64,000 nt of DNA, taken from the NCBI GenBank assembly GCA_965203175.1, contig OZ241867.1, forward strand, positions 6,496,001 through 6,560,000. Reading direction: 5' to 3'. The translations under genes were made by a program, and so were the position numbers. The notes beneath the pieces are model-generated. The model ran no database searches and was not told the DNA's origin. It saw only the letters and a list, made by a program, of their open reading frames with translations. Shown in pieces: positions 1 through 64,000 of the stretch (positions are counted from its first letter, which is position 1; each line of letters begins with the position of its first letter). This DNA comes from Candidatus Latescibacterota bacterium (lineage in GTDB: Bacteria > Latescibacterota > UBA2968 > UBA8231).

Positions 1-1071
1 AAAATGGCGGGACGAGGAGCCTTGGGATCGTGGCACGGGGCCTGCCCCAAAATGATCGAGGGCTGGGAGCTCATGGCCGACCAAGTGCGCGATACGCTAG
101 GTGCCTTTCGGGCGGCCGGGGTTACTGTCGATGCGGTGTGGATGGATTGGGAAGGGGATCCCTATCCCTGGAGCCACCTATTCAAACAACTCGCGCACTG
201 CAAGCGCTGCCGGGTACAGTTGCCACCGGAAGTGCTGGCGGACGAAGACCATTACTGGGCCTATTACTGGCGGCACTACCAACAGCTCTACGGAGCGTAC
301 CTGGCCGGGCCAGTGCGCGAAATTTTCCCCTTGTGCTCCATCACCAACTGGCACACCGTGTATTCCACTCAGACCAGGCCCTTGCTCTACTTTGTCAATA
401 ACCGGGCCTTGCCGCCGGGCATCCCCCCGCTGTTTACAGCCACCAATCCCGTGGCGTACGGCAACGACAAATTCTGGCGAACAGAGTGGCAAGACGACTA
501 TCCCCTAGACCAGCGCCACGTCAACCAATTCCACATGCACAATCTGCTGCGGCAAGTTTCCGGCGATGCGGCCAATCGCCTGGTCTATGGGCCGGAAGTG
601 GCCAGTTTCCCTTGGGTAGCACGCTGGTGCCCTATTGTAAACCACCGGGAGGACGATACAGCCCCATACATGAGCCGAGAGGCGTACCGCGAGGCCCTGC
701 GGCACATGTGGCTGCGCGGCATCGACGGCATGCAGCTTTTCAATGCTTGGCGCGAGGGGTACGAGGAAATCGCGCTGTTTGAAGTGCTCGATGCAGTCGC
801 CGTGTACGACGAAATGCTCAGCTACCGCGACTTTCTCGACGCCGGCCAAGTGATGAATCTAGCAGAGCCGGCCGTACAGGACGAGGGGGTGCTGTGGTCG
901 GGTTTGCGCTTGAAGGAGCGGGCCGTAGTGCGGCTGTTCAGCCAAGGGGAAGGCGCGGCCCGTTTAGAGATAGAAGCCTGGCCTAGGCTCGTGATAGAAC
1001 TGGAGGCACCCACCGAAGGACGGACCTATGTACTGAGGAGGATGAACACCGGGGTGGAAATCTTAGAGTAA
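1..1071 (+). CDS. Hypothetical protein, probably 5'-truncated by the window edge; possibly a glycoside-hydrolase-like barrel
   Basis: Frame is open from base 1; 355 aa from ATG at 4; VDAVWMDWEG motif resembles TIM-barrel hydrolases; converges on the gene ending at 1074. Confidence 0.6.
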   Translation, partial: KMAGRGALGSWHGACPKMIEGWELMADQVRDTLGAFRAAGVTVDAVWMDWEGDPYPWSHLFKQLAHCKRCRVQLPPEVLADEDHYWAYYWRHYQQLYGAYLAGPVREIFPLCSITNWHTVYSTQTRPLLYFVNNRALPPGIPPLFTATNPVAYGNDKFWRTEWQDDYPLDQRHVNQFHMHNLLRQVSGDAANRLVYGPEVASFPWVARWCPIVNHREDDTAPYMSREAYREALRHMWLRGIDGMQLFNAWREGYEEIALFEVLDAVAVYDEMLSYRDFLDAGQVMNLAEPAVQDEGVLWSGLRLKERAVVRLFSQGEGAARLEIEAWPRLVIELEAPTEGRTYVLRRMNTGVEILE

Positions 1072-1073
1072 TC

Positions 1074-2261
1074 TCAGTCGGGCTCCGCCTCCGCGAATTC
1101 GACAAAACAGGTCGCCACAACCTTGTCGCGCCCAGGGGTAGGAGTCTGAACTCCAGCAACCGAATCCGCAACCGCACGCAGGTCAAGGCTAGCCGAGGGC
1201 CGCAAGCGCCAGCGTTTGACCTGCTCGACCAGACAATCGCCCACGGAGTCACTGTCCACGGTCGAAGCGAGAAGCTGGACACTTTCGACTAGACCACTAG
1301 CCAAGATGACAAAGCGGATGGTTGCACTGCCCGGCAACGCCCGACCGGCTTGGAATTCACCGGCAAAGCAGCGGTTGAACGCGTCGAGTCGGGAGCGGAC
1401 AAACGCATCAATGGTCTCCGGCGCGCGCGCCAAATCGTCTGGAGCATAGCCACTCACCTCGCTAGGTGCCTGCAAGCGCGCCTGCGTGGTAGCGAGTACA
1501 GCTTCTGCTCGGGTCCGATCAACCAATGCCGCTTGCTCGATCTGGCGGACAAAGCGAAAGTCCATGTCAAAGGTCTGCAAGGGCTGGTCAAAGGCATTGA
1601 ATTTGAGAATGAAATCCCGGATGTGTAAGCGCACCTCTTCCACCCCGTCGGCCAGCGGCTCAAAGACGATAAAGCCGCTGTAGTTTTCGCCTTTGTAGAT
1701 TTTCTCCCCAACGCCGTAATTGCTGGTGCGCACCTGCCCCATGCGCATGTCAAAGCGATAGTCCTCATTGCCAGTGACGCCCTTCCGAGCGCGGTAGTAA
1801 GATTCAAAACTATGAGCCGCCGAGCCGGTCGCTATGCCGTAGGGAGTCAGTTCCTCTCCCCGGCGGTTGGTCGTGAGCCGGCTCTGCAGCGGTTGTAGCT
1901 CCACCTTGGGAAAACCCAGATTGTACACGGAGACCGCAAAAACCGTAAAGCGATTGCGCACGTACCCCGTCTGGGGATCGACGTAGTCGCCATACGTATA
2001 GGCATTGTACGAATGCGGCCCCTGAGAGGACTCCTGCGGCCACAAAGCATTTAGGGCGCGGTCGGTCATGTAGCGAACCTCGACCCGCAGTCCCTCCACG
2101 GCATAGACGACAGTCCCATCCTCTCCCAGAGTATAGTCCGGCCCTAGATCGGAGCGAGGCATCAGCAGCGATACGCGCTCGTAGCGCGGCGGATAGAGGA
2201 TGGTGCAGCCGGCAAACAACAAGACACTCCATACCGCGTGGACAGCAAACGAAATGCGCAT
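1074..2261 (-). CDS. Lipoprotein, uncharacterised family, with C-terminal TonB-C/AgmX-PglI-like domain
   Basis: Lipobox LLFAG-C; N-domain motifs NAYTYGDYVDP, RFTVF, FPKVEL, ESYYRAR shared with 14190-15317 and 42168-42887; C-terminus FNRCF...GSATIRFVILASGLVESV...VGDCLVEQVKRWRL resembles AgmX/PglI C-terminal domain. Confidence 0.75.
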   Translation of the reverse strand: MRISFAVHAVWSVLLFAGCTILYPPRYERVSLLMPRSDLGPDYTLGEDGTVVYAVEGLRVEVRYMTDRALNALWPQESSQGPHSYNAYTYGDYVDPQTGYVRNRFTVFAVSVYNLGFPKVELQPLQSRLTTNRRGEELTPYGIATGSAAHSFESYYRARKGVTGNEDYRFDMRMGQVRTSNYGVGEKIYKGENYSGFIVFEPLADGVEEVRLHIRDFILKFNAFDQPLQTFDMDFRFVRQIEQAALVDRTRAEAVLATTQARLQAPSEVSGYAPDDLARAPETIDAFVRSRLDAFNRCFAGEFQAGRALPGSATIRFVILASGLVESVQLLASTVDSDSVGDCLVEQVKRWRLRPSASLDLRAVADSVAGVQTPTPGRDKVVATCFVEFAEAEPD

Positions 2262-2265
2262 GTAC

Positions 2266-3489
2266 TCAGCGCGCCTGGTTGTAAAAATCGATTTGCTGCT
2301 GGGCGATGGAGCCCTTCTGCGTCAGGGCAAAGACCACCATATTGACTCCCAGTTTCAGGTGCGGTTCGTTTTCGCTTTCGCGTTCCCAGAAGGCACCGTA
2401 CCCCTTGTCGGAATACACCGCCACCAGTCGGTCGCCGAGGAAAATGCCCTCCAAGTAGTACACCGAACTGCGGAAATTGCCCCCGGACAATTCCTCGCCT
2501 CCAGGGGGCGGGCCATCGTCAAAGTCGAAAAATACGTGGTAGAGCGGATGCTCGTTGGGAATGGGAACAAAGCGGGCGTCGCGGCCTAGGGCCTGCTTAA
2601 ACATGTCCCGCAGCGAGGCTTCGGCCGGGCCGTACTCCAGCTCGGGCCGGTCATTGTCGGCTACCAGGAACCCGCCGTTGCGCAGGTACTTGCCCAGATT
2701 GTCAATTTCGTGCTCGGTCAGTTCAAACGCGCTGCGGGTAGTGATGTACACAAAGGGGGCCTTGAACAGATCCTGGGAGTCGATAAACATCTGGTCGATG
2801 ACCCGGGCCTCAATGCGAGTGTACTGGTTGATGGCCCGCACCAACTGGGAAATCGAGCGCTGGCGCGAAGGCTGGAGGATGCTGCCCCAAGCCAGCCCCA
2901 AGTACACAAAGCCCTGGATGTTGCGCTTGTCGGCCGGATCCTGAATGACCATGCCCCGGTACTTGCCGGTGTCAATGGCGTCCAAGTCGAGGAATTCCGC
3001 CTGCATGTCAATGCGCTTTTCCGGCTCCTTCAGACTGGTCATTTCAACGGCTTCGAACTGGGGGACGCCCACCACCCCAAGACCCATGCCTTGGACACCC
3101 ATGTCGGCGATAAAGTCGTGGCCGCTGCGGGTGCGACTCCAACGCCGACCCGCGACAGCCTGATCTAGCTGAGCACCCAAACCACTGAAGCCACCCACCA
3201 CAGTGGCCGTCTGATCCCGCTGCACGGAGATAATAGGGGTACCCTCGGGAATGACCTGCTTTTTAAAGGCGAATTCCCGGCTCAACTGAGGGGGAGGAAT
3301 CAGCAGCGGCGTGTCCAATTCCTGCCATTCGAGGCGGATGGCGACCTCTTCCTCGGCCTGTTCAACGGGCCGAAAGTACAAGGCGACAAAAACCAAGTGC
3401 AACACTAGGGAGATCAGCAGGCCCCAGTAGAGCAAGCGCCGATTGGCCGCAAGAACGGCGAGCGGATCCGAGGAGCGCAAGGCTTTCAC
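2266..3489 (-). CDS. DUF4159-domain protein with TonB-like N-terminal membrane anchor
   Basis: N-terminal TM LLISLVLHLVFV (SxxxH) then short Pro-rich stretch; C-domain PFVYIT, LGKYLRNGGFLVAD, IPNEHPLYHVFFDF, LEGIFLGDRLVAVYS, KLGVNMVVFALT typical of DUF4159; GTG start overlaps upstream stop. Confidence 0.8.
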   Translation of the reverse strand: MKALRSSDPLAVLAANRRLLYWGLLISLVLHLVFVALYFRPVEQAEEEVAIRLEWQELDTPLLIPPPQLSREFAFKKQVIPEGTPIISVQRDQTATVVGGFSGLGAQLDQAVAGRRWSRTRSGHDFIADMGVQGMGLGVVGVPQFEAVEMTSLKEPEKRIDMQAEFLDLDAIDTGKYRGMVIQDPADKRNIQGFVYLGLAWGSILQPSRQRSISQLVRAINQYTRIEARVIDQMFIDSQDLFKAPFVYITTRSAFELTEHEIDNLGKYLRNGGFLVADNDRPELEYGPAEASLRDMFKQALGRDARFVPIPNEHPLYHVFFDFDDGPPPGGEELSGGNFRSSVYYLEGIFLGDRLVAVYSDKGYGAFWERESENEPHLKLGVNMVVFALTQKGSIAQQQIDFYNQAR

Positions 3490-6400
3490 AAGTGTTTCCT
3501 CGCAATGGTGGCGCGTCGACGTTCGACAAAGGCGCGGATGTTGGGGGCGAGCAGGCTGCTGTCTTCCCGGGCCGCGCTCAGAATGGCGTCAAACACGTCC
3601 ACAGCCCGTTGCCATTCCCCTAACTTTTGATGGCAGACCCCGATATTGGCCCGGGCGGCTATACCGCTGGAGGTATGCGGGAATTGACGCCACACTTGTT
3701 CAAAGCGGGGAATTAGGGCGCGAATCGCCTCGGCGTCGCTGAGTTCGGACGCGGCTTTGAGGCTGTCGGTCAACGCCGCGTAATCTCCGTAGGCCACAGC
3801 CTCGCGCAACTCGGGCAACGCGGTGGCGGCCTGAGCGGCAGCCGGAGTGCCGGGGTATTGTTCTTCGATTTGGCGAAAGAGGTCGTACGCCGCTTGGTGG
3901 TCGCCTTGATTGTACAACAGCTCGCCGAGAGTATAGCGGGCAATGGCCGCATAGCGGCCCTCGGGAAAGCTTTCGAGGTACGCCGCAAAGGCCCGTTGCA
4001 CCTCTTTATTTTTCTGGTCCGCATCCCCAGAAAGGGAATTCATCAGACACCAGCCAATGTTGTAGAGAGCTTCCTCGGCCAAGGGGCTATGGGGATAGCG
4101 GTCAATGAGCTGCTGGTACTGGCCCTGAGCCTGATCGTACTGCTGCAGATTATAGCGGCATTCGGCTAGTCGAAAGAGAGCATCTGGGGCAATGTTGTGG
4201 TCCGGGGCCTGGGCCACGACGAACTCAAAGGCAGCCACGGCCTGGGCAAAAAGAGTCTGATTGAAGTACGCGTATCCCAAGTAGTAGTGGGCTTCCGCGG
4301 CGTTGGGGTGTTCCGGGTAGCGAGTGATCGAATCCTGCAAGCGGCCGACCGCCTCTTCGTAGCGGTCCAGTTGCAGGGCGGCCAGTCCGCCCAAGAAGAG
4401 AAAATCGGGCGCGTAAAATCCACTCGGGTACGCCGCCAGACCCGCAGCCGCGGCGTCGGCCACGGCTTGGTAATCTTCCAAGCGCAAGGCGGCGTCGGCC
4501 ATGAGCCAGTAGCACTTTTCGCGCAGATAGTAGGTGCGCTCTAAGGGCCGCTCTTCTTCGGCAAAGTCGAGGGCGAGCAGTTCCCGGCAGGTGGCAATGG
4601 ATCGGCCGTAGCGCTCTTGGCGGTAGGCGATTTCGGCCAAGGCCAGCAAGTACTCGCCGCGTTGGAACGGAGAGGAAGCCGTCTGCAGTAAACGTCGATA
4701 TAGCTGCAATCCTTGTTCAATGCGCCCACCGGCGATATAGGCCGCAGCCAACAGACGGGAAGCCGCTGTCAGGGACGAATCTGCAGCGGCGCGCTCTAGA
4801 TCGGCGATGGCTTGGGCGTGCTGACCGAGCCTGAAATAGGCCATGCCCCGGCCGTAAAAGGCTTGGTGGACAAAGGCCGAATCCGCAGCGGCTAGGGTTT
4901 GGTCAAAGTAGGGTAGGGCCGCATCGAGGTCGCCGACGCGAGACAGAGCCGTGGCGATGAGATAATTAAACAGCGTTTGAGAATCCCTAGCAGTCTCGGT
5001 TTGAGTACCTTCCCGCAGGACGGCCAACGCCCGTTGGAAGCGCCCCTGCTGCTGCAGGAGGCGACCCGCTTCGAGTCGGGAGCGCGAGAAAATTTCTGCC
5101 TCGCCACGGACCTGGAGAAAGGAGGCGACCGCCTCCTCCCAAGCGCCGGCATCGCGCTGGGCTATGGCCGCTTCAAAGCGGGCGATATCCGCTTCGGGTT
5201 TGTCGCCCAACTCTTCCTCTAAGCTCTGGTAGATCTGGACGGCATCCGCGTACTCGCCGCGGCCGTGGAGGATGCGGGCGCACTGGAAAAGGGCGCTGTT
5301 TCGGTACCCACCAGCCTGCGACGAGGTCGCCAACGCCTGGAAAATGTCGAGGGCCTGATCGGTAGTAGCCGCCTCGTTCTGGCGCTGCAAAGCCAGCCCC
5401 AAATTGAAGCGCAGGTCCATTTCGTAGGTCGAGTTGGGAAAGGCTTCTAAGGTGCGGCGCAATTCCGCTTCGGCGCGGCGGAAAAGATCGGCCCGCTCCT
5501 CGGGCGCGACTTCTCCCGCTTCGGCGCGGCCGAACCAAGCCTGGGCAATTTGCAGTCCCACCCCTTCGAGGGGTAGGCCGGCTTGAGCCGCAAAAGCGGC
5601 ATAGTCGTCGCGGTACGCGCTGTATTCGCGCACGGCCTCTAGGTAGTTCCCAGTTTCAAAGTAGCGGTTGGCCAGCAGCAATTGCAGCCGCGCCCGGCCA
5701 AAGTCGTCCTGTTGCGCTTCTAGGGCGCGCTGGTACACCGCGATACTCGCGGCGACATCGCCGCGCTGGTAGTGCAACTGAGCCTGGCGCAAATAGGCTT
5801 CCTCGGACAGGCGACGCTCGTCGGCAAAGCGCGCGGCCACCACGGCATAGGCCTCCACGGCCAGCGCGTGATCCCCAGTGCGCTCGCGGCACTCGCCAAT
5901 GCGCAGTAGGGCTTTGGCCGCAATCTCCAGCTCGGTCTCGTCGACTAGGCCGGCGAGTTTGTTGCGCTGCATGCGCAAAATCTCGCGCACGGACATGCGG
6001 TCGAGGCGCTGCGAGTCGACTAGCCGCTGGTAGTTGGGGATGGCTTCGGCAAAGCGCTCCAACGCAAAGTAGCATTCGCCAATTTGAAACAGCGCCCTGC
6101 TGGTGCGATACCCCAAGGGGAAACGCCCGACCAAATCCTCAAAAACCGCAATGCTTTGGACGTACTCGCCCAGTTGATAGTGCGACCAGCCAATATCGTA
6201 CAGCGCATGAGCTACATAGGGACTAGTGGGATATCTGGCGACTAGCTGCCGCGCTTCGTCGATGGTGCGGCGATACTCTCCCATGCGGTACGCGCAGGCC
6301 ACAGCGCGGCTGCGGGCGAGGGCCTGGAGCACCGGAGTAGCGGAGAGGGTCTCGGTGGCGACAAACGCCTCCACGGCCTGTCCCAATAAGTCGTCGGCCC

Positions 6401-6740
6401 GACTCTGGTGCTGGACGCGCGTTTCGTCGCTGCGGGCCTGCGCCGCCCTTTTGAGTTCTTCTTCGCCCATTTTGAAATAGGCATTGCCAATTTGGTACGC
6501 GGCCACTTCTTGCAGGGGCGCGTCTATTTGGCCGACGGAAACTCGAATGGCCTCCATCGCGAGCAATTTGTGCCGACTGCGCATGATGTGGCGATAGTTT
6601 TCAATGGCCTGATCGTAGGCCCCAGAGGCGTAGAAATTCTGGCCGTGCTCAAAGCGGGCCTGCATCTCCTCGGCCGTGGGCACAAAGCGAGTCGCAGCCG
6701 CGGCGAGAGTCAGTAGAGATAGGATGGCTAACGGCAGCAT
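3486..6740 (-). CDS. Large exported tetratricopeptide-repeat protein (BamD/CpoB-like repeats)
   Basis: 1084 aa, signal peptide, many TPR units e.g. ALYDIGWSHY, ALFQIGECYF, ALFRLAECRY, xxYPxSPxA turns. Confidence 0.85.
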   Translation of the reverse strand: MLPLAILSLLTLAAAATRFVPTAEEMQARFEHGQNFYASGAYDQAIENYRHIMRSRHKLLAMEAIRVSVGQIDAPLQEVAAYQIGNAYFKMGEEELKRAAQARSDETRVQHQSRADDLLGQAVEAFVATETLSATPVLQALARSRAVACAYRMGEYRRTIDEARQLVARYPTSPYVAHALYDIGWSHYQLGEYVQSIAVFEDLVGRFPLGYRTSRALFQIGECYFALERFAEAIPNYQRLVDSQRLDRMSVREILRMQRNKLAGLVDETELEIAAKALLRIGECRERTGDHALAVEAYAVVAARFADERRLSEEAYLRQAQLHYQRGDVAASIAVYQRALEAQQDDFGRARLQLLLANRYFETGNYLEAVREYSAYRDDYAAFAAQAGLPLEGVGLQIAQAWFGRAEAGEVAPEERADLFRRAEAELRRTLEAFPNSTYEMDLRFNLGLALQRQNEAATTDQALDIFQALATSSQAGGYRNSALFQCARILHGRGEYADAVQIYQSLEEELGDKPEADIARFEAAIAQRDAGAWEEAVASFLQVRGEAEIFSRSRLEAGRLLQQQGRFQRALAVLREGTQTETARDSQTLFNYLIATALSRVGDLDAALPYFDQTLAAADSAFVHQAFYGRGMAYFRLGQHAQAIADLERAAADSSLTAASRLLAAAYIAGGRIEQGLQLYRRLLQTASSPFQRGEYLLALAEIAYRQERYGRSIATCRELLALDFAEEERPLERTYYLREKCYWLMADAALRLEDYQAVADAAAAGLAAYPSGFYAPDFLFLGGLAALQLDRYEEAVGRLQDSITRYPEHPNAAEAHYYLGYAYFNQTLFAQAVAAFEFVVAQAPDHNIAPDALFRLAECRYNLQQYDQAQGQYQQLIDRYPHSPLAEEALYNIGWCLMNSLSGDADQKNKEVQRAFAAYLESFPEGRYAAIARYTLGELLYNQGDHQAAYDLFRQIEEQYPGTPAAAQAATALPELREAVAYGDYAALTDSLKAASELSDAEAIRALIPRFEQVWRQFPHTSSGIAARANIGVCHQKLGEWQRAVDVFDAILSAAREDSSLLAPNIRAFVERRRATIARKHL

Positions 6741-6757
6741 AGATCGTTCCTCGACAC

Positions 6758-8839
6758 CTAGTAGACTACTCCGACGACCCCGGCGACGCGTTCTGCGCCC
6801 GTGTCCACCTCAACTTCCACCCGATAGAGGTACAGGCCTGGAGCCACTAACAAACCCGTGGCATTGCGCCCATCCCACAAACCTGGGGGCCGACTGTCGG
6901 TTGGCAGCCGCACATAGGCCCCGGCCAACAGCGGCGGCGGACTGAGGTCGCGCACCAAGCGTCCGCTCAAATCGAAGATACGAATGCCTACCTGTCGCGG
7001 AGCCTCAACCTTGGAGAGGGCGAATTCAATAGCGGCAAAATCGTTGATCCCATCAGCGTTGGGGCTGAAGACCGGCGGGTGGACGCGCACTTGGGAGAGC
7101 GCCCGCTTCTCCGAGGTCGCGGCCGACAACACCCACGAATAAGGTGCATTGCTCTGCGGGTCAATGGCCGCGTTCTCGGCCACGTTGAGCGGATTGTCAG
7201 AATTGGGAGCAAAGAGGCGGGCGCGAAACGCATGGATCGCCGCGTGCGTTCGCGTCCTAAAGCGAATTTGCAACTGGGCGTCCTGCCGCAGCGGCTCGGC
7301 CAAGGAGATGGTTAGCTTGTCGCGCGTCGAGTCCCAAGCCTCAAGCGCACTACCTTCCAAGCCGGTGATTTCTTCGAGCATAGCCGGCGCGGGCACGTCG
7401 ATGCGGATCTGGGCTAGGCCCGCGTCGGCGTCGGCGAATTCCACATCGAGCGTGTAGGTAAAGGAGGTATCCCGGCCCATGGGGACGCGGTTGGGGACAA
7501 TGCGGCCCCACGCTTTGGAGACGGGCACTTGGTCGAGATCAAAATCGATCTCTAGGTGCTTGAAAACAGGGGTTTTCTCGGGAGAACGAGTCGCCATGTT
7601 GACCCGATATTGCAAAAGCGCCCGCGGTTCCTCGGCTGGAAACCAGATGTCCCCGGTGGTGAGGGGCGAGCTCCACCCCCCTGCCGAATCGGCTAGCGCG
7701 GCAGCTTGGTCGGCGCTGCGGAACTGCACGGTGAGTTCCGTGCCATCGGGAACTGTGGCCCGCCAGCGCACTCGACCTACGTTCTTGACCACGTCTGGAG
7801 CGCCTAAGTCGAGCGGTGCCGAAATGAACGTTCCCCGCTCTGCGTGCAGGCTGCCGTACACCTCTATTTCGGCTACGTTGGGCTGAGTGATGGCGTTGAT
7901 ATCGACGATGACCAAGCGCAAGTGGCGCGTCCACAGCGGCGGGAAGCGGACCTCGCTGCGGATGAAATCGACGATGTCGCGCAGGATGGCCACTTCGGTC
8001 CAGCGAATTTGGTCGTCGCTGACCTGAATCGAGTACCCGCGCAGGGAGCGGTCGAAGTACTGCTCTTGGTTGCGGCCCCGGGTTAGAACCCGCACAGCGT
8101 GGATTTTGCGCCGCGTTCCCAAGTCGATATCGGCATTGAAATTCAAGGCGTTGATCGGCGGATTCCACGAGGTATTCAAATCGCCGTCGAGCACTTCCGG
8201 GCGATTGGAGATCCGGTCCTTGGCCAAATTTTGGCCGCGCACTTGTTTGAGGATAATGCCGCCGGCTAGAGAGCCAATATCCGTCCCACCTAAAAAGCCG
8301 GCGATAGGCTGGCCGAAGGACAAAGACGGCTCCAAGGTGCCTTCTTGTACCAGATGCCAAGCCTCGTCCCGCGCCACCTCGGCAGTCGTCCACCCATCGT
8401 CATCCTGCAACTGGTCACTCCAGTACCAAGGCTGGCGGGTGCGATCGGTCGTCGTTTGCACTGTCGAGGTGTCCCCCGCAGCAAATTCCACGGCCACGGT
8501 CGCGGCCAAACCATTGCCCCGCCCGCGACCGTGGTTGACCACCAGCGCGGCGATGTGGTTATCGCCGCGCACCACTGGCACCGCAAAAACTCGCGGCTGC
8601 ACAGCGCTGGAATCGCTGCCGACTAGCTCTCCGTTGAAGTACGCGGCAAAGCTGTCGGCTGCGGCCATGTGCAGCAAGCCCTCGCCGGCTTCGGGGGCCT
8701 CAAAGGTGGCGCGGTAGTAGAGCGCGCTGCGCCATGCGGTCTGCTCCCAGGTGCTCCCCTCGGTCTGGACGGCGGAGCACACTGCGGCTAGGCCGACAAC
8801 GGCGAGCAGGATCCGTTCTTTCAAAACTGTGGGGATCAT
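6758..8839 (-). CDS. Secreted discoidin/F5-8-type-C-like protein with FlgD-Ig/CHU_C-like C-terminal domain
   Basis: Signal peptide; LDGDLNTSW, IDLG, YSIQVSDDQIRW, AEIEVYG; C-terminus FSPNADGIND...IFDLSGRLVR...WDGRNATG...PGLYLY...VVY; close paralog of 23646-25706. Confidence 0.8.
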   Translation of the reverse strand: MIPTVLKERILLAVVGLAAVCSAVQTEGSTWEQTAWRSALYYRATFEAPEAGEGLLHMAAADSFAAYFNGELVGSDSSAVQPRVFAVPVVRGDNHIAALVVNHGRGRGNGLAATVAVEFAAGDTSTVQTTTDRTRQPWYWSDQLQDDDGWTTAEVARDEAWHLVQEGTLEPSLSFGQPIAGFLGGTDIGSLAGGIILKQVRGQNLAKDRISNRPEVLDGDLNTSWNPPINALNFNADIDLGTRRKIHAVRVLTRGRNQEQYFDRSLRGYSIQVSDDQIRWTEVAILRDIVDFIRSEVRFPPLWTRHLRLVIVDINAITQPNVAEIEVYGSLHAERGTFISAPLDLGAPDVVKNVGRVRWRATVPDGTELTVQFRSADQAAALADSAGGWSSPLTTGDIWFPAEEPRALLQYRVNMATRSPEKTPVFKHLEIDFDLDQVPVSKAWGRIVPNRVPMGRDTSFTYTLDVEFADADAGLAQIRIDVPAPAMLEEITGLEGSALEAWDSTRDKLTISLAEPLRQDAQLQIRFRTRTHAAIHAFRARLFAPNSDNPLNVAENAAIDPQSNAPYSWVLSAATSEKRALSQVRVHPPVFSPNADGINDFAAIEFALSKVEAPRQVGIRIFDLSGRLVRDLSPPPLLAGAYVRLPTDSRPPGLWDGRNATGLLVAPGLYLYRVEVEVDTGAERVAGVVGVVY

Positions 8840-9591
8840 TCGTCCACCGCGCAGCGAAAGCCGACATTGCCATCGGCACTGAACGGGCTGCAGGCCCGTC
8901 GGTACGAGGTGCGCAACAGATTGGGATCATTGGACCACGAGCCCCCGCGCACCACTTTCAGCGTTCCATCCGCCGGTCCAAGGGGATTGCGCTCGTGTTC
9001 GCCGGTATAATATTCGCTGTGATACCAGTCTGCCACCCACTCCCAGACATTGCCGGCCATATCGCGGACCCCATAGGGCGATTCTCCTTGTGGGTAATGA
9101 CCCACCGGCGAAGTAAAGGAGAACCCATCGCTGGCGTCGACGTCACAGCAAAAGTCCGTTCCGTAGTTGGCCCTAGTGCGATCGATGCCTTCACCCCAGG
9201 GGTAGGTGCGCCCATCGGTCCCCCGAGCGGCTTTTTCCCACTCTGCCTCCGTGGGCAGGCGCTTGCCGACCCACTGGCAATAAGCCAATGCATCGGGCCA
9301 GCCCACCGAGATGATCGGATGGTCGTCCGGGGCTGACCGAACGGGCAGGTTCATGGCTTGGGCATAGGCATTCCACTCGGCCGTACTCACTTCGTGGCGG
9401 TCAATCCAGAAGCCATTGAGATGCACGGAATGTGCAGGGCGCTCATCACTGGCACCGGAGTCGGAGCCCATGATGAAGGGACCGGCCGGAATTTTCACCA
9501 TGCCCGGCGGGTCCTCGGAGTCCGTCGGCCCCGAGACCTTATCGCAGGCGCTCAGACCGACACTGAGCAATAGAGCTACTACGCGTTTCAC
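8836..9591 (-). CDS. FGE-sulfatase/SUMF1-fold lipoprotein lacking the catalytic Cys pair
   Basis: Lipobox LSA-C; IPAGPFIMGS, RLPTEAEWEKAARG, DMAGNVWEW, RGGSW...GFRCA; no GGSxxCxxxxC. Confidence 0.88.
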   Translation of the reverse strand: MKRVVALLLSVGLSACDKVSGPTDSEDPPGMVKIPAGPFIMGSDSGASDERPAHSVHLNGFWIDRHEVSTAEWNAYAQAMNLPVRSAPDDHPIISVGWPDALAYCQWVGKRLPTEAEWEKAARGTDGRTYPWGEGIDRTRANYGTDFCCDVDASDGFSFTSPVGHYPQGESPYGVRDMAGNVWEWVADWYHSEYYTGEHERNPLGPADGTLKVVRGGSWSNDPNLLRTSYRRACSPFSADGNVGFRCAVDE

Positions 9592-11654
9592 AAGGCCCCT
9601 CTTTTGGCGCTATCCCCTAACTCTGGTTGCGCCAGCGTCTCCACTAGGGGAATAAAATACTGAGTATGCGGCCCTTCGTCGGCAAACTGGCGCGCGAGGC
9701 GGCGAGCGTCCTCCAAGCGGTCGTTGTGGATCAAGGTCTCCGCCAGAGCCGGGAAGAGCACAAAGATGTATTCGCGCTGGATCTGGGGCGCTTCAAGGGC
9801 CTGCAAAAGAGGCGGCAGAGCCTGCTGGTACTGCCCCAGCAGAAAGTGAAGCTGGCCTTTGATCAGCGCTGCGAATCCCGGATCGGCCGAGTCAGAGCCG
9901 ACGACGAATGGAAAGCGCTGTAGGGCGCGTTGCAGGACCGCGGCCCGGTCGCCGGAGATGGCCTCGCCGCTCAGGGCAAAGGTCCGCCCCCACTGAACCG
10001 CGGCCCACAGATCGCCCCGCAGAGTAAAGGGCGCTTCCCAGCGGGCCGCTCTATAGTACGAGCGGGCCGTTGAAAAATCGCGCACAGCAAAAAGTTGCTC
10101 GGCCACTTGCAGGGCCAACAGCCCCTGGTCCCGGTGGCGCATCCACTGTTCAGCGCCGCGCTGCTCAGCCGCGGAGAGTTCTTCCCATAGCTGCTTGGCC
10201 AATCGCCGGTAGCGCGTGGCATTGTGGGCGTTGTACCGGTCCATGGGCGGCCGACTGAACAATTCGGCCATGGCTTGGTAAACCCGCAGACGACCGACGG
10301 GCAAATCGCCCAGCAGGTCTCGATATTGAGCATCGCTGCGCAGGCGCGCCAACTCGACGGGTTCATCCACGACTTGCGGCACAGCTTCGACGACCGTGCG
10401 CGCCAACAGAGCCTGTCCCGCCACCGAAGGATGCAGGTGATCGGCCATCAACTCCCAGCCCACGCCCTCGGAAGGAGCAGCCCGATCAAAGGCCGCTTGC
10501 ACGTCGGCTAACCCAACCCCACTCTGGCGCGCCACGCTGTCGATCACCGCGCTGAAAGAGCGCGGGGCCCGCCAGGGCATGGTGTCGAGTTGGCGGGCCT
10601 TGGCAAAGGCTTGGCGGGCCGCCGCAGGGCGCTGCAAGTGGACTAAGGCCCGGCCCCTGAGATACCACAGATAGGCGTGTTTTTCCCATACCTGAGCCGC
10701 CGTGGTCAAATTCTCCAACGCCCCGTGGACAGCCTCCGGAGGCGGGGGCTCCAGCACCAGAATCTCGGCGGCCTTAGCCACCTGCTGCTGCCACTGCCGG
10801 GCCAGATGCTCCTCCAGAGGAGGCGCGGCCCCAGCGCCGGGCGCGAAACCAGACTCATTAGCCGCCAAAGTACACAAGATCAACGGAACCTCGGCTTTGC
10901 TACAGGCAGCGGCCACACTTAGCAGATTGGCGCGCAGGTGCTCGGGAGCGGCCCGACGCCGCGGGCTGTCCAGCGCGACTTGGCCGCGCTCGGCCATAAT
11001 CCGCGCCAAGGCCGTGGAGGAGACCTCGCTGCCGCGAAAATAATCCAGTCCCGTCCGCACCAAGGCGGTGAGCCGTCTCTGCATAAGGAAGTAGTGCAGC
11101 CGGTTGCGCCAGGGCGAATGGCGTTCGTCAACCCCGTAGATCCCATTGAATTCGTTGTGGCCGGTGTACACCACCACTAGATCCGGCTCCAGTTGCAGGG
11201 CGTCTTCGACCACTTTGGCAACGGCAAAACTGGCGATTGACGTAATCCCCAAGTTGAACACCTGGACCTCTTTATCGGGCCAGATGTCCTGCAGCATGGC
11301 CGCCAAAAAGGACGAAGCCGCAAGGGATTGGACATAGGGGTAGCCCTGGACCGTGGAGGCACCGGCAAAGACCACGCGAAAGCGCTTGCGGGGAGCCGGC
11401 TCGAAAAAGGGCTGGGATCCCATGCGACCGCTGCCGATGAGTTTGCCTTGGTAACGCTGGAAGAAAAAGCGCCTAGCGTAGAGAGGATTGACACTGCGCA
11501 GACGCCGCTCATCGCGCTCGGCCAAGGTGACGAGAAAAGGCTCGGGGGCTAAGGCTGAGACTAGGTGCAACAGCAGTTCCGCGACCACGACGAGGACCAA
11601 TCCCAGTCCCAGCCCAGCGAAGCGGAGGAACCAGACTCGTTGGCGGCTGGTCAT
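9588..11654 (-). CDS. Membrane-anchored SGNH/GDSL hydrolase-like protein with TPR segments
   Basis: Start reassigned to ATG 11654 (MTSRQRVW; ATGA overlap with upstream stop; GGAGG RBS); N-terminal TM; blocks GASTVQG, NLG, YTGHNEF, DHLHPS. Confidence 0.78.
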   Translation of the reverse strand: MTSRQRVWFLRFAGLGLGLVLVVVAELLLHLVSALAPEPFLVTLAERDERRLRSVNPLYARRFFFQRYQGKLIGSGRMGSQPFFEPAPRKRFRVVFAGASTVQGYPYVQSLAASSFLAAMLQDIWPDKEVQVFNLGITSIASFAVAKVVEDALQLEPDLVVVYTGHNEFNGIYGVDERHSPWRNRLHYFLMQRRLTALVRTGLDYFRGSEVSSTALARIMAERGQVALDSPRRRAAPEHLRANLLSVAAACSKAEVPLILCTLAANESGFAPGAGAAPPLEEHLARQWQQQVAKAAEILVLEPPPPEAVHGALENLTTAAQVWEKHAYLWYLRGRALVHLQRPAAARQAFAKARQLDTMPWRAPRSFSAVIDSVARQSGVGLADVQAAFDRAAPSEGVGWELMADHLHPSVAGQALLARTVVEAVPQVVDEPVELARLRSDAQYRDLLGDLPVGRLRVYQAMAELFSRPPMDRYNAHNATRYRRLAKQLWEELSAAEQRGAEQWMRHRDQGLLALQVAEQLFAVRDFSTARSYYRAARWEAPFTLRGDLWAAVQWGRTFALSGEAISGDRAAVLQRALQRFPFVVGSDSADPGFAALIKGQLHFLLGQYQQALPPLLQALEAPQIQREYIFVLFPALAETLIHNDRLEDARRLARQFADEGPHTQYFIPLVETLAQPELGDSAKRGAL

Positions 11655-12478
11655 GGCGGCCCCTCCCTCAGCAATCGCGCTCCCACCGAGGCATAGCGCC
11701 CGTGCGGCACTTGGCTGAGGCGGTTGGCCGAGCGCAGGCGGCGGGCTCCGTTGTTGTGGAAATAACCGCCCCGGAGAACGCGCTGTATCCCGGTTGTAGG
11801 GCCGGGAGGATCCACTTTGAGAGCGCTGCCGTAGTACTCGGGACTGTACCAATCGTGGACCCACTCCCACAGATTGCCGTGCATATCGTACAGGCCCCAA
11901 GGATTGGGTTTTTTCGTCGCCACTGACTGGCTGTGTCGCAGACCGACGTCCCAAGTATTGCCGGTGTGCCAGGCAAAGTCGTCCAGCAGCACCTCGTCGT
12001 CGCCAAAGGACCAGCGGGTAGAGGTACCAGCCCGGCAGGCGTACTCCCACTCGGCTTCCGTGGGCAGGCGGTAGAGTCGGGCGCCAGCACTGGCGTTGAG
12101 GGCCGCGGCGAATTGCTCGACGTCGAGCCACGACAGCCCTGCGGCCGGGTAGTCCGGTCCTTGGAGGACGAAATCTAGGCCGGCCCACGGCTGCGTATCC
12201 ATGACCGCAGTCCACTGTTGCTGGGTGATTTCTGTCTGCGCCAGATAGAAACCCCGGGTAATTTGCACCTCGCGTTGCGGTGCCTCGTCGTCGTCCCGTC
12301 CTGGTTCAGTGGGAGGCGAACCCATGACAAAGGTGCCTGGATCAATCCAGACAAAGGCCATCTCGGCCCCATCCGGTAGTTCGGCGACCAGTACGGGTCG
12401 ATCCGCCGCTGTTTCCGGCTCGCATCCCCAGGCGATGAGGGCGAGCAATAGGATTTTATAAAGTCTGGACGCGTACAT
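11651..12478 (-). CDS. FGE-sulfatase/SUMF1-fold lipoprotein lacking the catalytic Cys pair
   Basis: Start ATG 12478 (MYASRLYKILLLALIAWG-C lipobox); PGTFVMGS, RLPTEAEWEYACRAG, NPWGLYDMHGNLWEW, RVLRGGY. Confidence 0.88.
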   Translation of the reverse strand: MYASRLYKILLLALIAWGCEPETAADRPVLVAELPDGAEMAFVWIDPGTFVMGSPPTEPGRDDDEAPQREVQITRGFYLAQTEITQQQWTAVMDTQPWAGLDFVLQGPDYPAAGLSWLDVEQFAAALNASAGARLYRLPTEAEWEYACRAGTSTRWSFGDDEVLLDDFAWHTGNTWDVGLRHSQSVATKKPNPWGLYDMHGNLWEWVHDWYSPEYYGSALKVDPPGPTTGIQRVLRGGYFHNNGARRLRSANRLSQVPHGRYASVGARLLREGPP

Positions 12479-12480
12479 AG

Positions 12481-14190
12481 TTACAACCCGGCAACATTGC
12501 CCTGCGTCCGGCGCACCGCAAGCCCCTGTCCCTCGGTGATCACCAGCCACTGGTCGGCGTCGAGATCGCGAAATTCCTCGACCCGGCCGCCGGGCCAGCG
12601 CACCACTAGCCGCTCGACTTTGGTGGCCCGTTGCAACCCGAAGTGAGCGCGGATGTCGCTGTGCGACAGGAAGCTGGTCCCCGCGACAATTTGGCGAATC
12701 TGGACGCCGGCGGCGACCACGGCCTCAATGCGAGCCCCAATGCCGTCCCGATTGCTCGCGGTGCCAATGAGGGAGACCTGGAGCCAGTGATTGCGGTTGC
12801 CGCCGTCGTTGCGCAACAGGGTGGGCGTATCGTCGATATTGAGGATGAGGATGTCGATGTCGCCGTCGTTGTCGTAGTCGCCAAAGGCCGCCCCCCGGCT
12901 CACCTTTTCCACGGCCAAGCCGCTGCCGGCCTGGGTACCAATTTCAACGAAGGAGCCGCTGCCGTCGTTGTCAAAGAGAAAATTGCGTTGGGCGTACCGC
13001 GTGCCCACATCGTAGTCGTCCAAGACCGGATAGACATGGCCATTGGCGGCGAATAGATCCAAATCGCCGTCGTTGTCGCGATCGAAGAAGCCCGTGCCCC
13101 AACCCACGAAGGGCATGCTCACCTCGCCCACGCCCACCGCGTGGCTCACATCGGTAAAAAGGCGTCCTCCTTCACTGCGGTACAAGGTGTAGTAATCCTC
13201 GGAGAAATGGGTGACGAAAAAGTCGCAATCGCCATCGTTGTCGTAGTCGCCCGTGGCCACGCCCATGCCGGCTTGTTCCTCGCCATCGGCGCTGTGGCTG
13301 GCACCCGTGGCCAAGGAGACATCTTTGAAGCGCCCATTGCCCAAGTTGCGCAAGAGCAGATTGGGATCGGTGTCGTTGGCCACGTACAGATCCAGGTCCC
13401 CATCGCTGTCGCTATCGACAAATACGGGTTGGAACCCGTTGTACGCCACCGGACCAACGCCGATCTGAGCGGTAACATCCTCAAAGGTACCATCGCCTCG
13501 ATTGCGGTAGAGCACGTCCTGTTCTCCCTCATAGGCGTTGGGTCCTTGGAATATCTTGATCCCCTTCCACAACTGATAGAGATCGGCTTCGTCGAGTTCG
13601 TCTGGATTAAAGCGGACAAAATTGGCCACGTACAGATCCACATCCCCGTCCACATCGTAGTCGCCCCAAGCAACGCCCGTGCTCCAGCGCGGATCCGCCA
13701 CCCCCGCAGCGTGGGCCACCTCGTCAAAGGTCCCATCGCCCTGATTGCGGTAGAGCCGGTTGGGTCCATAGTTGGTTGCCAAAAGGTCGGTGTCGCCGTC
13801 GTTGTCGTAATCCGCGGCCCCACAACCCATGCTCCAAGCCGTGTCGCCCACGCCAGCCGTGCGAGTGACATCGGCGAACGTGCCATCGCCCCGGTTGCGG
13901 TAGAGCCGGTTGCCGGGCGGGGGATCGGGCAGCGGCTCGAAGGAGGAGCCATTGATTAGGTATGCATCTAGGTAGCCGTCGTTGTCGTAGTCGAACAGAC
14001 CCGCGCCGCCGCCCTTGGACTCAATGATATAGGTCTTCTGCGGCTTGCCCGAGACATTGCGCCCATGCAGGCCGGCTTGTTGGGCCACATCGACAAAGAC
14101 CACCCGCGGCGGTGTAGCCTCTTCACCGCACCCGAGCAACAGCAGGCCCGCGCCGCCCAGCGCGCAGTACAAATTTCGCTTTCCAATCAT
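12481..14190 (-). CDS. CRTAC1-family protein (FG-GAP/VCBS repeats plus ASPIC/UnbV domain), lipoprotein
   Basis: Start ATG 14190 (TGATG overlap); LLLG-C; repeated DYDNDGDxD; C-terminal SNRDGIGARI, HFGL, VRWPGG. Confidence 0.9.
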   Translation of the reverse strand: MIGKRNLYCALGGAGLLLLGCGEEATPPRVVFVDVAQQAGLHGRNVSGKPQKTYIIESKGGGAGLFDYDNDGYLDAYLINGSSFEPLPDPPPGNRLYRNRGDGTFADVTRTAGVGDTAWSMGCGAADYDNDGDTDLLATNYGPNRLYRNQGDGTFDEVAHAAGVADPRWSTGVAWGDYDVDGDVDLYVANFVRFNPDELDEADLYQLWKGIKIFQGPNAYEGEQDVLYRNRGDGTFEDVTAQIGVGPVAYNGFQPVFVDSDSDGDLDLYVANDTDPNLLLRNLGNGRFKDVSLATGASHSADGEEQAGMGVATGDYDNDGDCDFFVTHFSEDYYTLYRSEGGRLFTDVSHAVGVGEVSMPFVGWGTGFFDRDNDGDLDLFAANGHVYPVLDDYDVGTRYAQRNFLFDNDGSGSFVEIGTQAGSGLAVEKVSRGAAFGDYDNDGDIDILILNIDDTPTLLRNDGGNRNHWLQVSLIGTASNRDGIGARIEAVVAAGVQIRQIVAGTSFLSHSDIRAHFGLQRATKVERLVVRWPGGRVEEFRDLDADQWLVITEGQGLAVRRTQGNVAGL

Positions 14191-15317
14191 CAGTCGCGTC
14201 CGTCGATAAATTCCAAGTCGCACTCGGCGACTGTGCGGCCCTCTGCAGGTGCAAACGTCCACCGCTCTATCTCAGAGCGGACACAGGCATCCACCGCCGC
14301 GCTCACTACCCCCGAATCGACGATTTCCACCGCTGCCACAGCACCGGTCGGGTCGATGGTAAAGCGGACTTTCATCCGTCCTGCAGCCGCGCGACCAGCG
14401 GCAAATTCGCGGGCGAAACAGGCGTTGATATCCGTCAGGCGATCTTGCAGTTCGCCCTCGAGCGCGCTAGCCGCCCGCGTCGGATTCCCGGCTGCGCCGC
14501 GATCTAGCTGTAGCGGGCCACCTAGCCGGGTATAAGTAACAAGCCCACTCAGGGACTCATCCCGCTCTCGCTCGACGAGTTCCCGCTGCACCTCGCGCTG
14601 GAACTCAAAGCGCAGAGTAGTAGTTTCCAACGGCGCGTCGTGGGGATTGAATTTGAGGACGAAGTCGCGCAGCACCAAGGCGACTTGCGCCACCTCGTCG
14701 GCGAGCGGATCAAAGACGATCAAACCTCGGTACGACTCGCCTTTGAAAATTTTGCGGTCGATGTTGTAGTTGTTGCTGCGCACAATGCCCATGCGCATGT
14801 TGAAGCGGTAAAAATCATTGCCGCTGGGGCTCCTGCGGGCGCGGTAGTACGACTCAAAGTTCCTAGGCGACGAACCCGCCAAAATGCCGTAGGGCTGGAG
14901 GAATTCGCCGCCCCGATCCGTCAGCAGCACGGCCTTGAGGGGGTTGAGTTCCACTTTGGCAAAGGCGCGGTTGTGCACCTCGATTTCAAAGACGGTAAAG
15001 CGATTGCGAACATAGCCAACCGTCGGATCGACATAGTCGCCAAAAGTGTAGGGATTGATCGAGTACTCTCCCTGGCTCGACTCTGTGGGGAACATGGCGT
15101 TGAGTTCCGAGTCGCTCAGGTGGCGAACCAAAAGCCGCAGGCCTTCTATGGTATAGGAGACGGCCCCGTCGCTCTCTAAAGCGTACTGGGCCGAGGCCGC
15201 AGACATAGGCAGCAGCCGGGAGACCTGGACGATTTGCTGAGGGTAGAGCAAATGGCAGCCACAGGCCAAGAGCCAGAGTCCGGCCGCACAAAAACCTATT
15301 TTTTTATTCGTCAACAT
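14190..15317 (-). CDS. Lipoprotein, uncharacterised family, with C-terminal TonB-C/AgmX-PglI-like domain
   Basis: LLACG-C; NPYTFGDYVDP, RNRFTVF, FESYYRAR; C-terminus INACF...GRMKVRFTIDPTGAV...VDACVRSEIERWTF; paralog of 1074-2261. Confidence 0.75.
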   Translation of the reverse strand: MLTNKKIGFCAAGLWLLACGCHLLYPQQIVQVSRLLPMSAASAQYALESDGAVSYTIEGLRLLVRHLSDSELNAMFPTESSQGEYSINPYTFGDYVDPTVGYVRNRFTVFEIEVHNRAFAKVELNPLKAVLLTDRGGEFLQPYGILAGSSPRNFESYYRARRSPSGNDFYRFNMRMGIVRSNNYNIDRKIFKGESYRGLIVFDPLADEVAQVALVLRDFVLKFNPHDAPLETTTLRFEFQREVQRELVERERDESLSGLVTYTRLGGPLQLDRGAAGNPTRAASALEGELQDRLTDINACFAREFAAGRAAAGRMKVRFTIDPTGAVAAVEIVDSGVVSAAVDACVRSEIERWTFAPAEGRTVAECDLEFIDGRD

Positions 15318-15321
15318 CGGC

Positions 15322-18138
15322 TCACTCGAACCCTAAAAATACCCGCATGAACAAGGAGGTGACGTCGAGGTCGTCTCCAGCGCGGGTGGGATCGTCAAAA
15401 ATCCGGCGAGTGAGGCGCAGGCCCACATTGGTCGAGAGCGCATAGCCGAAATAGTTCGAGTGATTGGTCAGTTGCACGACCCGCACGGCCTCGGTAAAAC
15501 TATTGCGGTTATCAGTGCGATCCTTTTTACTCAGCGGCAAAAAGGGCAGCCCCTGCATCCCACAGGAAAATTCAGTGCGCGGCGTCAGCCTATACTGAGC
15601 CTTGAGGATGGGGACCAACGTCCACTCGTCCTCCAGCGCAACCGGCAGACTGTCGCGGTTGCGGCGCAGGTACAGTCCCTTGCCCTGAAATACTACCAGC
15701 CAGTTGTCCGTAGCTTCCCAGTCGTACGCGGCGCGTGCTACCAAGGTCAGCAGGCGGATTTCGTCGGCACCCTGATCCGAACCATCGGACAGCACTGCGG
15801 CCTGCTGGAGATTGATGGCATAGCGCATATTGCCGTCCAAACGCAGTCCGGTCAGCGGCCACCACGCTCCTTCGAGGTAGTGCTGGCGGTCGATGCTGTC
15901 GCGCCATTCGAGCAGATCCCCCACCGTGGTGCGGTCGTACACTAGGGAACCAGGGCTGTGGTACGGGGCATCGGGAGCGGGTTCCGACAGGGTTTCTTCA
16001 AAGGTCTGGTACGGGTTGGCGAAGTCGTCGTGGACGCGCTGCAAGAAAATCTCGCCGGCGAAATAACCCTGCTGCCAATCGCGGCGCGACAGGGCAAGGC
16101 TGGCGTAGTCGATCTCGTTGCGCCGCTCGCTAAGAATGCCTTTGGCCTTGAGCCGCCCCACCCCGACAGACAAGCCGCCGGGCAGGCGCAGCCGGCCAAA
16201 GACGTGGCCGCCTCGCTGGTCCTGCTGGTAGGGTAGATCGGGTTCTAGGTCGTCCTCGCGCACATCGGCGATGCCGTTGTGGTTCCAGTCGCGGCCGTAG
16301 AAGTACGCGTCCGGTTCCACCGCAAAGAGCAAAAACGGCTCGACGTAATCGGGGAGGGCATTGCCATTGCGATTGGTATCGGGAATGCCGTCGTTGTCCT
16401 CGTCGTTGCCGGGAAAGACCCCGTCTGGGTCGTAGTCGGTCGCGCCGTGGTGGCCGCCCCGCGCTCCGGGACCTCGGTCGGGCCAACGATCGTCGTCGTC
16501 GTTGTCCTCGACAAAGCCGTCTGAGATCTCAGCCCCCGGCACCGCGGCTACGTGGTCGCCGATCAACTGGCGAGTAAAATTCGGCCCCACGGAGAACAAT
16601 TCGCCCCCCAATTCGAGATGGGAACTGGCCCACTCCGCAGTCAGATAGTACGAGGCATCCCGGGTGGTGCTGTGCGCTCCGTTCCACCGGCGCACGCCCT
16701 CAAATTCTCTCGGGAGGCGATGTCCGGGCCGGCCGTCTGGATAGCGCAAGTACTCAATGCTGCGGGCGAATTCTCCGCGGATGCGGGTGCGACCTCTTTC
16801 AAAATAGCCGTCAACGCCGACTACGGTGCGGCCGGTCCAAGCTCCGGCGTCGAGGCGAATCTGCGTTGCATTGGACAGGTCTTGGACATTGCCCGAGGCG
16901 CGGCGCAGCGATTCGAGGTTGGCCAACTGCCAGCGCGCCTGTTCCTGGGTGGCCCTAGGTTCGGCTTCGTACAAGCCGACCAGCTCCACCAGATAGTCGT
17001 TGCCTACCACGGCTTCCACTTCGACCTGCTCGACAACATACTCCTCGGTCAGATCGAAAAAGGCGAGAATGACATCGTAGCCATCGGCGCGCAATTCAGC
17101 GTCCGCCTCAATGGGCACAATAAAGTTCACCAGTTCGCCTAAGTTGACGTTGCGGGAGACGTCCTCGCCCTGCAAGTGGCGGCGCAGGTAGAAAAAATCG
17201 GCATAGCGCGTGCCTTGATCGGTGTACGGACGTCGCTGAAACTGGCCGGTGAGTCGATTGTTGAGGCCCACGGCCGTGGGATTGCGGGCGTCAATGCGCA
17301 CCAACTCGGGCGCAATATCCGGCCGGTACTCGCCGTTGATCAGCAGGCGCACCGCGGAAACAGCAGCGCCAGCGCGCTCGTCGCCGGGGGAATCGTCGGC
17401 AAAGCGCGCAATGATAAAACTGGGCAAAACTTGGTCTCCGCGCAGATCGCCTCGGAGGGAAAAATCGCCCTGCGCACTGTCGAAGAGATTGAAGTGGACG
17501 CCACTCGCTCCCAAGGTGAGCGCACCTAAGTGCAACTCGCCGCGTCCGCCCGTGAGCAGGGATGCGTTGCGCGCTTCTGATCGCGGGGTGCCGGCCACCC
17601 AGATGGGGTCGCGGAAGCGCGAGGCCAACAGCGAGAATTGGGTCGGCCCTTTGTCCACGTCGAGGCGGATCCCGTTGACGCCAGTCATATCGAGGGTCAG
17701 GGGCGTGAAAAAGGTGCGGATCTCGTCGCCGATGATCAGCCGGGCGGACCAGTCGTTGTAACTGTCGAAGCCGACGATATTGCGGTCGAGCAGCCCATAG
17801 CGCGCGTTCTGCTTGAAGAGCTCGCTGTTGGGCGCTTGGCCAATGGGGAAGTCGGCGCGCGTCTCCCGCCACGAAAACACATCGTACCCGTAGATCAGGT
17901 GATGGCCGAGCGGGCCGTAGTAATTGCGCCGGTCAAAGGGCGGTAGCAAGGTCTGATCCGGGATCTCGTAGTCCGTTTTCGCGCGATTGACATAGGGGCG
18001 GCCGGGCCGGTGGACGAAGAGGTGGGCCGGGAGAAAGGTCGGCACCCCAGGCCGGGGCTTGGACTCCTCGGCTTCGAGCCCCGGAACTGGGAGGGCCGAC
18101 AAGAAGAGCAAGCATCCTGTGCTAATTGCCGCTCTCAT
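15322..18138 (-). CDS. ~900-aa predicted outer-membrane beta-barrel protein with Asp-rich insert (paralog 1)
   Basis: Signal peptide; GDEIRTFFTPLTL, DDSPGD, GNVQDLSN, EDNDDDDRWPD, DGVFPG, PDYVEPFL, DLEPDLPY; amphipathic C-terminal strands ending LFMRVFLGFE. Confidence 0.7.
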   Translation of the reverse strand: MRAAISTGCLLFLSALPVPGLEAEESKPRPGVPTFLPAHLFVHRPGRPYVNRAKTDYEIPDQTLLPPFDRRNYYGPLGHHLIYGYDVFSWRETRADFPIGQAPNSELFKQNARYGLLDRNIVGFDSYNDWSARLIIGDEIRTFFTPLTLDMTGVNGIRLDVDKGPTQFSLLASRFRDPIWVAGTPRSEARNASLLTGGRGELHLGALTLGASGVHFNLFDSAQGDFSLRGDLRGDQVLPSFIIARFADDSPGDERAGAAVSAVRLLINGEYRPDIAPELVRIDARNPTAVGLNNRLTGQFQRRPYTDQGTRYADFFYLRRHLQGEDVSRNVNLGELVNFIVPIEADAELRADGYDVILAFFDLTEEYVVEQVEVEAVVGNDYLVELVGLYEAEPRATQEQARWQLANLESLRRASGNVQDLSNATQIRLDAGAWTGRTVVGVDGYFERGRTRIRGEFARSIEYLRYPDGRPGHRLPREFEGVRRWNGAHSTTRDASYYLTAEWASSHLELGGELFSVGPNFTRQLIGDHVAAVPGAEISDGFVEDNDDDDRWPDRGPGARGGHHGATDYDPDGVFPGNDEDNDGIPDTNRNGNALPDYVEPFLLFAVEPDAYFYGRDWNHNGIADVREDDLEPDLPYQQDQRGGHVFGRLRLPGGLSVGVGRLKAKGILSERRNEIDYASLALSRRDWQQGYFAGEIFLQRVHDDFANPYQTFEETLSEPAPDAPYHSPGSLVYDRTTVGDLLEWRDSIDRQHYLEGAWWPLTGLRLDGNMRYAINLQQAAVLSDGSDQGADEIRLLTLVARAAYDWEATDNWLVVFQGKGLYLRRNRDSLPVALEDEWTLVPILKAQYRLTPRTEFSCGMQGLPFLPLSKKDRTDNRNSFTEAVRVVQLTNHSNYFGYALSTNVGLRLTRRIFDDPTRAGDDLDVTSLFMRVFLGFE

Positions 18139-20879
18139 CCTTTGAACGGCTCCAATCCCATGACTAGGCGCATGAAAAACAAAACTTGGTCAATGTCTTC
18201 GATCTGGCGCGAGCGGTCGTCGAATTGCAGTTGTTTGCGTTGGTAACCCGTGCTCAGACTGAGGTGGTAGCCCTTGTAGGTCGTCCTATTGGTCACCATG
18301 ACCACATAGTCCTCGGCCCCATAGTTGACAGCACCGTTGACGCGATCGCGGTACCTGCTTTTGAGCCAGGGCAAGCCCTGGGCACCAGCGCTGAAGCGGG
18401 TCATGGGCGTCAGATTGTACGTCGCGGTCAGGATCGGATAGAAAAAGCGCTCTGAAATGGGCCGCACCCGATCGCTGCGATCGCGCCGCACAAAGCCCAT
18501 GTACTTAATGCGGGGTGTCACCGTCAAGCTACCCACATTCCAGTTATACGCCGCTCTCAACACCCAGGACCAAGCGCCGATTCGATTGGCGGGTTGTAGG
18601 GATGTGGGGCGCTGGAAATTGACGTCGTACTTGAGGCGCTGGTCGATGTTGAGGTTGTCGATGCGGAAGAAGGTGGCCTTGAGATAGGCGGTGTTGACCA
18701 AGCTATTGCGCATGGCCAACTCGTCCTCGACTAGCTCAAAATTAGCCACATTGGCGTCAAAAGTACCCCGCACCTCAAAGGGTAGGGCATTGGAGATGCG
18801 CGGCAAAAATTGCGGAGTGTCGTCCTCAATGTCGTCTTGCACCTGCTTGAACACATTGAAAAATTCCACGCGGCCGTACGGGAAAAGGGAGCGCTGATAG
18901 GCCGTCTTGAAATAGGAGACGCGGTTTTTCCCCGCTCCCCAGATCTGGCGCGTGCGGTAGCGTCCCACGGTAAATTCAAGTCCGGTGCGGGGACGTAGGC
19001 CGGCGAACAGGTGATGTCCCTGGGTATCCACATCGTAGGGATAATCGGGCTCAAAGTCGTCTTCCCGATGGTCGATGATGCCGTTGTTGTCGAAGTCGTC
19101 GCCGTAGTCGTATTCGGGAGGATCGACGTTATAGAGTACAAAGGGCTCGAGGTAGTCGGGAGCGGTGTTGCCGTTTTCGTTGGGATCGGGCTGGCCGTCC
19201 TGATCGAGGTCGAGGCCGGGGAAGATGCCGTCGTTATCGGCAAAATTCGGTATGAAGTGCATGTCGGGAAAGCGGTCGCGATCGTCGTTGTCATCTACCG
19301 TGGACAATTCGAGGGTGTTGTTGTAGCGCTCGTCAAAGCTGGGAAAGACGCTGAAGGGGCTGCGCAGATCCTCGGTGTACGTGCGGTAATTCCGGTCCTC
19401 GACGGAAATGCTAGTGCTGTACTGGGGCGCGATGCGGAAGACCTCAAAGCCTAAGCTGGCGCGGTGCCAATCCCGAGTAGTATTGACAAAAAAGGCGTCG
19501 GCCGTGCGACGCTGCCACTTGCCGTCTCCGGCGTGGGAGGGATACTGGCGAAATTCAAAGGTGCGGGCGAACTCCGTGCGCAGAGAAAAATCCCGGCGCT
19601 GCACTTCGAGGCGCAGGCTGGCATTGGTGCGGCCCGTGTGGCGGCCGTACTCAAAGTTCACCCAGCGCCGGTTGGAGCCATCGCGCACTTGGCCCTCGGC
19701 CGCGATCACCGGATAGAAAAAAGTGGCGCGTTCGCCAGTTATATCGACGTTGGTCGATGACTCGACCGCAGCCGGCAGAAAAACTTCGGCCATTTCAATG
19801 CGGTAGTCATTGGCCACCATCCCGCGAAAGCGCAAGCGCTCGACCTGCCCTCGCATCTCCTGGGGTATTTTGAACCAGTAGAGCAAAAACTCCGAGCCAT
19901 TGGCTTCGAGAAATTCCCCTTGCTCGGCCGGCTCCACAGCCAAGTCTCCCCGGAGAAACTCGATGTACGGCGGTATGGTCTTGCCCAGCGGAAAGAAGCG
20001 GTCGCGGTTGGGATAGGTTCTATCGATTTGCTCGCTATCGTGGCGGGTGACGAGTGGCTGGACGGTTCCGAGCGTCCCTTCGATGTGCAGGTCGTAGATC
20101 CGGGCTCCGCCGCCATCCTTAGGCGAACCATCGTCGAACTTGACCACTATGTAGGCCGGCGGCGTGTTCTTGCGCGGCACCACGCCCTTGATGCTGTTGT
20201 CGCCCCAAGAGGTCAAGCTGTTGGTGCGGTGCAAGTTGACATAGGAGAAGCTCACGTCCAGCACCCCGAACTTGCGCTGGACGTGGCCGCCGAGCAGGTA
20301 GGTAGCCCAATCCCGGGCTCCGTGCAATTCGAGATTATCCCCCGGAAAGATGGGCCAGTCGAGGCGCGACGTGACAAAGGAAAATTGGCTGCCATCGACA
20401 TCGGCGTCCCAGCGGGCGCCGTTGAGCGCAACTAGGTCGAGAGTGAGGGCGGTGAACTTGGTGCGGATGCGGTCGCCGACGATCAGCCGGCTGCTCCAAT
20501 TGCCATAGCTGTCTTGGGCCACCAGCAGGCGATTGAGGTACTGCTGGTAAAAGCGGCTTTTGTCGATAAAACTACCCGACTCGGGCGGATTGGTCCGCCC
20601 TTCCTCCAATTCAAAAACGCCGACCCCGTCGAGGACGAAGTTGCCCAAATCGTCGTACACATTGCGCGTGACTTGGCCAAATATCCCCGAGTTGTACGCG
20701 CGGTACCCCTGGCGGGCATAGCTTTCGTAGCGCTCCTCAGCATCGTAGAGCAGTTGCCCAAAGGCGGGCGCGGACCAAGCCAAGACGATGAGTACTAGGA
20801 CCATCACAGCACGCACCTCTCGATAAAAATCAATCGCCCCATCTGCGTTCCATCTGCGTCCATCTGCGGATAACATCAC
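18135..20879 (-). CDS. ~900-aa predicted outer-membrane beta-barrel protein with Asp-rich insert (paralog 2); true start may be near 20804-20816
   Basis: GDRIRTKFTALTL, DDGSPKD, GQVRDGSN, DDNDDRDRFPD, DGIFPG, PDYLEPFV, DFEPDYPY; ends FFMRLVMGLEPFKG; signal peptide MVLVLIVLAWSAPAFG. Confidence 0.7.
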   Translation of the reverse strand: MMLSADGRRWNADGAIDFYREVRAVMVLVLIVLAWSAPAFGQLLYDAEERYESYARQGYRAYNSGIFGQVTRNVYDDLGNFVLDGVGVFELEEGRTNPPESGSFIDKSRFYQQYLNRLLVAQDSYGNWSSRLIVGDRIRTKFTALTLDLVALNGARWDADVDGSQFSFVTSRLDWPIFPGDNLELHGARDWATYLLGGHVQRKFGVLDVSFSYVNLHRTNSLTSWGDNSIKGVVPRKNTPPAYIVVKFDDGSPKDGGGARIYDLHIEGTLGTVQPLVTRHDSEQIDRTYPNRDRFFPLGKTIPPYIEFLRGDLAVEPAEQGEFLEANGSEFLLYWFKIPQEMRGQVERLRFRGMVANDYRIEMAEVFLPAAVESSTNVDITGERATFFYPVIAAEGQVRDGSNRRWVNFEYGRHTGRTNASLRLEVQRRDFSLRTEFARTFEFRQYPSHAGDGKWQRRTADAFFVNTTRDWHRASLGFEVFRIAPQYSTSISVEDRNYRTYTEDLRSPFSVFPSFDERYNNTLELSTVDDNDDRDRFPDMHFIPNFADNDGIFPGLDLDQDGQPDPNENGNTAPDYLEPFVLYNVDPPEYDYGDDFDNNGIIDHREDDFEPDYPYDVDTQGHHLFAGLRPRTGLEFTVGRYRTRQIWGAGKNRVSYFKTAYQRSLFPYGRVEFFNVFKQVQDDIEDDTPQFLPRISNALPFEVRGTFDANVANFELVEDELAMRNSLVNTAYLKATFFRIDNLNIDQRLKYDVNFQRPTSLQPANRIGAWSWVLRAAYNWNVGSLTVTPRIKYMGFVRRDRSDRVRPISERFFYPILTATYNLTPMTRFSAGAQGLPWLKSRYRDRVNGAVNYGAEDYVVMVTNRTTYKGYHLSLSTGYQRKQLQFDDRSRQIEDIDQVLFFMRLVMGLEPFKG
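20839..20873. repeat. Short tandem repeat (CCATCTGCG x3; CGCAGATGG on minus strand)
   Basis: ccatctgcg-tt-ccatctgcg-t-ccatctgcg-gataa at the junction of two barrel genes. Confidence 0.6.
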
Positions 20880-23563
20880 AGCACGCGCGCCTGGACGAAA
20901 AATTCTTTGAAGTTGCGCACCCTGCGGCCGGGCGTGTGCACAAAGCGGGTGTGGCTGGCGCGGAAACCCAAATTGAGACTGAGATCGAAGCCCCGGTTGT
21001 GGCTGCGGTTCTCAATGGCAAAAAGGTAGTGGCGGGCCGTGAAATCTCCGGCCGGGTACTCCGGGTTGCGGAAGGTATGAGGCCAGCCCGGCAAGCCCTG
21101 AACGCCAAAGCGCAGCACCGTGGCTTGGCCCAGTGTGTAGTCCGCCTGCAGAATGGGAAAAAGTTCATACGTGCGGAGAGGCAACAGCAGATCCTCGGGA
21201 GCGGTGCGGCGCTGAAGCCTCAGTTTGGCGCTGGGGCGGATTTTTAGGCCCTGGCGCACAAAGGTGTAATCCGCCTTGCTGGTCCAAGTCCAGTCGATAA
21301 TATGGCGTCGCTGGTCTAGCGTCTCCAGCATGCGGTTGATTTCGAGCTTGGTGGTAGCTTTGACTTGCATCCCGGGTATAGGCGCGTATCCCGCGGTGCC
21401 GTACAGGGTGTGGAGCCAGCTATTTCGCGCCAGCAGTGGATCGGGTTTGATCTTGATCGCGGTATTGGTCGCGGTCAGCGGATCGACGACGTGCTGGTAC
21501 ACTGGATCGGCGATAGTATCGCGCACCCGCTTGCTCCGCATATTGAACTGTACATGCCCTCTCTGGTATTGCGCCTCCCCGTACGCGACTTGGTTGCGGC
21601 CGGCACCAGCGCGCTGTTCAATGCGGTACTGCCCGAGGCGGAATTGCCAGGATGAGCGGGGGTGGAGAAGGGCGAATGAATGATACCCACGGCTATCGAG
21701 CGGATAGGGATAGTCCGGCAGATTGTCGTTCTCGCGCCGGTCCACTACGCCGTTGTTGTTGAAATCGTCGCCGTACACAAAATCATCTGGTTCAACGGCG
21801 TACATGAGGAACGGCTCGGCGTAGTCGGGTATCTGGTTCTGGTTCACATTGATCGCCAAAACCCCATCTCCATCTTGGTCCAGCCCGGGAAAAACCCCGT
21901 ACCCAACGCCGTTGCCGAGGTTGCCGGGCAGGTAATCAATGGCGGCCTGAGTCGGCTGGCTCTCCGGGTCCACGCCAGCGGCATCCTTCAGACTGATGTA
22001 GAGTGGATCAAGCGGATCCCAGTGCTCCCAGCGGTCCTCCCAGTAGTCGCCGTCGTCGTTGTCGTCCACCAGCGCGTAGTCCAGAACCTTGTCGGCGCGT
22101 TCCGACCACATGGGCAAAGTAGTGGCGTACGCCGCCGGCAGGCCAAACATCTCAAGGCCGACTGCGAGGCTATCCATCTGGTGCAGCCCCTTGAGGAAAA
22201 AGGCCCGGCTGGCGCGGCGCTGATGCTGGCTGGCACCAGGGAAGCGGCGGTACCCAACGTTTTCGACCAACTCGCCCGCAAGGGTCGTCCCCTCCCATTC
22301 CCAAAGAAAGTCGCTGCCGTACTGGATTTGCGCAGTGGGAAAGCCGTATTCAAAACTCACCCAGCGCAAGTTGGACCCATCCCGGACATTGCGCGGCGCA
22401 CGCGCGACATTGTGCCAGTCAGTCCAGATGCGATTGGGCACGCCGGCCCAGCCGTAGGCCGCCGCCACGTCAATACTATAGTCGCCGGCCACTTGGGCGC
22501 GAAAGCTCAGGCGCTCGGCCGTAGCTGGAATTTCCCAGCGGTAGACCAGCAGGTCGGTGCCGCCCACTTCGAGGGGAAACTCCGCTGCTGCAACGGGCAG
22601 ACCCTGCTGAAAAAAGAGGCCGCGTTCCCTCCGTCGGTTGTTGAGCCGGGGATCGAAGACTCGGTCGCGCGGTACGCTCTGCGGGGCCCAGGGACCGTGG
22701 CGGCGCAGATGGGGGACGTGGTCCGGGTCGGCAAGGCGCGGGATGCGCCGAATATCCGGCTCGATTGGGAGCGGAGCACCATCGACAAAAATTTCCACGG
22801 CCAGCACTTGCACGCCGCTGTCATCCTCGGGAGAATCGTCGCTGAAAACCACGTAGTAGGCCGTAGTCTTAGCCAAATCCGTCGGAAAGGTGCCGCGCGT
22901 CGACCCCCGGCGCTGCATGCTATCGCGCAGATGCAGATTGACGTACGAACCACCGACGGTGAGCACATTGCCCAGACGGCTTTCCCAGCGGCCGCCGAAC
23001 AGATAGGTGGCAAACGGGAGATTGTTGGCACCGCCGACTAGCGGCGAAGAAACCCGAGCACCCAGTACGGTAAAGCGATTCTTGTACGAAGCCCCATCCC
23101 AGCGCAGCCCCTGCAGGCGCGCCTTGTCGAGAGTTAGCGGCGTGAAGCGGGCCTCGAGGGCGTCGCCGACCATGACCCGGGCCGACCAGTCGCGGTAGTG
23201 ATCGCGCATGATGACCAAGTTGCGAAAGGTGGCCGCAATATTGCCGCTGCGGAAAATTCGGCTGCTGCGCTGGGGTGCTAGCGTGCGGTATTCCTCCACG
23301 CGCAACAACTCCACCCCGTCGAGCAAATAGGCCCCAAAGGGGTCGTAGGTCGGGTTCTCGGGACGGGCCGTGTAGTCGCGGTAACTGAGCAGGCTGTAGT
23401 TTTCGTAGCGCTCGTGCCACCAAGGGTAGTACTCGCGGTTGAGGAAGCGGGACTGGGCCTGGCTCCAAGGCAGGTACTCGGTGGTGGTAAGTTGGCCTTC
23501 CGCCCGCTCCCAAGCGATGACGCAGAGCAACGCAGCCAGCCCAATGATCGGGAGGCCCTTCAT
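20876..23563 (-). CDS. ~900-aa predicted outer-membrane beta-barrel protein with Asp-rich insert (paralog 3)
   Basis: Signal peptide; GDALEARFTPLTL, DDSPEDD, RNVRDGSN, DDNDDGDYWED, GVFPGLDQDGDG, PDYAEPFL, NLPDYPY; ends EFFVQARVL. Confidence 0.7.
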   Translation of the reverse strand: MKGLPIIGLAALLCVIAWERAEGQLTTTEYLPWSQAQSRFLNREYYPWWHERYENYSLLSYRDYTARPENPTYDPFGAYLLDGVELLRVEEYRTLAPQRSSRIFRSGNIAATFRNLVIMRDHYRDWSARVMVGDALEARFTPLTLDKARLQGLRWDGASYKNRFTVLGARVSSPLVGGANNLPFATYLFGGRWESRLGNVLTVGGSYVNLHLRDSMQRRGSTRGTFPTDLAKTTAYYVVFSDDSPEDDSGVQVLAVEIFVDGAPLPIEPDIRRIPRLADPDHVPHLRRHGPWAPQSVPRDRVFDPRLNNRRRERGLFFQQGLPVAAAEFPLEVGGTDLLVYRWEIPATAERLSFRAQVAGDYSIDVAAAYGWAGVPNRIWTDWHNVARAPRNVRDGSNLRWVSFEYGFPTAQIQYGSDFLWEWEGTTLAGELVENVGYRRFPGASQHQRRASRAFFLKGLHQMDSLAVGLEMFGLPAAYATTLPMWSERADKVLDYALVDDNDDGDYWEDRWEHWDPLDPLYISLKDAAGVDPESQPTQAAIDYLPGNLGNGVGYGVFPGLDQDGDGVLAINVNQNQIPDYAEPFLMYAVEPDDFVYGDDFNNNGVVDRRENDNLPDYPYPLDSRGYHSFALLHPRSSWQFRLGQYRIEQRAGAGRNQVAYGEAQYQRGHVQFNMRSKRVRDTIADPVYQHVVDPLTATNTAIKIKPDPLLARNSWLHTLYGTAGYAPIPGMQVKATTKLEINRMLETLDQRRHIIDWTWTSKADYTFVRQGLKIRPSAKLRLQRRTAPEDLLLPLRTYELFPILQADYTLGQATVLRFGVQGLPGWPHTFRNPEYPAGDFTARHYLFAIENRSHNRGFDLSLNLGFRASHTRFVHTPGRRVRNFKEFFVQARVL

Positions 23564-23594
23564 AATTCAGTATACCTATTTTAAATATTGCGCC

Positions 23595-23623
23595 GTAGGG
23601 GGCGGTTTGAAACCGCCCCCTAC
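23595..23623. repeat. GTAG-type REP-like palindrome
   Basis: Perfect 14-bp inverted repeat GTAGGGGGCGGTTT-G-AAACCGCCCCCTAC in the intergenic spacer. Confidence 0.75.
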
Positions 23624-23645
23624 CCGGGTGCGTAACATCAGTTAG

Positions 23646-25706
23646 TCAGTAAACCACAGCCACGTGGCCGCTGTGGACCGCCTCCCCTGCATCGACCTCG
23701 ACCTCGACCTGAAAGAGGTAGAGACCCGGGGGCACTAGGTTGCCGCGGTCATCGCGTCCATCCCAATAGCCGGGGCTTTCCCTCTCCCGGCCGGGCAAGC
23801 GCAAATAGGTTCCCGCGCTCAGGGCCGGGGGCCGGAGCCGGGCCACAGTGCGGCCGCTTAAGTCGAAGATGCGCATGGATACTGGGCGCGCCACATCCAC
23901 TCTGGAGAGAACCAATTCGATCACCGTGGCGTCGTTGACACCATCGCCGTTGGGCGAAAATACCGGCGGATTGGCCCGCACCTGTTCGAGGACTTGGCCG
24001 GTAACCGTGGTCGTAACCAACGTCCACGAATGGGGCCTTTGAGTGCGCGGGTCTTCGTCTTGATTGGGCGCGGCATTGAGCGGATTTTCCGAATCTGGGC
24101 TAAACAGGAACGCGCGAAAACGGTGCAGATGGGCATAGGAGCGAGTGCGGAAGGGAATCTGCAACTGAGTGCTTTGCCGCAGGGGCTCGGCGAAAATCAA
24201 GGTGAGCAAGTGCTGGGTGGAAAACCACTCGGCCAGCACAGTACTCCCCAAGTCAATACCCGGGCCGAGCTGAGCCTGTCCAGGCACAGCTATTTGCAAG
24301 CTTTTGACCCCCTGATCGCCAGCGCCGATCTCCACGTCGAGGGTATAGACAAAGTTGGTATCCACGCCCATCGGCACCCGGTTGGGCTCGACGCGACCAC
24401 GGGCCGTGGACGCAGCTATATCCTCGGTGGAGTACTCGATGCTCAGATCGCGAAAAAGAGGACTTTTCTCCGGGTCCCGGCTCTCCATATTGACGCGATA
24501 CTGCAAAAACCGCCCGGGTTCGGGGCCGGGAAAAAGGATTCCTCCAGCGACCAGCGGAGTGCTCCAGCCCCCCTGGGGATCGGCAAAAGCGTCCAAGGTG
24601 GCACCGCTGCGAAACTGGACCGCTAGATCCGTGCGCAGGGGAATGTCTGCATTCCAAGCGATGCGGCCGAAATTCTTGCGCTTGTCCGGTGCTCCCAGAT
24701 CCAGCGGTTCGGAAAGAAAAACGCCCTCCTCGGCAAAACCCTCGCCAAAGACCTGAATCTCGGCGACCTTGGGCTGGCTCACGCCATTGACGTCGATGAT
24801 GACAATGCGCACGAACCGGGTCCAAGTCGGATTGAAGACCACTTCGGTGCGCTCGAACTGGAGGATATCGTGCAAAACCCCCACCTCGGACCAGCGGATT
24901 TCATTGTCGCTGACTTGCACGGAATAGCCCTGTAGGGAATTCTGGGCGAAGTCGGGCCCCTCGGTGAGCACCCGCACGGCCCGGATCAGTCGGCGCTGTT
25001 GCAAGTCGATGGAGGCGGCAAAATTGACCGAGGATACGGGCGGTTCCCAAGCAGTGCGCAAATCGCCATCCACGGCTTCTATGCGATTGGAGGGCCGCCC
25101 TAAAGCCAAGTTCTCACCGCGTATTTGCTTGAGAACCACGCCACCAGCCACGCCGCCGATATCCGTGCCGCCGGGAAAACCAGCGACTAGGTCCGGGGCC
25201 GGATCGGGCAAGCCCTCGATCAGGCCGCGATTGACGCTACCGGCCTGGACCACCTGCCAACCCGGCTGCTCCGCGATCTCGGCCACTTGCCAGTCCGTGT
25301 CGGCCGGGCGAGCGGTCCAGTACCAGGTCTGGGCTTTGGGATCGGTCTCGCCGTAGCGCAGGGAATCGACCGCGACCACAGCCAGCAGGCCATGCCCTAC
25401 GCCCAAACCGCGATTGACCACCTCGACGGCCAAGGCGTTATCGCCGCCGAGCACGTCAACTGGGTAGGTGTGCACCTGGTTCCAAAACGCACTGGCCCCG
25501 ATGGCAACGCCATTGAAATAGACCGCAAAACTGTCCACCGCGGCAATGTGGAGCAGCCCTGAGGCACCGCTATCGGCCGCAAAGCTAGTGCGGTAGTACA
25601 GGGTATTGCGATAGGTGTCCTGGGTCCAGACCTCGGCGCGGCTCCCACCCGAAAGCATTAGCAGGAGGCAGGCTACCAACCCGGATCTGATGTGGGCTCG
25701 GACCAT
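23646..25706 (-). CDS. Secreted discoidin-like protein with FlgD-Ig/CHU_C-like C-terminal domain
   Basis: Start reassigned to ATG 25706 (MVRAHIRSG signal peptide); VDGDLRTAW, YSVQVSDNEIRW, FSPNGDGVND...WDGRDDRG...VVY; paralog of 6758-8839. Confidence 0.8.
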   Translation of the reverse strand: MVRAHIRSGLVACLLLMLSGGSRAEVWTQDTYRNTLYYRTSFAADSGASGLLHIAAVDSFAVYFNGVAIGASAFWNQVHTYPVDVLGGDNALAVEVVNRGLGVGHGLLAVVAVDSLRYGETDPKAQTWYWTARPADTDWQVAEIAEQPGWQVVQAGSVNRGLIEGLPDPAPDLVAGFPGGTDIGGVAGGVVLKQIRGENLALGRPSNRIEAVDGDLRTAWEPPVSSVNFAASIDLQQRRLIRAVRVLTEGPDFAQNSLQGYSVQVSDNEIRWSEVGVLHDILQFERTEVVFNPTWTRFVRIVIIDVNGVSQPKVAEIQVFGEGFAEEGVFLSEPLDLGAPDKRKNFGRIAWNADIPLRTDLAVQFRSGATLDAFADPQGGWSTPLVAGGILFPGPEPGRFLQYRVNMESRDPEKSPLFRDLSIEYSTEDIAASTARGRVEPNRVPMGVDTNFVYTLDVEIGAGDQGVKSLQIAVPGQAQLGPGIDLGSTVLAEWFSTQHLLTLIFAEPLRQSTQLQIPFRTRSYAHLHRFRAFLFSPDSENPLNAAPNQDEDPRTQRPHSWTLVTTTVTGQVLEQVRANPPVFSPNGDGVNDATVIELVLSRVDVARPVSMRIFDLSGRTVARLRPPALSAGTYLRLPGRERESPGYWDGRDDRGNLVPPGLYLFQVEVEVDAGEAVHSGHVAVVY

Positions 25707-25758
25707 CGCGTTGCGGATTGTTGCCAGATGGACGGAAAAGGCGGCGAAACGCAGAAAA

Positions 25759-25796
25759 TTGACTACTCCCAATCCTAAAGGAGTTGGGATTCTTGG
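25759..25796. mobile_element. IS200/IS605-end-like hairpin (solo remnant); may also act as terminator
   Basis: TTGACTAC-TCCCAA-TCC-TAAA-GGA-G-TTGGGA-TTCTTGG; CTAAAG-loop hairpin resembles IS200/IS605 subterminal hairpins; no transposase nearby. Confidence 0.45.
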
Positions 25797-25815
25797 CAGC
25801 CATCCCCTCTGAGGT

Positions 25816-26817
25816 TCAATTAGGATCGGAATCGTCCTGCTTGACTCGCTTATGTCTCTTGATCCGTCCCCACGAAGTCTCGGCCACGGCCGTCGGCTCC
25901 CCGCCGGTATAAGACGCGATGTCCATCACGTAAATCTCATCGTTGCCGTCGCGATTGGACACGAAGGCGATGTGCCGGCCATCCGGAGACCACGAAGGAG
26001 AGTGGTCTTCGGCCGGGTGGTCTGTCAGGCGACGAGGGTTGCTCCCATCCGAACCCATCACGTATATCTCATAGTTACCGTCGCGGTCGGAGGTGAAGGC
26101 GATGTGCCGGCCATCCGGAGACCACGAAGGAGACCCGTCATAGCCACTGGCATCGGTCAGGTTGCGCCGATTTTCTCCATTCGCATCCATCACCATAATA
26201 TCACGGGCATGGTGAGAGTGAAGGTGAAAGGCGATATGCCGACCATCCGGAGACCACGAAGGATCTAGGTCTTGGCCCCAGTCGCCGCTCAGATTCCGCA
26301 GGTTTTCCCCAGACAAATCTATCACGTAAATCTTTCTGGCGGGCGTAACGCGGTGGGAAGTGAACGCGATAGATTGCCCATCTGGGGACCACGAAGGCAT
26401 CCAGTCAGTCTGAACGTGGTCGGTCAGGCGGCGTACATTGTCTCCATTTGCATCCATCACGTAAATCTCACTGTTGCCGCCTCCCACGCGCTCGGAGAAA
26501 AAGGTGATAGAGTGACCGTCTGGAGACCACGAAGGATCCCCGTCCGTGCTACTGTCATTGGTTAGGTTTCGCAGGTTGTCCCCATTTGCATCCATCACGT
26601 AAATCTCATAGTTGCCGTCGCGGTTGGACTCGAAGGCGATGTGCCGACCATCCGGAGACCAAGAAGGAGACCAGTCATCGCCGCTGGCATCGGTTAGGCG
26701 GCGTATGTCTCCGGCGACCCAAGCCTCCCCATCACTGCTCGTCACCGTTTGCCCCCAGCCAGCGCCGGCCAGCCCCAGCGTTGCCAAGCAGACGATTAGT
26801 ATCGACCGATAGTTCAT
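25816..26817 (-). CDS. TolB-like PD40 beta-propeller protein with short C-terminal TAVxxxxWGxIK tag
   Basis: Start ATG 26817 with GGAGG RBS; signal peptide; six PSWSPDGxxIxF...IYVM units; PTAVAETSWGRIK near C-terminus. Confidence 0.88.
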   Translation of the reverse strand: MNYRSILIVCLATLGLAGAGWGQTVTSSDGEAWVAGDIRRLTDASGDDWSPSWSPDGRHIAFESNRDGNYEIYVMDANGDNLRNLTNDSSTDGDPSWSPDGHSITFFSERVGGGNSEIYVMDANGDNVRRLTDHVQTDWMPSWSPDGQSIAFTSHRVTPARKIYVIDLSGENLRNLSGDWGQDLDPSWSPDGRHIAFHLHSHHARDIMVMDANGENRRNLTDASGYDGSPSWSPDGRHIAFTSDRDGNYEIYVMGSDGSNPRRLTDHPAEDHSPSWSPDGRHIAFVSNRDGNDEIYVMDIASYTGGEPTAVAETSWGRIKRHKRVKQDDSDPN

Positions 26818-26869
26818 AACGTGCCTCCTTTCGGAAGGTTGTGAAAGGAACTTATATCCTTGAGTGCCC

Positions 26870-26930
26870 AAAAAAAAGGGATCGAGTGCAATGGCGGGTT
26901 GCCCCGGCCAAAACCCGATCCCCTAAAAAA
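26870..26930 (-). terminator. Rho-independent terminator
   Basis: Minus strand GGGATCGGGT...ACTCGATCCC stem with inner GGG-GCAA-CCC, followed by T8, just downstream of 26945-28768. Confidence 0.75.
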
Positions 26931-26944
26931 GACAGATCTGCGAG

Positions 26945-28768
26945 CTACTTCAGCAACAGCATTTGCTTGCTATCCACAAACGAGCCAGCCCGCAGTTCGT
27001 ACAGGTACACCCCACTGCCCACGGACTCGCCTTGGGCATCCCGGCCATCCCACTTGATTTCATACGACCCAGCCTGTAACTCGCCGTCCATCAGGCGGGC
27101 TACCAACTGACCGGAGATATTGTAGATGTCGAGGACGACAACTCCGGCCGCTGGAATGGCAAAGCGGATCGCAGTTTCGGCATTGAAGGGATTGGGATAG
27201 TTGTCGCCTAAGGCATAATCAGACGGCAGGGACGCGCCAGTCAACTCCGCTATCGCAGTAGCTGCATCGCCGCCGATGACGCCAGTACTCACGTCAAAGG
27301 GGAAGTGGACCAGTTCCTGCTGGCCAGTCGGCGCGTACAGACCGTCGTAAGACCCCCCATCAGAGACCCAGTACAGGTCGGAAGCCAGCCCGGTGGGCAT
27401 CTTGGGCAAATTGACGTTGAACAGACCGTGCCCATCCGGCCCGAGGACCGTGCCCCAGAAGGGCTGGTTGAAACCAGAGAAAAAGGCGATGTGGTGCCGG
27501 CCGACATTGGCGTGGGTAACGGCCATCTGGTGGTCAAGGCCATCTTCGGCAAAGCCGCGAGCCGTGGCCTCCTCGCCGAAATAGCGGTCGAGAAAGCCGT
27601 CGCCATTGCGGTTGAGCCAGATGAGGTCGCCGTCTAACGTGACATGAGCTGGAAGCGAAATCGGATTGTACCACAAACCAGAGACGTAGATCCCGCGGTC
27701 GTCCACATCGACTCCCCAAGGACCTTGGCTGCCCGTCTCGTGGAGATAAATCTCGCTCAGATCGAGAATATTGGCGATCTCGCCGGTGGCGCGGTCAACC
27801 GAAACAACCGCCGGCACCAGTGGCTCTTCGACATCGCGATTGGCCAGATAGATCATGCCGTCGTCGGCGACCCAAGAGTGATGCGAGGCCTGCGACACGG
27901 CCGAACTGGCGACGCGGGCGTTGATATGGACATAACCCCGGTCGGCTGCGGCCCAATCCTCGTCCGGCAGGATCGTGCCGTTGTCTGGGTCGAATTTGAC
28001 CCGCCACACACCGCTGCCCCGCGCCACGTCAAACTGGGCGTTGTTGGTGATATAGGCGACGTTGGGGTCGGCCGGGTCGGGCTGGTAGGAACTGACGTCC
28101 CAGTACTGAATTTCCTGGCCGTGGCGCTCGTTCATCCAGGGGATCAGAAAGCTTTCATACGCCTCGGGGTTTTGGAAGTAGTCGAGACCGAGCTCGCCGC
28201 GGCGGATCTCCCACTCCGTCCCTTGGTTGGAGGTCCAGACCACGGGCGGATCGACATTGAAATCGACCCGGTTGGTCATCCAGTACGAATGCGAACTGCC
28301 CGGGCCGATCCAAGTGGGATTGGAAATATTGTCCAAGGCGAAGAGGTAGTACGTATAAGTACCGGCCCCGACCTCGTTGCCGTTGAAGTCCCGGCCGTCC
28401 CAAGTGATGGAGTTGGCCCCTTCGCTGAAAGTCTGGCCACCAGAGATGCTGATCAAGGTGTCGAGCCCGGCGGCGCGCAACATGGCATTGCCCACGCCAC
28501 CTTCGCCAAAAGCCGCGCCATCGTACTGGGGATTGGCGTCCCGGGAGTACACTGCCAAGTGCACTTCGGCCGGACCCCCATTGAGCGTGAAGGGCACCTC
28601 GACCGAACCGCCGTCAAAGGCGACATCCTCGGAGTCGATAGTGAGGACATTGGGCATGCCGCTACGCCAATCGTTGGCGCGATCGAAATTCGGATTGCCG
28701 GCCGTGCCCGACTGGGCTAGGGCAGAGCCGACAAAGACCAGAGAAAAGAGCACAGATAACATCTTCAT
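26945..28768 (-). CDS. Secreted protein with N-terminal FlgD-like domain and T9SS type-A-like/FlgD C-terminal domain
   Basis: Signal peptide; ITWDGRDFNGNEVGAGTYTYY near N-terminus; C-terminus LGDNYPNPFNAET...IYNISGQLVA...WDGRD...SGVYLYEL...KQMLLLK. Confidence 0.8.
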   Translation of the reverse strand: MKMLSVLFSLVFVGSALAQSGTAGNPNFDRANDWRSGMPNVLTIDSEDVAFDGGSVEVPFTLNGGPAEVHLAVYSRDANPQYDGAAFGEGGVGNAMLRAAGLDTLISISGGQTFSEGANSITWDGRDFNGNEVGAGTYTYYLFALDNISNPTWIGPGSSHSYWMTNRVDFNVDPPVVWTSNQGTEWEIRRGELGLDYFQNPEAYESFLIPWMNERHGQEIQYWDVSSYQPDPADPNVAYITNNAQFDVARGSGVWRVKFDPDNGTILPDEDWAAADRGYVHINARVASSAVSQASHHSWVADDGMIYLANRDVEEPLVPAVVSVDRATGEIANILDLSEIYLHETGSQGPWGVDVDDRGIYVSGLWYNPISLPAHVTLDGDLIWLNRNGDGFLDRYFGEEATARGFAEDGLDHQMAVTHANVGRHHIAFFSGFNQPFWGTVLGPDGHGLFNVNLPKMPTGLASDLYWVSDGGSYDGLYAPTGQQELVHFPFDVSTGVIGGDAATAIAELTGASLPSDYALGDNYPNPFNAETAIRFAIPAAGVVVLDIYNISGQLVARLMDGELQAGSYEIKWDGRDAQGESVGSGVYLYELRAGSFVDSKQMLLLK

Positions 28769-28862
28769 GAAACTGCCTCCCCTAGGTGATTAGTGTCTGC
28801 GAAATGGACGAAATGTTGAAATTCATCAAAATAGATAACATCAGCGCACAGCTATCCCGTCC

Positions 28863-28891
28863 ACTATATAGAAATTAAAGAGATATGTCAA
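28863..28891 (-). promoter_or_regulatory. Near-consensus sigma70 promoter
   Basis: TTGACA (28891-28886), 17-bp spacer, TATAGT (28868-28863), upstream of ATG 28768. Confidence 0.75.
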
Positions 28892-28935
28892 AGTAAAAAC
28901 TCAGCCCCTGAAAGATCCCTGTTGGCGCAGTTAGT

Positions 28936-30525
28936 CTATTGGATCTGCTTGGAACGGACCAATTCGAGAAAAGACCGGATGCGCGGATAATCGGGTTGCG
29001 ATGCGAGTACCTGTTCAAAAGCGGCCTCGGCTTCTGGGTAGCGCTGTAGATCAATCCAGGCCAAACCGAGGCCAAAACGGGCGTGGACGTGCCCGGGGTC
29101 GGTTGCTAGGACTTGCTCAAAGAGCGGCACGGCTTGGGCAGGACGCAGCCCGCGCACGTGGAGCATGCCCAGTTCGAACTGCGCCTTAGTCCACCCGGGC
29201 TCGAGGACCAGAGCCCTCGCAAAGGCCGCGGTGGCCCGCTCGTCGCCTCCAGCTTTGGCATGGGCCTGACCCAAGCGCAGGTGGAAGCGCGCCGAATCCG
29301 GGGCTAGGGCCACGGCCTGTTCTAGGGCGGCAATGGCTTTGTCCGTCCGCCCCTGCCGGTCATAGACCAAACCTAGATCGGCGTGAATCCCAACCATGCC
29401 CGGCTCGAGGGCCAAGGCTTTTTTGAACTCTTCAATAGCCCGATCGTACTGGCTAGCTTCGGCATAGGCCACGGCCAAGGCGCGGCGCTCTAGGGCTTTT
29501 TCGGGTTGGCGCTGGACCCGCAATTGGGCCATATAGAGCGAGTCTTGTTCGCCTTCTTCGAGGGCGACAAAGCGCTCCTGCGCGCGCTGGCTGGCGGCGG
29601 TGCGGCCCAAGAGTTGGTAGGATCTGGCCAAATTGTAGTACGCCTGTCGGTAGCGCGGTTCGAGAGCGATGGCCCGCTCGTACGCCTCCACAGCTTTGGC
29701 GGGCGATCCCCGTCGATCCAGCACTCTCCCCAAGTTGTAGAACGCTTCGGCATCCGTGGAGTCGAGCCCGACGGCCGCCCGCAATGAGACGGCCGCGCTG
29801 TCCAAGTCGCCTTTTTCCAGATAGATGGCACCCAAGCGGCGATGCGCTGTCGCTAGACCTATGTCGAGTTCTAGGGAATGTCTGTACGCGGCTGCGGCCT
29901 GGACGGATAGATTCCGCAATTCATAGGTGCGGCCCAGGTTGTAGTGGAAATGGGCATTGGTCGGCTCGAGATTCACAGCCCTGCTCAGGGAGGCAATAGC
30001 CGTGTCGAGATCGGTGTAGCTGAGATTGATCGGTTTATCCGTGGCCGTGGGTGCGCGCCGCGCATAGGCCACCCCGAGGTGGAAGTGGGCCTCGGCGAAT
30101 TCCGGAGCCAAGGCCGCGCTTTGCCGCCAGTGCTGGATGGCGTCGTTGTACTTGCCAATCCGCGCGTACACTTGTCCCAAGCCAAAGTGGGCGCGCACAC
30201 TGGCGGGGTGCTTTCCCAAGGCGGCTTGGTAGAGCGCCACAGCGCGAGCGTATTCGTCCTGCTGGACTAGGGCTGCGGCCAGATCGCAGTACATCTCGAG
30301 ATCGGCTCGACCTTCCCGTATGGCCGCCTCTATAGCACCGAGCGGCAGGGCCGACCGGGGACCAGAGCCATAGCGAGCGCGCAACTGATCCTGGCGCGCG
30401 GATGTCGGCTCGTATTGCTCGTCGGCGCAACCGCTGAGCGAGATGATCGGTAGCGCGAGAAAGAGCCGATAAATCCAAGGAGCAGATTGCGGCCTATCAC
30501 TGCGCTGGCAGAGATCCAGCCGCAT
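28936..30525 (-). CDS. TPR protein, probable lipoprotein; start uncertain (30525-30567)
   Basis: ISLSG-C; many canonical TPR units (AHFGLGQVY, AFYNLGRVL, AYYNLARSY). Confidence 0.82.
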   Translation of the reverse strand: MRLDLCQRSDRPQSAPWIYRLFLALPIISLSGCADEQYEPTSARQDQLRARYGSGPRSALPLGAIEAAIREGRADLEMYCDLAAALVQQDEYARAVALYQAALGKHPASVRAHFGLGQVYARIGKYNDAIQHWRQSAALAPEFAEAHFHLGVAYARRAPTATDKPINLSYTDLDTAIASLSRAVNLEPTNAHFHYNLGRTYELRNLSVQAAAAYRHSLELDIGLATAHRRLGAIYLEKGDLDSAAVSLRAAVGLDSTDAEAFYNLGRVLDRRGSPAKAVEAYERAIALEPRYRQAYYNLARSYQLLGRTAASQRAQERFVALEEGEQDSLYMAQLRVQRQPEKALERRALAVAYAEASQYDRAIEEFKKALALEPGMVGIHADLGLVYDRQGRTDKAIAALEQAVALAPDSARFHLRLGQAHAKAGGDERATAAFARALVLEPGWTKAQFELGMLHVRGLRPAQAVPLFEQVLATDPGHVHARFGLGLAWIDLQRYPEAEAAFEQVLASQPDYPRIRSFLELVRSKQIQ

Positions 30526-30985
30526 ACTCCCGATCCTCGGGGAAATCGACAAAGGGATGGGCACCAACTGAAATCAGCTTGGTCGCCGGGTTCACAGTCA
30601 ACCGAGCGTATTGCCCAAAGGGACGCCAGCGTTTGGCCGGAGTGTTGTCTATTTTTTCCGGCTCGTTCTGCGGAGGGTCAAGGCCAATGATGCGAAAAGC
30701 CTCGACTTCGTCAAAGGGCTCCATGGCGGCGAAATTATACGTGACATAGACAATTTTGCCCTGCTTGATGGCCGCGAAAAGTTTCACTCCCCCAACGTCC
30801 TCCCAGCGCATAAAACCCACGTGCTTTTCGGTTTCCTCTCTGTACTGCTTAGGTTCCCCCAAACGCGCCTGCACCGCCGAGGGAGTGCTGGCCAACAGGG
30901 CGTGGGCGTCTAGGGGTCCTTCCGGGGAGCAGGCTAGGCCGAGGAGCAGAACCGTGGCCAACGGACAAAAACCAGACCATTTCAT
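30497..30985 (-). CDS. Hypothetical lipoprotein
   Basis: LLGLA-C lipobox; VQARLGEP motif; 162 aa. Confidence 0.65.
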   Translation of the reverse strand: MKWSGFCPLATVLLLGLACSPEGPLDAHALLASTPSAVQARLGEPKQYREETEKHVGFMRWEDVGGVKLFAAIKQGKIVYVTYNFAAMEPFDEVEAFRIIGLDPPQNEPEKIDNTPAKRWRPFGQYARLTVNPATKLISVGAHPFVDFPEDREYAAGSLPAQ

Positions 30986-31034
30986 AGGGGATTGTTCTCT
31001 GTGTTGCTCAATGCCTTATCGCCGAATCGGTGCA

Positions 31035-31094
31035 ACAATAGGCGCGTTGGCAGGCTGCGTCAAGGTTGACAAATGCAGGGGCGCACTTCAGTTT
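31035..31094. promoter_or_regulatory. Back-to-back divergent sigma70-like promoters
   Basis: GTCAA-GG-TTGAC palindrome; minus TTGACG(31063-58)-17bp-TATTGT(31040-35); plus TTGACA(31066-71) with weaker -10 CAGTTT. Confidence 0.55.
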
Positions 31095-31103
31095 CGGCCA
31101 ACT

Positions 31104-33038
31104 ATGAGCAACCAGTCAAAGGGGTTTTTCATCGCCTGCATTGGCCTACTGGCCAGCGCCAGTCTCCACACGGGGTGCGGCGAACTGGGGCAAAAGCCCA
31201 ATGTCGTAGTATTGCTGGTTGACACCTTGCGCGCCGACCACCTCAAGTGCTACGGGTACCACCGGGACACAGCCCCATTCCTCGAAGGACTGGCCCGCCG
31301 CGGCGCGGTCTTCACCCAGTGTTACGCTCCCTCGGACTATACTCCGGCTTCCACGGCCTCTTTGTTCACGGGGCAGTACCCTCTAGCGCATGGGTATCTC
31401 AACTCGCACTACGTCCTCGCCGAGACCCACACCACCATAGCCGAGATATTCCAGCGGCAAGGATATACCACCGCGGGATTTATCGCCAATGGCTTGGCCG
31501 GCGAGAAGTACCAGATGGACCAGGGCTTTGACCACTACTTTGAAAAGAACAGGGCCTCGGCCGCAGAATTGGTTGCCGCGGCATCCGCCTTCATTGAACA
31601 ACAGGCCGACAAACCCTTTTTCGCGTACCTGCATTTCCTCGATGTCCACGATCCCCACCGGATTCCCCAAGAATACCACGGCCGCTTCGCCGATCCGACG
31701 GATTTTGCCTACGATATGCAAGACACCCTCCAGCTCGACAATTTTGTCATGCAGGCCTGGTGGGAGGCGGCGCAGGGATGGCGGGATCAGACTGTAGGAT
31801 CCGACCAAGTCGCAACATATTTTGCCGACTACGTCCAGCTCTACGATGCATCCATTTCCTACTGGGACGAGCAGTTGGGGGCCTTGCTCGACCTGCTCGC
31901 CGTCCAAGGGATCGATGAGCGGACGATCATCGTGGTGACCTCGGATCACGGGGAGCAGTTTCTCGAACACGGCTATTTCGGGCACGGCAATTCAGGCTAT
32001 CAGATTGGCCTACACATCCCCTTTATTATCAGCGATCCACTGCACCCCAACATCGCCGGTCTGCGAGTTGACAACCTAGTCAATGCCGTCGATATCCTGC
32101 CCACCCTGCTGGCCCGGCTCAATTGGCAAATTGCTCCAGCCGTACAGGGGCAGGAGCGCTGGTCTTTGCTCGCGTCCGACGCGCCAGACGAGTACTCTGA
32201 GAGCATTTATACAGAGGGAACCTTCATGGCCAACCGGCCTTTCAGCACCTTGATCCAAACCTATCGGGAAGGGGAGTGGAAGCTGCTGCTCGATCGCCTG
32301 CGGGATACCAAGGAACTCTACCATCTAAAAGAAGATCCGGGCGAACTTCGCGACCGTTTTGCCGAACAGCCAGAAATCGCCGCCCAACTCTACGGCAAAA
32401 TCCGCCAGTACTACAACGACAACTTGCAGCTCTTTGAGCAGCAACAACAGTCGCAAATGCAGTTGACAGAGCAAAAATTGCAGGAGTTGCGAGCCTTGGG
32501 TTACATTACAGGGCGCGCCGGGTTGCAAAGGCCGGCGCAGGAATTTTTCCCCATGAAGCCGGTCCGCCTAGAAAAATTCGGCCCCTTTGGGGACGAGGAG
32601 GATCTGGGCAGGTTTTCCCATGCGATCGATTTCTTTCGCGGCCAAGTCACCTGGGGCCAAGTCATCGGTGGGTACAGCGACAGGGTGGGCCAGCGAGATT
32701 CGGCCGGGGTCTGGTTTGATCGGCGGGCGACTTTTCTCCTGCCCAGCCAGCCCGTTGGGCAACGGGTGGTCGTCGAGCTGACCATTGATCCTATGGGAGG
32801 GGCTGACAATCCGACCCAGATCGAAGTTAAATTCAATGAGCAACCTAGCGAAATCTGGGCGCTCAATGGGGTCGGGCCCTATCGGTTCGAAGCGGCGCTG
32901 CCCGCCTTTTTGCAGCAGAGTGCTTTCTTTTATCTGACCATTGAGGCCGACAGCCGCTTCGTCATCCGCAAAGCAACATCGGTGCGCAACGATATATATG
33001 GAGCCATGCGAATTCGCAGATTGTATCTGGAGAGATAA
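31104..33038 (+). CDS. Sulfatase-like (alkaline phosphatase superfamily) lipoprotein
   Basis: Start ATG 31104; LHTG-C; PNVVVLLVDTLRADH, YTPASTASLFTG, TSDHGE, LHIPFII, DILPTL, ELYHLKEDPGE, LRALGYI; extra C-terminal beta domain. Confidence 0.85.
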   Translation: MSNQSKGFFIACIGLLASASLHTGCGELGQKPNVVVLLVDTLRADHLKCYGYHRDTAPFLEGLARRGAVFTQCYAPSDYTPASTASLFTGQYPLAHGYLNSHYVLAETHTTIAEIFQRQGYTTAGFIANGLAGEKYQMDQGFDHYFEKNRASAAELVAAASAFIEQQADKPFFAYLHFLDVHDPHRIPQEYHGRFADPTDFAYDMQDTLQLDNFVMQAWWEAAQGWRDQTVGSDQVATYFADYVQLYDASISYWDEQLGALLDLLAVQGIDERTIIVVTSDHGEQFLEHGYFGHGNSGYQIGLHIPFIISDPLHPNIAGLRVDNLVNAVDILPTLLARLNWQIAPAVQGQERWSLLASDAPDEYSESIYTEGTFMANRPFSTLIQTYREGEWKLLLDRLRDTKELYHLKEDPGELRDRFAEQPEIAAQLYGKIRQYYNDNLQLFEQQQQSQMQLTEQKLQELRALGYITGRAGLQRPAQEFFPMKPVRLEKFGPFGDEEDLGRFSHAIDFFRGQVTWGQVIGGYSDRVGQRDSAGVWFDRRATFLLPSQPVGQRVVVELTIDPMGGADNPTQIEVKFNEQPSEIWALNGVGPYRFEAALPAFLQQSAFFYLTIEADSRFVIRKATSVRNDIYGAMRIRRLYLER

Positions 33039-33047
33039 TTTAAATTC

Positions 33048-33740
33048 GTGGATCTCGTAAGCGAACTCTGGTACTCCATGGCCTTCACTGGCAAGGCCGT
33101 GGTGGTGATCTTGGCCGGCCTGTCCATTTATTCCTATGCGGTCATGGTGGACCGCGGCCTGACTTTGCGCTGGACCCGGCAGCGTTCGGCCGCTTTTGCC
33201 CGTGAAATTGAAGAGGGCGGCCTGATGCTGGGAGAAGTCAAAGCAGTGCAGGAATGCGCCCATCGAGCCGAGCAAGACGGACATTGCGCTCTGGCTGTGG
33301 TGACTTCAGCCGCTCTGGCGGAATACGAGCTATTGGCGGAGGAAGGACAGTCCGATGTGGTAGTGCTGGAGGCCGTGGACGATGCGCTCGGCCGCTCGCT
33401 GGACAGCGTGGTCGCCAATCTGCGGGTCCGGCTCTCCGGCATGGGCACCATTGTCGGGGTCGCGCCCTTCTTGGGGCTTTTTGGCACCGTGACTGGGTTG
33501 ATTGCCGCTTTTCGCGGCATTGCCACCACAGGCGGCGGGGGCCTAGCCGAGGTATCGGGCGGGATCTCCGAAGCCCTAGTCACCACGGTCATCGGCCTGT
33601 TTGTCGCCATGCCCGCCCTGTGGGCGTACAATTTTTTTACCAACCGCATTGAGGCCATGTCTCTCGGGCTGGAAAACAACGCAGCCCGCATCGTCGGCCA
33701 CGTGGTGCGCCGCGCGCTCAAGGCCAATCGCGTCCCCTAG
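33048..33740 (+). CDS. exbB: MotA/TolQ/ExbB proton channel protein
   Basis: APFLGLFGTVTGLI and GISEALVTTVIGLFVAMPA TM motifs; exbB versus tolQ not separable by eye. Confidence 0.9.
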   Translation: MDLVSELWYSMAFTGKAVVVILAGLSIYSYAVMVDRGLTLRWTRQRSAAFAREIEEGGLMLGEVKAVQECAHRAEQDGHCALAVVTSAALAEYELLAEEGQSDVVVLEAVDDALGRSLDSVVANLRVRLSGMGTIVGVAPFLGLFGTVTGLIAAFRGIATTGGGGLAEVSGGISEALVTTVIGLFVAMPALWAYNFFTNRIEAMSLGLENNAARIVGHVVRRALKANRVP

Positions 33741-33748
33741 CAAGTATC

Positions 33749-34177
33749 ATGGCCAGACGCAGCAAGCGCCGAACTCGCCACGCCGAAGTGCGGCGCAGCC
33801 CCATGCCCGACATCACGCCCATCGTCAATGTGGCGCTGGTGCTGTTGATCGTCTTCATGGTGGTCATGCCGCTCATTCAAGAGGGCATCTTGGTAGAGAC
33901 GCCCGAAGCCCGCAATGCCCAGGAGATCGTCGAGCAACTCGGCGCAGAGAGTTTGATTCTCTCCATTCAGGAAGACGGTTCCCTGTACATCAATTTGCAC
34001 CAAGTGGCGCGGGCCGACCTCAAACGCGAACTGGCCAGGGCCTATCACGGCAAAGAAGGCGAGCCCATCATCGTCAAGGGCTCCAAGAATCTACCCTATC
34101 GCGAAATACTCGACTTGATGGAAATCTGTCAGGAGATCGGGGCACCGGGGGTGGATTTAATGGTCAAAAAACCGTAA
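33749..34177 (+). CDS. exbD: ExbD/TolR-family protein with Asn at the conserved TM Asp
   Basis: DITPIVNVALVLLIVFMV TM; C-terminal IIVKGSKNLPYREILDLM. Confidence 0.85.
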   Translation: MARRSKRRTRHAEVRRSPMPDITPIVNVALVLLIVFMVVMPLIQEGILVETPEARNAQEIVEQLGAESLILSIQEDGSLYINLHQVARADLKRELARAYHGKEGEPIIVKGSKNLPYREILDLMEICQEIGAPGVDLMVKKP

Positions 34178-34178
34178 C

Positions 34179-34580
34179 ATGGCGCGACGGCACAGAAGGA
34201 AATTCGCCCGGGTAGAATCGTCCATGAACGCGACCCCACTGGCGGACGTATCCCTTTCTCTGCTATTGGGCTTCTTGGTGATCACCCCGATTATTCTGCA
34301 AACCTTGGCGACCCAATTGCCCCAGGCAGGCGGAGTCGCTTCGGGGCAAGTTCGCCAAGATCCGAGGGTCGTTCTCACAGCAGAGGGCGAAATCCTGATC
34401 AACGACAAAAAGGTGAGCGAGGAAGAATTGCCAGCTAGGCTAAAGGAACTCTTTCCGCCTGAAGCCGATGTGGAGCGTCGGGTCGTGTTTACGGGATCGG
34501 GAGAAGTCCCGTACCGGGATGTGATCAACGTACTCGATCTGCTCAAGGAAAACGGCGTCGAAACCATCGGCATCCGTTGA
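34179..34580 (+). CDS. exbD: ExbD/TolR-family protein
   Basis: NATPLADVSLSLLLGFLV TM; VPYRDVINVLDLLKENGVETIGI. Confidence 0.85.
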   Translation: MARRHRRKFARVESSMNATPLADVSLSLLLGFLVITPIILQTLATQLPQAGGVASGQVRQDPRVVLTAEGEILINDKKVSEEELPARLKELFPPEADVERRVVFTGSGEVPYRDVINVLDLLKENGVETIGIR

Positions 34581-34593
34581 GCCTAACTCGCAG

Positions 34594-37500
34594 CTAGCGC
34601 AACAACACCATCCGCCGCACCAAGTCCCCACCCAACGTCGCCAAGCGCACGATATAGACTCCACTCGCCAGATCGGCTCTACCAAACCGCACTGCGTGGC
34701 TTCCGGCGTCCAGCGCTTCGTTGATCACGACATCGACCCGCTGCCCTAAGATATCAAAAACCTCCAACCGCACTGCCATGCGTTCGGGGAGCACAAAGCG
34801 GATCTGGGCCGTCGGGTTAAAGGGATTCGGATAGGGCGGATACAGGACGGGCTGACCGGGCAACGACCCTTGTGAACTCGACTCAGCCTCCACTGCGGTG
34901 GCTGAGGGACGGGACACCCCCGGTCCTTGGAAATCAATCCAATTGATGTTGAACAAGCCGTCGTCACCCGGATTGCGCAGAAAAATAAAAAACAACTCGT
35001 GGGTTCCGCCCGGGTCAGCAATAGGTGCCGCCAAGTCGGTATAGACCTGCCAAGCGCCCGTACTGCCCACGCGCACCGCGCTAATCGGCGGCCCCTTCAG
35101 CGAATCAACGCGAACTTCGATGCGCCCTCCCAGCCCAGCCGAAGCCACCCGATAGTTGAGCGACTCAATGCCCTCCAGATTCATGGGCGCAAAGGAAATC
35201 CAGTCGCCGTGGGCAATAAAGCCGATATTCTGCCCGCCGCCAGCCTCGTCTCCAGTCGTTTCTAACAGTACTCCGCTCTGGCGCGTATAGTGCTCGGCTT
35301 GCTTGCGCTTGGGTTGCAGAATGTGGCCCGCCCTACCAGTCAAAGGAGCCACCGACTCCGTACCTCGGTCTGTATAGCGCGCCTCGATCGTATAAAACAA
35401 ATCGTCGCCGTCGCCGCCGTGCCCTGCCTCGGTCTGGAAACTACCGCTGCAAGCGCCGTATTCCTCAAGGGGATGGCTGTGCTCGTCGTGGCCGATAAAC
35501 GCTTGCAATACCACCCGAGCGCAGTCGGCGGTCCCGTCCTCCTCGTCAAAGGCCCTGACTTCAAAATCGACGACTTCTCCCCAGCTAAAAAACCCGCCGT
35601 CCGGGGGCCGCACGATCTCCACCTCGGGGACGGTATTGCCGACCGAGATCGGCACTTGCGCCACGCCCTGGTTGCCCTCGGCGTCGGAGACCATTAGCTG
35701 GGCAATGTAGTCGCCGCTTACCTCGTAGGTGAAGACGACCTCTAACCCCGTCGCGTCAATCTCGCCATCGCCGGTAAAATCCCAAGCGTAGTCTAGCATC
35801 GACCCCGGATCGGGATCAAAGGAATTGCGGCCCGAGAAATGCACTTCCAACGGCGCAGCACCATTGGTCGGCACAGCCTCAATGCGGGGCACCGGTGCCC
35901 GCGTACCCCGCACGTAGTCAATCCGCACCACGCGGGCATCGTCGTTGTCGCCCCAAAAGCCGCTACCCCATTCCAACACGTACAGCGAGCCATCGGGGCC
36001 AAACTGCATGGAGATGGGCCGGATGAATTCCATACTATCCAAAAAGGGATTTATCTTGAGGATGTTCCCGTCCTCGTCCAACTTGACCTCTTTAATCCAA
36101 TTGCTAGCCCACTCGTACATAAAGAGCGTGCCGTCGTAGTACTCCGGCAGCTTCTTGTCGCCTGCTGCAGCATCGTAGTAATACACCGGGCCAGCCAGCG
36201 CCGTGCGACCGCTGTCAGCAATGATTTCGGGAAACGCGGACGAAGTGCCATACGGATACCAAACCCACGCCGCCTGCGCCGGGGGCAACGATTGCAGGCC
36301 CGTATTATTGGGCGACAGGTTCCTCAGTGCCCCGCAATCGAAGGGCATACCGGAGCTTTCAGTGGCAAAATCGTAGGCCACGTAGGGCTGGTTGTCGCCA
36401 ATGCAGTAGGGCCAGCCAAAATTGCCCGCCGCCCGTGCCTGATTCCACTCGTCTAGGCCGATCGGCCCCCGCTGGGGGTCGGCTTGGCGGGCGTCGGGAC
36501 CCACATCGCCCCAGTAGAGCCAGCCGCTCTTGCGGTCGATCGACAACCGGAAAGGATTGCGCACGCCCATGACGTAAATCTCGGGGCGGCCTTCCTCGGC
36601 CTCGGCGAACAAATTCCCCGGGGGAATACTGTAGCTACCATCATCTTGAGGCTTGATGCGCAGGATCTTGCCACGCAGGTCGGCACTGTTGGCCGCCGTG
36701 CGCTGAGCGTCCCAATCGCGCCGGTCCGGCCGCTCGTCCAACGGACTGAACCCGTCCGAATCAAAGGGATTGGTATTATCGCCGACGCCGATATACAGAT
36801 TCCCGTCCGGGCCAAACGCCAGTGCCCCGCCCGAGTGGCAGCACGCGCGCCGCTGGGTGGGAATTTCCAGCAATACGACTTCGGAATCCAAAACCAGTTC
36901 ATCGCCATCTAATTCAAAACGGGATACATGCTGCTTGGCCTCTTCGCCGTGTGGCGAGTAAAACAAGTAGAGCCAATTATTGCGGACAAAATCCGGATCT
37001 AAGGCAATGCCCAGCAGGCCGTCCTCAAAGTCGGTCGATACCGCTAACTGTCCGGCCAAGCGGGTCAATCCTAGATCGGGCCGATATACGTTCAACTCTC
37101 CCTTGCGCTCGATGAAGAACACGCGCCCGTCGGGAGCCACGGCCAAATCGATGGGATTTTCAGCCTCGCTGTCGAGGACGACCTTTGCAAAATTGGTATC
37201 CAACGTAACCCCGCAATCGGCCGCAGTTACTCCTGTGGCGTACTCGATCCCGCCAAGGATATGCTGCATGAACAGAGGCTCGCCGTAGCTTTCGCGGGTG
37301 TGGCCACCGCCGGTGTACCAAGAGCGGCCACCGTCGTAGTCGTGGCACCAAGCAATGGGGTGGTCAAAACCGTGATTGCCGCCGTCGTAACTGCCCTCGT
37401 CCAAAGTGGCCAAGATGTGGACTCGCCCACGGGGATTGCGGCGGTAATTGTACCACTCGTCGCGCCGCTCCCAGCGCGCAGACAAATGGCTAGTGGCCGG

Positions 37501-37956
37501 ATGAACTCGGTCGGCCACGTGGATCTGGCCCTGCTGGATGGCCGGATGGCTGTCGAAGTAGGCTCCCACCAAATCGCCGTACCAGGCCCAGTCGTACTCG
37601 GTATCGGCCGCAGAGTGGATACCCACAAAACCACCGCCACTGCGAATGTAGCGCTCGAAAGCTCGCTCTTGCTCAGCGGCTAGGACGTCGCCGGTCGTAT
37701 TGAGAAAAATCACCGCCCGATACGGTGCCAATCCCTCGTCGGTAAAACGCCCCGCGTCCTCAGTGGCCTCGACGGCAAAACCGTTTTCCCGCCCCAAGGC
37801 CTGGACGGCGGCAATGCCGTCGGGAATGGAGTCGTGGCGGAAACCAGCGGCTTTAGTAAAAATCAAGACGGCCACATGCTGATCATCAAAAGGTTCCGCA
37901 AGAACTTGGGAAAGTCCTACAAACAACAGTGCGACGGGCCAACGCGTAGTTTTCAA
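34594..37956 (-). CDS. ThuA-like + PQQ-dependent sugar dehydrogenase (GSDH) + PKD + CBM6 protein with T9SS type-A-like CTD
   Basis: FTKAAGFRHDSI/GGFVGIHSA/DEWYNY (ThuA); CCHSGGALAFGPDG, MGVRNPFR (GSDH); YAWDFTGDG (PKD); IGFIAHGDW/TGAWQVY (CBM6); PYPNPFNP...RRMVLLR; TTG start overlapping upstream stop. Confidence 0.85.
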   Translation of the reverse strand: MKTTRWPVALLFVGLSQVLAEPFDDQHVAVLIFTKAAGFRHDSIPDGIAAVQALGRENGFAVEATEDAGRFTDEGLAPYRAVIFLNTTGDVLAAEQERAFERYIRSGGGFVGIHSAADTEYDWAWYGDLVGAYFDSHPAIQQGQIHVADRVHPATSHLSARWERRDEWYNYRRNPRGRVHILATLDEGSYDGGNHGFDHPIAWCHDYDGGRSWYTGGGHTRESYGEPLFMQHILGGIEYATGVTAADCGVTLDTNFAKVVLDSEAENPIDLAVAPDGRVFFIERKGELNVYRPDLGLTRLAGQLAVSTDFEDGLLGIALDPDFVRNNWLYLFYSPHGEEAKQHVSRFELDGDELVLDSEVVLLEIPTQRRACCHSGGALAFGPDGNLYIGVGDNTNPFDSDGFSPLDERPDRRDWDAQRTAANSADLRGKILRIKPQDDGSYSIPPGNLFAEAEEGRPEIYVMGVRNPFRLSIDRKSGWLYWGDVGPDARQADPQRGPIGLDEWNQARAAGNFGWPYCIGDNQPYVAYDFATESSGMPFDCGALRNLSPNNTGLQSLPPAQAAWVWYPYGTSSAFPEIIADSGRTALAGPVYYYDAAAGDKKLPEYYDGTLFMYEWASNWIKEVKLDEDGNILKINPFLDSMEFIRPISMQFGPDGSLYVLEWGSGFWGDNDDARVVRIDYVRGTRAPVPRIEAVPTNGAAPLEVHFSGRNSFDPDPGSMLDYAWDFTGDGEIDATGLEVVFTYEVSGDYIAQLMVSDAEGNQGVAQVPISVGNTVPEVEIVRPPDGGFFSWGEVVDFEVRAFDEEDGTADCARVVLQAFIGHDEHSHPLEEYGACSGSFQTEAGHGGDGDDLFYTIEARYTDRGTESVAPLTGRAGHILQPKRKQAEHYTRQSGVLLETTGDEAGGGQNIGFIAHGDWISFAPMNLEGIESLNYRVASAGLGGRIEVRVDSLKGPPISAVRVGSTGAWQVYTDLAAPIADPGGTHELFFIFLRNPGDDGLFNINWIDFQGPGVSRPSATAVEAESSSQGSLPGQPVLYPPYPNPFNPTAQIRFVLPERMAVRLEVFDILGQRVDVVINEALDAGSHAVRFGRADLASGVYIVRLATLGGDLVRRMVLLR

Positions 37957-39929
37957 AACATCCGAATCCTATTCCCGGTCATACCTGTAAACCCATCGAC
38001 GACCATCCAGAAGCCTCCAGCGACGAACTGCCCCAATACCATGCCAAGAAAAAACCACCGCGTCGCCTTGTACCCATTCGGCCCAGTATACTTCAACACG
38101 AGAGCCTTGACCAGCCACGCGAGGAAAATGCTAAACCAGACGCTGTTGAGGATCCAGGTGCCGCTAGCCAAATAACCCAGCGGATGGAAGGGCCACCACA
38201 AAAGGTGGTGCCGCGCCCAGATCAACAGCGCCATAATCGCCGCGCCGACTCCGTTCCACAGCCAGCCATCCCAATTGGGGCCAGTCGGATTGAGCGCAAA
38301 GTTTTGCGCCACGCGAAACGGCTCCTTGGCAAACCACGCCCACGAACCGTGGTAGTTGTTCGCGCCGTAGTGGTAGCTCAGCACGAGGATCGTGCAAACC
38401 CCGCCCACGAGGCCAATGGCCATGGCCATCCCGATCATCGCGAGGATGCGGCGTTTGTAGCGGCTCAGGCCGTGCAACATGCGAATGCCGTTGGCGCAGG
38501 GAGCCATCATAAACACCAGCAGGTCGCCAGCCCAAGCGAGCGTCATGCCCGTGGCCAGCACCCCAGCCACCCCAAGGGACGAGGAGCCGACGCTGGAGAT
38601 GAGAAAGCCGCAGCCCGACATGCCCTGGACGGCCGCGGCCAAACCAGCTTCGACGATCATCCGCGTCAGGGCCAAAAAAATGACAAACGCCCCGAACAGA
38701 TAGACGAAGACCGCCCACAGCGGCAGGCCAGAACGCCATAGCCACAGCGACATAACCGCGAGGCCCAGCGCAACCCCGAGGGTCGCCGTGCGGTACGACA
38801 TCAGTTCCTCGCCATCGGACCGCCCCTCCCGCCGCCAGAGGTGCTGCACAACGTGCCATATATGGACGCGCGCCGTCCACAGTCCCAAAATCACCATGAC
38901 GATCATCGCGCCCATGGTCTGATGGCTCAGCAGGCCCATGGTCGGCCCCTCAAAGGTGTGGCTGAAAATGTCTAGATTCTCGGTGCTCAAGATGCCGATG
39001 CGGGTAAAGAGTACCTCCTCGGCTTTGACCAACAAATAGAAGAACCACAAGCTAAAGGTGATGTTGGCGTTGACTAGATAGGCTAGTCCCATCCACATGC
39101 AGTCGAAGCGCAAGTAAAACCGCACCGCGTCATGGGCCAGCGGCATCGAATAAGCAAAGTTGATGCGACCGATGAACTCGTAGTAGTGGCTCAAGGCATT
39201 GACCCCGTGCAGCACAAACGGCACGGCCAGCCCCAGCCACATCGCGGGATTCTTCAGGAAGGGTTTGACTCGCGAGGGCGTCGCCTCATCCTCGACCATG
39301 CCCAGCGGTACCTGCGTCAGCGGGTAGAGCAGCCGCTCGTGGTCCATCCACTGCCGCCGCAAGATGACCATCGAACACACGACGACCACGTAGAACGCAG
39401 CCATAAACAACAGCCACCACAAAAGCGGCTCCAGCCAAGCGCCCCACGGGATCGCCGCACCTTCCGGCAGGCCCTCGTAAAAACCTTGAATGGCTTGGGC
39501 ATCGTAGGGAATGAGCCAAGTGGGGACGTGCGGGAGGAGCAGCTCCTCCCAGTTGTTTTCCGGGCTAGCGAAGTAGAAGATGCCGGTCAGAATCGGCACC
39601 GCAATGCTGATGAAACCCCGCGCGGCAATGGCAGTGGTAATCATCATCATCACCGCAATACTCAACAACTCGGCGCGGCTAAAAAGCCAGTCTCGCCGCA
39701 CCAAGCCGAGCAGCGGCTGCACGAGCGCCACGAGCAAAAAGAGCAAGAAAAAGGCGGCCGGCGTCGAGGAATTCAGCCCGAGCTGGGTGCCGTTGAGGAC
39801 GAATTCCCCGTACGGCAGGCCCACGGCAATCGCGCCACACAGCACGGCCCCCACGAGCATGGCGCGCACGCTGATTCCGGCGCGGTGCGCGGATTTCCTC
39901 GAATCGTCCATAGCGCGTGGTTCGCTCAA
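37953..39929 (-). CDS. Polytopic membrane protein, DUF6785/DUF6784-like (OPT-like putative transporter)
   Basis: Many TM helices; ILRRQWMDHERLLYPL and WWPFHPLGY motifs. Confidence 0.75.
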   Translation of the reverse strand: MSEPRAMDDSRKSAHRAGISVRAMLVGAVLCGAIAVGLPYGEFVLNGTQLGLNSSTPAAFFLLFLLVALVQPLLGLVRRDWLFSRAELLSIAVMMMITTAIAARGFISIAVPILTGIFYFASPENNWEELLLPHVPTWLIPYDAQAIQGFYEGLPEGAAIPWGAWLEPLLWWLLFMAAFYVVVVCSMVILRRQWMDHERLLYPLTQVPLGMVEDEATPSRVKPFLKNPAMWLGLAVPFVLHGVNALSHYYEFIGRINFAYSMPLAHDAVRFYLRFDCMWMGLAYLVNANITFSLWFFYLLVKAEEVLFTRIGILSTENLDIFSHTFEGPTMGLLSHQTMGAMIVMVILGLWTARVHIWHVVQHLWRREGRSDGEELMSYRTATLGVALGLAVMSLWLWRSGLPLWAVFVYLFGAFVIFLALTRMIVEAGLAAAVQGMSGCGFLISSVGSSSLGVAGVLATGMTLAWAGDLLVFMMAPCANGIRMLHGLSRYKRRILAMIGMAMAIGLVGGVCTILVLSYHYGANNYHGSWAWFAKEPFRVAQNFALNPTGPNWDGWLWNGVGAAIMALLIWARHHLLWWPFHPLGYLASGTWILNSVWFSIFLAWLVKALVLKYTGPNGYKATRWFFLGMVLGQFVAGGFWMVVDGFTGMTGNRIRMF

Positions 39930-40894
39930 CTTAGCGCGACCCGCCGCCCCTCTGCCGCAGCCACCTCAGCACCCAAGCCGATGCGGATGGCTTCAAGGGC
40001 CACATCCAAGTCGGCGCGCCAACCGTCCCCACCGCGCACTTCTTTTACAAACAAGCTCTCCAGCGAGTGCTCGTCGTCTCCAGGCGGAGGCAGCGATTCC
40101 GCGCCAGCCGCCGTCGAGCAGCACCAACTGTCGGCTTCGTACGCCAGCGTCCCCCCCTCCAGCACCAAGTGCTCGTACTGCTCGGCACGGTTGATGGCAA
40201 TGCCCCCAGCCCAAGTCCACTGCGCCGTACCACCTCCTGCAAATCCCACCACCGCGCGGTTGACAAAGCGCTCGTACGCGCCGTCGGCATTCAGACCGTC
40301 GTAATGGGCATAGCCCTCGACCCAAGCGGCCGGGCCGAACAAATCGACTAGCGGATAGACGTGATAGACAAAAAACAAGCTAGGCGGCCCGGAAACGCGC
40401 AGGTTAAACAACACCTCGGGCCGCGCTCCTCGCCCCGGGGTCAGGCGCGTAAACAGGGCGACCAATAAGCCGCCGAGGGAAGCCGCCGCCTCTTTGAACT
40501 GTCGGTGCTCGACCGATACCACTTCGGGATGGGCTACGCGCAGCACCTTGCCGGTCGCCCGCGCCAAGTCCACCAAGGATTCTCCTTCGTCGAGTCGGCG
40601 CGCCAAGGGGTATTCCAAGAATACGTGTTTGCCCGCTTTTAGGGCGGCTGCGGCAATGGGAGCGTGGCTGTCGTTGTTGGTGCAAATCGCCACCGCGTCT
40701 ATATCGACTCGCTCGATCAGGGCCTGCCAATGGCTCAACAACTCCACCTCGTGCTGCTGGGCCAGTTCGACCCCGGTGCGCTCGTTGCGGGCAGCTAGTG
40801 CCGTTAGCTGACAACCCTCCATGGCCGCAAAAGCAGCGGCCCGGCGTTGGGCCATGCCGCCCGACCCGATCAAACCCAAGCGAATAGCTTTCAT
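39926..40894 (-). CDS. Gfo/Idh/MocA-family oxidoreductase
   Basis: GLIGSGGMA Rossmann motif; AGKHVFLEYPLA. Confidence 0.88.
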   Translation of the reverse strand: MKAIRLGLIGSGGMAQRRAAAFAAMEGCQLTALAARNERTGVELAQQHEVELLSHWQALIERVDIDAVAICTNNDSHAPIAAAALKAGKHVFLEYPLARRLDEGESLVDLARATGKVLRVAHPEVVSVEHRQFKEAAASLGGLLVALFTRLTPGRGARPEVLFNLRVSGPPSLFFVYHVYPLVDLFGPAAWVEGYAHYDGLNADGAYERFVNRAVVGFAGGGTAQWTWAGGIAINRAEQYEHLVLEGGTLAYEADSWCCSTAAGAESLPPPGDDEHSLESLFVKEVRGGDGWRADLDVALEAIRIGLGAEVAAAEGRRVALS

Positions 40895-41081
40895 CTGCCA
40901 AATTTCCTTGCCAAATTTTCGGATTCTGACTGCCGTTTAAGTATGCCTCTTGGCCATCTCCATGTCCACTTTGTCCCGACTTTTTGGTTTGTGTCGCATA
41001 GCTGGCGATTGTATATTTAGCCTCTTCAATAAAGCTTGCAAAGGTTGCAAGTTCGCTCAAACCACCACAAGGAGAGCAAGA

Positions 41082-42017
41082 ATGAAGTTATTGATTGCGT
41101 GCGGCTTTAGCCTAGCCTTAATCGGAGCCGCAAACGCCCAGTTCAACGATCCGCCGGCCCTCGAAAATCGCAACGGCCGGCTCGGCTTTGAGTTTTACAT
41201 GCTCGAAGTCCCCGATCCCAGTTCCATGACGGCCGATGGCGACGCCAGCGACTGGGGCTGGTTCGATCCCGAGTACACCCTCACCATGGATGAGTGGCGC
41301 GACGAAGCCGATCGTCCCCTGCCCGAGCGCGATGACTACAACGTCACCACCCTCATGGGCTGGAAAGGCGGCGATGTCAACCGCTGGTACGTGCATATGG
41401 AAATTGTCGACGACGTCCTCTGCCACTGGGGCACTAACGTCGAGCAATGGCACGCCGACATGATCGAATTTTCCCTCGACCCGACGGATCACGGTCGCGA
41501 ATTCGGCACCGGTTGGGTCATGGAATACATCGCCCGCCCGGGCGACATGGTGCCGCCGCAGAACGTGCGCTATCGCTGGACTCAGGACGATAAGCCCCCA
41601 GCGTGGAAGGAAAACAACGAGGTCATCGAGTTCGCCGTCCGCGTCGATCCGCCCGAAGCTTGGGCCGCTGAAGTGTGGGACGCCGGTGGGACCACGTATT
41701 ACGAGTGGAACTACGAGGTCAAGAGATTCATGGAAGACGGCGGGCCGTCGGTCAGCGAGACCTTCCAGTTGGATGCCGTTGCCGGGGAAGACGGCGCGGG
41801 CCTAGCCTTCAACCTGTGGGCTGAGGACAGCGAGCCAACAGGAGACGACGGCGACCGCGCCTCTTCAGTGGTCAACGACATGACCACGCGCGGCCCCGAA
41901 GCCTCGGCGCGGCAGTATTACGCTCATGCCCTGCTGCTCCGCATCGGCGAGTACGCCGCCGCAACGTCCGTGGAAGAGTCAACTTGGGCACAGATCAAGG
42001 ATTCTTTCGGCCGCTAA
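41082..42017 (+). CDS. Secreted hypothetical protein (possible CBM9/DOMON-like) with C-terminal TSVxxxxWAxIK tag
   Basis: Start ATG 41082 with AAGGAG RBS; signal peptide; ADGDASDW; ends ATSVEESTWAQIKDSFGR. Confidence 0.7.
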   Translation: MKLLIACGFSLALIGAANAQFNDPPALENRNGRLGFEFYMLEVPDPSSMTADGDASDWGWFDPEYTLTMDEWRDEADRPLPERDDYNVTTLMGWKGGDVNRWYVHMEIVDDVLCHWGTNVEQWHADMIEFSLDPTDHGREFGTGWVMEYIARPGDMVPPQNVRYRWTQDDKPPAWKENNEVIEFAVRVDPPEAWAAEVWDAGGTTYYEWNYEVKRFMEDGGPSVSETFQLDAVAGEDGAGLAFNLWAEDSEPTGDDGDRASSVVNDMTTRGPEASARQYYAHALLLRIGEYAAATSVEESTWAQIKDSFGR

Positions 42018-42088
42018 ACCCCTCGGAGCGGCTTCGCGGCCGAATGCCGTCGTGGAGCCGCTCCACCTCACATCGAGAATTCTCTTCA

Positions 42089-42125
42089 GGGCGGGTGCGC
42101 GTTATCAGGTGCCCGCCCACTTTTG
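42089..42125 (+). terminator. Probable rho-independent terminator
   Basis: GGGCGGGTGC...GTGCCCGCCC stem (two G-U pairs) followed by ACTTTTG. Confidence 0.55.
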
Positions 42126-42167
42126 CATCTTCACTGGCGTCGCCTTGGTAGGTAGAGAGAACGTACA

Positions 42168-42887
42168 ATGCGCGGATGCTTATGGATCGCGGTGCTCATC
42201 TTCCTCGTCAGCGGTTGTGGGCGCTATTTCCCCCAACCGCTGCGGCCCACGCCCCAACAGGCCGAGGGCATAACCGTCAACGACGACGGCTCCGTCACCT
42301 ACGCACGCGAGCGGCTGGCCATCACCCTAAGGCCAATGACCGACGCCGAACTCAACCGGCAATTTCCCCAAGCCTCGACCGGCGGTGCTGCCGCAGTCAA
42401 TCCCTATACCTTTGGCGATTGGGCCCCACCCGGCGACGACTGGACGCCTTCCCGCTTTTTGGTGATGAAACTAGGCGTCGCCAATTACCAGTTCCCCAAG
42501 GTCGTCATCGACCCTCTCAAAGCCACGATCAAAGCGGCCAACAATCAAATCTACCGCGCCTTGAGCTACGCCGAGCTGTACGAATACTACCGATCGTACT
42601 GGCAGGCCAACTCCGGCCAAGGCCGAATCGAATTCAGGGCCCGCACCGACATTCTCAAGCAAACCATGTTCACCAATGCCTTCATCTTCAGTGGCCGCGA
42701 CGAGGAAGGGTACATCGTCTTTCCCCGTTTGGACGACGAAATACAGCGCATCCAAGTGGAAATCGCCGACATCGCCATCCGCTTCAATTTCGAGGACAAA
42801 CCCGTGGAGACCATTGACCTCAGCGTTTCTTTCGAGCGCGAGGTACTCAAGGGGAACGCGCCCCACAGCGCGGTTCCATTGAACTGA
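42168..42887 (+). CDS. Lipoprotein, same family as 1074-2261/14190-15317 but without the TonB-C-like domain
   Basis: LVSG-C; DGSVTY, NPYTFGDW, SRFLV, FPKVVIDP, EYYRS, GYIVF, FEREV. Confidence 0.75.
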   Translation: MRGCLWIAVLIFLVSGCGRYFPQPLRPTPQQAEGITVNDDGSVTYARERLAITLRPMTDAELNRQFPQASTGGAAAVNPYTFGDWAPPGDDWTPSRFLVMKLGVANYQFPKVVIDPLKATIKAANNQIYRALSYAELYEYYRSYWQANSGQGRIEFRARTDILKQTMFTNAFIFSGRDEEGYIVFPRLDDEIQRIQVEIADIAIRFNFEDKPVETIDLSVSFEREVLKGNAPHSAVPLN

Positions 42888-42892
42888 GAATC

Positions 42893-44902
42893 ATGTGGCC
42901 CCCTTGCTCCCTTCCGCTTGGCCGTGTCGCCGCTGTCTGCATGATGATAGGGCTGGGAGCACGGCTGGGGCTGGCCGAGGTGGAAACATACCACCTAGGC
43001 CGCGGCGGCTTGTCATGGTCTTCTCAGGCGGATATCCAAAACGGAACCGTAGGGGTTGAGGGCGCGCTACAGCCGCTGGAGTTGCGCCGCGGCCAGAACC
43101 TAATGGAGTTGCTGCGAGCCGCAGGTCAGACTTGGCTCAACGGCAGCCCCAGCGATTTTATCAAGCCCGGACAGCCGCGCACTTGGTCCAACGACGGCCC
43201 CTTCAATCAGGTAAACGGCCCCCTGCAACTCGTCGACGGCGACCCTTCCAGTTCGTCAGAAGGCGCGTTCCGAACGGCGCGCAACCAAGCGGGGGCCACG
43301 TTTTTTTGGGACCTCGGCGCTCCTTTTCCCATAGAACGCGTGCGTTTTGCGCCAGCACCCGGCGAGCTAGATTGGTTCATCAAGGCATTTGAACTGCGGG
43401 TGAGCGACGGCGAGCAGTTCGACGAGGTCCGGCGACCCGTCTATCACCTGCTGAGCCGCGTCGAGGACAACAAGGACCCCGTGGTCGAGCTTTCCTTCAA
43501 CGGAGTGCAGGGGCGCTTTCTCCGGCTCAAGGTGCTCTCGCGCAATCCCTTCAACCTCGCGGAATTCGAGGTGTACGGCGAGGGATTCGTGCCGGTGTCC
43601 AGCTATGTCTCGCAGCTCCATTCCTTTGGGCGACCCGTGAATTTCGGGCGGCTCGTAGTGCGGGCCGAGCGGTTGAACCGCGGCGCAGCAGGCGACACCG
43701 CGATCGTGCGCTTGCAGCTACGCAGCGGCATGGACGACACGCCCCTAGCCTATTTTCGCCGCGACCGCGACACCGGCGTCCGCGAAGAAGTATCCCTGTC
43801 CGAGTACAACAATCTGCCCAGACGCGCCCTGTACCGCCGCGATCCCGACACGGGAGCTGTGCTAGGAGAAGTAACGAGGACCGAGTATCTCTCACTGCCG
43901 TTGGCCGAGGTTGGGCCAGCGCGCGACTTTGTGCAGGCCGACATCCGCGAGGATGTGGAGAATTGGAGTTCTTGGACCCCACCACTGCAACTCGATTCGT
44001 CGGCTACGGTCGTCATGCCGTTGGGTCTGCCAAGTCCGCGCGAATTCTTGCAGTTCCGCATCTTTTTCAACGGACATGCCGCGAGCACCATGCGCCTCGA
44101 TAGCTTGGTAGTGGAGTTTTCTCCCGGACTGGTCAGCACAGCCGTCGGCGAAGTCGCATTGGCCACTGATCCCAATCCCGGCGACGGCGTCTTGGCCGTT
44201 CCGAGCGGGGTCGATACTTCCTTTGTCTGCGACATCCTCACCCAATTCGACGAAGACGATCTAGCGGGCTTTCGCGGCCTCAAGCTCACCGCTTTTCCAC
44301 CGCCCGTGTTTGAGCGGCTGCAAATGGGCGATCCCCTCGTCGAGGTCGCGGACGTCGAGGTCGAGCCTATCGCCGAGGGTTTTCACGTCTTTTTCCCGCC
44401 GGTGACGCGCCAAAACAACCAGCCCATGCGGCTGACCTTTAGGCTGCGGCTGCTGGAGTACCATACGCCACTGAACGCTTTCTTGCTCGGCGACGGCAAT
44501 GTGCCGCCGCATCCGATTGTGGCCGGCAATGCCAGTGCCGAGGTGGGAACGGGATCCATTCATATTTTTGCCGCAAGCGCCACGCCCTCGGTCGAAACCC
44601 TCCTCTCGACCGCCGTACTCACGCCCAACGGCGATGGGGTCAACGACGAGGTCGAAGTCTCCGCGGTGCTGACGCAATTTGCCGGCGAGGTGCCGCTGGC
44701 TATCGAAATCTTTGACCTTTCTGGTCTCCGGGTGCGGGAGCTGATTGCCGCGCCCCGGGCCGCGGGAGTCTATCGCGAAACCTGGGACGGCCGGGATGGG
44801 ACCGGCGCAAGGGTCGCGCCCGGTCTGTACCTATGTCGGATCGGGGTAAGCTCGGATATTGCCTCGACCACCGCGACACAACTCATAGGAGTGGCGTATT
44901 GA
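42893..44902 (+). CDS. Secreted discoidin-like protein with FlgD-Ig/CHU_C-like C-terminal domain
   Basis: LVDGDP, WDLGAPF, AEFEVYGEGF, WSSW, PSPREFLQFR, GVDTSF; LTPNGDGVND...IFDLSG...WDGRD...GVAY. Confidence 0.8.
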   Translation: MWPPCSLPLGRVAAVCMMIGLGARLGLAEVETYHLGRGGLSWSSQADIQNGTVGVEGALQPLELRRGQNLMELLRAAGQTWLNGSPSDFIKPGQPRTWSNDGPFNQVNGPLQLVDGDPSSSSEGAFRTARNQAGATFFWDLGAPFPIERVRFAPAPGELDWFIKAFELRVSDGEQFDEVRRPVYHLLSRVEDNKDPVVELSFNGVQGRFLRLKVLSRNPFNLAEFEVYGEGFVPVSSYVSQLHSFGRPVNFGRLVVRAERLNRGAAGDTAIVRLQLRSGMDDTPLAYFRRDRDTGVREEVSLSEYNNLPRRALYRRDPDTGAVLGEVTRTEYLSLPLAEVGPARDFVQADIREDVENWSSWTPPLQLDSSATVVMPLGLPSPREFLQFRIFFNGHAASTMRLDSLVVEFSPGLVSTAVGEVALATDPNPGDGVLAVPSGVDTSFVCDILTQFDEDDLAGFRGLKLTAFPPPVFERLQMGDPLVEVADVEVEPIAEGFHVFFPPVTRQNNQPMRLTFRLRLLEYHTPLNAFLLGDGNVPPHPIVAGNASAEVGTGSIHIFAASATPSVETLLSTAVLTPNGDGVNDEVEVSAVLTQFAGEVPLAIEIFDLSGLRVRELIAAPRAAGVYRETWDGRDGTGARVAPGLYLCRIGVSSDIASTTATQLIGVAY

Positions 44903-46917
44903 CCGCTTTCTTGCTAGTGCCGCTGCTGTTGCTCGCTGGGGCGGCTTGGGGGCAGGCGTCGTCATGGGTCGTCGGCTCAAGTGGCGAACCCTGGGCCGAT
45001 GTGGCCGAGCGCTGGATCGCCCTCGACGACTCTGTGCGCCTTGGAGCCGTCCAGCCTCGCTCCGTGCCCCCAGGACACAACGTGCTGCGCGGGTTGGTGC
45101 GCGCAACGGGTGTTGCCGCTCAAGTCAACATCTTCGACTACCCATGGGCCTTTACCAAAGACCCGGACCGGCTGGAGACCGAGAACCAATTTGTGGGTTG
45201 GCATCCGCGCATGTGGGGCGGCAACGGAGCGGTAATGCGCGGCCTCATAGATGGCGACGAGCTGACCGCCTCTTTCGTTCACCCGCCGCTCGTCGACGGG
45301 CGGCCCAATGCTGCGGTGTTCTATACGCTCGACTTGGGCGTGCCCATCGCCCTCGACAGCCTCGTCTTCTTCCCGCCCCAAAGCGGCTTTACCGACGACA
45401 ATAGACGCCAGCGCAACGTCTTCCCCGTGGGCTACGAAGTAACGCGCACCAACACGCCCACAGACTGGCTCATTTTCGAGGATGAAGCCGTCGCGTTCGG
45501 GTCGCCCGGCTACCACCCGCTCGACGAGCTAGTCGGCAGCACCTTTTCCAACAACCAGAGCATCGTATCGTTGCGGCCGCCTCTGCGCTTTACGCGCTTT
45601 TTGCGCTTCAAGTTCGGCGGCGTCACATCGCTGGGCATTCTCGCCGAGATACAGGCCTTTGGCCGCGGCTATCCCCAAGTGGCGCGTTACTTGTCGCAAG
45701 TTAAGTCCTTTGGCGAGCCAGTGAGTCTCGGTCGGCTTACTTGGCACTTCACACGCTACCAGCAGACGAGTTCCGGCCGCATCGTCGAAGATCCCGCGGC
45801 CCCGGTCCAGCTCATCATCCAGACGCGCTCCGGCACGGACGACGATCCAATCGACCACTTTATTTTTGACGAACTCAGTCGCCTCCTCAAAGTGGATCGC
45901 CCTACCTACCAAGACGCGCCGAGAGTCGTGCACGCCGCCTACGCGCGCGCGCCTGGATTCCAAGCGAGTCGAGGAGAGGATACGGAGAATTGGACGCCTT
46001 GGTCCATTGCCTACGTGGAGTCGGGCGACGAGGTGCGCTCGGCCGATGGCGGGGCATTCTTCCAGTTTCGCTTTGAGATCGCCACGGAGCAGCCCTTTGC
46101 CTTTGGCGTGCTGGACAGCGTGGCCTTTGAGGTGTCGCCTCTGTTGGCCGACAGCGTGCTGGCCGAGGTCTCGCTCGCCGGACCACTGCCCGACCCCAAA
46201 GTCCCACTAGGCGTGGATACTACGTTTGTCTATGACATTCGCACAGTTTTCGCCACCAGCGGCCGCGTGGGGTTTGACGCGATCGAATTAGACGTGCCTC
46301 CGGGCGCACACTTTCTCGGCTTAGAGATTGACGAAGTGCCTGCGCAGGAAGGCGCGGATTTTTCCTTCGTCGCCACACCCAACAAATTCAGCTTCACTTT
46401 TCCGCGAGTTTTTGTCGAGGACGCGTCGTTCCGCGTGCGCTACCGCAGTGCGATCTACCAAGCATCGCTCTTTTTAGAGGGGCAATTGATCAACCGAGAC
46501 CCACAGGCCACCCTCCTGCCCCAGTCGATTGAAGCGGGCGATGCGCGCGCGGACGTCGCCAGCAACAGCATCCAAGTAGTAGCCAGCGAGGAAGAGCTGA
46601 GCGTCTTGGGCGCGCTGCGGCTGTCTTCACCAGTCGTAACGCCCAACGGCGACGGAGCCAACGACATCGTCGTCGCGGCCTTTGATTTATTTGGCGTCAA
46701 CGGAGCGCCGACCACCATGGAAGTGCGAGACCTCGCCGGACGCCGCGTCGCCACCCTGCTCAGCGCCACGTCCCAAGCCGGCTCCTACGCGCCGACTTGG
46801 GACGGCACGGACACAGATGGGGAGTTGGTGCCTCCCGGCCTCTACTTGGTGCAGATAGAGGTCGAGATTGACTTGGGCGTGGAGACGCAGACGTACGCGG
46901 TCGCCGTCGCCTATTGA
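44899..46917 (+). CDS. Secreted discoidin-like protein with FlgD-Ig/CHU_C-like C-terminal domain
   Basis: TTG start at 44899 (TTGA overlap, AGGAG RBS); LIDGD, LDLGVP, AEIQAFGRGY, WTPWS, GVDTTF; VTPNGDGAND...WDGTD...VAVAY. Confidence 0.8.
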   Translation: MTAFLLVPLLLLAGAAWGQASSWVVGSSGEPWADVAERWIALDDSVRLGAVQPRSVPPGHNVLRGLVRATGVAAQVNIFDYPWAFTKDPDRLETENQFVGWHPRMWGGNGAVMRGLIDGDELTASFVHPPLVDGRPNAAVFYTLDLGVPIALDSLVFFPPQSGFTDDNRRQRNVFPVGYEVTRTNTPTDWLIFEDEAVAFGSPGYHPLDELVGSTFSNNQSIVSLRPPLRFTRFLRFKFGGVTSLGILAEIQAFGRGYPQVARYLSQVKSFGEPVSLGRLTWHFTRYQQTSSGRIVEDPAAPVQLIIQTRSGTDDDPIDHFIFDELSRLLKVDRPTYQDAPRVVHAAYARAPGFQASRGEDTENWTPWSIAYVESGDEVRSADGGAFFQFRFEIATEQPFAFGVLDSVAFEVSPLLADSVLAEVSLAGPLPDPKVPLGVDTTFVYDIRTVFATSGRVGFDAIELDVPPGAHFLGLEIDEVPAQEGADFSFVATPNKFSFTFPRVFVEDASFRVRYRSAIYQASLFLEGQLINRDPQATLLPQSIEAGDARADVASNSIQVVASEEELSVLGALRLSSPVVTPNGDGANDIVVAAFDLFGVNGAPTTMEVRDLAGRRVATLLSATSQAGSYAPTWDGTDTDGELVPPGLYLVQIEVEIDLGVETQTYAVAVAY

Positions 46918-49400
46918 CCGGCGCACCCTGCGGAGAAAAGCCGATGCTTAGACTTAGACGCGATCTCATCCATATCAATCTCGAAAGCGCGCCATCCCGA
47001 CAGCAGTGGAGTGCGATCGCAGCTAAAAAACTATCCCTGCTGCTCTTGCTCGTCGTTCACTCCGCTCTATACGCCCAAGACATCGTCTTTTCAGGGACGG
47101 ACTTTGCGGCGTGGAATCATCCGGCCGGGCTCGTCCAAATCGGCTCTACGGGAATCACTGTTAAGCGTTTTGGCACGACGTTTAACGCAGTCGCCAATGC
47201 CAACGAATTTTCATCCGTTACCATTGGCGACTACGGCCGCTTGCCAGTGCGCGCGCCCTCCAATCAGGCCCAAGCCGGACTAGTGGCCGACCAAGACCAC
47301 AACACCTATTGGCAGCCCGACTTAGACGATCCGCTCCAGAAGTGGTGGCTAGAGATCGATTTGGATCGCGCGGTCGTCGCCCGCAAGATCCGCGTAATCT
47401 TTCCCCAAACCGAGGACGCCCGTCCCTTTGAGTTCTTTTCGCTCCACATCAGCCCAGGCATCCAAGTCGCGGGCGCACCGGGTAAGCAAATCGCGTTCGA
47501 GCGCGTCGGTCGCCCGGTCAACAACAACACCAAGCAGGTGGTAGAGTTCGATCTCAGAACCATCAACAAGCCTCCTCTCAGTGGAACGCCCAAGGGGCAG
47601 TACTTGGCAAAGAGCGACAGCTTGGATTTTTCTATCCTCCGCTTTGTGCGCTTTGAAGCGGCCGGCCAAACCCCCGGCGCAGCTCTCGCCGAAATCGAGG
47701 TAGATGGCATTGGCTTCAACCTCTCGACCCGGGTGTTTACCGAAGTACGCGCGGAAAAGGGCGAGAAGTCATGGGGCGGCAGAACGTGGACCTCAAGAGC
47801 ACGCGATTGCGACGGCTGCGGCAAGGCCAGCGGCGCGGAATTTCTCGTGGATGCGGACTTGGGCCGACGGCTGTGGAGCATCCAAGCCTCTTCTGGGGAT
47901 CGCGATTGGCGCGACGATGGCGTCTGGTCCGTGATCGACTTTGGCAACGTGTTCCGCATCGACCGGATCATCTTCGTGCCGCTCATCGGCGGCCGCAGCC
48001 CGTGGCTCTACGGCTACCAGCAGGGCGCGGTGGGCGGCTTTCCCATGTTCGATATCCTCACATCCGACGGCAGTCCGAGCAATACGGCCGACCCGACGGC
48101 CGAAGGGCCGTTTGACTACGAGTTGCTGTCCGAAGTGCGCACCAGCTATCCCTTCAACGATTTCCAATTTCCCACCCGCGACACGCGCCTCATCCTCTGG
48201 CGCGTGATCGGCTTCTACGGGCGCGACGCCAACGCCTTGCAGCTTTTTGCCTTTCACCGCGAGGGCTATCCCAAGCGCGTCGAGTTAGAGTCCTCCGACC
48301 TCGATTTGGGTGCGGCGCGCAGCATCCGGCGCATCGAGTGGGACGCCGACTTGCCGCCGGGCACGCGCTTAGAAGTGCAGACCCAAACGGGCAACGGCTT
48401 TACCGAAGTTACGCGCTACTTTCTCAAAAATGGCGATGAAGTCACCAAGGAAGCCTATGAAGCGGCGCGCAAGCGCTATCGCGGCGACATCGTGCAAGAA
48501 AAGGTGCGCGATGCAACTTGGAGCACTTGGAGCCAGCCACACCGCTTTTCCGGGCAGAGCTTTCAGTCGCCTTCGCCGCGGCGCTACTTGCGCACGCGCA
48601 TTCGCCTGTACAGCGACGACCTCAACGCGTCGCCGGTGCTGCGCTCGCTGCAGGTTATGGCCAATGATCCGGTCATTGTTGCAGGCCTGAGCGGCTCGGT
48701 GTGGCCGCGCGAAGCCGCCCTCGATTCGCTGACTGAATTTCGCTATACCATCAAGCCGCAGGCATTCAACAGCCGCGACCCCGGATTCGACCAAGTGCTG
48801 ATCGCACTGCCTCCGGGCAGCGCGGACGCCGAATTGCTCGCAGCCTGGGTGGGAGGCCAGCAGGTAGAGGCGCACAGCTCGTTGCGCGGCGATTCGCTGT
48901 GGGTGCAGTTGCCGCCGCCGGTGGTAAAACGCGACTCCGTCAACATAGCGTTTGCAACGCGGGTTTTCGCCAGCCCGACAGTCTTTGAAACCTTTGTCTT
49001 TAACTCCAATCAAGAAGACAACGGACAGGGCGTCGTGCCGGCGGAGTTGGGAGCCGATCAAGTGTTTGTGCCCGCGGTGGTGCAGGGCGCATCCCTAATC
49101 CGCAACTTGCGCCACTCCAAACTGTTCACGCCCAATGGCGACGCAGTCAACGACCTATACGAACTGAGTTTTACCGTCGTCAAAACCGACAAGCAGCCGC
49201 ACGTGCGCGTCTTTTCTCTCGATGGCCGCCTAATCGCCGAATTGAATAACGCCACTCCGCGCGGTGCCCGGGCGACGTACGCTTGGGACGGCCAGCGCAA
49301 CGGCCAGATCGTGCCGGCGGGTATCTACATAGTGCATGTCGAGTTGCAAACCGATCCTAAAGACGAGATCGTCCAGCACTACGTTCACGTCGTATATTAG
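46914..49400 (+). CDS. Secreted tandem discoidin-like protein with FlgD-Ig/CHU_C-like C-terminal domain; start uncertain
   Basis: WWLEIDLDR, AEIEVDG, IDFGNVF, WSTWS, PSPRRYLR; FTPNGDAVND...VFSLDGRLI...WDGQ...HVVY. Confidence 0.78.
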   Translation: MTGAPCGEKPMLRLRRDLIHINLESAPSRQQWSAIAAKKLSLLLLLVVHSALYAQDIVFSGTDFAAWNHPAGLVQIGSTGITVKRFGTTFNAVANANEFSSVTIGDYGRLPVRAPSNQAQAGLVADQDHNTYWQPDLDDPLQKWWLEIDLDRAVVARKIRVIFPQTEDARPFEFFSLHISPGIQVAGAPGKQIAFERVGRPVNNNTKQVVEFDLRTINKPPLSGTPKGQYLAKSDSLDFSILRFVRFEAAGQTPGAALAEIEVDGIGFNLSTRVFTEVRAEKGEKSWGGRTWTSRARDCDGCGKASGAEFLVDADLGRRLWSIQASSGDRDWRDDGVWSVIDFGNVFRIDRIIFVPLIGGRSPWLYGYQQGAVGGFPMFDILTSDGSPSNTADPTAEGPFDYELLSEVRTSYPFNDFQFPTRDTRLILWRVIGFYGRDANALQLFAFHREGYPKRVELESSDLDLGAARSIRRIEWDADLPPGTRLEVQTQTGNGFTEVTRYFLKNGDEVTKEAYEAARKRYRGDIVQEKVRDATWSTWSQPHRFSGQSFQSPSPRRYLRTRIRLYSDDLNASPVLRSLQVMANDPVIVAGLSGSVWPREAALDSLTEFRYTIKPQAFNSRDPGFDQVLIALPPGSADAELLAAWVGGQQVEAHSSLRGDSLWVQLPPPVVKRDSVNIAFATRVFASPTVFETFVFNSNQEDNGQGVVPAELGADQVFVPAVVQGASLIRNLRHSKLFTPNGDAVNDLYELSFTVVKTDKQPHVRVFSLDGRLIAELNNATPRGARATYAWDGQRNGQIVPAGIYIVHVELQTDPKDEIVQHYVHVVY

Positions 49401-49447
49401 ATCGTGTTAAACGCGACACATCGGAAACAACAAACGAATAGAAGAAC

Positions 49448-49666
49448 ATGAAGATCAACTACTTTGAAGATACGGACACCGCATTTATCGAGTTCACTTC
49501 GCAACCTGTCGCCGAGACTCGCGAGTTGTGCGAAAACATCTACATAGACCTCGACAAGCAAGGGAACCTCGTCTCCATGAAAATTGAGCACGCCAAAACG
49601 AGTGCCAACATCTTAGATTTCACCTTTGAGCGTCAAGAAAAGCAACCGAGTGATGACAGTGTTTAG
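49448..49666 (+). CDS. DUF2283-domain small protein
   Basis: MKINYFEDTDTAFIEF...IYIDLDKQGNLVSMKIEHA matches the DUF2283 pattern. Confidence 0.8.
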   Translation: MKINYFEDTDTAFIEFTSQPVAETRELCENIYIDLDKQGNLVSMKIEHAKTSANILDFTFERQEKQPSDDSV

Positions 49667-49688
49667 TGGTCAGTGGCCACTAAACACT
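49658..49688. promoter_or_regulatory. Perfect 12-bp hairpin covering the DUF2283 stop codon, just upstream of the next RBS
   Basis: AGTGTTTAGTGG-TCAGTGG-CCACTAAACACT followed by AAACAGGAGGAGG. Confidence 0.55.
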
Positions 49689-49703
49689 AAACAGGAGGAG
49701 GAC

Positions 49704-52337
49704 GTGACACGTCTGACGATACTATTGCTGTATTGTGGTTTGCTCCTCGGGACGCCGCAGCCGTCTGCAGCCCAGCGCGCCACCGGATTTGACAATCCCT
49801 ATTACACTTCAGCCACTGAAGTCGCGCCCTCAACCCTCGTCCCTTCAGTGCGCAAGTGGTACCAGCCGCAGCGCCTGTACGAACTCTACGACTGGCGACA
49901 AGACCAATACTCCAACTACGCGCGCAACCCCTACCAACGCTACAACGACGTCTTCTTGGAGGGATCGCCCTTTTACGACATCTACGGCTCTTATATCAGC
50001 CAAGGTTGGCGGGTGTACAACTGGACCGAGGACTATCCCACGGCCAGCGGCAGCAGCATCTTCAAAAGCCCGCGCTTCAGCTCGTGGTTTAGCAACGTCC
50101 TCATCTCCTCCAGCCACTCCGGACAGTTCCACTCCTCGCTGATGGTAGGCGACGGCATCCGCACGACCCTGACGCCGCTCACCTTTTCCAAGCCGCGTTT
50201 CGACGGCGTGCAGTGGGACATGATGTCGGACAAATACGTCCTAACTCTACTCACCTCGCGCATCAACAACACCGGCGTCGTCGCCGGTGTCGCCGGCGAG
50301 GCTGGCGTGAAGTTCAGCACCTTCACCAATATGTGGGCCGCCAAAGGCCAAGTCAGCATCGGCGACTTTTCCAATGTCGGCCTAACGTTTGTCAACGCTG
50401 CCCACATGAACTCCAACATTCCCTTTGGTGACAATTCGCTCAAAGGCCAGCTCAGCGGGCCGATGAACAACGACTTCGTGCGCTCGATCATCGTGCGCAT
50501 TTCCGACGACTCGCCCGAAGACGGCGAAGGCGGTGCCCTGCTGTCGCGCTGGCGCATCTTTGCCAATGGCGTCGAGCACACCGACGATATCGCGCCCGTG
50601 GTAGAAGGTGGCTTCCGCCGCCGCGGCGTGATTGAAGCGAGTGGCACCGACGTAATAACCCTCACGTTCAACATCGAGGACTTCGCGCCCACCGTTGACG
50701 ACGAAATCGACGACTTCCGCGAAATTGAGCACGTGGAGATCGGCCTAGTACTGGCCAACGACTACAAAGTGGAGGTCGCTTCCAACAAACAGACCAACCA
50801 ACTCGGCGCACCTGTGTTCCTGACCGTGTTGCGCGCACCGGGCAACGTCAAGGACGGCGCCAACCAAGCCTTTCACACCTTTCGCTACGGCCTGCCCACT
50901 GGCAACCGGCTGCTCGGCTTTGACCTGTCGATCAACGATGTCGCCGGTTTTGACCTGCGGGGAGAATACGTGCGGAATTTCCAGTACCGCCGCTTCCCCA
51001 ACGAAAACTTCATCCGCGAACAAGCTCTCGCTACCAACACCGCCGAAGCCTTTTACTTGACAGCCCAGAAGCGGCATTACCCGTGGACGGTTTTCGCCGA
51101 GGCCTTTAGCATGGACGCGGAATACTCGACCCAAGCCTTTATCCCTAACTCCGAGGGCGAAGTGTACTACGGCAACGAGCAACAAAGTGTGTACGAATTC
51201 GTCGATGACAACGACGATCAAGACGAATTACCCGACTGGACCCGGCGCTATCACGGCCCGCGCGTCAACACTCGCCAAGGGATCGGCCTGCTGACCGACA
51301 GCGCGGTCTTCCCCGGGATCGACGAAAACAACGACGATCTCTCGGATTTTAACCGCAACTTCAACCGCATACCCGACTACGCCGAGCCTTTCCTGCGCTT
51401 CGAGGTCGATCCCCCCGACTTTCTCTTTGGCATGGACATGAACAACAACGGGGTCATTGACCGCTTTGAAGACGACTCCGAAGCGGACTATCCCTACAAG
51501 CGTGGGCACCGGGGATACAACACATATGTAGGCGTTGAAATCGCGCCGGACATAAACCTCATGGCCGGCCGACTCGACGAGCGCCTGCTGAAAACCGCCC
51601 GCGAAAACGCGACCACGTACCTGCTCTTGACTGCGAGCGAAAAATTCCCGCGCTACAACCTGCAATTGCGACTGATCGTCAATCCGCGCAAGGTCGCAGA
51701 CGACATTCCCGAGGACGTCTTTTTGTGGGTCGATACGCCCGGCACATTCGGAGAATCGCGCTTTATCCGCGACCAACTCGTGGCGCGCGATGCGTTCGTC
51801 AACACCACGTATTTAGACGTGCGCTACGACCGCTATATCTCGTTTACCACCAAGGTCAAGCACGAACAATACACGCAATTAGGGTCGGCTGCTGAAGAGT
51901 TGAACAACCAGCGCTTCCTCGGCGTGATCAACAAGGCCCAGTACCCGCTCCACCTGCGCTCTTGGGATTTGACCCTGAACTGGAAACAGCTATACAGCAA
52001 TCGGGTACCTGCGGACAAGGGCGCGTTGCAAACGTCCGATCTAACGGAAATTTTCTCGCTGCTGGCCGGCCGCGAGATCAACCGCAACATGAGCTTTACC
52101 GCGGGCGTCGAATACGAGATCGCCAACAATCTGGGCGAGCAACCCGAGGGGTTTCTAGAAGACGGCACTACGCTAGTGCTGGCCGGCCAGATCGCCAACC
52201 AATCGGCCTATCAGGGGTATGCGCTGACGACCAACGTCGGGCTGCGCTGGACTCGCGAAGACCTCGACTCAGCTCCTGCATCGGCCAAGCTATTCACCTT
52301 TATCAGCGTCTTCGCCGGGCTCGGCAAGGACCTGTAA
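49704..52337 (+). CDS. ~900-aa predicted outer-membrane beta-barrel protein with Asp-rich insert (paralog 4)
   Basis: GTG 49704 after AGGAGGAGG; signal peptide; GDGIRTTLTPLTF, DDSPEDG, GNVKDGAN, DDNDDQDELPD, VFPGIDENND, PDYAEPFL, DSEADYPY; ends FISVFAGLGKDL. Confidence 0.72.
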   Translation: MTRLTILLLYCGLLLGTPQPSAAQRATGFDNPYYTSATEVAPSTLVPSVRKWYQPQRLYELYDWRQDQYSNYARNPYQRYNDVFLEGSPFYDIYGSYISQGWRVYNWTEDYPTASGSSIFKSPRFSSWFSNVLISSSHSGQFHSSLMVGDGIRTTLTPLTFSKPRFDGVQWDMMSDKYVLTLLTSRINNTGVVAGVAGEAGVKFSTFTNMWAAKGQVSIGDFSNVGLTFVNAAHMNSNIPFGDNSLKGQLSGPMNNDFVRSIIVRISDDSPEDGEGGALLSRWRIFANGVEHTDDIAPVVEGGFRRRGVIEASGTDVITLTFNIEDFAPTVDDEIDDFREIEHVEIGLVLANDYKVEVASNKQTNQLGAPVFLTVLRAPGNVKDGANQAFHTFRYGLPTGNRLLGFDLSINDVAGFDLRGEYVRNFQYRRFPNENFIREQALATNTAEAFYLTAQKRHYPWTVFAEAFSMDAEYSTQAFIPNSEGEVYYGNEQQSVYEFVDDNDDQDELPDWTRRYHGPRVNTRQGIGLLTDSAVFPGIDENNDDLSDFNRNFNRIPDYAEPFLRFEVDPPDFLFGMDMNNNGVIDRFEDDSEADYPYKRGHRGYNTYVGVEIAPDINLMAGRLDERLLKTARENATTYLLLTASEKFPRYNLQLRLIVNPRKVADDIPEDVFLWVDTPGTFGESRFIRDQLVARDAFVNTTYLDVRYDRYISFTTKVKHEQYTQLGSAAEELNNQRFLGVINKAQYPLHLRSWDLTLNWKQLYSNRVPADKGALQTSDLTEIFSLLAGREINRNMSFTAGVEYEIANNLGEQPEGFLEDGTTLVLAGQIANQSAYQGYALTTNVGLRWTREDLDSAPASAKLFTFISVFAGLGKDL

Positions 52338-53660
52338 GCTAACTTCGGCGAGCGCTTCCGTATTTATTTCGATATCTTCGCTGTATTGTTCTCGGAGCCG
52401 CGCGATAAAGGAGTCCATGGCCTTAGTTGCCGCCTGCTGCCTCAGCAGGGTTTTGATGCTGTTATAGACCAAAGATAGATCCGCAACTTTGCCATCACTG
52501 CGGGTAAACATCTCGACGTTGGCATCGTAGTACGCGCGAATGTCCTCTTCGGTGATGGGCTGTTGGCGCGCCACTTCCCTGCCCTCGGTGCGATAGAGCC
52601 ACTCGACGATGAGCGCATCGCGCTTTTGCTCCACCGGCTCGCGCACCTCGGGGTCGCGGTCGTATTGCAGCTTGCGGCCCTCCGCCATCATAATCTGCAC
52701 CCCCGCCAAGTTCTCGGCCGCCTTGTAGCGGGCAGAACTATCGAGCCGGGTGTGACTCGCTGCTAGGTTGGCCCAGTACGCGACCGTGGTCAGTTGGCCG
52801 CTGCGCCAGCTAAAGAGTACTTGCTCTTCGCCATCGGGCGTGGTCAAGGCTTTTAAACCCTCGTCGTGGGCCTCTAGCCCGTATTCGCGGCGCAGGCGAT
52901 GGACGTATTGTTCCATGTCGTCGGCCCGCTTTTGCACGCGCGCTTTTTCTTGCAGCCACTCGCGCTGGGCCGCAAAATCCACATGCCGCCTTTTGTCGAG
53001 CCGGAAGACGTGATAGCCTATTTGGGTCTTCACCGGATGCGGATAAAGTTGACCCTCGTCCATGGTCCGCAGTGGTTCCATCAACTCGGGCAGCATGTGG
53101 CCCATCTTGAACCACCCCAACTGGCCAGCCGGGCCAAAGCGCCGCTGGATGGTCTCCGTTGAATAGATGGGCACCAGCGACTCAAACGGAGAGCCCTCTT
53201 GCAGCGCCGTTAGTACTTCCAGCGCCTCTTCTTCGGTGGCGCAGACGATCTGCTGGCTCAAGACCTCGACATCGTATTCGCGCTCTTTGGCAAAAGCCCG
53301 CAGTTCCTCTTCGGTTGACGTGTAATCGCCGTGCAGGGCCTCTTCCTCGTACAGTTTGTTCATCACAGCCCTTTGCTCGGTGCGCTCAACTTCGCGGGCA
53401 ATGCTCGGCTCGCGGTCGAGGCCGCGACGCAGCCCTTCGCGCACCAACAGTTCGCGGGCGATCACGCCGTTGAGTAGCGCCAGCTTGGCGTCCGCATTCA
53501 CTTCCTCAATGTGCTTGTAGCCCGTTTGCATCAGCTCTTGCGCTCGCTCCTTAAAATCTTCCTTTGATAGGGAGGTTTCGCCAATGCGGGCGACGTAAGT
53601 AGGCTCAGGTTCGGTCCCACAGGCCACGAGCGCGAGCAGAACGATTGTTCTCAACTTCAT
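52290..53660 (-). CDS. Parvulin-type peptidyl-prolyl isomerase lipoprotein (PrsA/SurA-like)
   Basis: Start ATG 53660, LVA-C lipobox; GQLGWF, PVKTQIGYHVFRL; 3' end overlaps the convergent barrel gene by 48 bp. Confidence 0.82.
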   Translation of the reverse strand: MKLRTIVLLALVACGTEPEPTYVARIGETSLSKEDFKERAQELMQTGYKHIEEVNADAKLALLNGVIARELLVREGLRRGLDREPSIAREVERTEQRAVMNKLYEEEALHGDYTSTEEELRAFAKEREYDVEVLSQQIVCATEEEALEVLTALQEGSPFESLVPIYSTETIQRRFGPAGQLGWFKMGHMLPELMEPLRTMDEGQLYPHPVKTQIGYHVFRLDKRRHVDFAAQREWLQEKARVQKRADDMEQYVHRLRREYGLEAHDEGLKALTTPDGEEQVLFSWRSGQLTTVAYWANLAASHTRLDSSARYKAAENLAGVQIMMAEGRKLQYDRDPEVREPVEQKRDALIVEWLYRTEGREVARQQPITEEDIRAYYDANVEMFTRSDGKVADLSLVYNSIKTLLRQQAATKAMDSFIARLREQYSEDIEINTEALAEVSLQVLAEPGEDADKGE

Positions 53661-53676
53661 ACGACGAATTTCTCCG

Positions 53677-55308
53677 TTATTCTTCAATAGTTTCCTCAAC
53701 GACAATGTGTTGATTGGCCGCCACATTTAAGAGGGTCTGTACCGCGCCGCTGGGCCAAAACACTTGTAGTGAATCTACTTGGGCATGGCGGCCCAAACCC
53801 AGCGTTAGGCGCACGTCGCTGCTGCCCATGTATCCGTAGCTGCGGCGAATTTCGCGCTTTTGCACGAGATCGCCCGCCACGGCCCGGATTTTGGTGCCGA
53901 GCCCGTCGCGATTGCTTTGGGTACCTACGGCTTTGACTGTCAGATAGTTATGACCGCTGTGGTCGTTGCGCAACAAGGTGCAGTGGGGCGCGTCCGAATC
54001 CGACACGAAGATATCGACATCGCCGTCGTTGTCGTAATCGCCCAAAGCGGCACCATGGCTGACGCGCTCGACGAGCATCCCTGGGCCGCTAGCATTGCTC
54101 ACGTCGGCAAAGGTGTCATCGCCCTGATTGCGGAATAGCTGATTTTGCTGCGGATAGGTCGTGTCCGGGTCGAACTCGCGCACGTTTTCATCGAGATGAC
54201 CGTTGGTGACAAAGACGTCGAGGAAACCATCGTTGTCGCTGTCGAAAAAGACCGCGGCCATCCCCAAGTAAGGCACGCTCGGCGCGCCGAGATGAGCGGC
54301 AAACGTCAGGTCGCTGAAAAAACCCCCGCCATCGTTGTGGTATAGCGTATTGGGCAGCCACTGGAAGGTGGCTAGGATGATGTCGAGCCGGCCGTCGTTG
54401 TCGTAGTCGCCGAAGTCTGCGCCCATAGCCGACTCAGCGTATCCCTCCTCATTGTACGCCACCCCGGCGATGATGCCATGCTCTACGAAGGTGCCGTCGC
54501 TATTATTGAGAAAGAGGAAATTGGGCTGCCGGTCGTTGGCAATGAATAGGTCCGGGTCGCCATCGTCGTCGTAATCGCCAAACACCGCGGCCAGTTGTCG
54601 CCCCTCATTACTGAACAAGCCCGCCGCGCGCGTCGCATTGACAAACGCGAGGTCGCCGTCGTTGCGATAGAGCACTCCAGACTGGCCGGGGTACGCGAGG
54701 GGGCCGCAGATGGAACGCACTGCACCCGTAAAGCACTCCTTGTTCGCGTCCAAGTCGAATTCCATGTAATTGGCCACGTAGAGATCCAAGTCACCATCGC
54801 GGTCGTAGTCGGCAAAGGCCGCATGCGATCCCCAACCCGAGTCGCCGAGGCCGGTCCGGGCCGTCATATCGGCAAAGGTACCGCCATGACCCTCGTTGTG
54901 ATAGAAGACGTTGGAGCCGTAGTTCGTCACGTACAGGTCGGGATTGCCATCGTTATCCACGTCGCCGACCGCAGCTCCCATACCGTACCCCGCATCGCCG
55001 GTGCGCGTCGCCTCCGTAACATCCGCGAAGGTGCCGTCGCCCTCGTTGCGGTAGTGGGCATTGCTACCAGGTGGACCGTCATAGCCCGGCAGGGCTGTGC
55101 CATTGACGATGTACAGGTCGAGGAAGCCATCGGCATCGGCGTCAAAGAACGCCGCGCCCGAGCCGATGGCCTCGGGCATGTACTTCCGGCCGCTCGCGCC
55201 GTTTACATAGCGGAAGTCAATTCCGGCGGCGCGGCTCACCTCGACGAAGTGGGGGGCGGACTGGGCGCTGACACCAACTGCCACCAATGCGATGAGTAGC
55301 AAGACCAC
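53677..55308 (-). CDS. CRTAC1-family protein (FG-GAP repeats plus ASPIC/UnbV)
   Basis: GSGAAFFDADADG, repeated DYDxDGDxD, SNRDGLGTKI, VFWPSG. Confidence 0.9.
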   Translation of the reverse strand: MVLLLIALVAVGVSAQSAPHFVEVSRAAGIDFRYVNGASGRKYMPEAIGSGAAFFDADADGFLDLYIVNGTALPGYDGPPGSNAHYRNEGDGTFADVTEATRTGDAGYGMGAAVGDVDNDGNPDLYVTNYGSNVFYHNEGHGGTFADMTARTGLGDSGWGSHAAFADYDRDGDLDLYVANYMEFDLDANKECFTGAVRSICGPLAYPGQSGVLYRNDGDLAFVNATRAAGLFSNEGRQLAAVFGDYDDDGDPDLFIANDRQPNFLFLNNSDGTFVEHGIIAGVAYNEEGYAESAMGADFGDYDNDGRLDIILATFQWLPNTLYHNDGGGFFSDLTFAAHLGAPSVPYLGMAAVFFDSDNDGFLDVFVTNGHLDENVREFDPDTTYPQQNQLFRNQGDDTFADVSNASGPGMLVERVSHGAALGDYDNDGDVDIFVSDSDAPHCTLLRNDHSGHNYLTVKAVGTQSNRDGLGTKIRAVAGDLVQKREIRRSYGYMGSSDVRLTLGLGRHAQVDSLQVFWPSGAVQTLLNVAANQHIVVEETIEE

Positions 55309-55310
55309 GG

Positions 55311-56513
55311 TTAGTCCTGCGTTTGGCTTACCGCATCGAACTTGCGGGCCAAGGCCACGGCGCGCTGTAAGCGGGCATTGTCCGGCTCAAAGTGCAAACC
55401 CCGCTCATAGCTTGCCAGCGCTTTGGCAAATGCTTCTTGCATCATCAGGGCATTGCCGAGCGAGAGATGCGCGAGCACATACGTGGAGTCGGCGCGCAGG
55501 GCTTGACGGAACAGGGACATGGCCTCGGCCACCTGACGGCGGCGCAAGTACAGGTTGCCCAAGTTGTGGTACGAGGGCGCGAAATTGGGATTGCGATCCA
55601 GGGCCTGTAAATAGTACAGACGCGCTTCTTCGTACTGTCCGCGCTGGCCGTATAGCGCGCCTATCTTGTGGTACAGCTCGGCCTTGTCGGGCGTCCGGGC
55701 CAAGGTAGTACGCAGACCGATGAGGAGTTTTTCCTGCTTTTCCAGTTCGTTGTACAGGGCCAACTGGCGGCGGCCCTCTTCCTGCTGGCCACTGCGCAAC
55801 AGGGCATTGCCGAGGCTGAAGCGGGCCCGCGCAAAGAGCGAATCGAGCGCCACAGCGCGCTGCAATTCAACGATGGCCGCGGCGTAGTCGCGGCGCTTGT
55901 ACAAGGCCGTGCCGAGGCCGTGGTGGTACTTGGCCACAGTCGAATCAGCGGCTAGGGCGCGGGCGTACGCCGCTTCAGCCGCAGCGTAGTCGTTGAGCTT
56001 GAGATGGGCCTCGCCGAGGTTGTACCACGCCTCGCTGTAGTCGTCTTGCAGGGCAACGGCGCGGCCATACGCAGCAACGGCCTGCTCGTACTGGGCTTGG
56101 CGAAAGTACAGCAGCCCGAGCGCCATCTGCGCCCAAGCGTAATCCGGGGTCGAGCGCGTGACCTCCTCTAACAGGGCGAGAGCCTCGGCGTGGCGATTGA
56201 GGCGGGTTAGCACAATGGCTAGTTCAGTCCGAGCCTTGGCGTAATCAGGTTGCAGCGCGATGGCCTGTTGGTAGGCTTCTAGGGCCTCGGTCATCTTACT
56301 GTCGCGTGCATAGGCGTCGGCTAGGTTGCGATGGGCTACCGCAGAGTTCGGATCGCGTTCTACAGCGCGTTTCGCGGCTTCTATGGCGGCCGCATAGGGG
56401 CCCTGGTGCAGGCGGCTTGCGAATGCCGCATCGGTTGGGCGCGGTTGGCGGTCGTTGGGAGGTTCCTGACAGGCGACTAGGGCTAGAAGCGATAGGTAGC
56501 AGAGTAGGGACAT
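55311..56513 (-). CDS. TPR lipoprotein
   Basis: LVA-C; TPR units AHRNLADAY, AWYNLGEAH, SYHNLGNLY. Confidence 0.87.
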   Translation of the reverse strand: MSLLCYLSLLALVACQEPPNDRQPRPTDAAFASRLHQGPYAAAIEAAKRAVERDPNSAVAHRNLADAYARDSKMTEALEAYQQAIALQPDYAKARTELAIVLTRLNRHAEALALLEEVTRSTPDYAWAQMALGLLYFRQAQYEQAVAAYGRAVALQDDYSEAWYNLGEAHLKLNDYAAAEAAYARALAADSTVAKYHHGLGTALYKRRDYAAAIVELQRAVALDSLFARARFSLGNALLRSGQQEEGRRQLALYNELEKQEKLLIGLRTTLARTPDKAELYHKIGALYGQRGQYEEARLYYLQALDRNPNFAPSYHNLGNLYLRRRQVAEAMSLFRQALRADSTYVLAHLSLGNALMMQEAFAKALASYERGLHFEPDNARLQRAVALARKFDAVSQTQD

Positions 56514-56712
56514 CTTGAGGGTGTAGGATTATTTAATTTCAGCTTTTAACTGCGTTTAAGTATGTCTCTTCGCTGTCGCCGTGTCCACTTCGGTGCCCAA
56601 TCTGCCGATGCCGCATGGTCGGTTTCAAGTGGATCGAAGTGTCCGTTGTCTGCACTCGACTCACGTTTTGTCCTTCCGGGTCGGTCTATTTCCTAAAGGT
56701 CTCATTCATGGG

Positions 56713-56727
56713 TTGTATCCGATACAA
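56713..56727. promoter_or_regulatory. Palindromic operator-like site
   Basis: TTGTATC-C-GATACAA in a ~390-bp divergent intergenic region; resembles GntR/FadR-type boxes. Confidence 0.4.
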
Positions 56728-56850
56728 TCGATCCACACACGTCTCCGTCCTCCCCGCTGTGCTCCGCCTTGGCATGGATATTGCAATCATGATGTTACGC
56801 AGCCTTGTATCGTCGGCTCCTTCGACAGGTTGCGTAACGTCAGTCAGGAA

Positions 56851-56880
56851 TTGACACCCCTCTATCCTATCCAGTAGTTT
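56851..56880 (+). promoter_or_regulatory. sigma70-like promoter
   Basis: TTGACA, 18-bp spacer, TAGTTT upstream of ATG 56904. Confidence 0.5.
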
Positions 56881-56903
56881 CGTTACAACCCAAGGACAAG
56901 ACT

Positions 56904-57176
56904 ATGACCAACCCACCTCTGACCCCGGAAGAGCGCCTGTCGCGGCTCGAAGGCGTCTATGAGCATCTCGCCACAAAAGCCGACATCACCCGGCTCGAAG
57001 GCGAAATCAAGGCCGAGGGCACCCGACTCAAAGCCGACATCACCCGGCTCGAAGGCGAAGTCAAGGCCGCGATGGCCGAACTCAAAACCGAATTGCACAA
57101 GGGACTGAACCGCAACCTCTACATCACCATAGGAGCCGTTGTGGCAGTGGCGGCGCTGGTCAAATACCTGCCGTGA
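56904..57176 (+). CDS. Small coiled-coil protein with C-terminal TM (CCDC90/DUF1640-like)
   Basis: LATKADI motif, duplicated KADITRLEGExKA, hydrophobic C-terminus. Confidence 0.7.
   Translation: MTNPPLTPEERLSRLEGVYEHLATKADITRLEGEIKAEGTRLKADITRLEGEVKAAMAELKTELHKGLNRNLYITIGAVVAVAALVKYLP
56976..57069 (+). repeat. Intragenic 40-bp direct repeat, 54-bp period
   Basis: aaagccgacatcacccggctcgaaggcgaa(a/g)tcaaggccg at 56976 and 57030, one mismatch. Confidence 0.85.
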
Positions 57177-57349
57177 ACAGGCCCAACCCTCCACCAGACA
57201 CCCCCGACCTAACGCTCTATCCCTACACCCGCAAAATCCTCTTGTCGATACCGGCGCAAGACTCGTCAAGGCACTCAACACTTAGACGCCGACGAGTAGG
57301 CCCGCCGTGTAACATCATCCTTGCCCTACCTACCCTTGTGGAGATTCCC

Positions 57350-57898
57350 ATGACGACCACCGATTTGATCACCGCCGACGAGTTGTTGCAGATGAAGGAC
57401 GATGGCTTCCGCTATGAACTGGTCCGAGGAGAATTGGTAAAAATGAGTCCAGCCGGCCACCAACACGGCAGAATCGCGCTCAATTTGACAGGGCCGCTTT
57501 TCCAACACGTAAAGACGCATAACCTAGGTGCCGTCTATGCGGCCGAAACCGGCTTCAAACTGGCCGAAGATCCCGATGTAGTGCGGGCACCAGACGCGGC
57601 CTTCATCCGGCGCGAGCGGGTCGAAGAGGTAGGCCAAACCGAGGGCTTCTGGCCCGGTGCCCCCGACCTAGCGGCCGAAGTCGTCTCACCGGGCGATACC
57701 CACGCCGAGGTCCAAGACAAGATCGCCGATTGGCTCGACGCTGGCACCCGCTTGGTCGTGGTTGTCAATCCAAGCACCCAAACGGTCACTTTGTATTACT
57801 CGCGGAGCGACATCCGCGTACTGACCACTGATGACGTACTCGACGGCGGCGAAGTAGTGCCGAACTGGACCCTGCCGGTGCGAGATATCTTTCTTTAA
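57350..57898 (+). CDS. Uma2-family (DUF820) PD-(D/E)XK endonuclease-like protein
   Basis: Start ATG 57350; RYELVRGELVKMSP, VRAPDAAF, APDLAAEVVSP, DWLDAGTRLVVVVNP. Confidence 0.9.
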   Translation: MTTTDLITADELLQMKDDGFRYELVRGELVKMSPAGHQHGRIALNLTGPLFQHVKTHNLGAVYAAETGFKLAEDPDVVRAPDAAFIRRERVEEVGQTEGFWPGAPDLAAEVVSPGDTHAEVQDKIADWLDAGTRLVVVVNPSTQTVTLYYSRSDIRVLTTDDVLDGGEVVPNWTLPVRDIFL

Positions 57899-57904
57899 AT
57901 ACCC

Positions 57905-58867
57905 CTACAACACCCCCTGATGCCCTCTGCGAACGGCCTCGCACAAACGCATGGTATGCACGGCGTCGTCCAAGTTCGACCACGGCGTCCGGTCCTCCAG
58001 AATGCAATCGACAAAGTGGACCACCTCATTGAAGCCGACCCCGCCCATTGCTTCGATCTCCTCGTCCTCTACGGTAAAAGGCTCCCTCTCTTCATAGCCC
58101 TCCACCTTCGGCCCTCGAGTCATATCCAGATAGATCGACAAATCCTCGCCGTGTACTTCGGCCCGCTGAATGCGGTAACCAACGCCGTAGTGACTCATCA
58201 TGGTCCCGAAGGTGCCCGTGTCAAAACGCACCACGGCATTGTGCCGGTGGCACCCAGGCCGCTCGCCGTCTTGCACCATTCCCTGCACCTCCATCGGAAT
58301 GGCCGCCTCCTCGGCGCTGCGGCCAGCCAGCCAGCGCAGCAGATCGACGTGGTGAATGGCGTCGCATATCACCGGATCGGGTGCCGCCGGTCCCAATAGA
58401 GTCACCGGCTTATTGTACGTGGCAGCGCAATGCACCGCGCCGCCAGCCGCCTGGATGCGCTGCCGCACGGCTAGCACTTGGGGAAAGTAACGCCGATTAA
58501 AAGACACCAGTGCCTTGCCCTGGCTCTGCTGAGCCGCCTGCGCCATCTGCGCGGTCTCGGCCGCGGTCATGCCCGGTGCTTTCTCCACCGAGGTGTGCAG
58601 CCCGCGCTCCAAGCAATCGAGCACAATGGGCAGCAAGTGGCCGGGCATGGTGACCACGTGTACCACGTCCGGCTGGCAGACATCGAGCATCTCCCGATAG
58701 TCGGCAAAGGCGCGTTCCGGCCCCCATTCGGCCTCATTTTTGTGCAGCCGCTCCTCGTCCAGCTCGGCAATGCCCACCAAGCGCAGGCGTGGCTCGTCGG
58801 CAATCATGCGGAAGTGCGACTGGGCGTGGCCACCGCAGCCGATGACTGCTACTTTCAAATCTGCCAT
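57905..58867 (-). CDS. Gfo/Idh/MocA-family oxidoreductase
   Basis: VAVIGCGGHA, VEKAPG, FNRRYFP, DAIHHVDLLRW. Confidence 0.88.
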   Translation of the reverse strand: MADLKVAVIGCGGHAQSHFRMIADEPRLRLVGIAELDEERLHKNEAEWGPERAFADYREMLDVCQPDVVHVVTMPGHLLPIVLDCLERGLHTSVEKAPGMTAAETAQMAQAAQQSQGKALVSFNRRYFPQVLAVRQRIQAAGGAVHCAATYNKPVTLLGPAAPDPVICDAIHHVDLLRWLAGRSAEEAAIPMEVQGMVQDGERPGCHRHNAVVRFDTGTFGTMMSHYGVGYRIQRAEVHGEDLSIYLDMTRGPKVEGYEEREPFTVEDEEIEAMGGVGFNEVVHFVDCILEDRTPWSNLDDAVHTMRLCEAVRRGHQGVL

Positions 58868-58961
58868 GGGATTTCCTTTCCAAAGAGGTTGAGTCCAAAG
58901 CCAAAAACAATCGTCAATATACAGTGCTGAGTCTTCCTATGCTCGTTCTTCGTCGACAAAT

Positions 58962-58990
58962 TTGACAGGGAATTGTGGGGCCAGTATAGT
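58962..58990 (+). promoter_or_regulatory. Near-consensus sigma70 promoter
   Basis: TTGACA (58962-67), 17-bp spacer, TATAGT (58985-90), upstream of ATG 59023. Confidence 0.75.
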
Positions 58991-59022
58991 GTTTCATCTC
59001 GGTTCACGACATTCCAAAGGAT

Positions 59023-59646
59023 ATGCTCATGCGCGTCATTGCCGTCGGCTGCGAATACTCGGGCGTCAGCACCCTCATCGATCAGGTGCATCAATGGGGA
59101 CAAAGTCGCGGAATTAGCCACCATCTCGACGATCATTTTACCATACCCGACGCCTATCACCTCAGCGACGAGGAGCAGCTAGCCATGCTGGCCATGCTGC
59201 CGGCCATCAAGGAGCGCTTCCAGCGCTTCCAAATCGTCTATCACGTGCGCTTGTTGCACCGCTACCGAGACATCTTGTTGGGCGGCTTCCACATTGAGGA
59301 AAAGGTGTACGGCCCCAAATACTACTACCCGGACATCGACATCGACATCCGCGAATACGAGCCGGACATGCCCGACGACACCATACTCGTCCATCTGTAC
59401 GCGGGGCCCGAAACAATCCGCGCCCGCATGGCCGCATCCCCACACCCACACTCATTGGTCCCTGCCGAAGACGTTCCAGAAATACTAGATCGCTTCCAGC
59501 AAGAAGTGCGGGCTTCTTGGATCAGTCGCAAGTTCGCCATCGACACCACCGACCTAACGCCGGCCCAACTCCTCGAAACCTTCCTCAACCGCTCCATCCC
59601 CCACCTCAGCCCTGAAGACGCCGCCACGCGGCTCTTGGCCCCTTAG
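59023..59646 (+). CDS. NMP-kinase-like P-loop protein with atypical Walker A
   Basis: RVIAVGCEYSGVSTL at N-terminus; LVHLYAGPETIRARM and IDTTDLTP resemble nucleoside monophosphate kinase fold. Confidence 0.6.
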   Translation: MLMRVIAVGCEYSGVSTLIDQVHQWGQSRGISHHLDDHFTIPDAYHLSDEEQLAMLAMLPAIKERFQRFQIVYHVRLLHRYRDILLGGFHIEEKVYGPKYYYPDIDIDIREYEPDMPDDTILVHLYAGPETIRARMAASPHPHSLVPAEDVPEILDRFQQEVRASWISRKFAIDTTDLTPAQLLETFLNRSIPHLSPEDAATRLLAP

Positions 59647-59685
59647 CTTCTACCCACGACTAATCACAACACGCAGAGCACGAAA

Positions 59686-60972
59686 ATGGCAGATTCGAGA
59701 AGGGACTTTTTTAGAAGGGCGGGCAACCTCACGCTCGGCGCAGCCGCGGCGTCTATATGGGCCTCCGACAGCCTGCAAAAAGTCCACGCCGCCACTGAAC
59801 GCCTCGGCCAAGCCTCTCCAGAAGCCAGTGCATTGGACGAACAATTCTGGTACAGCGTGCGCGGGGCTTTCAATTTGTCGCCCCATTTTATCAACTTCGA
59901 GAACGGATATTTCAGTCCGCAACCAGAAGCCGGGGTCGATGAGGTGTGCAAAAATGCCCGCGCCATCAACGAGATCCCCTCCTTTTACATGCGGCGCAAG
60001 CTAGTGGATGACACCCGCGAGATGCATCAATTGCTAGCGAGCTTTGCCGGGTGCTCGGACGAAGAAATCCTCCTGACGCGCAACACGACCGAATCGCTCA
60101 ACATCGTCATCATGGGACTGAAGCTGCAACTCGGGGACGAGGCCCTTTGGGGAACCTATGAATACGGCAGCATGAAGGTCGCTTTTGAGCAGCGCGCCGC
60201 CCGCGAAGGCATAGTCAACAAGGTGCTCGACCTGCCCATCACCTCCATGGACAACGACGAGATCGTCGCGGCCTACAAAAAGGCCATTACACCGCGCACC
60301 AAAGTGATCCTCGTCTCCCATATCGTCTATTTAACCGGCCAAGTGCTGCCCGTGCGCGAAATCTGCGACATGGCCCACGAGCAGGGAGTGGAAGTTATCG
60401 TCGATGGTGCCCACGCCTTTGCCCATCTGGCCACTAAAATCCCCGACCTACACTGCGATTACTACGGAGCGAGTTTGCACAAGTGGATGTTGGCACCGCT
60501 GGGCACGGGCATACTGTATATTAAAAAGGAAAACATCGAGAAGGTGTGGCCGCTGTTCGGCGACGGTGGGTACGCCTCGGACTCGATTCACAAGTTCGCC
60601 CACATCGGCACGTATCCGGCTTACTTGCAACTGGCCTTGGCCGAGGCCATCCGCTTTAACCAAACCATCGGCTTGGAGCGCAAAGAAGCGCGCTTGCGCT
60701 ACATCAAAAACTACTGGGTCGATCGCTTGATCGACGTGCCGAACATCGTCGTCCACACGCCCCGCGAGGCCCACCGCTCGTGCGCCATTTCCACCGTTGG
60801 CATCAAAGGGCAAGATCCCGCGGACGTTACCAACGCCCTGTACGACAAATACAAGATATTCACCGTGCCGCCGGGTTATCCCGGGGCGGTGCGCATTTGT
60901 CCGAACATATACACAATACCCTATGAGCTAGATTTGTTCGTCGCAGCAATGAAAGAACTAGCCGTCACCTAA
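59686..60972 (+). CDS. Class V PLP-dependent aminotransferase fold (isopenicillin-N-epimerase/cysteine-desulfurase-like) with Tat signal
   Basis: SRRDFF twin-arginine signal; TRNTTESLN, VDGAHA, SLHKW. Confidence 0.88.
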   Translation: MADSRRDFFRRAGNLTLGAAAASIWASDSLQKVHAATERLGQASPEASALDEQFWYSVRGAFNLSPHFINFENGYFSPQPEAGVDEVCKNARAINEIPSFYMRRKLVDDTREMHQLLASFAGCSDEEILLTRNTTESLNIVIMGLKLQLGDEALWGTYEYGSMKVAFEQRAAREGIVNKVLDLPITSMDNDEIVAAYKKAITPRTKVILVSHIVYLTGQVLPVREICDMAHEQGVEVIVDGAHAFAHLATKIPDLHCDYYGASLHKWMLAPLGTGILYIKKENIEKVWPLFGDGGYASDSIHKFAHIGTYPAYLQLALAEAIRFNQTIGLERKEARLRYIKNYWVDRLIDVPNIVVHTPREAHRSCAISTVGIKGQDPADVTNALYDKYKIFTVPPGYPGAVRICPNIYTIPYELDLFVAAMKELAVT

Positions 60973-60987
60973 TCCCACTACCTCGCG

Positions 60988-62190
60988 CTACGGTCCACGC
61001 GCATCGTCCGCCTCCAACCCCCGAGCGATGTCCAAATTTTCCCTAAATCCCGGATCATCCGGAGCCAAGCACACCGCGCTGGCAAACGCCGCTGCAGCGG
61101 TCGCAAAGTCCCGGCGCATCAGGTGCAGGTTGCCGAGGCTGTTGTACGCGTTGGCGTGGGTCGAATCCGCGGCGAGTGCTTGGGCAAAAAGCTGCTGGGC
61201 CGCGTCGAATCGCTCCTCGCGCAAATAGATGTTGCCCAAGTTCACATAGGCCGCGGCAAAGGTCGAGTCGAGCTCAATAGCGCGATGGTATCTCGCCGCG
61301 GCCTTGGCGAATTGGCGACGCTGGCCGTAGAGCACGCCCAAATCGTAGTGGCGGCGCGCGTCCTCGGCCTCGCTCAACAGCGTAAATTCCAAGCTCTTGA
61401 TCATCTTTTCCTCTCCTTCGAGGCGCGCAAATCGCTCCAACACCTCGCGGCCTTTTTCCCGCTCGCCTAAGCGAATATAGACCTGTCCTAAATCATAGTG
61501 AGGACGCGCCCAAAACGGGCGCAGCACAACAGCTCGCAACAAAAGATCCTCGGCCTCTTCGTAGCTCCGCTCCTCCACATACAGAGCACCCAAGCCCGCG
61601 TACGCACCCGCTTGGGTCGTATCCGTGCGAATCGCCTGGGCAAACGCCGTTTTCGCTGCCGCGCGCTCGCCGCGCTTGACGTGGACTTGGCCGAGATGGT
61701 ACCACAGTTCATAGTGCGTCGAATCCACCTGCAAGGCGCGCTCGTACAGGTCAGCGGCCTCTTGGTATCCTCCCTGTCGGATGTGCAGCAGGCCCAAAGC
61801 ATTGTACGCGGAAATGTACCCGGGGTCGCTTTCCAATGCTTGGCGGAGAGGCGCGTAGGCCGCCTCGTACTTTTTTTGCCGAATGTACACAGCGCCGAGC
61901 TGGTAGTACGCATCCGCATAGTCGGGCTTAAGTGCTATGGCTTTTTGGTACGCAACCTCGGCTTGGTCGAGGGCATCGGTCAAAAAATAGGCATTGGCCA
62001 GATTGTAGTGGACTTGGGGCGCGTCGGGCATCTGCGCGGCCGCTTGCTTGTACGCGGCAATGGCTGCGTGGAAACGCCCGCCTTGGGCGTGTTCAAGCCC
62101 CTGCTGGAAATACGCGCGTCCTGTCGCCGAGGGCGGCTCTGGCTCTTGGCAGCCGATGAGCAGCAGCGCTAGGCACGAGGCCTTAATCAT
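60988..62190 (-). CDS. TPR lipoprotein
   Basis: LLIG-C; TPR units VHYNLANAY, AYYQLGAVY, AYVNLGNIY; ATGA overlap with upstream CRTAC1 gene. Confidence 0.87.
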   Translation of the reverse strand: MIKASCLALLLIGCQEPEPPSATGRAYFQQGLEHAQGGRFHAAIAAYKQAAAQMPDAPQVHYNLANAYFLTDALDQAEVAYQKAIALKPDYADAYYQLGAVYIRQKKYEAAYAPLRQALESDPGYISAYNALGLLHIRQGGYQEAADLYERALQVDSTHYELWYHLGQVHVKRGERAAAKTAFAQAIRTDTTQAGAYAGLGALYVEERSYEEAEDLLLRAVVLRPFWARPHYDLGQVYIRLGEREKGREVLERFARLEGEEKMIKSLEFTLLSEAEDARRHYDLGVLYGQRRQFAKAAARYHRAIELDSTFAAAYVNLGNIYLREERFDAAQQLFAQALAADSTHANAYNSLGNLHLMRRDFATAAAAFASAVCLAPDDPGFRENLDIARGLEADDARGP

Positions 62191-63794
62191 CGCGGCTCCT
62201 CCGCGATCAACACCTGTCCAGCTAGCACTCCCTCAAATCGCTGCACCTTACCGCTGGGCCAGCGAATCTCCACTTCGTCGGCCTGCGCGCTGGTGCCGAG
62301 ACCAAAAAAGACGCGCGGGTCATGGCTCGACAGATAGCTGCCGCCGCGCCGCACCTCCCGCATTTGCACCCGAGGTCCGGTACGCACGCGGATGCGAGCG
62401 CCGACGCCGTCGCGATTGCTCTCCACGCCTACCGTGCGGACGGCCAAGTAGTTGCGCTCGCCGCCCATGTCGTTGCGCAAAAGCGAGGGGCGCGCATTGA
62501 TGTGGGACACCGCAATATCGAGGTCGCCGTCGTTGTCGCAATCGCCCAAGGCCATCCCTCGGCTCGACCGCACAGCACCAAGCCCGGCCGCGGCGCTGAC
62601 CTCGGCAAATCCAGCAGCGCCGTCGTTTCTGAACAACTGATCGGGCTGTGCGTACGTGGTCTCGGCGAAAAGTTCTACATTGTCGTCAATGTGGCCATTA
62701 GCCACGAAGAGATCCTCATCGCCGTCGAGATCCCAGTCGAAGAAAGCCGTGCCCCAGGCCAGGTACGCCAGCGAGGGTTTGCCCAATTTGGCGTCCGTCG
62801 TCCGGTCGCGGAAAAACCCCTCGCCTTCGTTGTGGTACAAGGTATTGGTCTCCAAGTAGAAATTCGTCACAAAAAAATCAAAAGCCCCGTCGTTATCCCA
62901 ATCGCCCGCAGCCACGCCCATGCCGGCTTCGGATTGGCCCTGACTATTGTAGGAAACCCCGGCGATCAAACCCACTTCCGCGAAGTGTCCACCCTCGTTT
63001 TGGTAGAGCAAATTGGGCGTGCCGTCGCCTGCGGCGAACAGGTCCAAATCGCCGTCGAGATCCCAATCGGAAAAAACCGCGCCCAGCTCCCGCGCCCGAC
63101 CCACAGCAAAGCCCATTTCCGCGCCGACCTCGGCGAAGCGGCCGCCGTCGTTGCGATAGAAAGCATCCCCTTCGGGCGCATAGGTCCACGGCGCGCAATA
63201 GACCCGGATGCTATCCTGGCGAAAACAAGCGCGATCCGGGTCGGCGCGGAAGTCCAGGTAATTGGCCACATACAGGTCCAAGTCGCCGTCGAGATCCCAG
63301 TCGCCAAAGGCCGCGCCCGTGCCAAAGCCCTCGTCGCCCACGCTGGCTGTGGCCGTGGCATCGACAAAACGATCATCGCCGAGGTTGCGATAGAGGATAT
63401 TCGCGCCGTAACAGGTGATGTACATATCTGCGTCACCGTCGTTGTCGTAGTCAGCGGCCACCACGCCCATGCCACACCCCGAATTCCCCACGCCAGCAGC
63501 TTGCGTCCGCTCGGCAAAACGGCCATTCCCTTCGTTGCGATAGAGCGCGGCCGGGCCCGCGACATTGACCCAATACAGGTCGAGCCAGCCGTCGTCGTCA
63601 TAGTCAAAAAAGGCCACGCCCGACCCCATCGTCTCGGGCAATTGCTTCTGCCCCTCAGCCCCATTACGGTGTTCGAATTCAATGCCAGCCGCCGCGGCCA
63701 CATCCACGTACCGAGGCTGGGCAGCCGCACCCCCCGTCCACAGGCCAATCAGCAGCGCAAAAACCCAGCACATCTGTCCATCATGTCCATCCAT
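62187..63794 (-). CDS. CRTAC1-family protein (FG-GAP repeats plus ASPIC/UnbV)
   Basis: ETMGSGVAFFDYDDDG, DWDLDGDLD repeats, SNRDGVGARI, FFGLG, IRWPSG. Confidence 0.9.
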   Translation of the reverse strand: MDGHDGQMCWVFALLIGLWTGGAAAQPRYVDVAAAAGIEFEHRNGAEGQKQLPETMGSGVAFFDYDDDGWLDLYWVNVAGPAALYRNEGNGRFAERTQAAGVGNSGCGMGVVAADYDNDGDADMYITCYGANILYRNLGDDRFVDATATASVGDEGFGTGAAFGDWDLDGDLDLYVANYLDFRADPDRACFRQDSIRVYCAPWTYAPEGDAFYRNDGGRFAEVGAEMGFAVGRARELGAVFSDWDLDGDLDLFAAGDGTPNLLYQNEGGHFAEVGLIAGVSYNSQGQSEAGMGVAAGDWDNDGAFDFFVTNFYLETNTLYHNEGEGFFRDRTTDAKLGKPSLAYLAWGTAFFDWDLDGDEDLFVANGHIDDNVELFAETTYAQPDQLFRNDGAAGFAEVSAAAGLGAVRSSRGMALGDCDNDGDLDIAVSHINARPSLLRNDMGGERNYLAVRTVGVESNRDGVGARIRVRTGPRVQMREVRRGGSYLSSHDPRVFFGLGTSAQADEVEIRWPSGKVQRFEGVLAGQVLIAEEPR

Positions 63795-63862
63795 GTGTTA
63801 TTTTTTTGTAACCCAAGATACCGGCTCGGCAAGCGACCTACAAGGCGGCAGAAAAATCATCC

Positions 63863-64000
63863 ATGCGTCCAACAAGTCCCTATCTGTGGCTCGGCCTGTT
63901 GTGGCTGGTCGCCCTAATCGGAGTGGGGGTCTTTACCTTCCACTACGGAGAGGGCCTGTCCTATTTCAGCGCGAACCCGGACGCCTGTGCCAACTGCCAC
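63863..64000 (+). CDS. nrfH: Cytochrome c nitrite reductase small subunit NrfH, 5' part (truncated by window end)
   Basis: Hand translation [46 protein letters not shown]: TM, SY-x-S-x-x-P-x-ACxNCH heme motif; too short for the ORF track. Confidence 0.8.

Follow-up and report, generated by a model that had tools for sequence, protein, structure and literature searches.

Two described envelope systems resemble the locus reported here. The Agl-Glt machinery of Myxococcus xanthus, which has a paralogue named Nfs, combines a motor of one TolQ-type and two TolR-type subunits with a TPR pillar, GltD, to which TonB-CTD-like domains bind, and with a three-barrel outer-membrane complex that bears an adhesin (PMC3169522, PMC11761067). 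Its core complex, aglRQS plus gltD/E/G/C, is clustered in other phyla as well (Luciano et al. 2011, PMC3169522; Cambillau and Mignot 2025, PMC11761067). T9SS cargo whose C-terminal domain (CTD) is of type B goes with cognate barrels, PorP/SprF, and with PorE (Gorasia et al. 2022, PMC9143113), and SprF is disulfide linked to the GldK track (Liu et al. 2025, PMC12635249). Here, we describe a gene cluster of an uncultured Latescibacterota bacterium, for which the closest analogue is the Agl-Glt core combined with type-B-CTD/PorP logic.

Results

The ORF map of the window, meaning the whole 64-kb stretch of DNA analyzed, contains 13 tightly packed, co-oriented minus-strand ORFs between positions 1074 and 25772 (Table 1). 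At 11 of the 12 junctions, adjacent genes overlap or lie no more than 17 bp apart, the exception being an 82-bp gap between g2 and g1; these counts use starts of g6, g7, and g8 picked by eye as the first Met before the lipobox or transmembrane (TM) segment. Signal peptides, lipoboxes, and TM segments of the 13 genes were likewise called by eye from the translations, and domains were called by Pfam and NCBIfam profile searches. A preliminary description had placed the array at 1074 to 25706 and read it as one operon for one distinct novel machine. The array is real and its packing was correctly reported, but 25706 is an internal Met of g1, the ORF of which runs to 25772. Nearly all domain calls hold, including the three barrels, the CTD-tagged cargo g1 and g10 with an FxPNGDGxND motif, the lipoprotein-TonB-C genes g5 and g13, the 1,084-aa TPR protein, the TM-DUF4159 protein, and the CRTAC1, FGE, and SGNH-TPR folds of g6 to g9. 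A single operon is not obligate, however, as in a relative 91 to 95% identical a ~19-kb module, including opposite-strand genes, sits between the two halves of the array. A second, smaller paralogous module occupies 40950 to 53726 of the window. Evidence of expression is confined to short metatranscriptome contigs, 90 to 97% alike, from four libraries.

Table 1. Features of the cluster and its upstream neighborhood
Feature	Position	Strand	Size (aa)	Evidence and remarks
g1, cargo 1	23646..25772	-	708 (ORF)	Probable start 25706; F5_F8_type_C E 9e-11; CHU_C 27.9 bits (cut-off 27)
g2, barrel BAR2	20876..23563	-	895	No family match; conserved orthogroup
g3, barrel BAR3	18135..20879	-	914 (ORF)	Signal peptide from internal Met; AF2 model
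g4, barrel BAR4	15322..18138	-	938	No family match; paralogue of g2 and g3
g5, lipoprotein lipoT5	14190..15317	-	375	NF033768 57.2 bits (cut-off 40)
g6, CRTAC1-like lipoprotein	12481..14190	-		FG-GAP_3 x7 and UnbV_ASPIC (Pfam); accessory
g7, FGE-sulfatase-fold lipoprotein	11651..12475	-	274	GldK model 77 bits (cut-off 350); accessory insertion
g8, TM, GDSL_2 (GDSL/SGNH), and TPR	9588..11657	-	689	Pfam; accessory insertion
g9, FGE-sulfatase-fold lipoprotein	8836..9591	-	251	GldK model 122.8 bits (cut-off 350); accessory
g10, cargo 2	6758..8839	-	693	Paralogue of g1; CHU_C 23.9 bits (under 27)
g11, exported TPR protein TPR1085	3486..6740	-	1,084	Core; YbgF-type repeats 210 bits; BamD-like
g12, N-terminal TM, linker, and DUF4159 head	2266..3489	-		Core; DUF4159 E 2.9e-33
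g13, lipoprotein lipoT13	1074..2261	-	395	Core; TonB-C-like tail; NF033768 48.6 bits (cut-off 40)
PD40/TolB-like β-propeller, upstream	25816..26871	-	351	TolB model 335 bits vs 343; unit membership uncertain
T9A, type-A T9SS CTD, upstream of array	26945..28768	-	607	TIGR04183 31.4 bits (cut-off 23)
TPR lipoprotein, upstream, co-oriented	28936..30567	-	543 (ORF)	Generic TPR; GltE model 70.7 bits vs 225
ExbB/TolQ-family proton-channel subunit	33048..33740	+		MotA_ExbB E 3e-29; TolQ model 129.7 bits vs 221
ExbD/TolR-family subunit 1	33749..34177	+		Profile match
ExbD/TolR-family subunit 2	34179..34580	+		Profile match

The barrel genes g2 to g4 are mutually paralogous (27 to 31% identity) and match no family in Pfam or NCBIfam. 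AF2 models g3 (pLDDT 70.7, pTM 0.72) as a barrel of ~24 to 26 strands with a β-sandwich insert at ~243 to 393 and a conserved acidic, Ca-loop-like segment at ~490 to 618. Foldseek matched the model only to generic large barrels (SlpA, MtrB, LptD, SprA, and TBDTs). The best of these, the 26- to 36-strand, partner-enclosing barrels (LptD-LptE, MtrB-MtrA, SprA, and Deinococcus SlpA), are similar in strand number and in having a lipoprotein encoded alongside, but TM scores do not exceed 0.25, an hhalign comparison with the SprA of this genome yields a probability of 2%, and a PDB sequence search returned nothing meaningful. Pfam found no Plug or TonB_dep_Rec domain in the barrels, and by eye they lack C-terminal cysteines. 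They constitute an undescribed, Pfam-less family of predicted ~24- to 26-strand outer-membrane barrels. The same genome encodes 62 copies of the family at 40 loci, each beside CTD proteins. Thirty-six simple barrel loci have neither a TPR giant nor a motor of their own, and thus the barrels evidently can work without a dedicated neighboring motor.

The cargo proteins g1 and g10 are 51% identical, and each joins an F5/8-type-C domain to a CHU_C-like CTD with the motif. In g1, a signal peptide and a jelly-roll N-terminal part precede the F5/8-type-C domain, and the C-terminal CHU_C/FlgD_ig-like T9SS-type domain contains FSPNGDGVND. The type-B CTD model TIGR04131 was not reached (17.3 bits for g1 and 17 to 18 bits for cargo, against a cut-off of 35). 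Genome-wide, an xPNGDGxND-type motif occurs among the final 130 aa of 124 proteins. Of these, 95 are encoded no farther than 12 kb from a barrel, although such zones make up 17.6% of the genome. One to five cargo-like genes occur at every one of the 40 barrel loci.

The lipoproteins g5 and g13 are paralogues (48% identical), the tails of which pass NF033768 (AgmX/PglI, TonB-C-like). An invariant lipobox Cys21 and a conserved β-sandwich N-domain precede the tail of g5, and its AF2 model (pLDDT 86.8) matched TonB CTDs in Foldseek (TMt 0.46 to 0.60). The tail is missing from the short-form lipoproteins found in other subtypes, and the N-domain family is common to motor clusters and simple barrel modules. 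The TPR giant, g11, is presumed to be a periplasmic scaffold, and g12 is a bitopic, "TonB-shaped" inner-membrane protein. The SxxxH motif is typical of TonB/TolA anchors and was matched in only 7 of 34 DUF4159-type ORFs from related and own-genome loci, with g12 as the query.

Conservation was assessed at 75 barrel-anchored loci of other genomes, 32 with the TPR giant and 43 without it. Loci with the giant also encode DUF4159 (27), the lipoprotein (28), cargo (27), three barrels (23), and all three barrel orthogroups (22), whereas those without it have DUF4159 in 1 case and the lipoprotein in 5. The core across the 32 loci consists of a T9SS-CTD protein, cargo, three different barrels of ~900 aa, the 1,084-aa TPR protein, TM-DUF4159, and lipoprotein-TonB-C; T9A is its conserved first gene in many relatives (20/32). 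The order barrel x3, TPR giant, DUF4159, and lipoprotein is maintained, in three arrangements, in relatives of 30 to 50% identity. The families also co-occur: of 121 genomes sampled from the phylum, 71 encode the barrel, and the lipoprotein is encoded by 69 of these 71 and by no others. DUF4159-type matches are found at E ≤ 1e-20 in 71/71 barrel-positive genomes (the weakest, G029, at 2.2e-21 and most far stronger) and weakly in 7 barrel-negative ones (E 5e-21 to 1e-29). We conclude that the system is multi-copy and conserved across the phylum and, among the genomes searched, is found almost only in those labeled Latescibacterota.

What stands of the proposed 13-gene machine is the conserved core. 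Parts had been seen in g6 to g9, but FGE occurs at 1 of the 32 TPR-giant loci (g9; g7 at 0), GDSL at 0, and CRTAC at 5; g6 to g9 are a lineage-specific accessory insertion outside the machine. Nor is the cluster unique, being one of five TPR-giant loci in its own genome. The upstream TPR lipoprotein is also present in close relatives (L034-36 and L066).

An ExbB-ExbD-ExbD set missing from the preliminary gene list lies within the window at 33048 to 34580, divergent on the opposite strand, behind a sulfatase gene, and 2.5 kb farther upstream than the co-oriented run extends. Its genes fall below the curated TolQ/TolR cut-offs. The core repeatedly adjoins ExbB-ExbD(-ExbD), and HMM searches with flanks of up to 10 kb found ExbB at 14/75 loci, namely, 13 with the TPR giant and another of that type that is truncated. 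In the focal genome, three of seven MotA/ExbB genes adjoin three-barrel clusters, and a fourth lies in a barrel-less lipoprotein-TPR-ExbB-ExbD-DUF4159 cluster; no ExbB lies within 90 kb of the paralogous cluster at C1:5.63 Mb. Because the conserved unit is repeatedly found beside an ExbB/ExbD motor, the earlier term "PMF-powered" is plausible.

As first reported, no sprA, porV, or gldLM lies in the window. A genome profile search found SprA (490 bits) and PorU (632 bits) elsewhere, both over cut-off, and a PorV-like gene adjoining PorU (147.5 bits, under the 250-bit cut-off). The GldL, GldM, and GldN models found nothing in the genome, and nothing reached the 350-bit GldK cut-off, but the Gld models gave no match in any control genome either, and their silence is thus weak evidence. 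Profile searches found no PorP/SprF member in the genome. Scores also stayed below the equivalog cut-offs for GltG (20 to 32 bits vs 650), GltE (70.7 vs 225), GldK, type-B CTD, and PorP/SprF. SprA is present in 116/121 sampled genomes, among them every genome of families f2, f3, f4, and f8, in which the barrel and lipoprotein are both missing and any DUF4159 matches are weak.

Discussion

Like Agl-Glt, the cluster has a motor encoded by one TolQ/ExbB-type gene and two of the TolR/ExbD type, a central periplasmic element in the form of a TPR protein of >1,000 aa, a TPR lipoprotein, AgmX/PglI-type TonB-C-like domains, and jointly encoded outer-membrane barrels of three different kinds; a surface adhesin-like protein and a lipoprotein are associated with it, and each genome has several paralogous copies. 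Unlike in Agl-Glt, where GltA/B/H are small and porin-like, the barrels are ~900 aa, of a new family, and have Ca-loop-like inserts; the TonB-C tail is on a lipoprotein instead of a TM protein, the "TonB-shaped" TM protein bears a DUF4159 head, the surface proteins have T9SS CTDs, no cytoplasmic platform genes are seen in the window, and the GltG and GltE cut-offs are not reached. With the type-B/PorP system the cluster shares xPNGDGxND-type CTD cargo encoded beside an outer-membrane barrel, TPR and β-propeller periplasmic proteins nearby, FGE-fold lipoproteins at the focal locus, and SprA, PorU, and PorV-like genes in the genome. It differs in barrels that are three times larger, sequence-unrelated, and without C-terminal cysteines, in cargo short of TIGR04131, in undetected GldK/L/M/N, and in FGE lipoproteins not conserved with the system.

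What the cluster does we infer from sequence. We put at about an even chance that it is one copy of a proton-driven, Agl-Glt-like envelope system displaying T9SS-CTD proteins on giant barrels. The conserved gene set counts an ExbB/TolQ and ExbD/TolR(x2) channel beside g12, g11, lipoproteins, barrels, and CTD proteins. This reading is favored by the synteny, the recurrent motor, the genome-by-genome co-occurrence, the TonB-C tail, the barrel model, the clustering of cargo near barrels, the T9SS genes elsewhere in the genome, and the parallel with Agl-Glt. It is weakened by the equivalog scores under cut-off, the opposite-strand position of the motor behind a sulfatase gene, the cluster at C1:5.63 Mb, the scarcity of SxxxH, the tailless short-form lipoproteins, the array split in the close relative, the simple barrel loci, and the limited expression evidence. 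The preliminary description had proposed a distinct secretion/surface-display or gliding-type apparatus, and its two analogies were apt, but the "single novel machine" needs revision.

Energized nutrient uptake of the SusCD/TonB kind is unlikely, if far from negligible; here, barrels would import glycans or polymers, CTD and CBM9-like proteins would bind them, and TonB-like parts and the motor would open the channels. As in TonB-ExbB-ExbD/SusCD of Bacteroidota, there are an ExbB/ExbD-family motor, a TonB-C fold, and ~900-aa barrels at dozens of loci, accompanied by genes for surface binding proteins, transport, and catabolism, and the barrel family is expanded like SusC at stereotyped loci. 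The cargo bears lectin-like F5/8-type-C domains; a recurrent ~313-aa neighbor looks CBM9-like (Atlas 0.93 to 0.97; the loc12 copy matches CBM9_1 at E 8e-10); sugar transporters of the MFS and ABC types, sulfatases, sugar-acid enzymes (UxuA, MR_MLE, Amidohydro_2, and GFO_IDH_MocA), and, at 21 loci, a DUF6785/6784 membrane protein flank the barrels; and DNA of the organism is found in sponge, coral, and marine metagenomes. The loci, however, lack a SusD-like gene as well as Plug and TonB_dep_Rec domains, 31 ordinary Plug-domain receptors are already encoded in the genome, and the binding proteins are not lipoproteins but T9SS substrates. Moreover, only 2 of 62 unclassified neighbors are glycoside hydrolase-like, no PUL-typical regulator recurs at barrel loci, and most barrel loci lack a TonB-like gene.

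The absence of a detected PorP/SprF gene despite 124 type-B-like motif proteins, mostly beside barrels, would fit a passive role, in which the barrels are the PorP/SprF counterpart and the TPR giant, DUF4159 protein, TonB-C lipoprotein, and ExbB/ExbD form a separate Tol-Pal/Ton-like envelope-integrity system nearby. Type-B cargo is bound by PorP in Bacteroidota (PMC9143113). The barrel-less motor cluster, the YbgF/CpoB-type repeats of the TPR giant, and the upstream TolB-like propeller point the same way, but the gene order kept at 30 to 50% identity, the lipoprotein N-domain family shared by motor clusters and simple modules, and the genome-by-genome co-occurrence make such a separation improbable. 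That the clusters substitute for the T9SS energizer, powering SprA-dependent export with the barrels as export accessories, seems very improbable. SprA and PorU pass their cut-offs, the Gld models are silent, and the best GldK match in the genome is g9 (84 bits, and 122.8 bits in the NCBIfam search, both far under 350), but that silence extends to all control genomes, SprA persists in the families that lack barrel and lipoprotein, and the presence of several paralogous clusters in one genome speaks for dedicated rather than housekeeping systems.

If the cluster is a proton-driven, Agl-Glt-like display system, the CTD proteins would be exported by the T9SS and then held on neighboring barrels, as PorP/SprF hold type-B-CTD cargo. 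The proton channel would drive the TonB-shaped proteins, which together with the TPR giant would span the periplasm to a three-barrel platform. Proton motive force might then be spent on moving, gating, or remodeling the barrel-cargo complex at the cell surface, and the role of the system may be Agl-Glt-like force transduction for adhesion or surface capture.

Results

Gene content of the array and its surroundings

ORF analysis found 13 co-oriented minus-strand genes (g1 to g13 in order of transcription; see the table of features), as the preliminary description had it, and nearly all of the domain assignments made there were upheld by Pfam and NCBIfam. The starts of g6, g7, and g8 were chosen by eye as the first Met preceding a lipobox or transmembrane (TM) segment, and export signals were assessed by eye. 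With those starts, 11 of the 12 junctions overlap or have a gap of no more than 17 bp, the sole exception being the 82-bp gap between g2 and g1. In one metatranscriptome contig, X17, 80 bases of that spacer (window 23562-23643) are missing, and thus some relatives may be without it. The FxPNGDGxND motif is present in the C-terminal domains of the cargo proteins g1 and g10, which score 27.9 and 23.9 bits, respectively, with the Pfam CHU_C model (cutoff, 27) and 17.3 and 18.2 bits with the type B CTD model TIGR04131 (cutoff, 35). The FGE-fold lipoproteins g9 and g7 score 122.8 and 77.4 bits with the GldK model (TIGR03525; cutoff, 350) and 48.5 and 38.7 with the GldJ model (TIGR03524; cutoff, 458), reaching neither. 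They share only the FGE fold with GldK and GldJ.

The 13 genes stand, but a motor in the window had been overlooked: an ExbB-ExbD-ExbD set lies behind a sulfatase gene and is divergent from the co-oriented run. TolQ and TolR are the best-scoring models for these proteins, yet both stay below their cutoffs (TolQ, 129.7 versus 221 for the ExbB-family gene; TolR, 78.5 and 65.8 versus 127.3 for the ExbD-family genes). The true start of the co-oriented run lies further upstream than g1, with a TPR lipoprotein followed by a type A T9SS CTD protein (T9A) and a propeller. A second, simpler paralogous module occupies 40950-53726 and is the stereotyped unit of about 33 to 40 loci in the focal genome.

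Two further CRTAC1-like genes in the window are 42 to 44% identical to g6. Each has a TPR partner of about 400 aa, and the pair recurs in 21 barrel loci of the focal genome. The window also encodes a DUF6785-DUF6784 membrane protein that has paralogues in 21 of 40 barrel loci and may work with the barrel modules as a transporter of the inner membrane. No mention of DUF6785 was found in the literature.

Features of the window and of two related loci (window coordinates unless a contig is named; scores are followed by model cutoffs)
Feature	Position	Strand	Annotation
TPR lipoprotein	28936-30567	minus	first gene of the co-oriented run
T9A	26945-28768	minus	type A T9SS CTD; TIGR04183, 31.4 bits vs 23
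Propeller	25816-26871	minus	TolB-like PD40; TolB model, 335 vs 343
g1	23646-25772	minus	cargo; F5/8-type-C domain, CHU_C-like C-terminal domain (Pfam)
g2	20876-23563	minus	barrel BAR2; no match in Pfam or NCBIfam
g3	18135-20879	minus	barrel BAR3; no match in Pfam or NCBIfam
g4	15322-18138	minus	barrel BAR4; no match in Pfam or NCBIfam
g5	14190-15317	minus	lipoprotein with TonB-C-like tail
g6	12481-14190	minus	CRTAC1-like; seven FG-GAP_3, UnbV_ASPIC (Pfam)
g7	11651-12475	minus	lipoprotein; FGE-sulfatase fold (Pfam)
g8	9588-11657	minus	GDSL_2, TPR (Pfam)
g9	8836-9591	minus	lipoprotein; FGE-sulfatase fold (Pfam)
g10	6758-8839	minus	cargo; domains as g1
g11	3486-6740	minus	TPR giant, 1,084 aa; densely packed TPR repeats (Pfam)
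g12	2266-3489	minus	TM protein; DUF4159 (Pfam)
g13	1074-2261	minus	lipoprotein with TonB-C-like tail
355-aa ORF	4-1071	plus	convergent on g13; no family match
ExbB	33048-33740	plus	generic family match only
ExbD, first copy	33749-34177	plus	generic family match only
ExbD, second copy	34179-34580	plus	generic family match only
T9SS substrate, 1,120 aa	34594-37956	minus	ThuA, glucose/sorbosone dehydrogenase, PKD, CBM6, Por_Secre_tail CTD
DUF6785-DUF6784 protein	37953-39929	minus	membrane protein, 658 aa
CBM9-like protein	40950-42017		second module; ~313 aa
Short lipoprotein	42168-42887		second module; g5/g13 family, no TonB-C tail
Three cargo-like CTD proteins	42893-49400		second module
Barrel	49626-52337		second module; 903 aa
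SurA-like PPIase	52290-53726	minus	second module
CRTAC1-like gene	53677-56513		FG-GAP, UnbV_ASPIC
Uma2-family gene	57173-57898		putative endonuclease
CRTAC1-like gene	60988-63794		FG-GAP, UnbV_ASPIC
Barrel-less cluster (focal genome)	G000:C1:3053056-3061643		340-aa gene, lipoprotein N-domain protein, 311-aa gene, TPR giant, ExbB, ExbD, DUF4159-type protein
Inserted module (relative G121; L136/L137)	G121:C1:1310861-1329695		CRTAC, TPR, cargo, 311-aa gene, cargo, barrel, PPIase

A conserved core within a composite array

We compared 75 barrel-anchored loci from other genomes, with flanks of up to 10 kb and genes labelled by best hit. Nearly all come from MAGs titled Candidatus Latescibacterota, and a few are labelled Gemmatimonadota, Handelsmanbacteria, KSB1, or Myxococcales. 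Synteny of the core is borne out, as one order recurs in many relatives that are only 30 to 50% identical: T9A, cargo, BAR2, BAR3, BAR4, TPR giant, DUF4159, lipoprotein, one gene, and ExbB. The same genes occur in a second arrangement (TPR-DUF4159-lipoprotein-x-cargo-BAR2-BAR3-cargo-BAR4) and a third (ExbB<-x-cargo-cargo-BAR2-BAR3-TPR-DUF4159-lipoprotein-BAR4), and there is also a KSB1-labelled variant.

Genes at barrel-anchored loci with and without a TPR giant
Gene	With TPR giant	Without
DUF4159 protein	27/32	1/43
Lipoprotein	28/32	5/43
Cargo	27/32	10/43
T9A	20/32	22/43
Three barrels	23/32	12/43
All three barrel orthogroups	22/32	
FGE	1/32	0/43
GDSL	0/32	0/43
CRTAC	5/32	9/43

By HMM, 14 of the 75 loci have ExbB; 13 of them contain the TPR giant, and the other is a truncated example of the third arrangement. 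From the locus counts and the ExbB distribution, we conclude that the core is three barrels, cargo, the TPR giant, the TM-DUF4159 protein, and the lipoprotein, often with the motor, and that g6 to g9 are an insertion. The FGE and SGNH-TPR proteins, which the preliminary description counted among the parts of one machine, are not conserved.

Nor is a single 13-gene operon obligate. In a relative, G121 (protein identity, 91 to 95%; nine TPR-giant paralogues), the orthologous array is interrupted: a simple module of about 19 kb, some of whose genes (PPIase, barrel, and cargo) run in the other direction, separates the g6 orthologue from that of g8. Thus, the 13 genes are a composite of two halves, and modules move in and out of such arrays. 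Short contigs, 90 to 97% alike, from four metatranscriptome libraries of three studies (Logan) cover 23 to 30 of the 30 bins of window 6000-25999, where uncovered bins carry no weight, and bridge the g11/g10, g9/g8, g5/g4, and g3/g2 junctions. Such contigs are silent on a single transcript, on strand, and on expression level, and DNA carry-over is possible; they give a weak hint that relatives express these genes.

The focal genome contains five strong TPR-giant loci, at 2.80, 3.056, 5.63, 6.165, and 6.50 Mb (the last being the focal array), and a weaker match at 1.27 Mb. ExbB-ExbD-ExbD is directly attached to two paralogous barrel loci, loc12 and loc35. Over all loci, three of the seven MotA/ExbB-family genes of the focal genome are found next to three-barrel clusters, and the 5.63-Mb TPR-giant locus has no ExbB within 90 kb. 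At 3.056 Mb, no barrel lies within 20 kb, the closest giant barrel being 21 kb off, and this barrel-less cluster may be the ancestral motor module. Its 311-aa gene has, by eye, a PorV/FadL-like N-terminus.

A Pfam-less barrel family paired with T9SS-type cargo

A word-index search returned 39 relatives of the barrels, all unnamed and all without Pfam domains. An exhaustive profile search of 1.84 billion cluster representatives (50% identity) returned 1,115 at an E value of ≤1e-3, 747 at ≤1e-10, and 374 at ≤1e-30, and the best 30 clusters in the Atlas were all unnamed. In the AF2 model of g3 (pLDDT, 70.7; pTM, 0.72), the barrel begins near residue 118 and counts about 24 to 26 long strands; residues ~243-393 form an inserted beta-sandwich, and ~490-618 a low-confidence acidic segment. 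The acidic segment holds the most conserved columns of the family, with invariant D, N, P, and G, and read by eye it would be a series of EF-hand/dockerin-like Ca-binding loops. Foldseek against the PDB matched the model only to generic large barrels (SlpA, MtrB, LptD, SprA, and TonB-dependent receptors) at a TM score of ≤0.25, and the barrel profile made two chance-level matches to PDB sequences. Kinship with the genome's own SprA was rejected (hhalign of profiles, 2% probability), as were DUF5916 and DUF6029, leads from the CBM9-like neighbour and the Atlas, the genome matches of which were other genes.

HMMs built from the window paralogues were searched against 22,824 six-frame ORFs of the focal genome, a single contig of 6.58 Mb in which the window is C1:6496001-6560000. 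They retrieved 62 barrels (861 to 1,049 aa), 18 lipoprotein N-domain proteins, and 174 cargo-like proteins. The barrels fall into 40 loci, every one with one to five cargo-like genes within 12 kb. When 779 neighbouring ORFs were clustered and representatives annotated with Pfam, the simple module comprised a ~313-aa protein (33 loci), about three cargo genes (118 genes; 40/40 loci), one or two barrels, a SurA-like PPIase (33 loci), and the lipoprotein (15 loci). The ~313-aa protein is CBM9-like (Atlas scores, 0.93 to 0.97; the loc12 copy matches CBM9_1 at 8e-10). Besides CRTAC1-TPR pairs and the DUF6785-DUF6784 protein, frequent neighbours are PMT_2-TPR proteins (12 loci), FGE proteins (8 loci), sulfatases, GDSL enzymes, and ABC sugar-transport genes. 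Among the 35 simple loci, 18 had two or more neighbours left without a class, and we examined the 62 neighbours of this kind that they contain. Most were sugar-acid or oxidoreductase enzymes or MFS or ABC transporters. Only 2 of the 62 were glycoside hydrolase-like, and PUL-like enrichment was rejected. Finally, a motif of the xPNGDGxND type lies within the last 130 residues of 124 proteins of the focal genome. Of their genes, 95 are no more than 12 kb from a barrel (this zone makes up 17.6% of the genome), and 37 of the 62 barrel genes have one of them as an immediate same-strand neighbour.

TonB-like parts

The tails of g5 and g13 pass NF033768 (AgmX/PglI, TonB-C-like) with 57.2 and 48.6 bits against 40. 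Across the lipoprotein family the lipobox cysteine is invariant and the N-domain very conserved; long forms carry the tail, and short forms (~255 aa) do not. In the AF2 model of g5 (pLDDT, 86.8), Foldseek matched the tail clearly to TonB C-terminal domains (6fip, 7zc8, 6sly, 2gsk_B, and 1xx3; TMt, 0.46 to 0.60) and the N-domain weakly to MPT63/YjhA-type beta-sandwich lipoproteins (E, ~6e-3 to 1e-2). In the DUF4159 protein, a brief cytoplasmic N-terminus leads into a single TM helix and, in most orthologues, a Lys/Pro-rich stretch ahead of the DUF4159 head; the protein is thus TonB-shaped. The TonB/TolA SxxxH motif was rejected as a family feature of the anchor, as it matched in only 7 of 34 DUF4159-type ORFs (g12 as query). 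SxxxH lies in the TM helix only in the focal subtype (L039-L042 and L062, and by eye g12); other subtypes have a Lys/Pro-rich linker. Complex prediction of g11 residues 25-870 with g13 residues 250-395, run with separate alignments and without controls, gave an ipSAE of 0.00 in both runs, a value that speaks neither for nor against their contact.

T9SS background and co-occurrence

A search of the whole focal genome found SprA (490 plus 124 bits), PorU (632 bits) with a PorV-like gene alongside (147.5 bits, below the cutoff of 250), and at least 51 CTD matches. The models for GldL, GldM, and GldN made no match there, a weak negative, as they were silent in all control genomes as well, and the best GldK match in the genome search was g9 (84 bits versus 350). 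The PorP/SprF family (TIGR03519) matched only the PorV-like gene in the genome (21 bits versus 90.55) and none of the window barrels.

The families overlap in distribution across 121 sampled genomes of the phylum. The barrel profile matches in 71 genomes and the lipoprotein profile in 69, all inside those 71, the two exceptions being 89% and 64% complete. The DUF4159-type profile matches in 78, comprising all 71 barrel genomes and 7 others with weak matches only (E, 5e-21 to 1e-29). These counts describe a lineage pattern, carry no statistical test, and come from related genomes that are not independent. SprA is present in 116 genomes. Barrel and lipoprotein are both absent from whole families (f2, 0/29; f3, 0/13; f4, 0/2; f8, 0/5), and all members of those families have SprA. 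Thus, the system is an addition atop a phylum-wide T9SS and not a part of it.

Discussion

Our analysis confirms the observation made in the preliminary description and supports its interpretation only in part. Like Agl-Glt/Nfs of Myxococcus, the focal system is encoded with one TolQ/ExbB-type and two TolR/ExbD-type proteins and has a GltG/GltJ-type TonB-like C-terminal domain. In the Agl-Glt structural model, three outer-membrane barrels (GltA/B/H) bear an adhesin, GltG and GltJ are attached by their TonB-CTD-like domains to the TPR pillar GltD, and AglR5QS is the motor (PMC11761067). Unlike in Agl-Glt, however, the GltG model (NF033760) gives 31.8 and 20.2 bits against 650 for g5 and g13, on the tail only, and the upstream TPR lipoprotein scores 70.7 bits with the GltE model (NF033758; cutoff, 225). 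Likeness to the GltD pillar, the GltA/B/H barrels, and the AglZ/MglA/GltI platform is one of size, domain type, and gene number only. The parts list is parallel, whereas the focal barrels, lipoprotein-borne tail, DUF4159 head, and T9SS cargo differ. Clusters of aglRQS with the gltD, E, G, and C core complex, of unknown function, are described from several phyla, including Fibrobacter, in Luciano 2011 (PMC3169522), and the supplementary figures of that paper may list an extra "core complex" gene.

The Bacteroidota provide another comparison. There, PorP-like barrels and PorE are jointly the binding partners of type B CTD proteins (PMC9143113), and SprF is disulfide-linked to a track of FGE-fold GldK (PMC12635249). 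Unlike in that system, no PorP family member was found in the focal genome. A GldK-track mechanism with SprF twin cysteines was rejected, as the barrels end, by eye, without cysteines and the FGE genes are not conserved.

How barrels, cargo, and motor work together may be read in several ways. We give about an even chance to a conserved, multi-copy, motor-linked barrel-and-cargo envelope system of Agl-Glt-like design whose surface proteins are delivered by the T9SS. The motor might instead energise uptake, and transport genes are indeed common around the barrels. Unlike TonB-dependent transporters, none of the four window barrels matches Plug or TonB_dep_Rec in Pfam, the focal genome encodes 31 ordinary Plug-domain receptors, and we consider uptake unlikely. 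The barrels might also anchor cargo passively beside an unrelated Tol-like system, a reading that we regard as improbable. Unlike in Tol-Pal, the TolQ, TolR, and TolB equivalog cutoffs are not reached; the YbgF repeat model is passed by g11, as a repeated domain (210 versus 90). That the system is a substitute energiser of the T9SS would suit a genome in which the GldL, GldM, and GldN models are silent, but SprA persists throughout the barrel-less families, and this reading is very improbable.

Taken furthest, the preferred reading of a motor-linked barrel-and-cargo system would add it to Ton, Tol, Agl-Glt, and the T9SS GldLM motor as another class of trans-envelope machine driven by protons, a tentative proposal that, as a whole, is somewhat unlikely. 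Such a machine would belong chiefly to Latescibacterota, with relatives in KSB1-labelled MAGs, and would exist in several specialised copies per cell. Three parts, namely, a TonB analogue with a DUF4159 head, a TonB-C domain carried on a lipoprotein, and the TPR giant, would let a TolQR-type motor act on a hetero-trimer of giant barrels that bind Ca, and T9SS-delivered lectins would be moved or gated as the outcome.

Latescibacterota are widespread, uncultured bacteria that degrade complex organic matter, and we know of no experimental work on their cell surface. Public runs with near-identical DNA are sponge, coral, and marine metagenomes. Our literature search found no paper joining Latescibacteria with "type IX secretion"; the terms returned only T9SS and Latescibacteria papers unrelated to the focal system, and DUF4159 was found only in a Pfam paper. 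Our analysis describes an outer-membrane barrel family that matches no Pfam model and has grown to dozens of loci per genome, and it shows the barrels consistently paired with surface proteins of T9SS type. It also describes a conserved variant in which unusual TonB-like parts connect to a Tol/Exb-type motor, and a genome that encodes SprA, PorU, and a PorV-like protein and in which the GldKLMN models made no match. Should the coupling prove real, one more machine would join the proton-driven machines known from cell envelopes, the Agl-Glt design principle would have a second, independent example, and there would be a clue to the retention of T9SS cargo in bacteria other than Bacteroidota. Were the system indeed a further class of machine, it would give uncultured sponge- and sediment-associated bacteria a means of energised polymer capture or surface motility.

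Follow-up and report, generated by a model that had tools for sequence, protein, structure and literature searches.

The window analysed here, a stretch of 64,000 nucleotides from a Candidatus Latescibacterota bacterium, carries five large genes whose products all begin like exported proteins and all end in tyrosine, beside genes for giant predicted outer-membrane barrels. The question it raises is what kind of proteins these are, and whether their C-terminal domain (CTD) brings them to the cell surface, through which route and with which partner. The relevant features are as follows, Tyr-CTD denoting a CTD that ends in tyrosine.

1074-2261, (-) strand: gene of the same family as P0235
6758..8839, (-) strand: P0001, a 693-aa Tyr-CTD protein with a jelly-roll-like N-terminal region, an F5/8 type C domain, middle modules and a CTD (6761-7096, (-)) ending VVY
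14190..15317, (-) strand: P0235, a lipoprotein with an N-terminal domain as in P0233 and a TonB_C / AgmX-PglI-type C-terminal domain
15322-18138, (-) strand: barrel B1
18135-20879, (-) strand: barrel B2
20876-23563, (-) strand: barrel B3, which with its tandem paralogs B2 and B1 lies directly downstream of P0002
23646..25706, (-) strand: P0002, a Tyr-CTD protein (CTD 23649-23984, (-)) ending VVY
40950..42017, (+) strand: P0234, a 355-aa exported-type protein of no known family, its gene preceding that of the lipoprotein P0233
42168..42887, (+) strand: P0233, a 239-aa lipoprotein of an unnamed family, with lipobox LVSGC in its sequence
42893..44902, (+) strand: P0003, a 669-aa Tyr-CTD protein modelled as a CBM32 domain (66-232), beta-sandwich domains and an Ig-like CTD (561-669; 44564..44899, (+)), ending VAY
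44899..46917, (+) strand: P0004, a Tyr-CTD protein (CTD 46579-46914, (+)) ending VAY
46914..49400, (+) strand: P0005, a Tyr-CTD protein (CTD 49062-49397, (+)) ending VVY
49626..52337, (+) strand: B4, a predicted outer-membrane beta-barrel of about 880-900 aa, without Pfam or NCBIfam family, directly downstream of P0003-P0005
52290..53726, (-) strand: SurA-like parvulin PPIase

All five open reading frames proposed in an earlier, sequence-only reading exist and have the ends it gave them. The middle motifs it listed (Q-x-R/Q-S/T...W-S/T...F/L-Q-Y/F-R and D-T/S...F-x-Y) are legible in every translation, and each protein begins with a predicted signal peptide, recognised by a hydrophobic stretch (KD12 2.3-3.0) ahead of an A-x-A-like site, as judged by reading and a hydropathy heuristic. 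Concerning the starts, P0002 has an ATG at 25706, its longest ORF extending to a TTG at 25772; P0004 has a TTG that overlaps the P0003 stop (TATTGA), with AGGAG 7 nt upstream; and for P0005 the ATG at 46944, preceded by GGAGA, looks the more likely start than the TTG at 46914. The discoidin-like domain, attributed to all five, passes the Pfam cut-off for F5_F8_type_C (PF00754) in P0001, P0002 and P0003 (40.4, 42.4 and 33.6 bits), but is weak in P0005 (18.8 bits) and finds no match in P0004, whose body (the non-CTD part) aligns to that of P0003 with 33% identity over 515 positions. P0001 and P0002 are indeed close colinear paralogs (52% identity over 683 aligned positions), but of the single operon claimed for them what is seen is a co-directional 12-gene array, which contains a 265-nt gap at 12216-12480; a promoter and terminator scan of 6500-26400 returned 4 promoter-like and 21 terminator-like sites, not above shuffled sequence. 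An ESM Atlas look-up of P0003 residues 236-560 matched unnamed clusters and its own kind only.

The five genes are part of a very large family whose products are of exported and sugar-binding type, terminate in tyrosine and are encoded beside giant barrels, and taking them as one set greatly underestimates it, since the genome holds 169 Y-ended ORFs with this CTD in all. Their CTDs, about 110 residues long, align with 18 columns that do not vary, among them P-N-x-D-x-x-N-D, L-x-G, W-D-G, G-x-Y and the last Y, and the final columns are, in order, V/I/L, A/G/S, V/L/I, A/V and Y. A profile built from these five, which match it by construction, found 246 ORFs in the 6.58-Mb genome with a bimodal distribution of scores. 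At least 60 bits are reached by 167 ORFs, all of which have a final Tyr and a domain end no more than 5 residues from the C-terminus; the low scorers end in K, R, E, P or D, or have the domain placed elsewhere. In 80 related loci, 204 ORFs reach the same score, with the domain terminal in every one and a final Tyr in 201. In both collections the high scorers carry a single copy exactly at the C-terminus (167/167 and 204/204).

The relationship extends beyond the CTD, as each of the 169 Tyr-CTD ORFs shows non-CTD homology to at least one of the five, and the P0003 region 360-560 is common to 155-167 of them. The CTD is nevertheless conserved above the body (mean distance 0.63 vs 0.73), as would be expected for a part that meets shared machinery. 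It should be noted that global CTD identity is a weak measure, because shuffled CTDs give a mean of 25% and a maximum of 40% with the same aligner; hence, CTD homology rests on profile scores and not on percent identity. The family, with about 170 paralogs, was met here only in Latescibacterota-type records, the representative list for the CTD profile being filled by multi-repeat giants, and together with the barrel genes it takes up 8.5% of the genome.

As for the class of the domain, the sequence-only reading had called it type-B-like on the grounds that FxPNGDGxND marks type B CTDs. Scored against the three models it named, the five proteins divide. None passes TIGR04131 in hmmscan (cut-off 35 bits; P0001 18.2, P0002 17.3, P0005 33.7, P0003 and P0004 without match), and a six-frame search of the genome gives 6 passing matches out of 68, the P0005 CTD reaching 37.7 bits; matches span about model positions 3-75 of 85. 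PF13585 CHU_C (gathering cut-off 27) is passed by P0002 (27.9) and by P0005 (32.7), the top scorer of the five on both this model and TIGR04131, with P0001 at 23.9, P0003 at 22.3 and P0004 at 18.9. PF13860 FlgD_ig (gathering cut-off 27) is passed by P0003 (31.4) and P0004 (38.1), with P0002 at 23.7, P0001 at 13.5 and P0005 without match. Among 65 sampled paralogs about 30 pass CHU_C and 60 match CHU_C and/or FlgD_ig, and the A2 profile matches the FlgD structure 3osv (E 3.4e-8). The type A model TIGR04183 (cut-off 23) gives 14.1 for P0004, 13.4 for P0005 and no match for P0001-P0003. The clear type A-like set of the genome consists of other ORFs; the type A-like CTD present in the window aligns to the Tyr-CTD with 97.6% probability in hhalign over core columns 28-97 only. 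In the P0003 model (pLDDT 88.4) the CTD comes structurally closest to the C-terminal region of PorU (6za2, Z 12.8, rmsd 2.7, 101 aligned).

A relation to type B models is supported. The domain falls into the FlgD_ig/CHU_C group, with scores close to the Pfam cut-offs on either side, and lies, as type B CTDs do, at the extreme C-terminus of an exported-type protein. The motif rule proved too narrow, because the same domain type occurs elsewhere as internal tandem repeats: a representative search with the CTD profile gave 113,657 matches at E<=1e-3, and the top 150 hold 4-34 copies, mostly internal. Internal copies exist in other large proteins, but in the high scorers the domain is always terminal, with its conserved Tyr. 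Read from the alignments, the signature of the subclass is PNGDGxND, DLxG, WDG, PGxY and a last strand that invariably finishes in hydrophobic-(A/V)-Tyr-COOH. The best explanation, to which, jointly with the whole reading set out below, we give about an even chance, is that these CTDs form a distinct subclass of the Ig-like C-terminal domains (FlgD_ig/CHU_C group) used by type IX secretion.

Part of the corresponding machinery is found in the genome. Whole-genome profile searches give PorU 632 bits and SprA 618 bits, and a PorV-like gene adjoining porU scores 147 bits, under its cut-off of 250. The only match to the PorP/SprF model TIGR03519 (21.3 bits vs a cut-off of 90.55) is this same PorV-like gene. 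For GldK the genome yields only FGE-sulfatase partial matches (best 84 vs 350), and for the GldL, GldM and GldN TIGRFAMs and Pfam GldM_1st no match; the control searches with the GldLMN models matched nowhere, or only below cut-off in two unrelated genomes, so GldLMN genes may be present all the same. Among 81 sampled genomes, 44 are Tyr-CTD-positive, and 41 of these have SprA, the other 3 having PorU. Since SprA occurs in 76/81, including all 30 genomes of two families without the cassette, its co-occurrence with the cassette is uninformative.

The neighbours of about 900 aa model as large outer-membrane barrels. B1-B4 have no Pfam or NCBIfam match, even at E<=1, and no Plug or TonB_dep_Rec domain, and a PDB sequence search with the barrel profile returns nothing at E<=1. 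In a Foldseek search with the AF2 model (pLDDT 79.4, pTM 0.79), 44 of 45 listed matches at E<=1e-3 are membrane barrels, the exception being apolipoprotein B. PorV, PorP and SprA chains are absent among the 50 VIA matches listed for the barrel, which may nonetheless be related to them. The genome has 62 barrel paralogs, 58 of them in same-strand clusters with Tyr-CTD genes and mostly downstream of these, in cassettes of 1-3 cargo genes beside 1-3 barrels and with 43 directly adjacent cargo-then-barrel pairs. The order recurs in the related loci, where a same-strand Tyr-CTD ORF precedes the barrel in 67/80 (58/80 by a strict 400-bp rule), and every one of the 44 Tyr-CTD-positive genomes has a barrel.

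That the neighbouring barrels export or anchor the cargo, as suggested earlier, is a putative role read from gene order; the co-evolution check proposed along with it showed a link to the cargo body and none to the CTD. In a paired-distance test, barrel distance tracks cargo-body distance (r 0.61), but between barrel and CTD, given the body, the partial Mantel value is -0.07 (p 0.86), which gives no indication that CTD and barrel are matched pair by pair. The covariation of barrel and body may simply reflect operons duplicated as a unit.

Several smaller genes accompany the cassettes. Outside the window, a Tyr-CTD or barrel gene is found no farther than 8 kb from each of the 14 paralogs of P0233 and from 20 of the 21 paralogs of the SurA-like protein. 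Likewise, paralogs are found near such genes in 15/15 cases for P0235, 14/14 for its relative at 1074-2261 and 7/8 for P0234. In the ESM Atlas, P0233 finds only unnamed "lipoprotein" clusters. The window also encodes a sulfatase, an FGE-type enzyme, a GDSL hydrolase, a ThuA-GSDH-CBM6 protein and ExbB. Contigs from RNA libraries (4 runs, 3 studies) match parts of the genes for lipoprotein, cargo and barrel with 95-99% identity, a type of contig that cannot show transcription or co-transcription and whose gaps in coverage carry no meaning.

The character of the cargo is lectin-like. Residues 66-232 of the P0003 model match CpGH89 CBM32-6 best (Z 12.8), within more than 25 CBM32/discoidin entries at Z 10.4-12.8 with 120-136 aligned residues. 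F5/8 type C is matched in 29 of the 65 sampled paralogs, which show no catalytic domain and no Pfam family besides F5/8 type C, CHU_C and FlgD_ig. The earlier description of a diversified set of glycan-binding adhesins or subunits holds insofar as the proteins are paralogous, exported-type, non-enzymatic and lectin-like; glycan binding itself is predicted from the CBM32 fold.

Starting from the observed family size, terminal position with terminal Tyr, predicted folds and gene linkage, we propose, at even confidence, that a type IX-like route carries the Tyr-CTD proteins as lectin-like cargo, in which a CBM32/discoidin jelly roll is joined by other beta-sandwich modules, and that they stay at the surface together with the barrels encoded beside them; secretion, route, anchoring and ligand belong to the proposal. 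The cargo would be exported by Sec to the periplasm, where its Tyr-ended CTD would be recognised by machinery resembling type IX, for which the genome encodes SprA, PorU and a PorV-like protein. It may then be kept at the cell surface with the giant barrel encoded directly downstream, a step suggested by gene order and modelled on type B CTD cargo that stays with PorP/SprF barrels. Modules of lectin-like proteins, barrel, small lipoprotein and SurA-like chaperone could in this manner capture glycans or other surface ligands.

An unlikely alternative takes the cassette as a SusCD-independent locus for nutrient capture, in which the barrel is an uptake channel, possibly energised via the TonB_C-type lipoprotein, and the Tyr-CTD proteins are surface glycan binders that the general type IX pathway secretes and anchors, CTD and barrel being physically unconnected. 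The CBM32 fold, the F5/8 type C domains without catalytic partner, the TonB_C/AgmX-type lipoproteins in or beside the cassettes, and the window's sulfatase, its other enzymes and ExbB all fit, and so does a barrel that co-varies with the cargo body and not with the CTD. However, duplication of whole operons accounts for this covariation equally well, the barrels have neither Plug nor TonB-dependent receptor domain nor any Pfam match, a SusD-like protein was not found, and ligand and transport roles are purely predicted.

Also on the unlikely side, the Tyr-ended CTD and the giant barrel may together form a self-contained, previously unknown outer-membrane machine for display or uptake, in which the barrel, or the lipoprotein and SurA-like helpers, would read the hydrophobic-(A/V)-Tyr end in place of a classical type IX translocon. 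On this view the phylum would have its own answer to SusCD loci in the diversified cassettes, of which a genome holds roughly forty.

Quite unlikely, in our estimate, is that the giant barrels serve the Tyr-CTD proteins as a translocon or usher of their own, without any need for type IX secretion. The last CTD strand, in which hydrophobic residues alternate up to the Tyr-COOH end as in an outer-membrane beta-signal, would pair into the barrel, so that the barrel both exports and holds the cargo. The V/I/L, A/G/S, V/L/I, A/V, Y pattern of the last columns suits such pairing, adjacency (58/62) and phyletic co-occurrence (44/44) are high, the SurA-like chaperone and lipoprotein co-localise with the cassette, and the GldKLMN motor and ring are not detected, though with weak model controls. 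The structural neighbours of the barrel include the ushers FimD/PapC (Z 11.7-11.8, 324-341 aligned) as well as SlpA (8ae1, Z 14.0, rmsd 7.6, 421 aligned), MtrB and LptD, but TM-scores to every known barrel are low (0.13-0.25). Furthermore, 84 of the 169 cargo genes lack an adjacent barrel, 35 of these lying more than 20 kb from any barrel, CTD and barrel do not co-vary once the body is controlled, and the core of the CTD shares homology with this genome's type A-like CTD and is structurally nearest to the PorU C-terminal region. Finally, that the CTD is no more than an Ig-like building block of the FlgD_ig repeat kind found in many proteins, carrying no sorting information on proteins that are periplasmic or released, is improbable in spite of the internal tandem repeats that PNGDGxND domains form in many large proteins and the borderline scores with curated CTD models, given its single copy at the exact C-terminus, its near-invariant final Tyr (167/167 here, 201/204 in related loci) and its conservation above the rest of the protein.

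Two types of type IX secretion signal, A and B, are currently distinguished, and both were defined in Bacteroidota. Under the type IX reading preferred here a third, sharply delimited CTD class would join them, in which one Ig-like domain stands at the terminus and the last residue is always tyrosine. A genome encodes about 170 lectin-like proteins of this class, to which 62 giant barrels outside any known family are linked. In the literature we found no paper joining Latescibacteria or Latescibacterota with type IX secretion or T9SS, nor one joining "FlgD Ig-like" with type IX secretion, and those passages of Youssef 2015 (PMC4454575) that concern "outer membrane" or "secretion" leave a type IX system unmentioned. 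If true, the reading would reveal how a major uncultured phylum constructs its surface and takes hold of substrates in the absence of SusCD, and it would offer a natural experiment on what a CTD needs, the core being conserved and the first segment and last strand variable.

Comparison with known systems places the cassette as follows. The FlgD_ig (PF13860) repeats of large surface proteins belong to the same domain family and share the PNGDGxND...WDG...GxY signature, but their copies are internal and tandem, 4-34 per protein, whereas the Tyr-CTD is single and terminal with a fixed last residue. With the SusC/SusD loci of Bacteroidota the cassettes have in common that dozens of repeated loci per genome combine a barrel, surface proteins of carbohydrate-binding type and a lipoprotein, with glycan-active genes nearby; they differ in having no SusD-like protein and no Plug or TonB-dependent receptor domain in the barrel, which hence does not look like a SusC-type transporter, and in surface proteins that bear CTDs instead of lipid anchors. 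The type A CTD (TIGR04183/PF18962) and the PorU C-terminus are likewise Ig-like beta-sandwiches at the exact C-terminus, with a homologous core and the closest structure, but P0004 and P0005 reach no more than 13-14 bits where 23 are required, neither the first segment (PNGDGxND) nor the last strand (VAY) finds a counterpart in the alignment to the type A-like CTD, and the type A-like tails of this genome end in K, R or E.

PorP/SprF barrels have about 300 aa. The type B CTD with PorP/SprF (SprB-SprF; PG1035-PorP-PorE) therefore differs in its barrel, which here has about 900 aa, belongs to no known family and bears no detectable relation to PorP/SprF. It differs also in the CTD, invariantly Tyr-ended here and with TIGR04131 matches that stop about 10 positions before the model end, in the arrangement of 1-3 cargo genes beside 1-3 barrels, and in lineage, Latescibacterota here and Bacteroidota there, with GldKLMN not detected here. 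PMC12618676 counts 12 type B substrates in F. johnsoniae, against about 170 cargo genes here, and describes five conserved motifs, A-E, in the type B CTD. It also states a cargo-then-porP/sprF gene order, which matches the cargo-then-barrel order seen here, and, like PMC9143113, describes type B CTD cargo with cognate PorP/SprF-like barrels in the type IX secretion of Bacteroidota. The likeness to this system runs through the CTD at the very end of large surface proteins, the weak to borderline TIGR04131 and PF13585 matches, the outer-membrane barrel gene directly downstream of the cargo gene, the many cargo-barrel pairs accompanied by "orphan" cargo genes, and the SprA, PorU and PorV-like genes encoded in the genome.

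The five putative cargo genes that the sequence-only reading had grouped by a shared C-terminal domain (CTD, ~110 residues) are all present, and their translations end in Tyr as claimed. They are listed here with the large predicted outer-membrane barrels that neighbour them:

6758-8839 (-), cargo P0001, ending VVY
23646-25706 (-), cargo P0002, ending VVY
42893-44902 (+), cargo P0003, ending VAY
44899-46917 (+), cargo P0004, ending VAY
46914-49400 (+), cargo P0005, ending VVY
15322-23563 (-), three barrels of ~900 aa
49626-52337 (+), a fourth barrel of ~900 aa

The N-terminus of each of the five would fit an export signal, with positive charge, then a hydrophobic stretch and an A-x-A-like site (peak 12-residue hydropathy within the first 70 residues, 2.3-3.0; window GC ~0.60). 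The middle-module motifs are readable directly in the translations, while the discoidin domain, proposed for all five, passes the Pfam cut-off (F5_F8_type_C) in three, is weak in P0005 and is not detected in P0004. P0001 and P0002 share 52% identity over 683 aligned positions and the remaining pairs 26-35% overall, the CTD being the better conserved part in every pair; 18 columns of the CTD alignment are invariant, among them P-N-x-D-x-x-N-D, L-x-G, W-D-G, G-x-Y and the terminal Tyr. The TTG start of P0004 (44899) overlaps the P0003 stop (TATTGA), with AGGAG upstream, and the P0005 start shows a junction of the same type, an ATG at 46944 having the better ribosome-binding site. The two cargo-cargo junctions (44896-44902 and 46911-46917) are alike, TATTGA combining an overlapping Tyr codon, a TGA stop and a TTG start.

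The family that P0001-P0005 represent is very large. The genome is a single 6.58-Mb contig, 93% complete by markers, with the window at 6,496,001-6,560,000. From it, 22,824 stop-to-stop ORFs of at least 80 aa were taken (longest-ORF starts, no gene caller) and searched with a profile built from the five CTDs, which 246 ORFs match with bimodal scores. At 60 bits or more, 167 of 167 carry the domain within five residues of the C-terminus and 167 of 167 end in Tyr; counting two lower scorers, Tyr-ended (Tyr-CTD) ORFs total 169 (VAY 80, VVY 35, LAY 16, IAY 12, and others), of which the five are matched by construction, the profile being theirs, and the remaining 164 are not. The other 77 matches, all below 60 bits, end in Lys, Arg, Glu, Pro or Asp or hold the domain at least six residues from the end, nine of them near the N-terminus of proteins of ~660-1180 aa. 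Outside the window, at 2086899-2101368 and 4436225-4443345 of the genome, tandem genes of ~810-1180 aa carry an N-terminal type A CTD-like or FlgD_ig-like domain, at residues ~87-196 and not C-terminal.

Outside the CTD, all 169 Tyr-CTD ORFs (median length 720 aa) are homologous by blastp to one or more of P0001-P0005 (E<1e-3), P0003 positions 360-560 being common to 155-167 of them and the discoidin region to 115-135. Pfam was run on the 65 of the 169 that lie inside 20 chosen regions: F5/8 type C families match 29 (E<=1e-4), CHU_C and/or FlgD_ig match 60, and no other Pfam family was found in these 65, hence no catalytic domain there. The 169-CTD consensus has P20, D23, W73, G86 and Y88 present in all sequences, and its last five columns read V/I/L, A/G/S, V/L/I, A/V and Y; this final Tyr is at 100% by selection, of which the 167/167 count is independent.

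The genome holds 62 barrel paralogs. Clustering on the same strand with gaps below 400 bp places 58 of these with Tyr-CTD genes, and 85 of the 169 Tyr-CTD genes with barrels; writing Y for Tyr-CTD gene and B for barrel, the common orders are YB (11), YYB (7), YYYB (7), YYYBB (4) and YBBB (2), the window presenting one YYYB and one YBBB. The other 84 Y have no B beside them; for 19 of these the nearest B is no more than 5 kb off, for 35 it is over 20 kb off. Several window families co-localise with Y or B, on a background of 25% of the genome lying within 8 kb of either:

42168-42887, lipoprotein family, 14 of 14 paralogs within 8 kb
14190-15317, lipoprotein fusion to a TonB_C/AgmX-type domain, 15 of 15
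1074-2261, lipoprotein fusion to a TonB_C/AgmX-type domain, 14 of 14
52290-53726, SurA-like PPIase family, 20 of 21
40950-42017, further family, 7 of 8

Other window genes are listed with the families found for them:

12481-14262 (-), 53677-55308 (-) and 62187-63794 (-), FG-GAP/ASPIC-UnbV proteins
55311-56513 (-) and 60988-62190 (-), 400-aa TPR partners of the second and third of these, respectively
37953-39929 (-), DUF6785 + DUF6784, 658 aa
33048-33740 (+), ExbB/MotA/TolQ-family gene
33601-34215 (+), ORF overlapping the latter, no family match

The FG-GAP/ASPIC-UnbV proteins have 55-56 paralogs outside the window, ~60% of which have a Tyr-CTD or barrel gene no more than 8 kb away versus the 25% background, and the DUF6785 gene has 55, of which 30 are near such genes. 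The last two ORFs have no paralogs at >=50% coverage elsewhere in the genome.

In other genomes, proteins related to P0003 or to the barrel are annotated as hypothetical or, in some cases, by a gliding motility-associated C-terminal domain, an FlgD immunoglobulin-like domain or a discoidin domain, and come from Latescibacteria/Latescibacterota or Gemmatimonadetes-labelled MAGs. At one genome per species there are more than 651 barrel loci, the best 80 of which (65 Latescibacter-labelled, 14 Gemmatimonadetes/ota-labelled, one "uncultured bacterium") are not independent, with several per genome and many orthologs. These 80 hold 204 ORFs of at least 60 bits on the 169-CTD profile, 204/204 terminal and 201 ending in Tyr (exceptions VAH twice, VAR once). 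A same-strand Y precedes B in 67 of the 80 (58 by a strict spacing rule) and Y is absent in five, in four of which the barrel match begins no more than 24 bases from the locus start. Across a sample of 81 genomes of the phylum (Tyr-CTD threshold E<=1e-15), B occurs in 46 and Tyr-CTDs in 44, all 44 also having B and two having B only; both are absent in two same-class families of 24 and 6 genomes. Since related genomes are not independent, this is a family-level pattern.

Our reading, to which we give an even chance, is that the five are lectin-like cargo of a type IX-like pathway with a new Tyr-terminated class of CTD, acting at the surface alongside the co-encoded giant barrels, lipoprotein and dedicated SurA-like chaperone. 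The four window barrels have no Pfam or NCBIfam match, even at E<=1, and no PDB sequence match. The model of 49626-52337 (58-sequence alignment, pLDDT 79.4, pTM 0.79) is predicted to form long beta hairpins, and its significant Foldseek matches (E 6e-8 to 1e-3; TM-scores low, at 0.13-0.25) are, apart from one non-barrel row, outer-membrane barrels, namely SlpA, MtrB, LptD, FimD/PapC, porins and TonB-dependent transporters; a second structure search gave SlpA 8ae1 (Z 14.0, rmsd 7.6, 421 aligned, model 150-900). Judging from its model, this neighbour is probably a large barrel that can be assigned to no family. At residues ~528-625 it is interrupted by a segment that is almost invariant and rich in Asp/Asn, with many fixed Asp, Asn, Pro and Gly columns (low-confidence model at ~540-590, pLDDT 44-66); this segment may resemble calcium-binding repeats. 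We think it unlikely that the barrel is an uptake channel without contact to the CTD.

The pairing of cargo and barrel was examined in the 43 cases where a B lies immediately after a Y, by Mantel tests on p-distances (MAFFT alignments). Barrel distances correlate with those of the cargo body (0.61, p 5e-4) and of the CTD (0.34, p 5e-4); the partial value is 0.54 (p 5e-4) for the body given the CTD and -0.07 (p 0.86) for the CTD given the body. Because paralogs share history, the positive values may reflect whole-operon duplication and do not show binding. The informative outcome is the negative one: cargo-barrel co-evolution is not borne out for the CTD, which has no barrel-specific co-variation. 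A pair-specific lock and key fits this less well than a generic signal read by machinery common to the cargo. Concerning expression, contigs from four RNA-library runs (three studies) match parts of the lipoprotein, cargo and barrel genes (95-99% identity), which is weak evidence that these are expressed. The lipoprotein stretch, 42150-42887, has word depths of 83-156 versus 0-40 for cargo and barrel in two of the three studies, a hint only, as contig depth cannot rank expression.

That the barrel is its own translocon is a somewhat less likely alternative still; usher proteins (FimD/PapC) are among its structural matches. As to type IX machinery in this genome, PorU (632 bits) and SprA (618 bits summed) are found, and a PorV-like gene adjoins porU (147.5 bits, below the cut-off of 250). 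PorP/SprF was not found in the genome (best 21.3 bits, the PorV-like gene), GldK gave only 20 partial FGE-sulfatase matches, and GldL, GldM and GldN gave no match with models whose controls were silent or uninformative. Just upstream of P0001, 8836-9591 (-) encodes a 251-aa FGE-sulfatase-domain protein, the best GldK-model match (84 bits versus 350). SprA occurs in 76 of the 81 genomes, including all 30 of the two families without B and Tyr-CTD, and PorU passes its cut-off in each of the three Tyr-CTD genomes where SprA gave no match.

Returning to cargo sorting by a type IX-like route, the case for the CTD rests on single copy, exact terminal position and fixed last residue. Against 1.84 billion representatives the five-CTD profile matches 113,657 proteins at E<=1e-3 (4,117 at E<=1e-10), and the best 150, which are 633-7,779 aa long, each show 4-34 stretches of match, mostly internal; five of these, when scanned, are FlgD_ig/CHU_C repeat proteins, one repeating the PNGDGxND ... 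WDG pattern many times. Internal copies, which would tell against the sequence-only reading, thus exist in the wider domain family and not in the Tyr-ended class. As domain type and motif are internal and repeated in other proteins, the PNGDG motif is not CTD-specific and is no part of the case for sorting. A merely structural CTD, for which these repeat proteins offer a precedent, is quite improbable beside 167 of 167 terminal, Tyr-ended domains.

Concerning the sorting domain that we favour, type B CTDs are treated in passages of PMC9143113 and PMC12618676, motifs A-E being defined in figures and supplements of the latter. Our literature search found no paper joining Latescibacteria/Latescibacterota with type IX secretion/T9SS, nor 'FlgD Ig-like' with type IX secretion, and the term-matched passages of Youssef 2015 (PMC4454575) do not mention that system. 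By hmmscan, P0002 and P0005 pass the CHU_C cut-off and P0003 and P0004 that of FlgD_ig; none of the five reaches TIGR04131 (best 33.7 versus 35) or TIGR04183. In a six-frame genome search TIGR04131 gives 68 matches, 6 above cut-off, spanning ~model positions 3-75 of 85 with the model end unmatched. TIGR04183 gives 103, most above cut-off with full model coverage, its clear set being largely different ORFs and Tyr-CTD ORFs appearing near the bottom only, with partial coverage. Two window proteins belong to the other class of CTD:

26945-28768 (-), 607 aa, two FlgD_ig stretches, TIGR04183 31.4 bits, ends LLLK
34594-37956 (-), 1120 aa, ThuA + glucose/sorbosone dehydrogenase + PKD + CBM6 + Por_Secre_tail, ends VLLR

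Between the five-CTD profile and the former's type A-like CTD, the alignment (97.6% probability) is confined to core columns 28-97, leaving the PNGDGxND segment and last strand unaligned. Among PDB sequences, the CTD part of a P0003-family profile matches FlgD 3osv (E 3.4e-8) and gives a weak match to PorU 6za2 (E 0.018). P0003, modelled with AlphaFold2 from a 44-sequence alignment (pLDDT 88.4, pTM 0.74), is predicted to be a string of all-beta domains, of which residues 66-232 would resemble CBM32 4a42 (Z 12.8) and >25 further CBM32/discoidin entries (Z >=10.4); the same Foldseek-independent search has in its top row, tied with 4a42, the C-terminal region of PorU (Z 12.8, rmsd 2.7, 101 aligned), to which model residues 438-669 appear similar.
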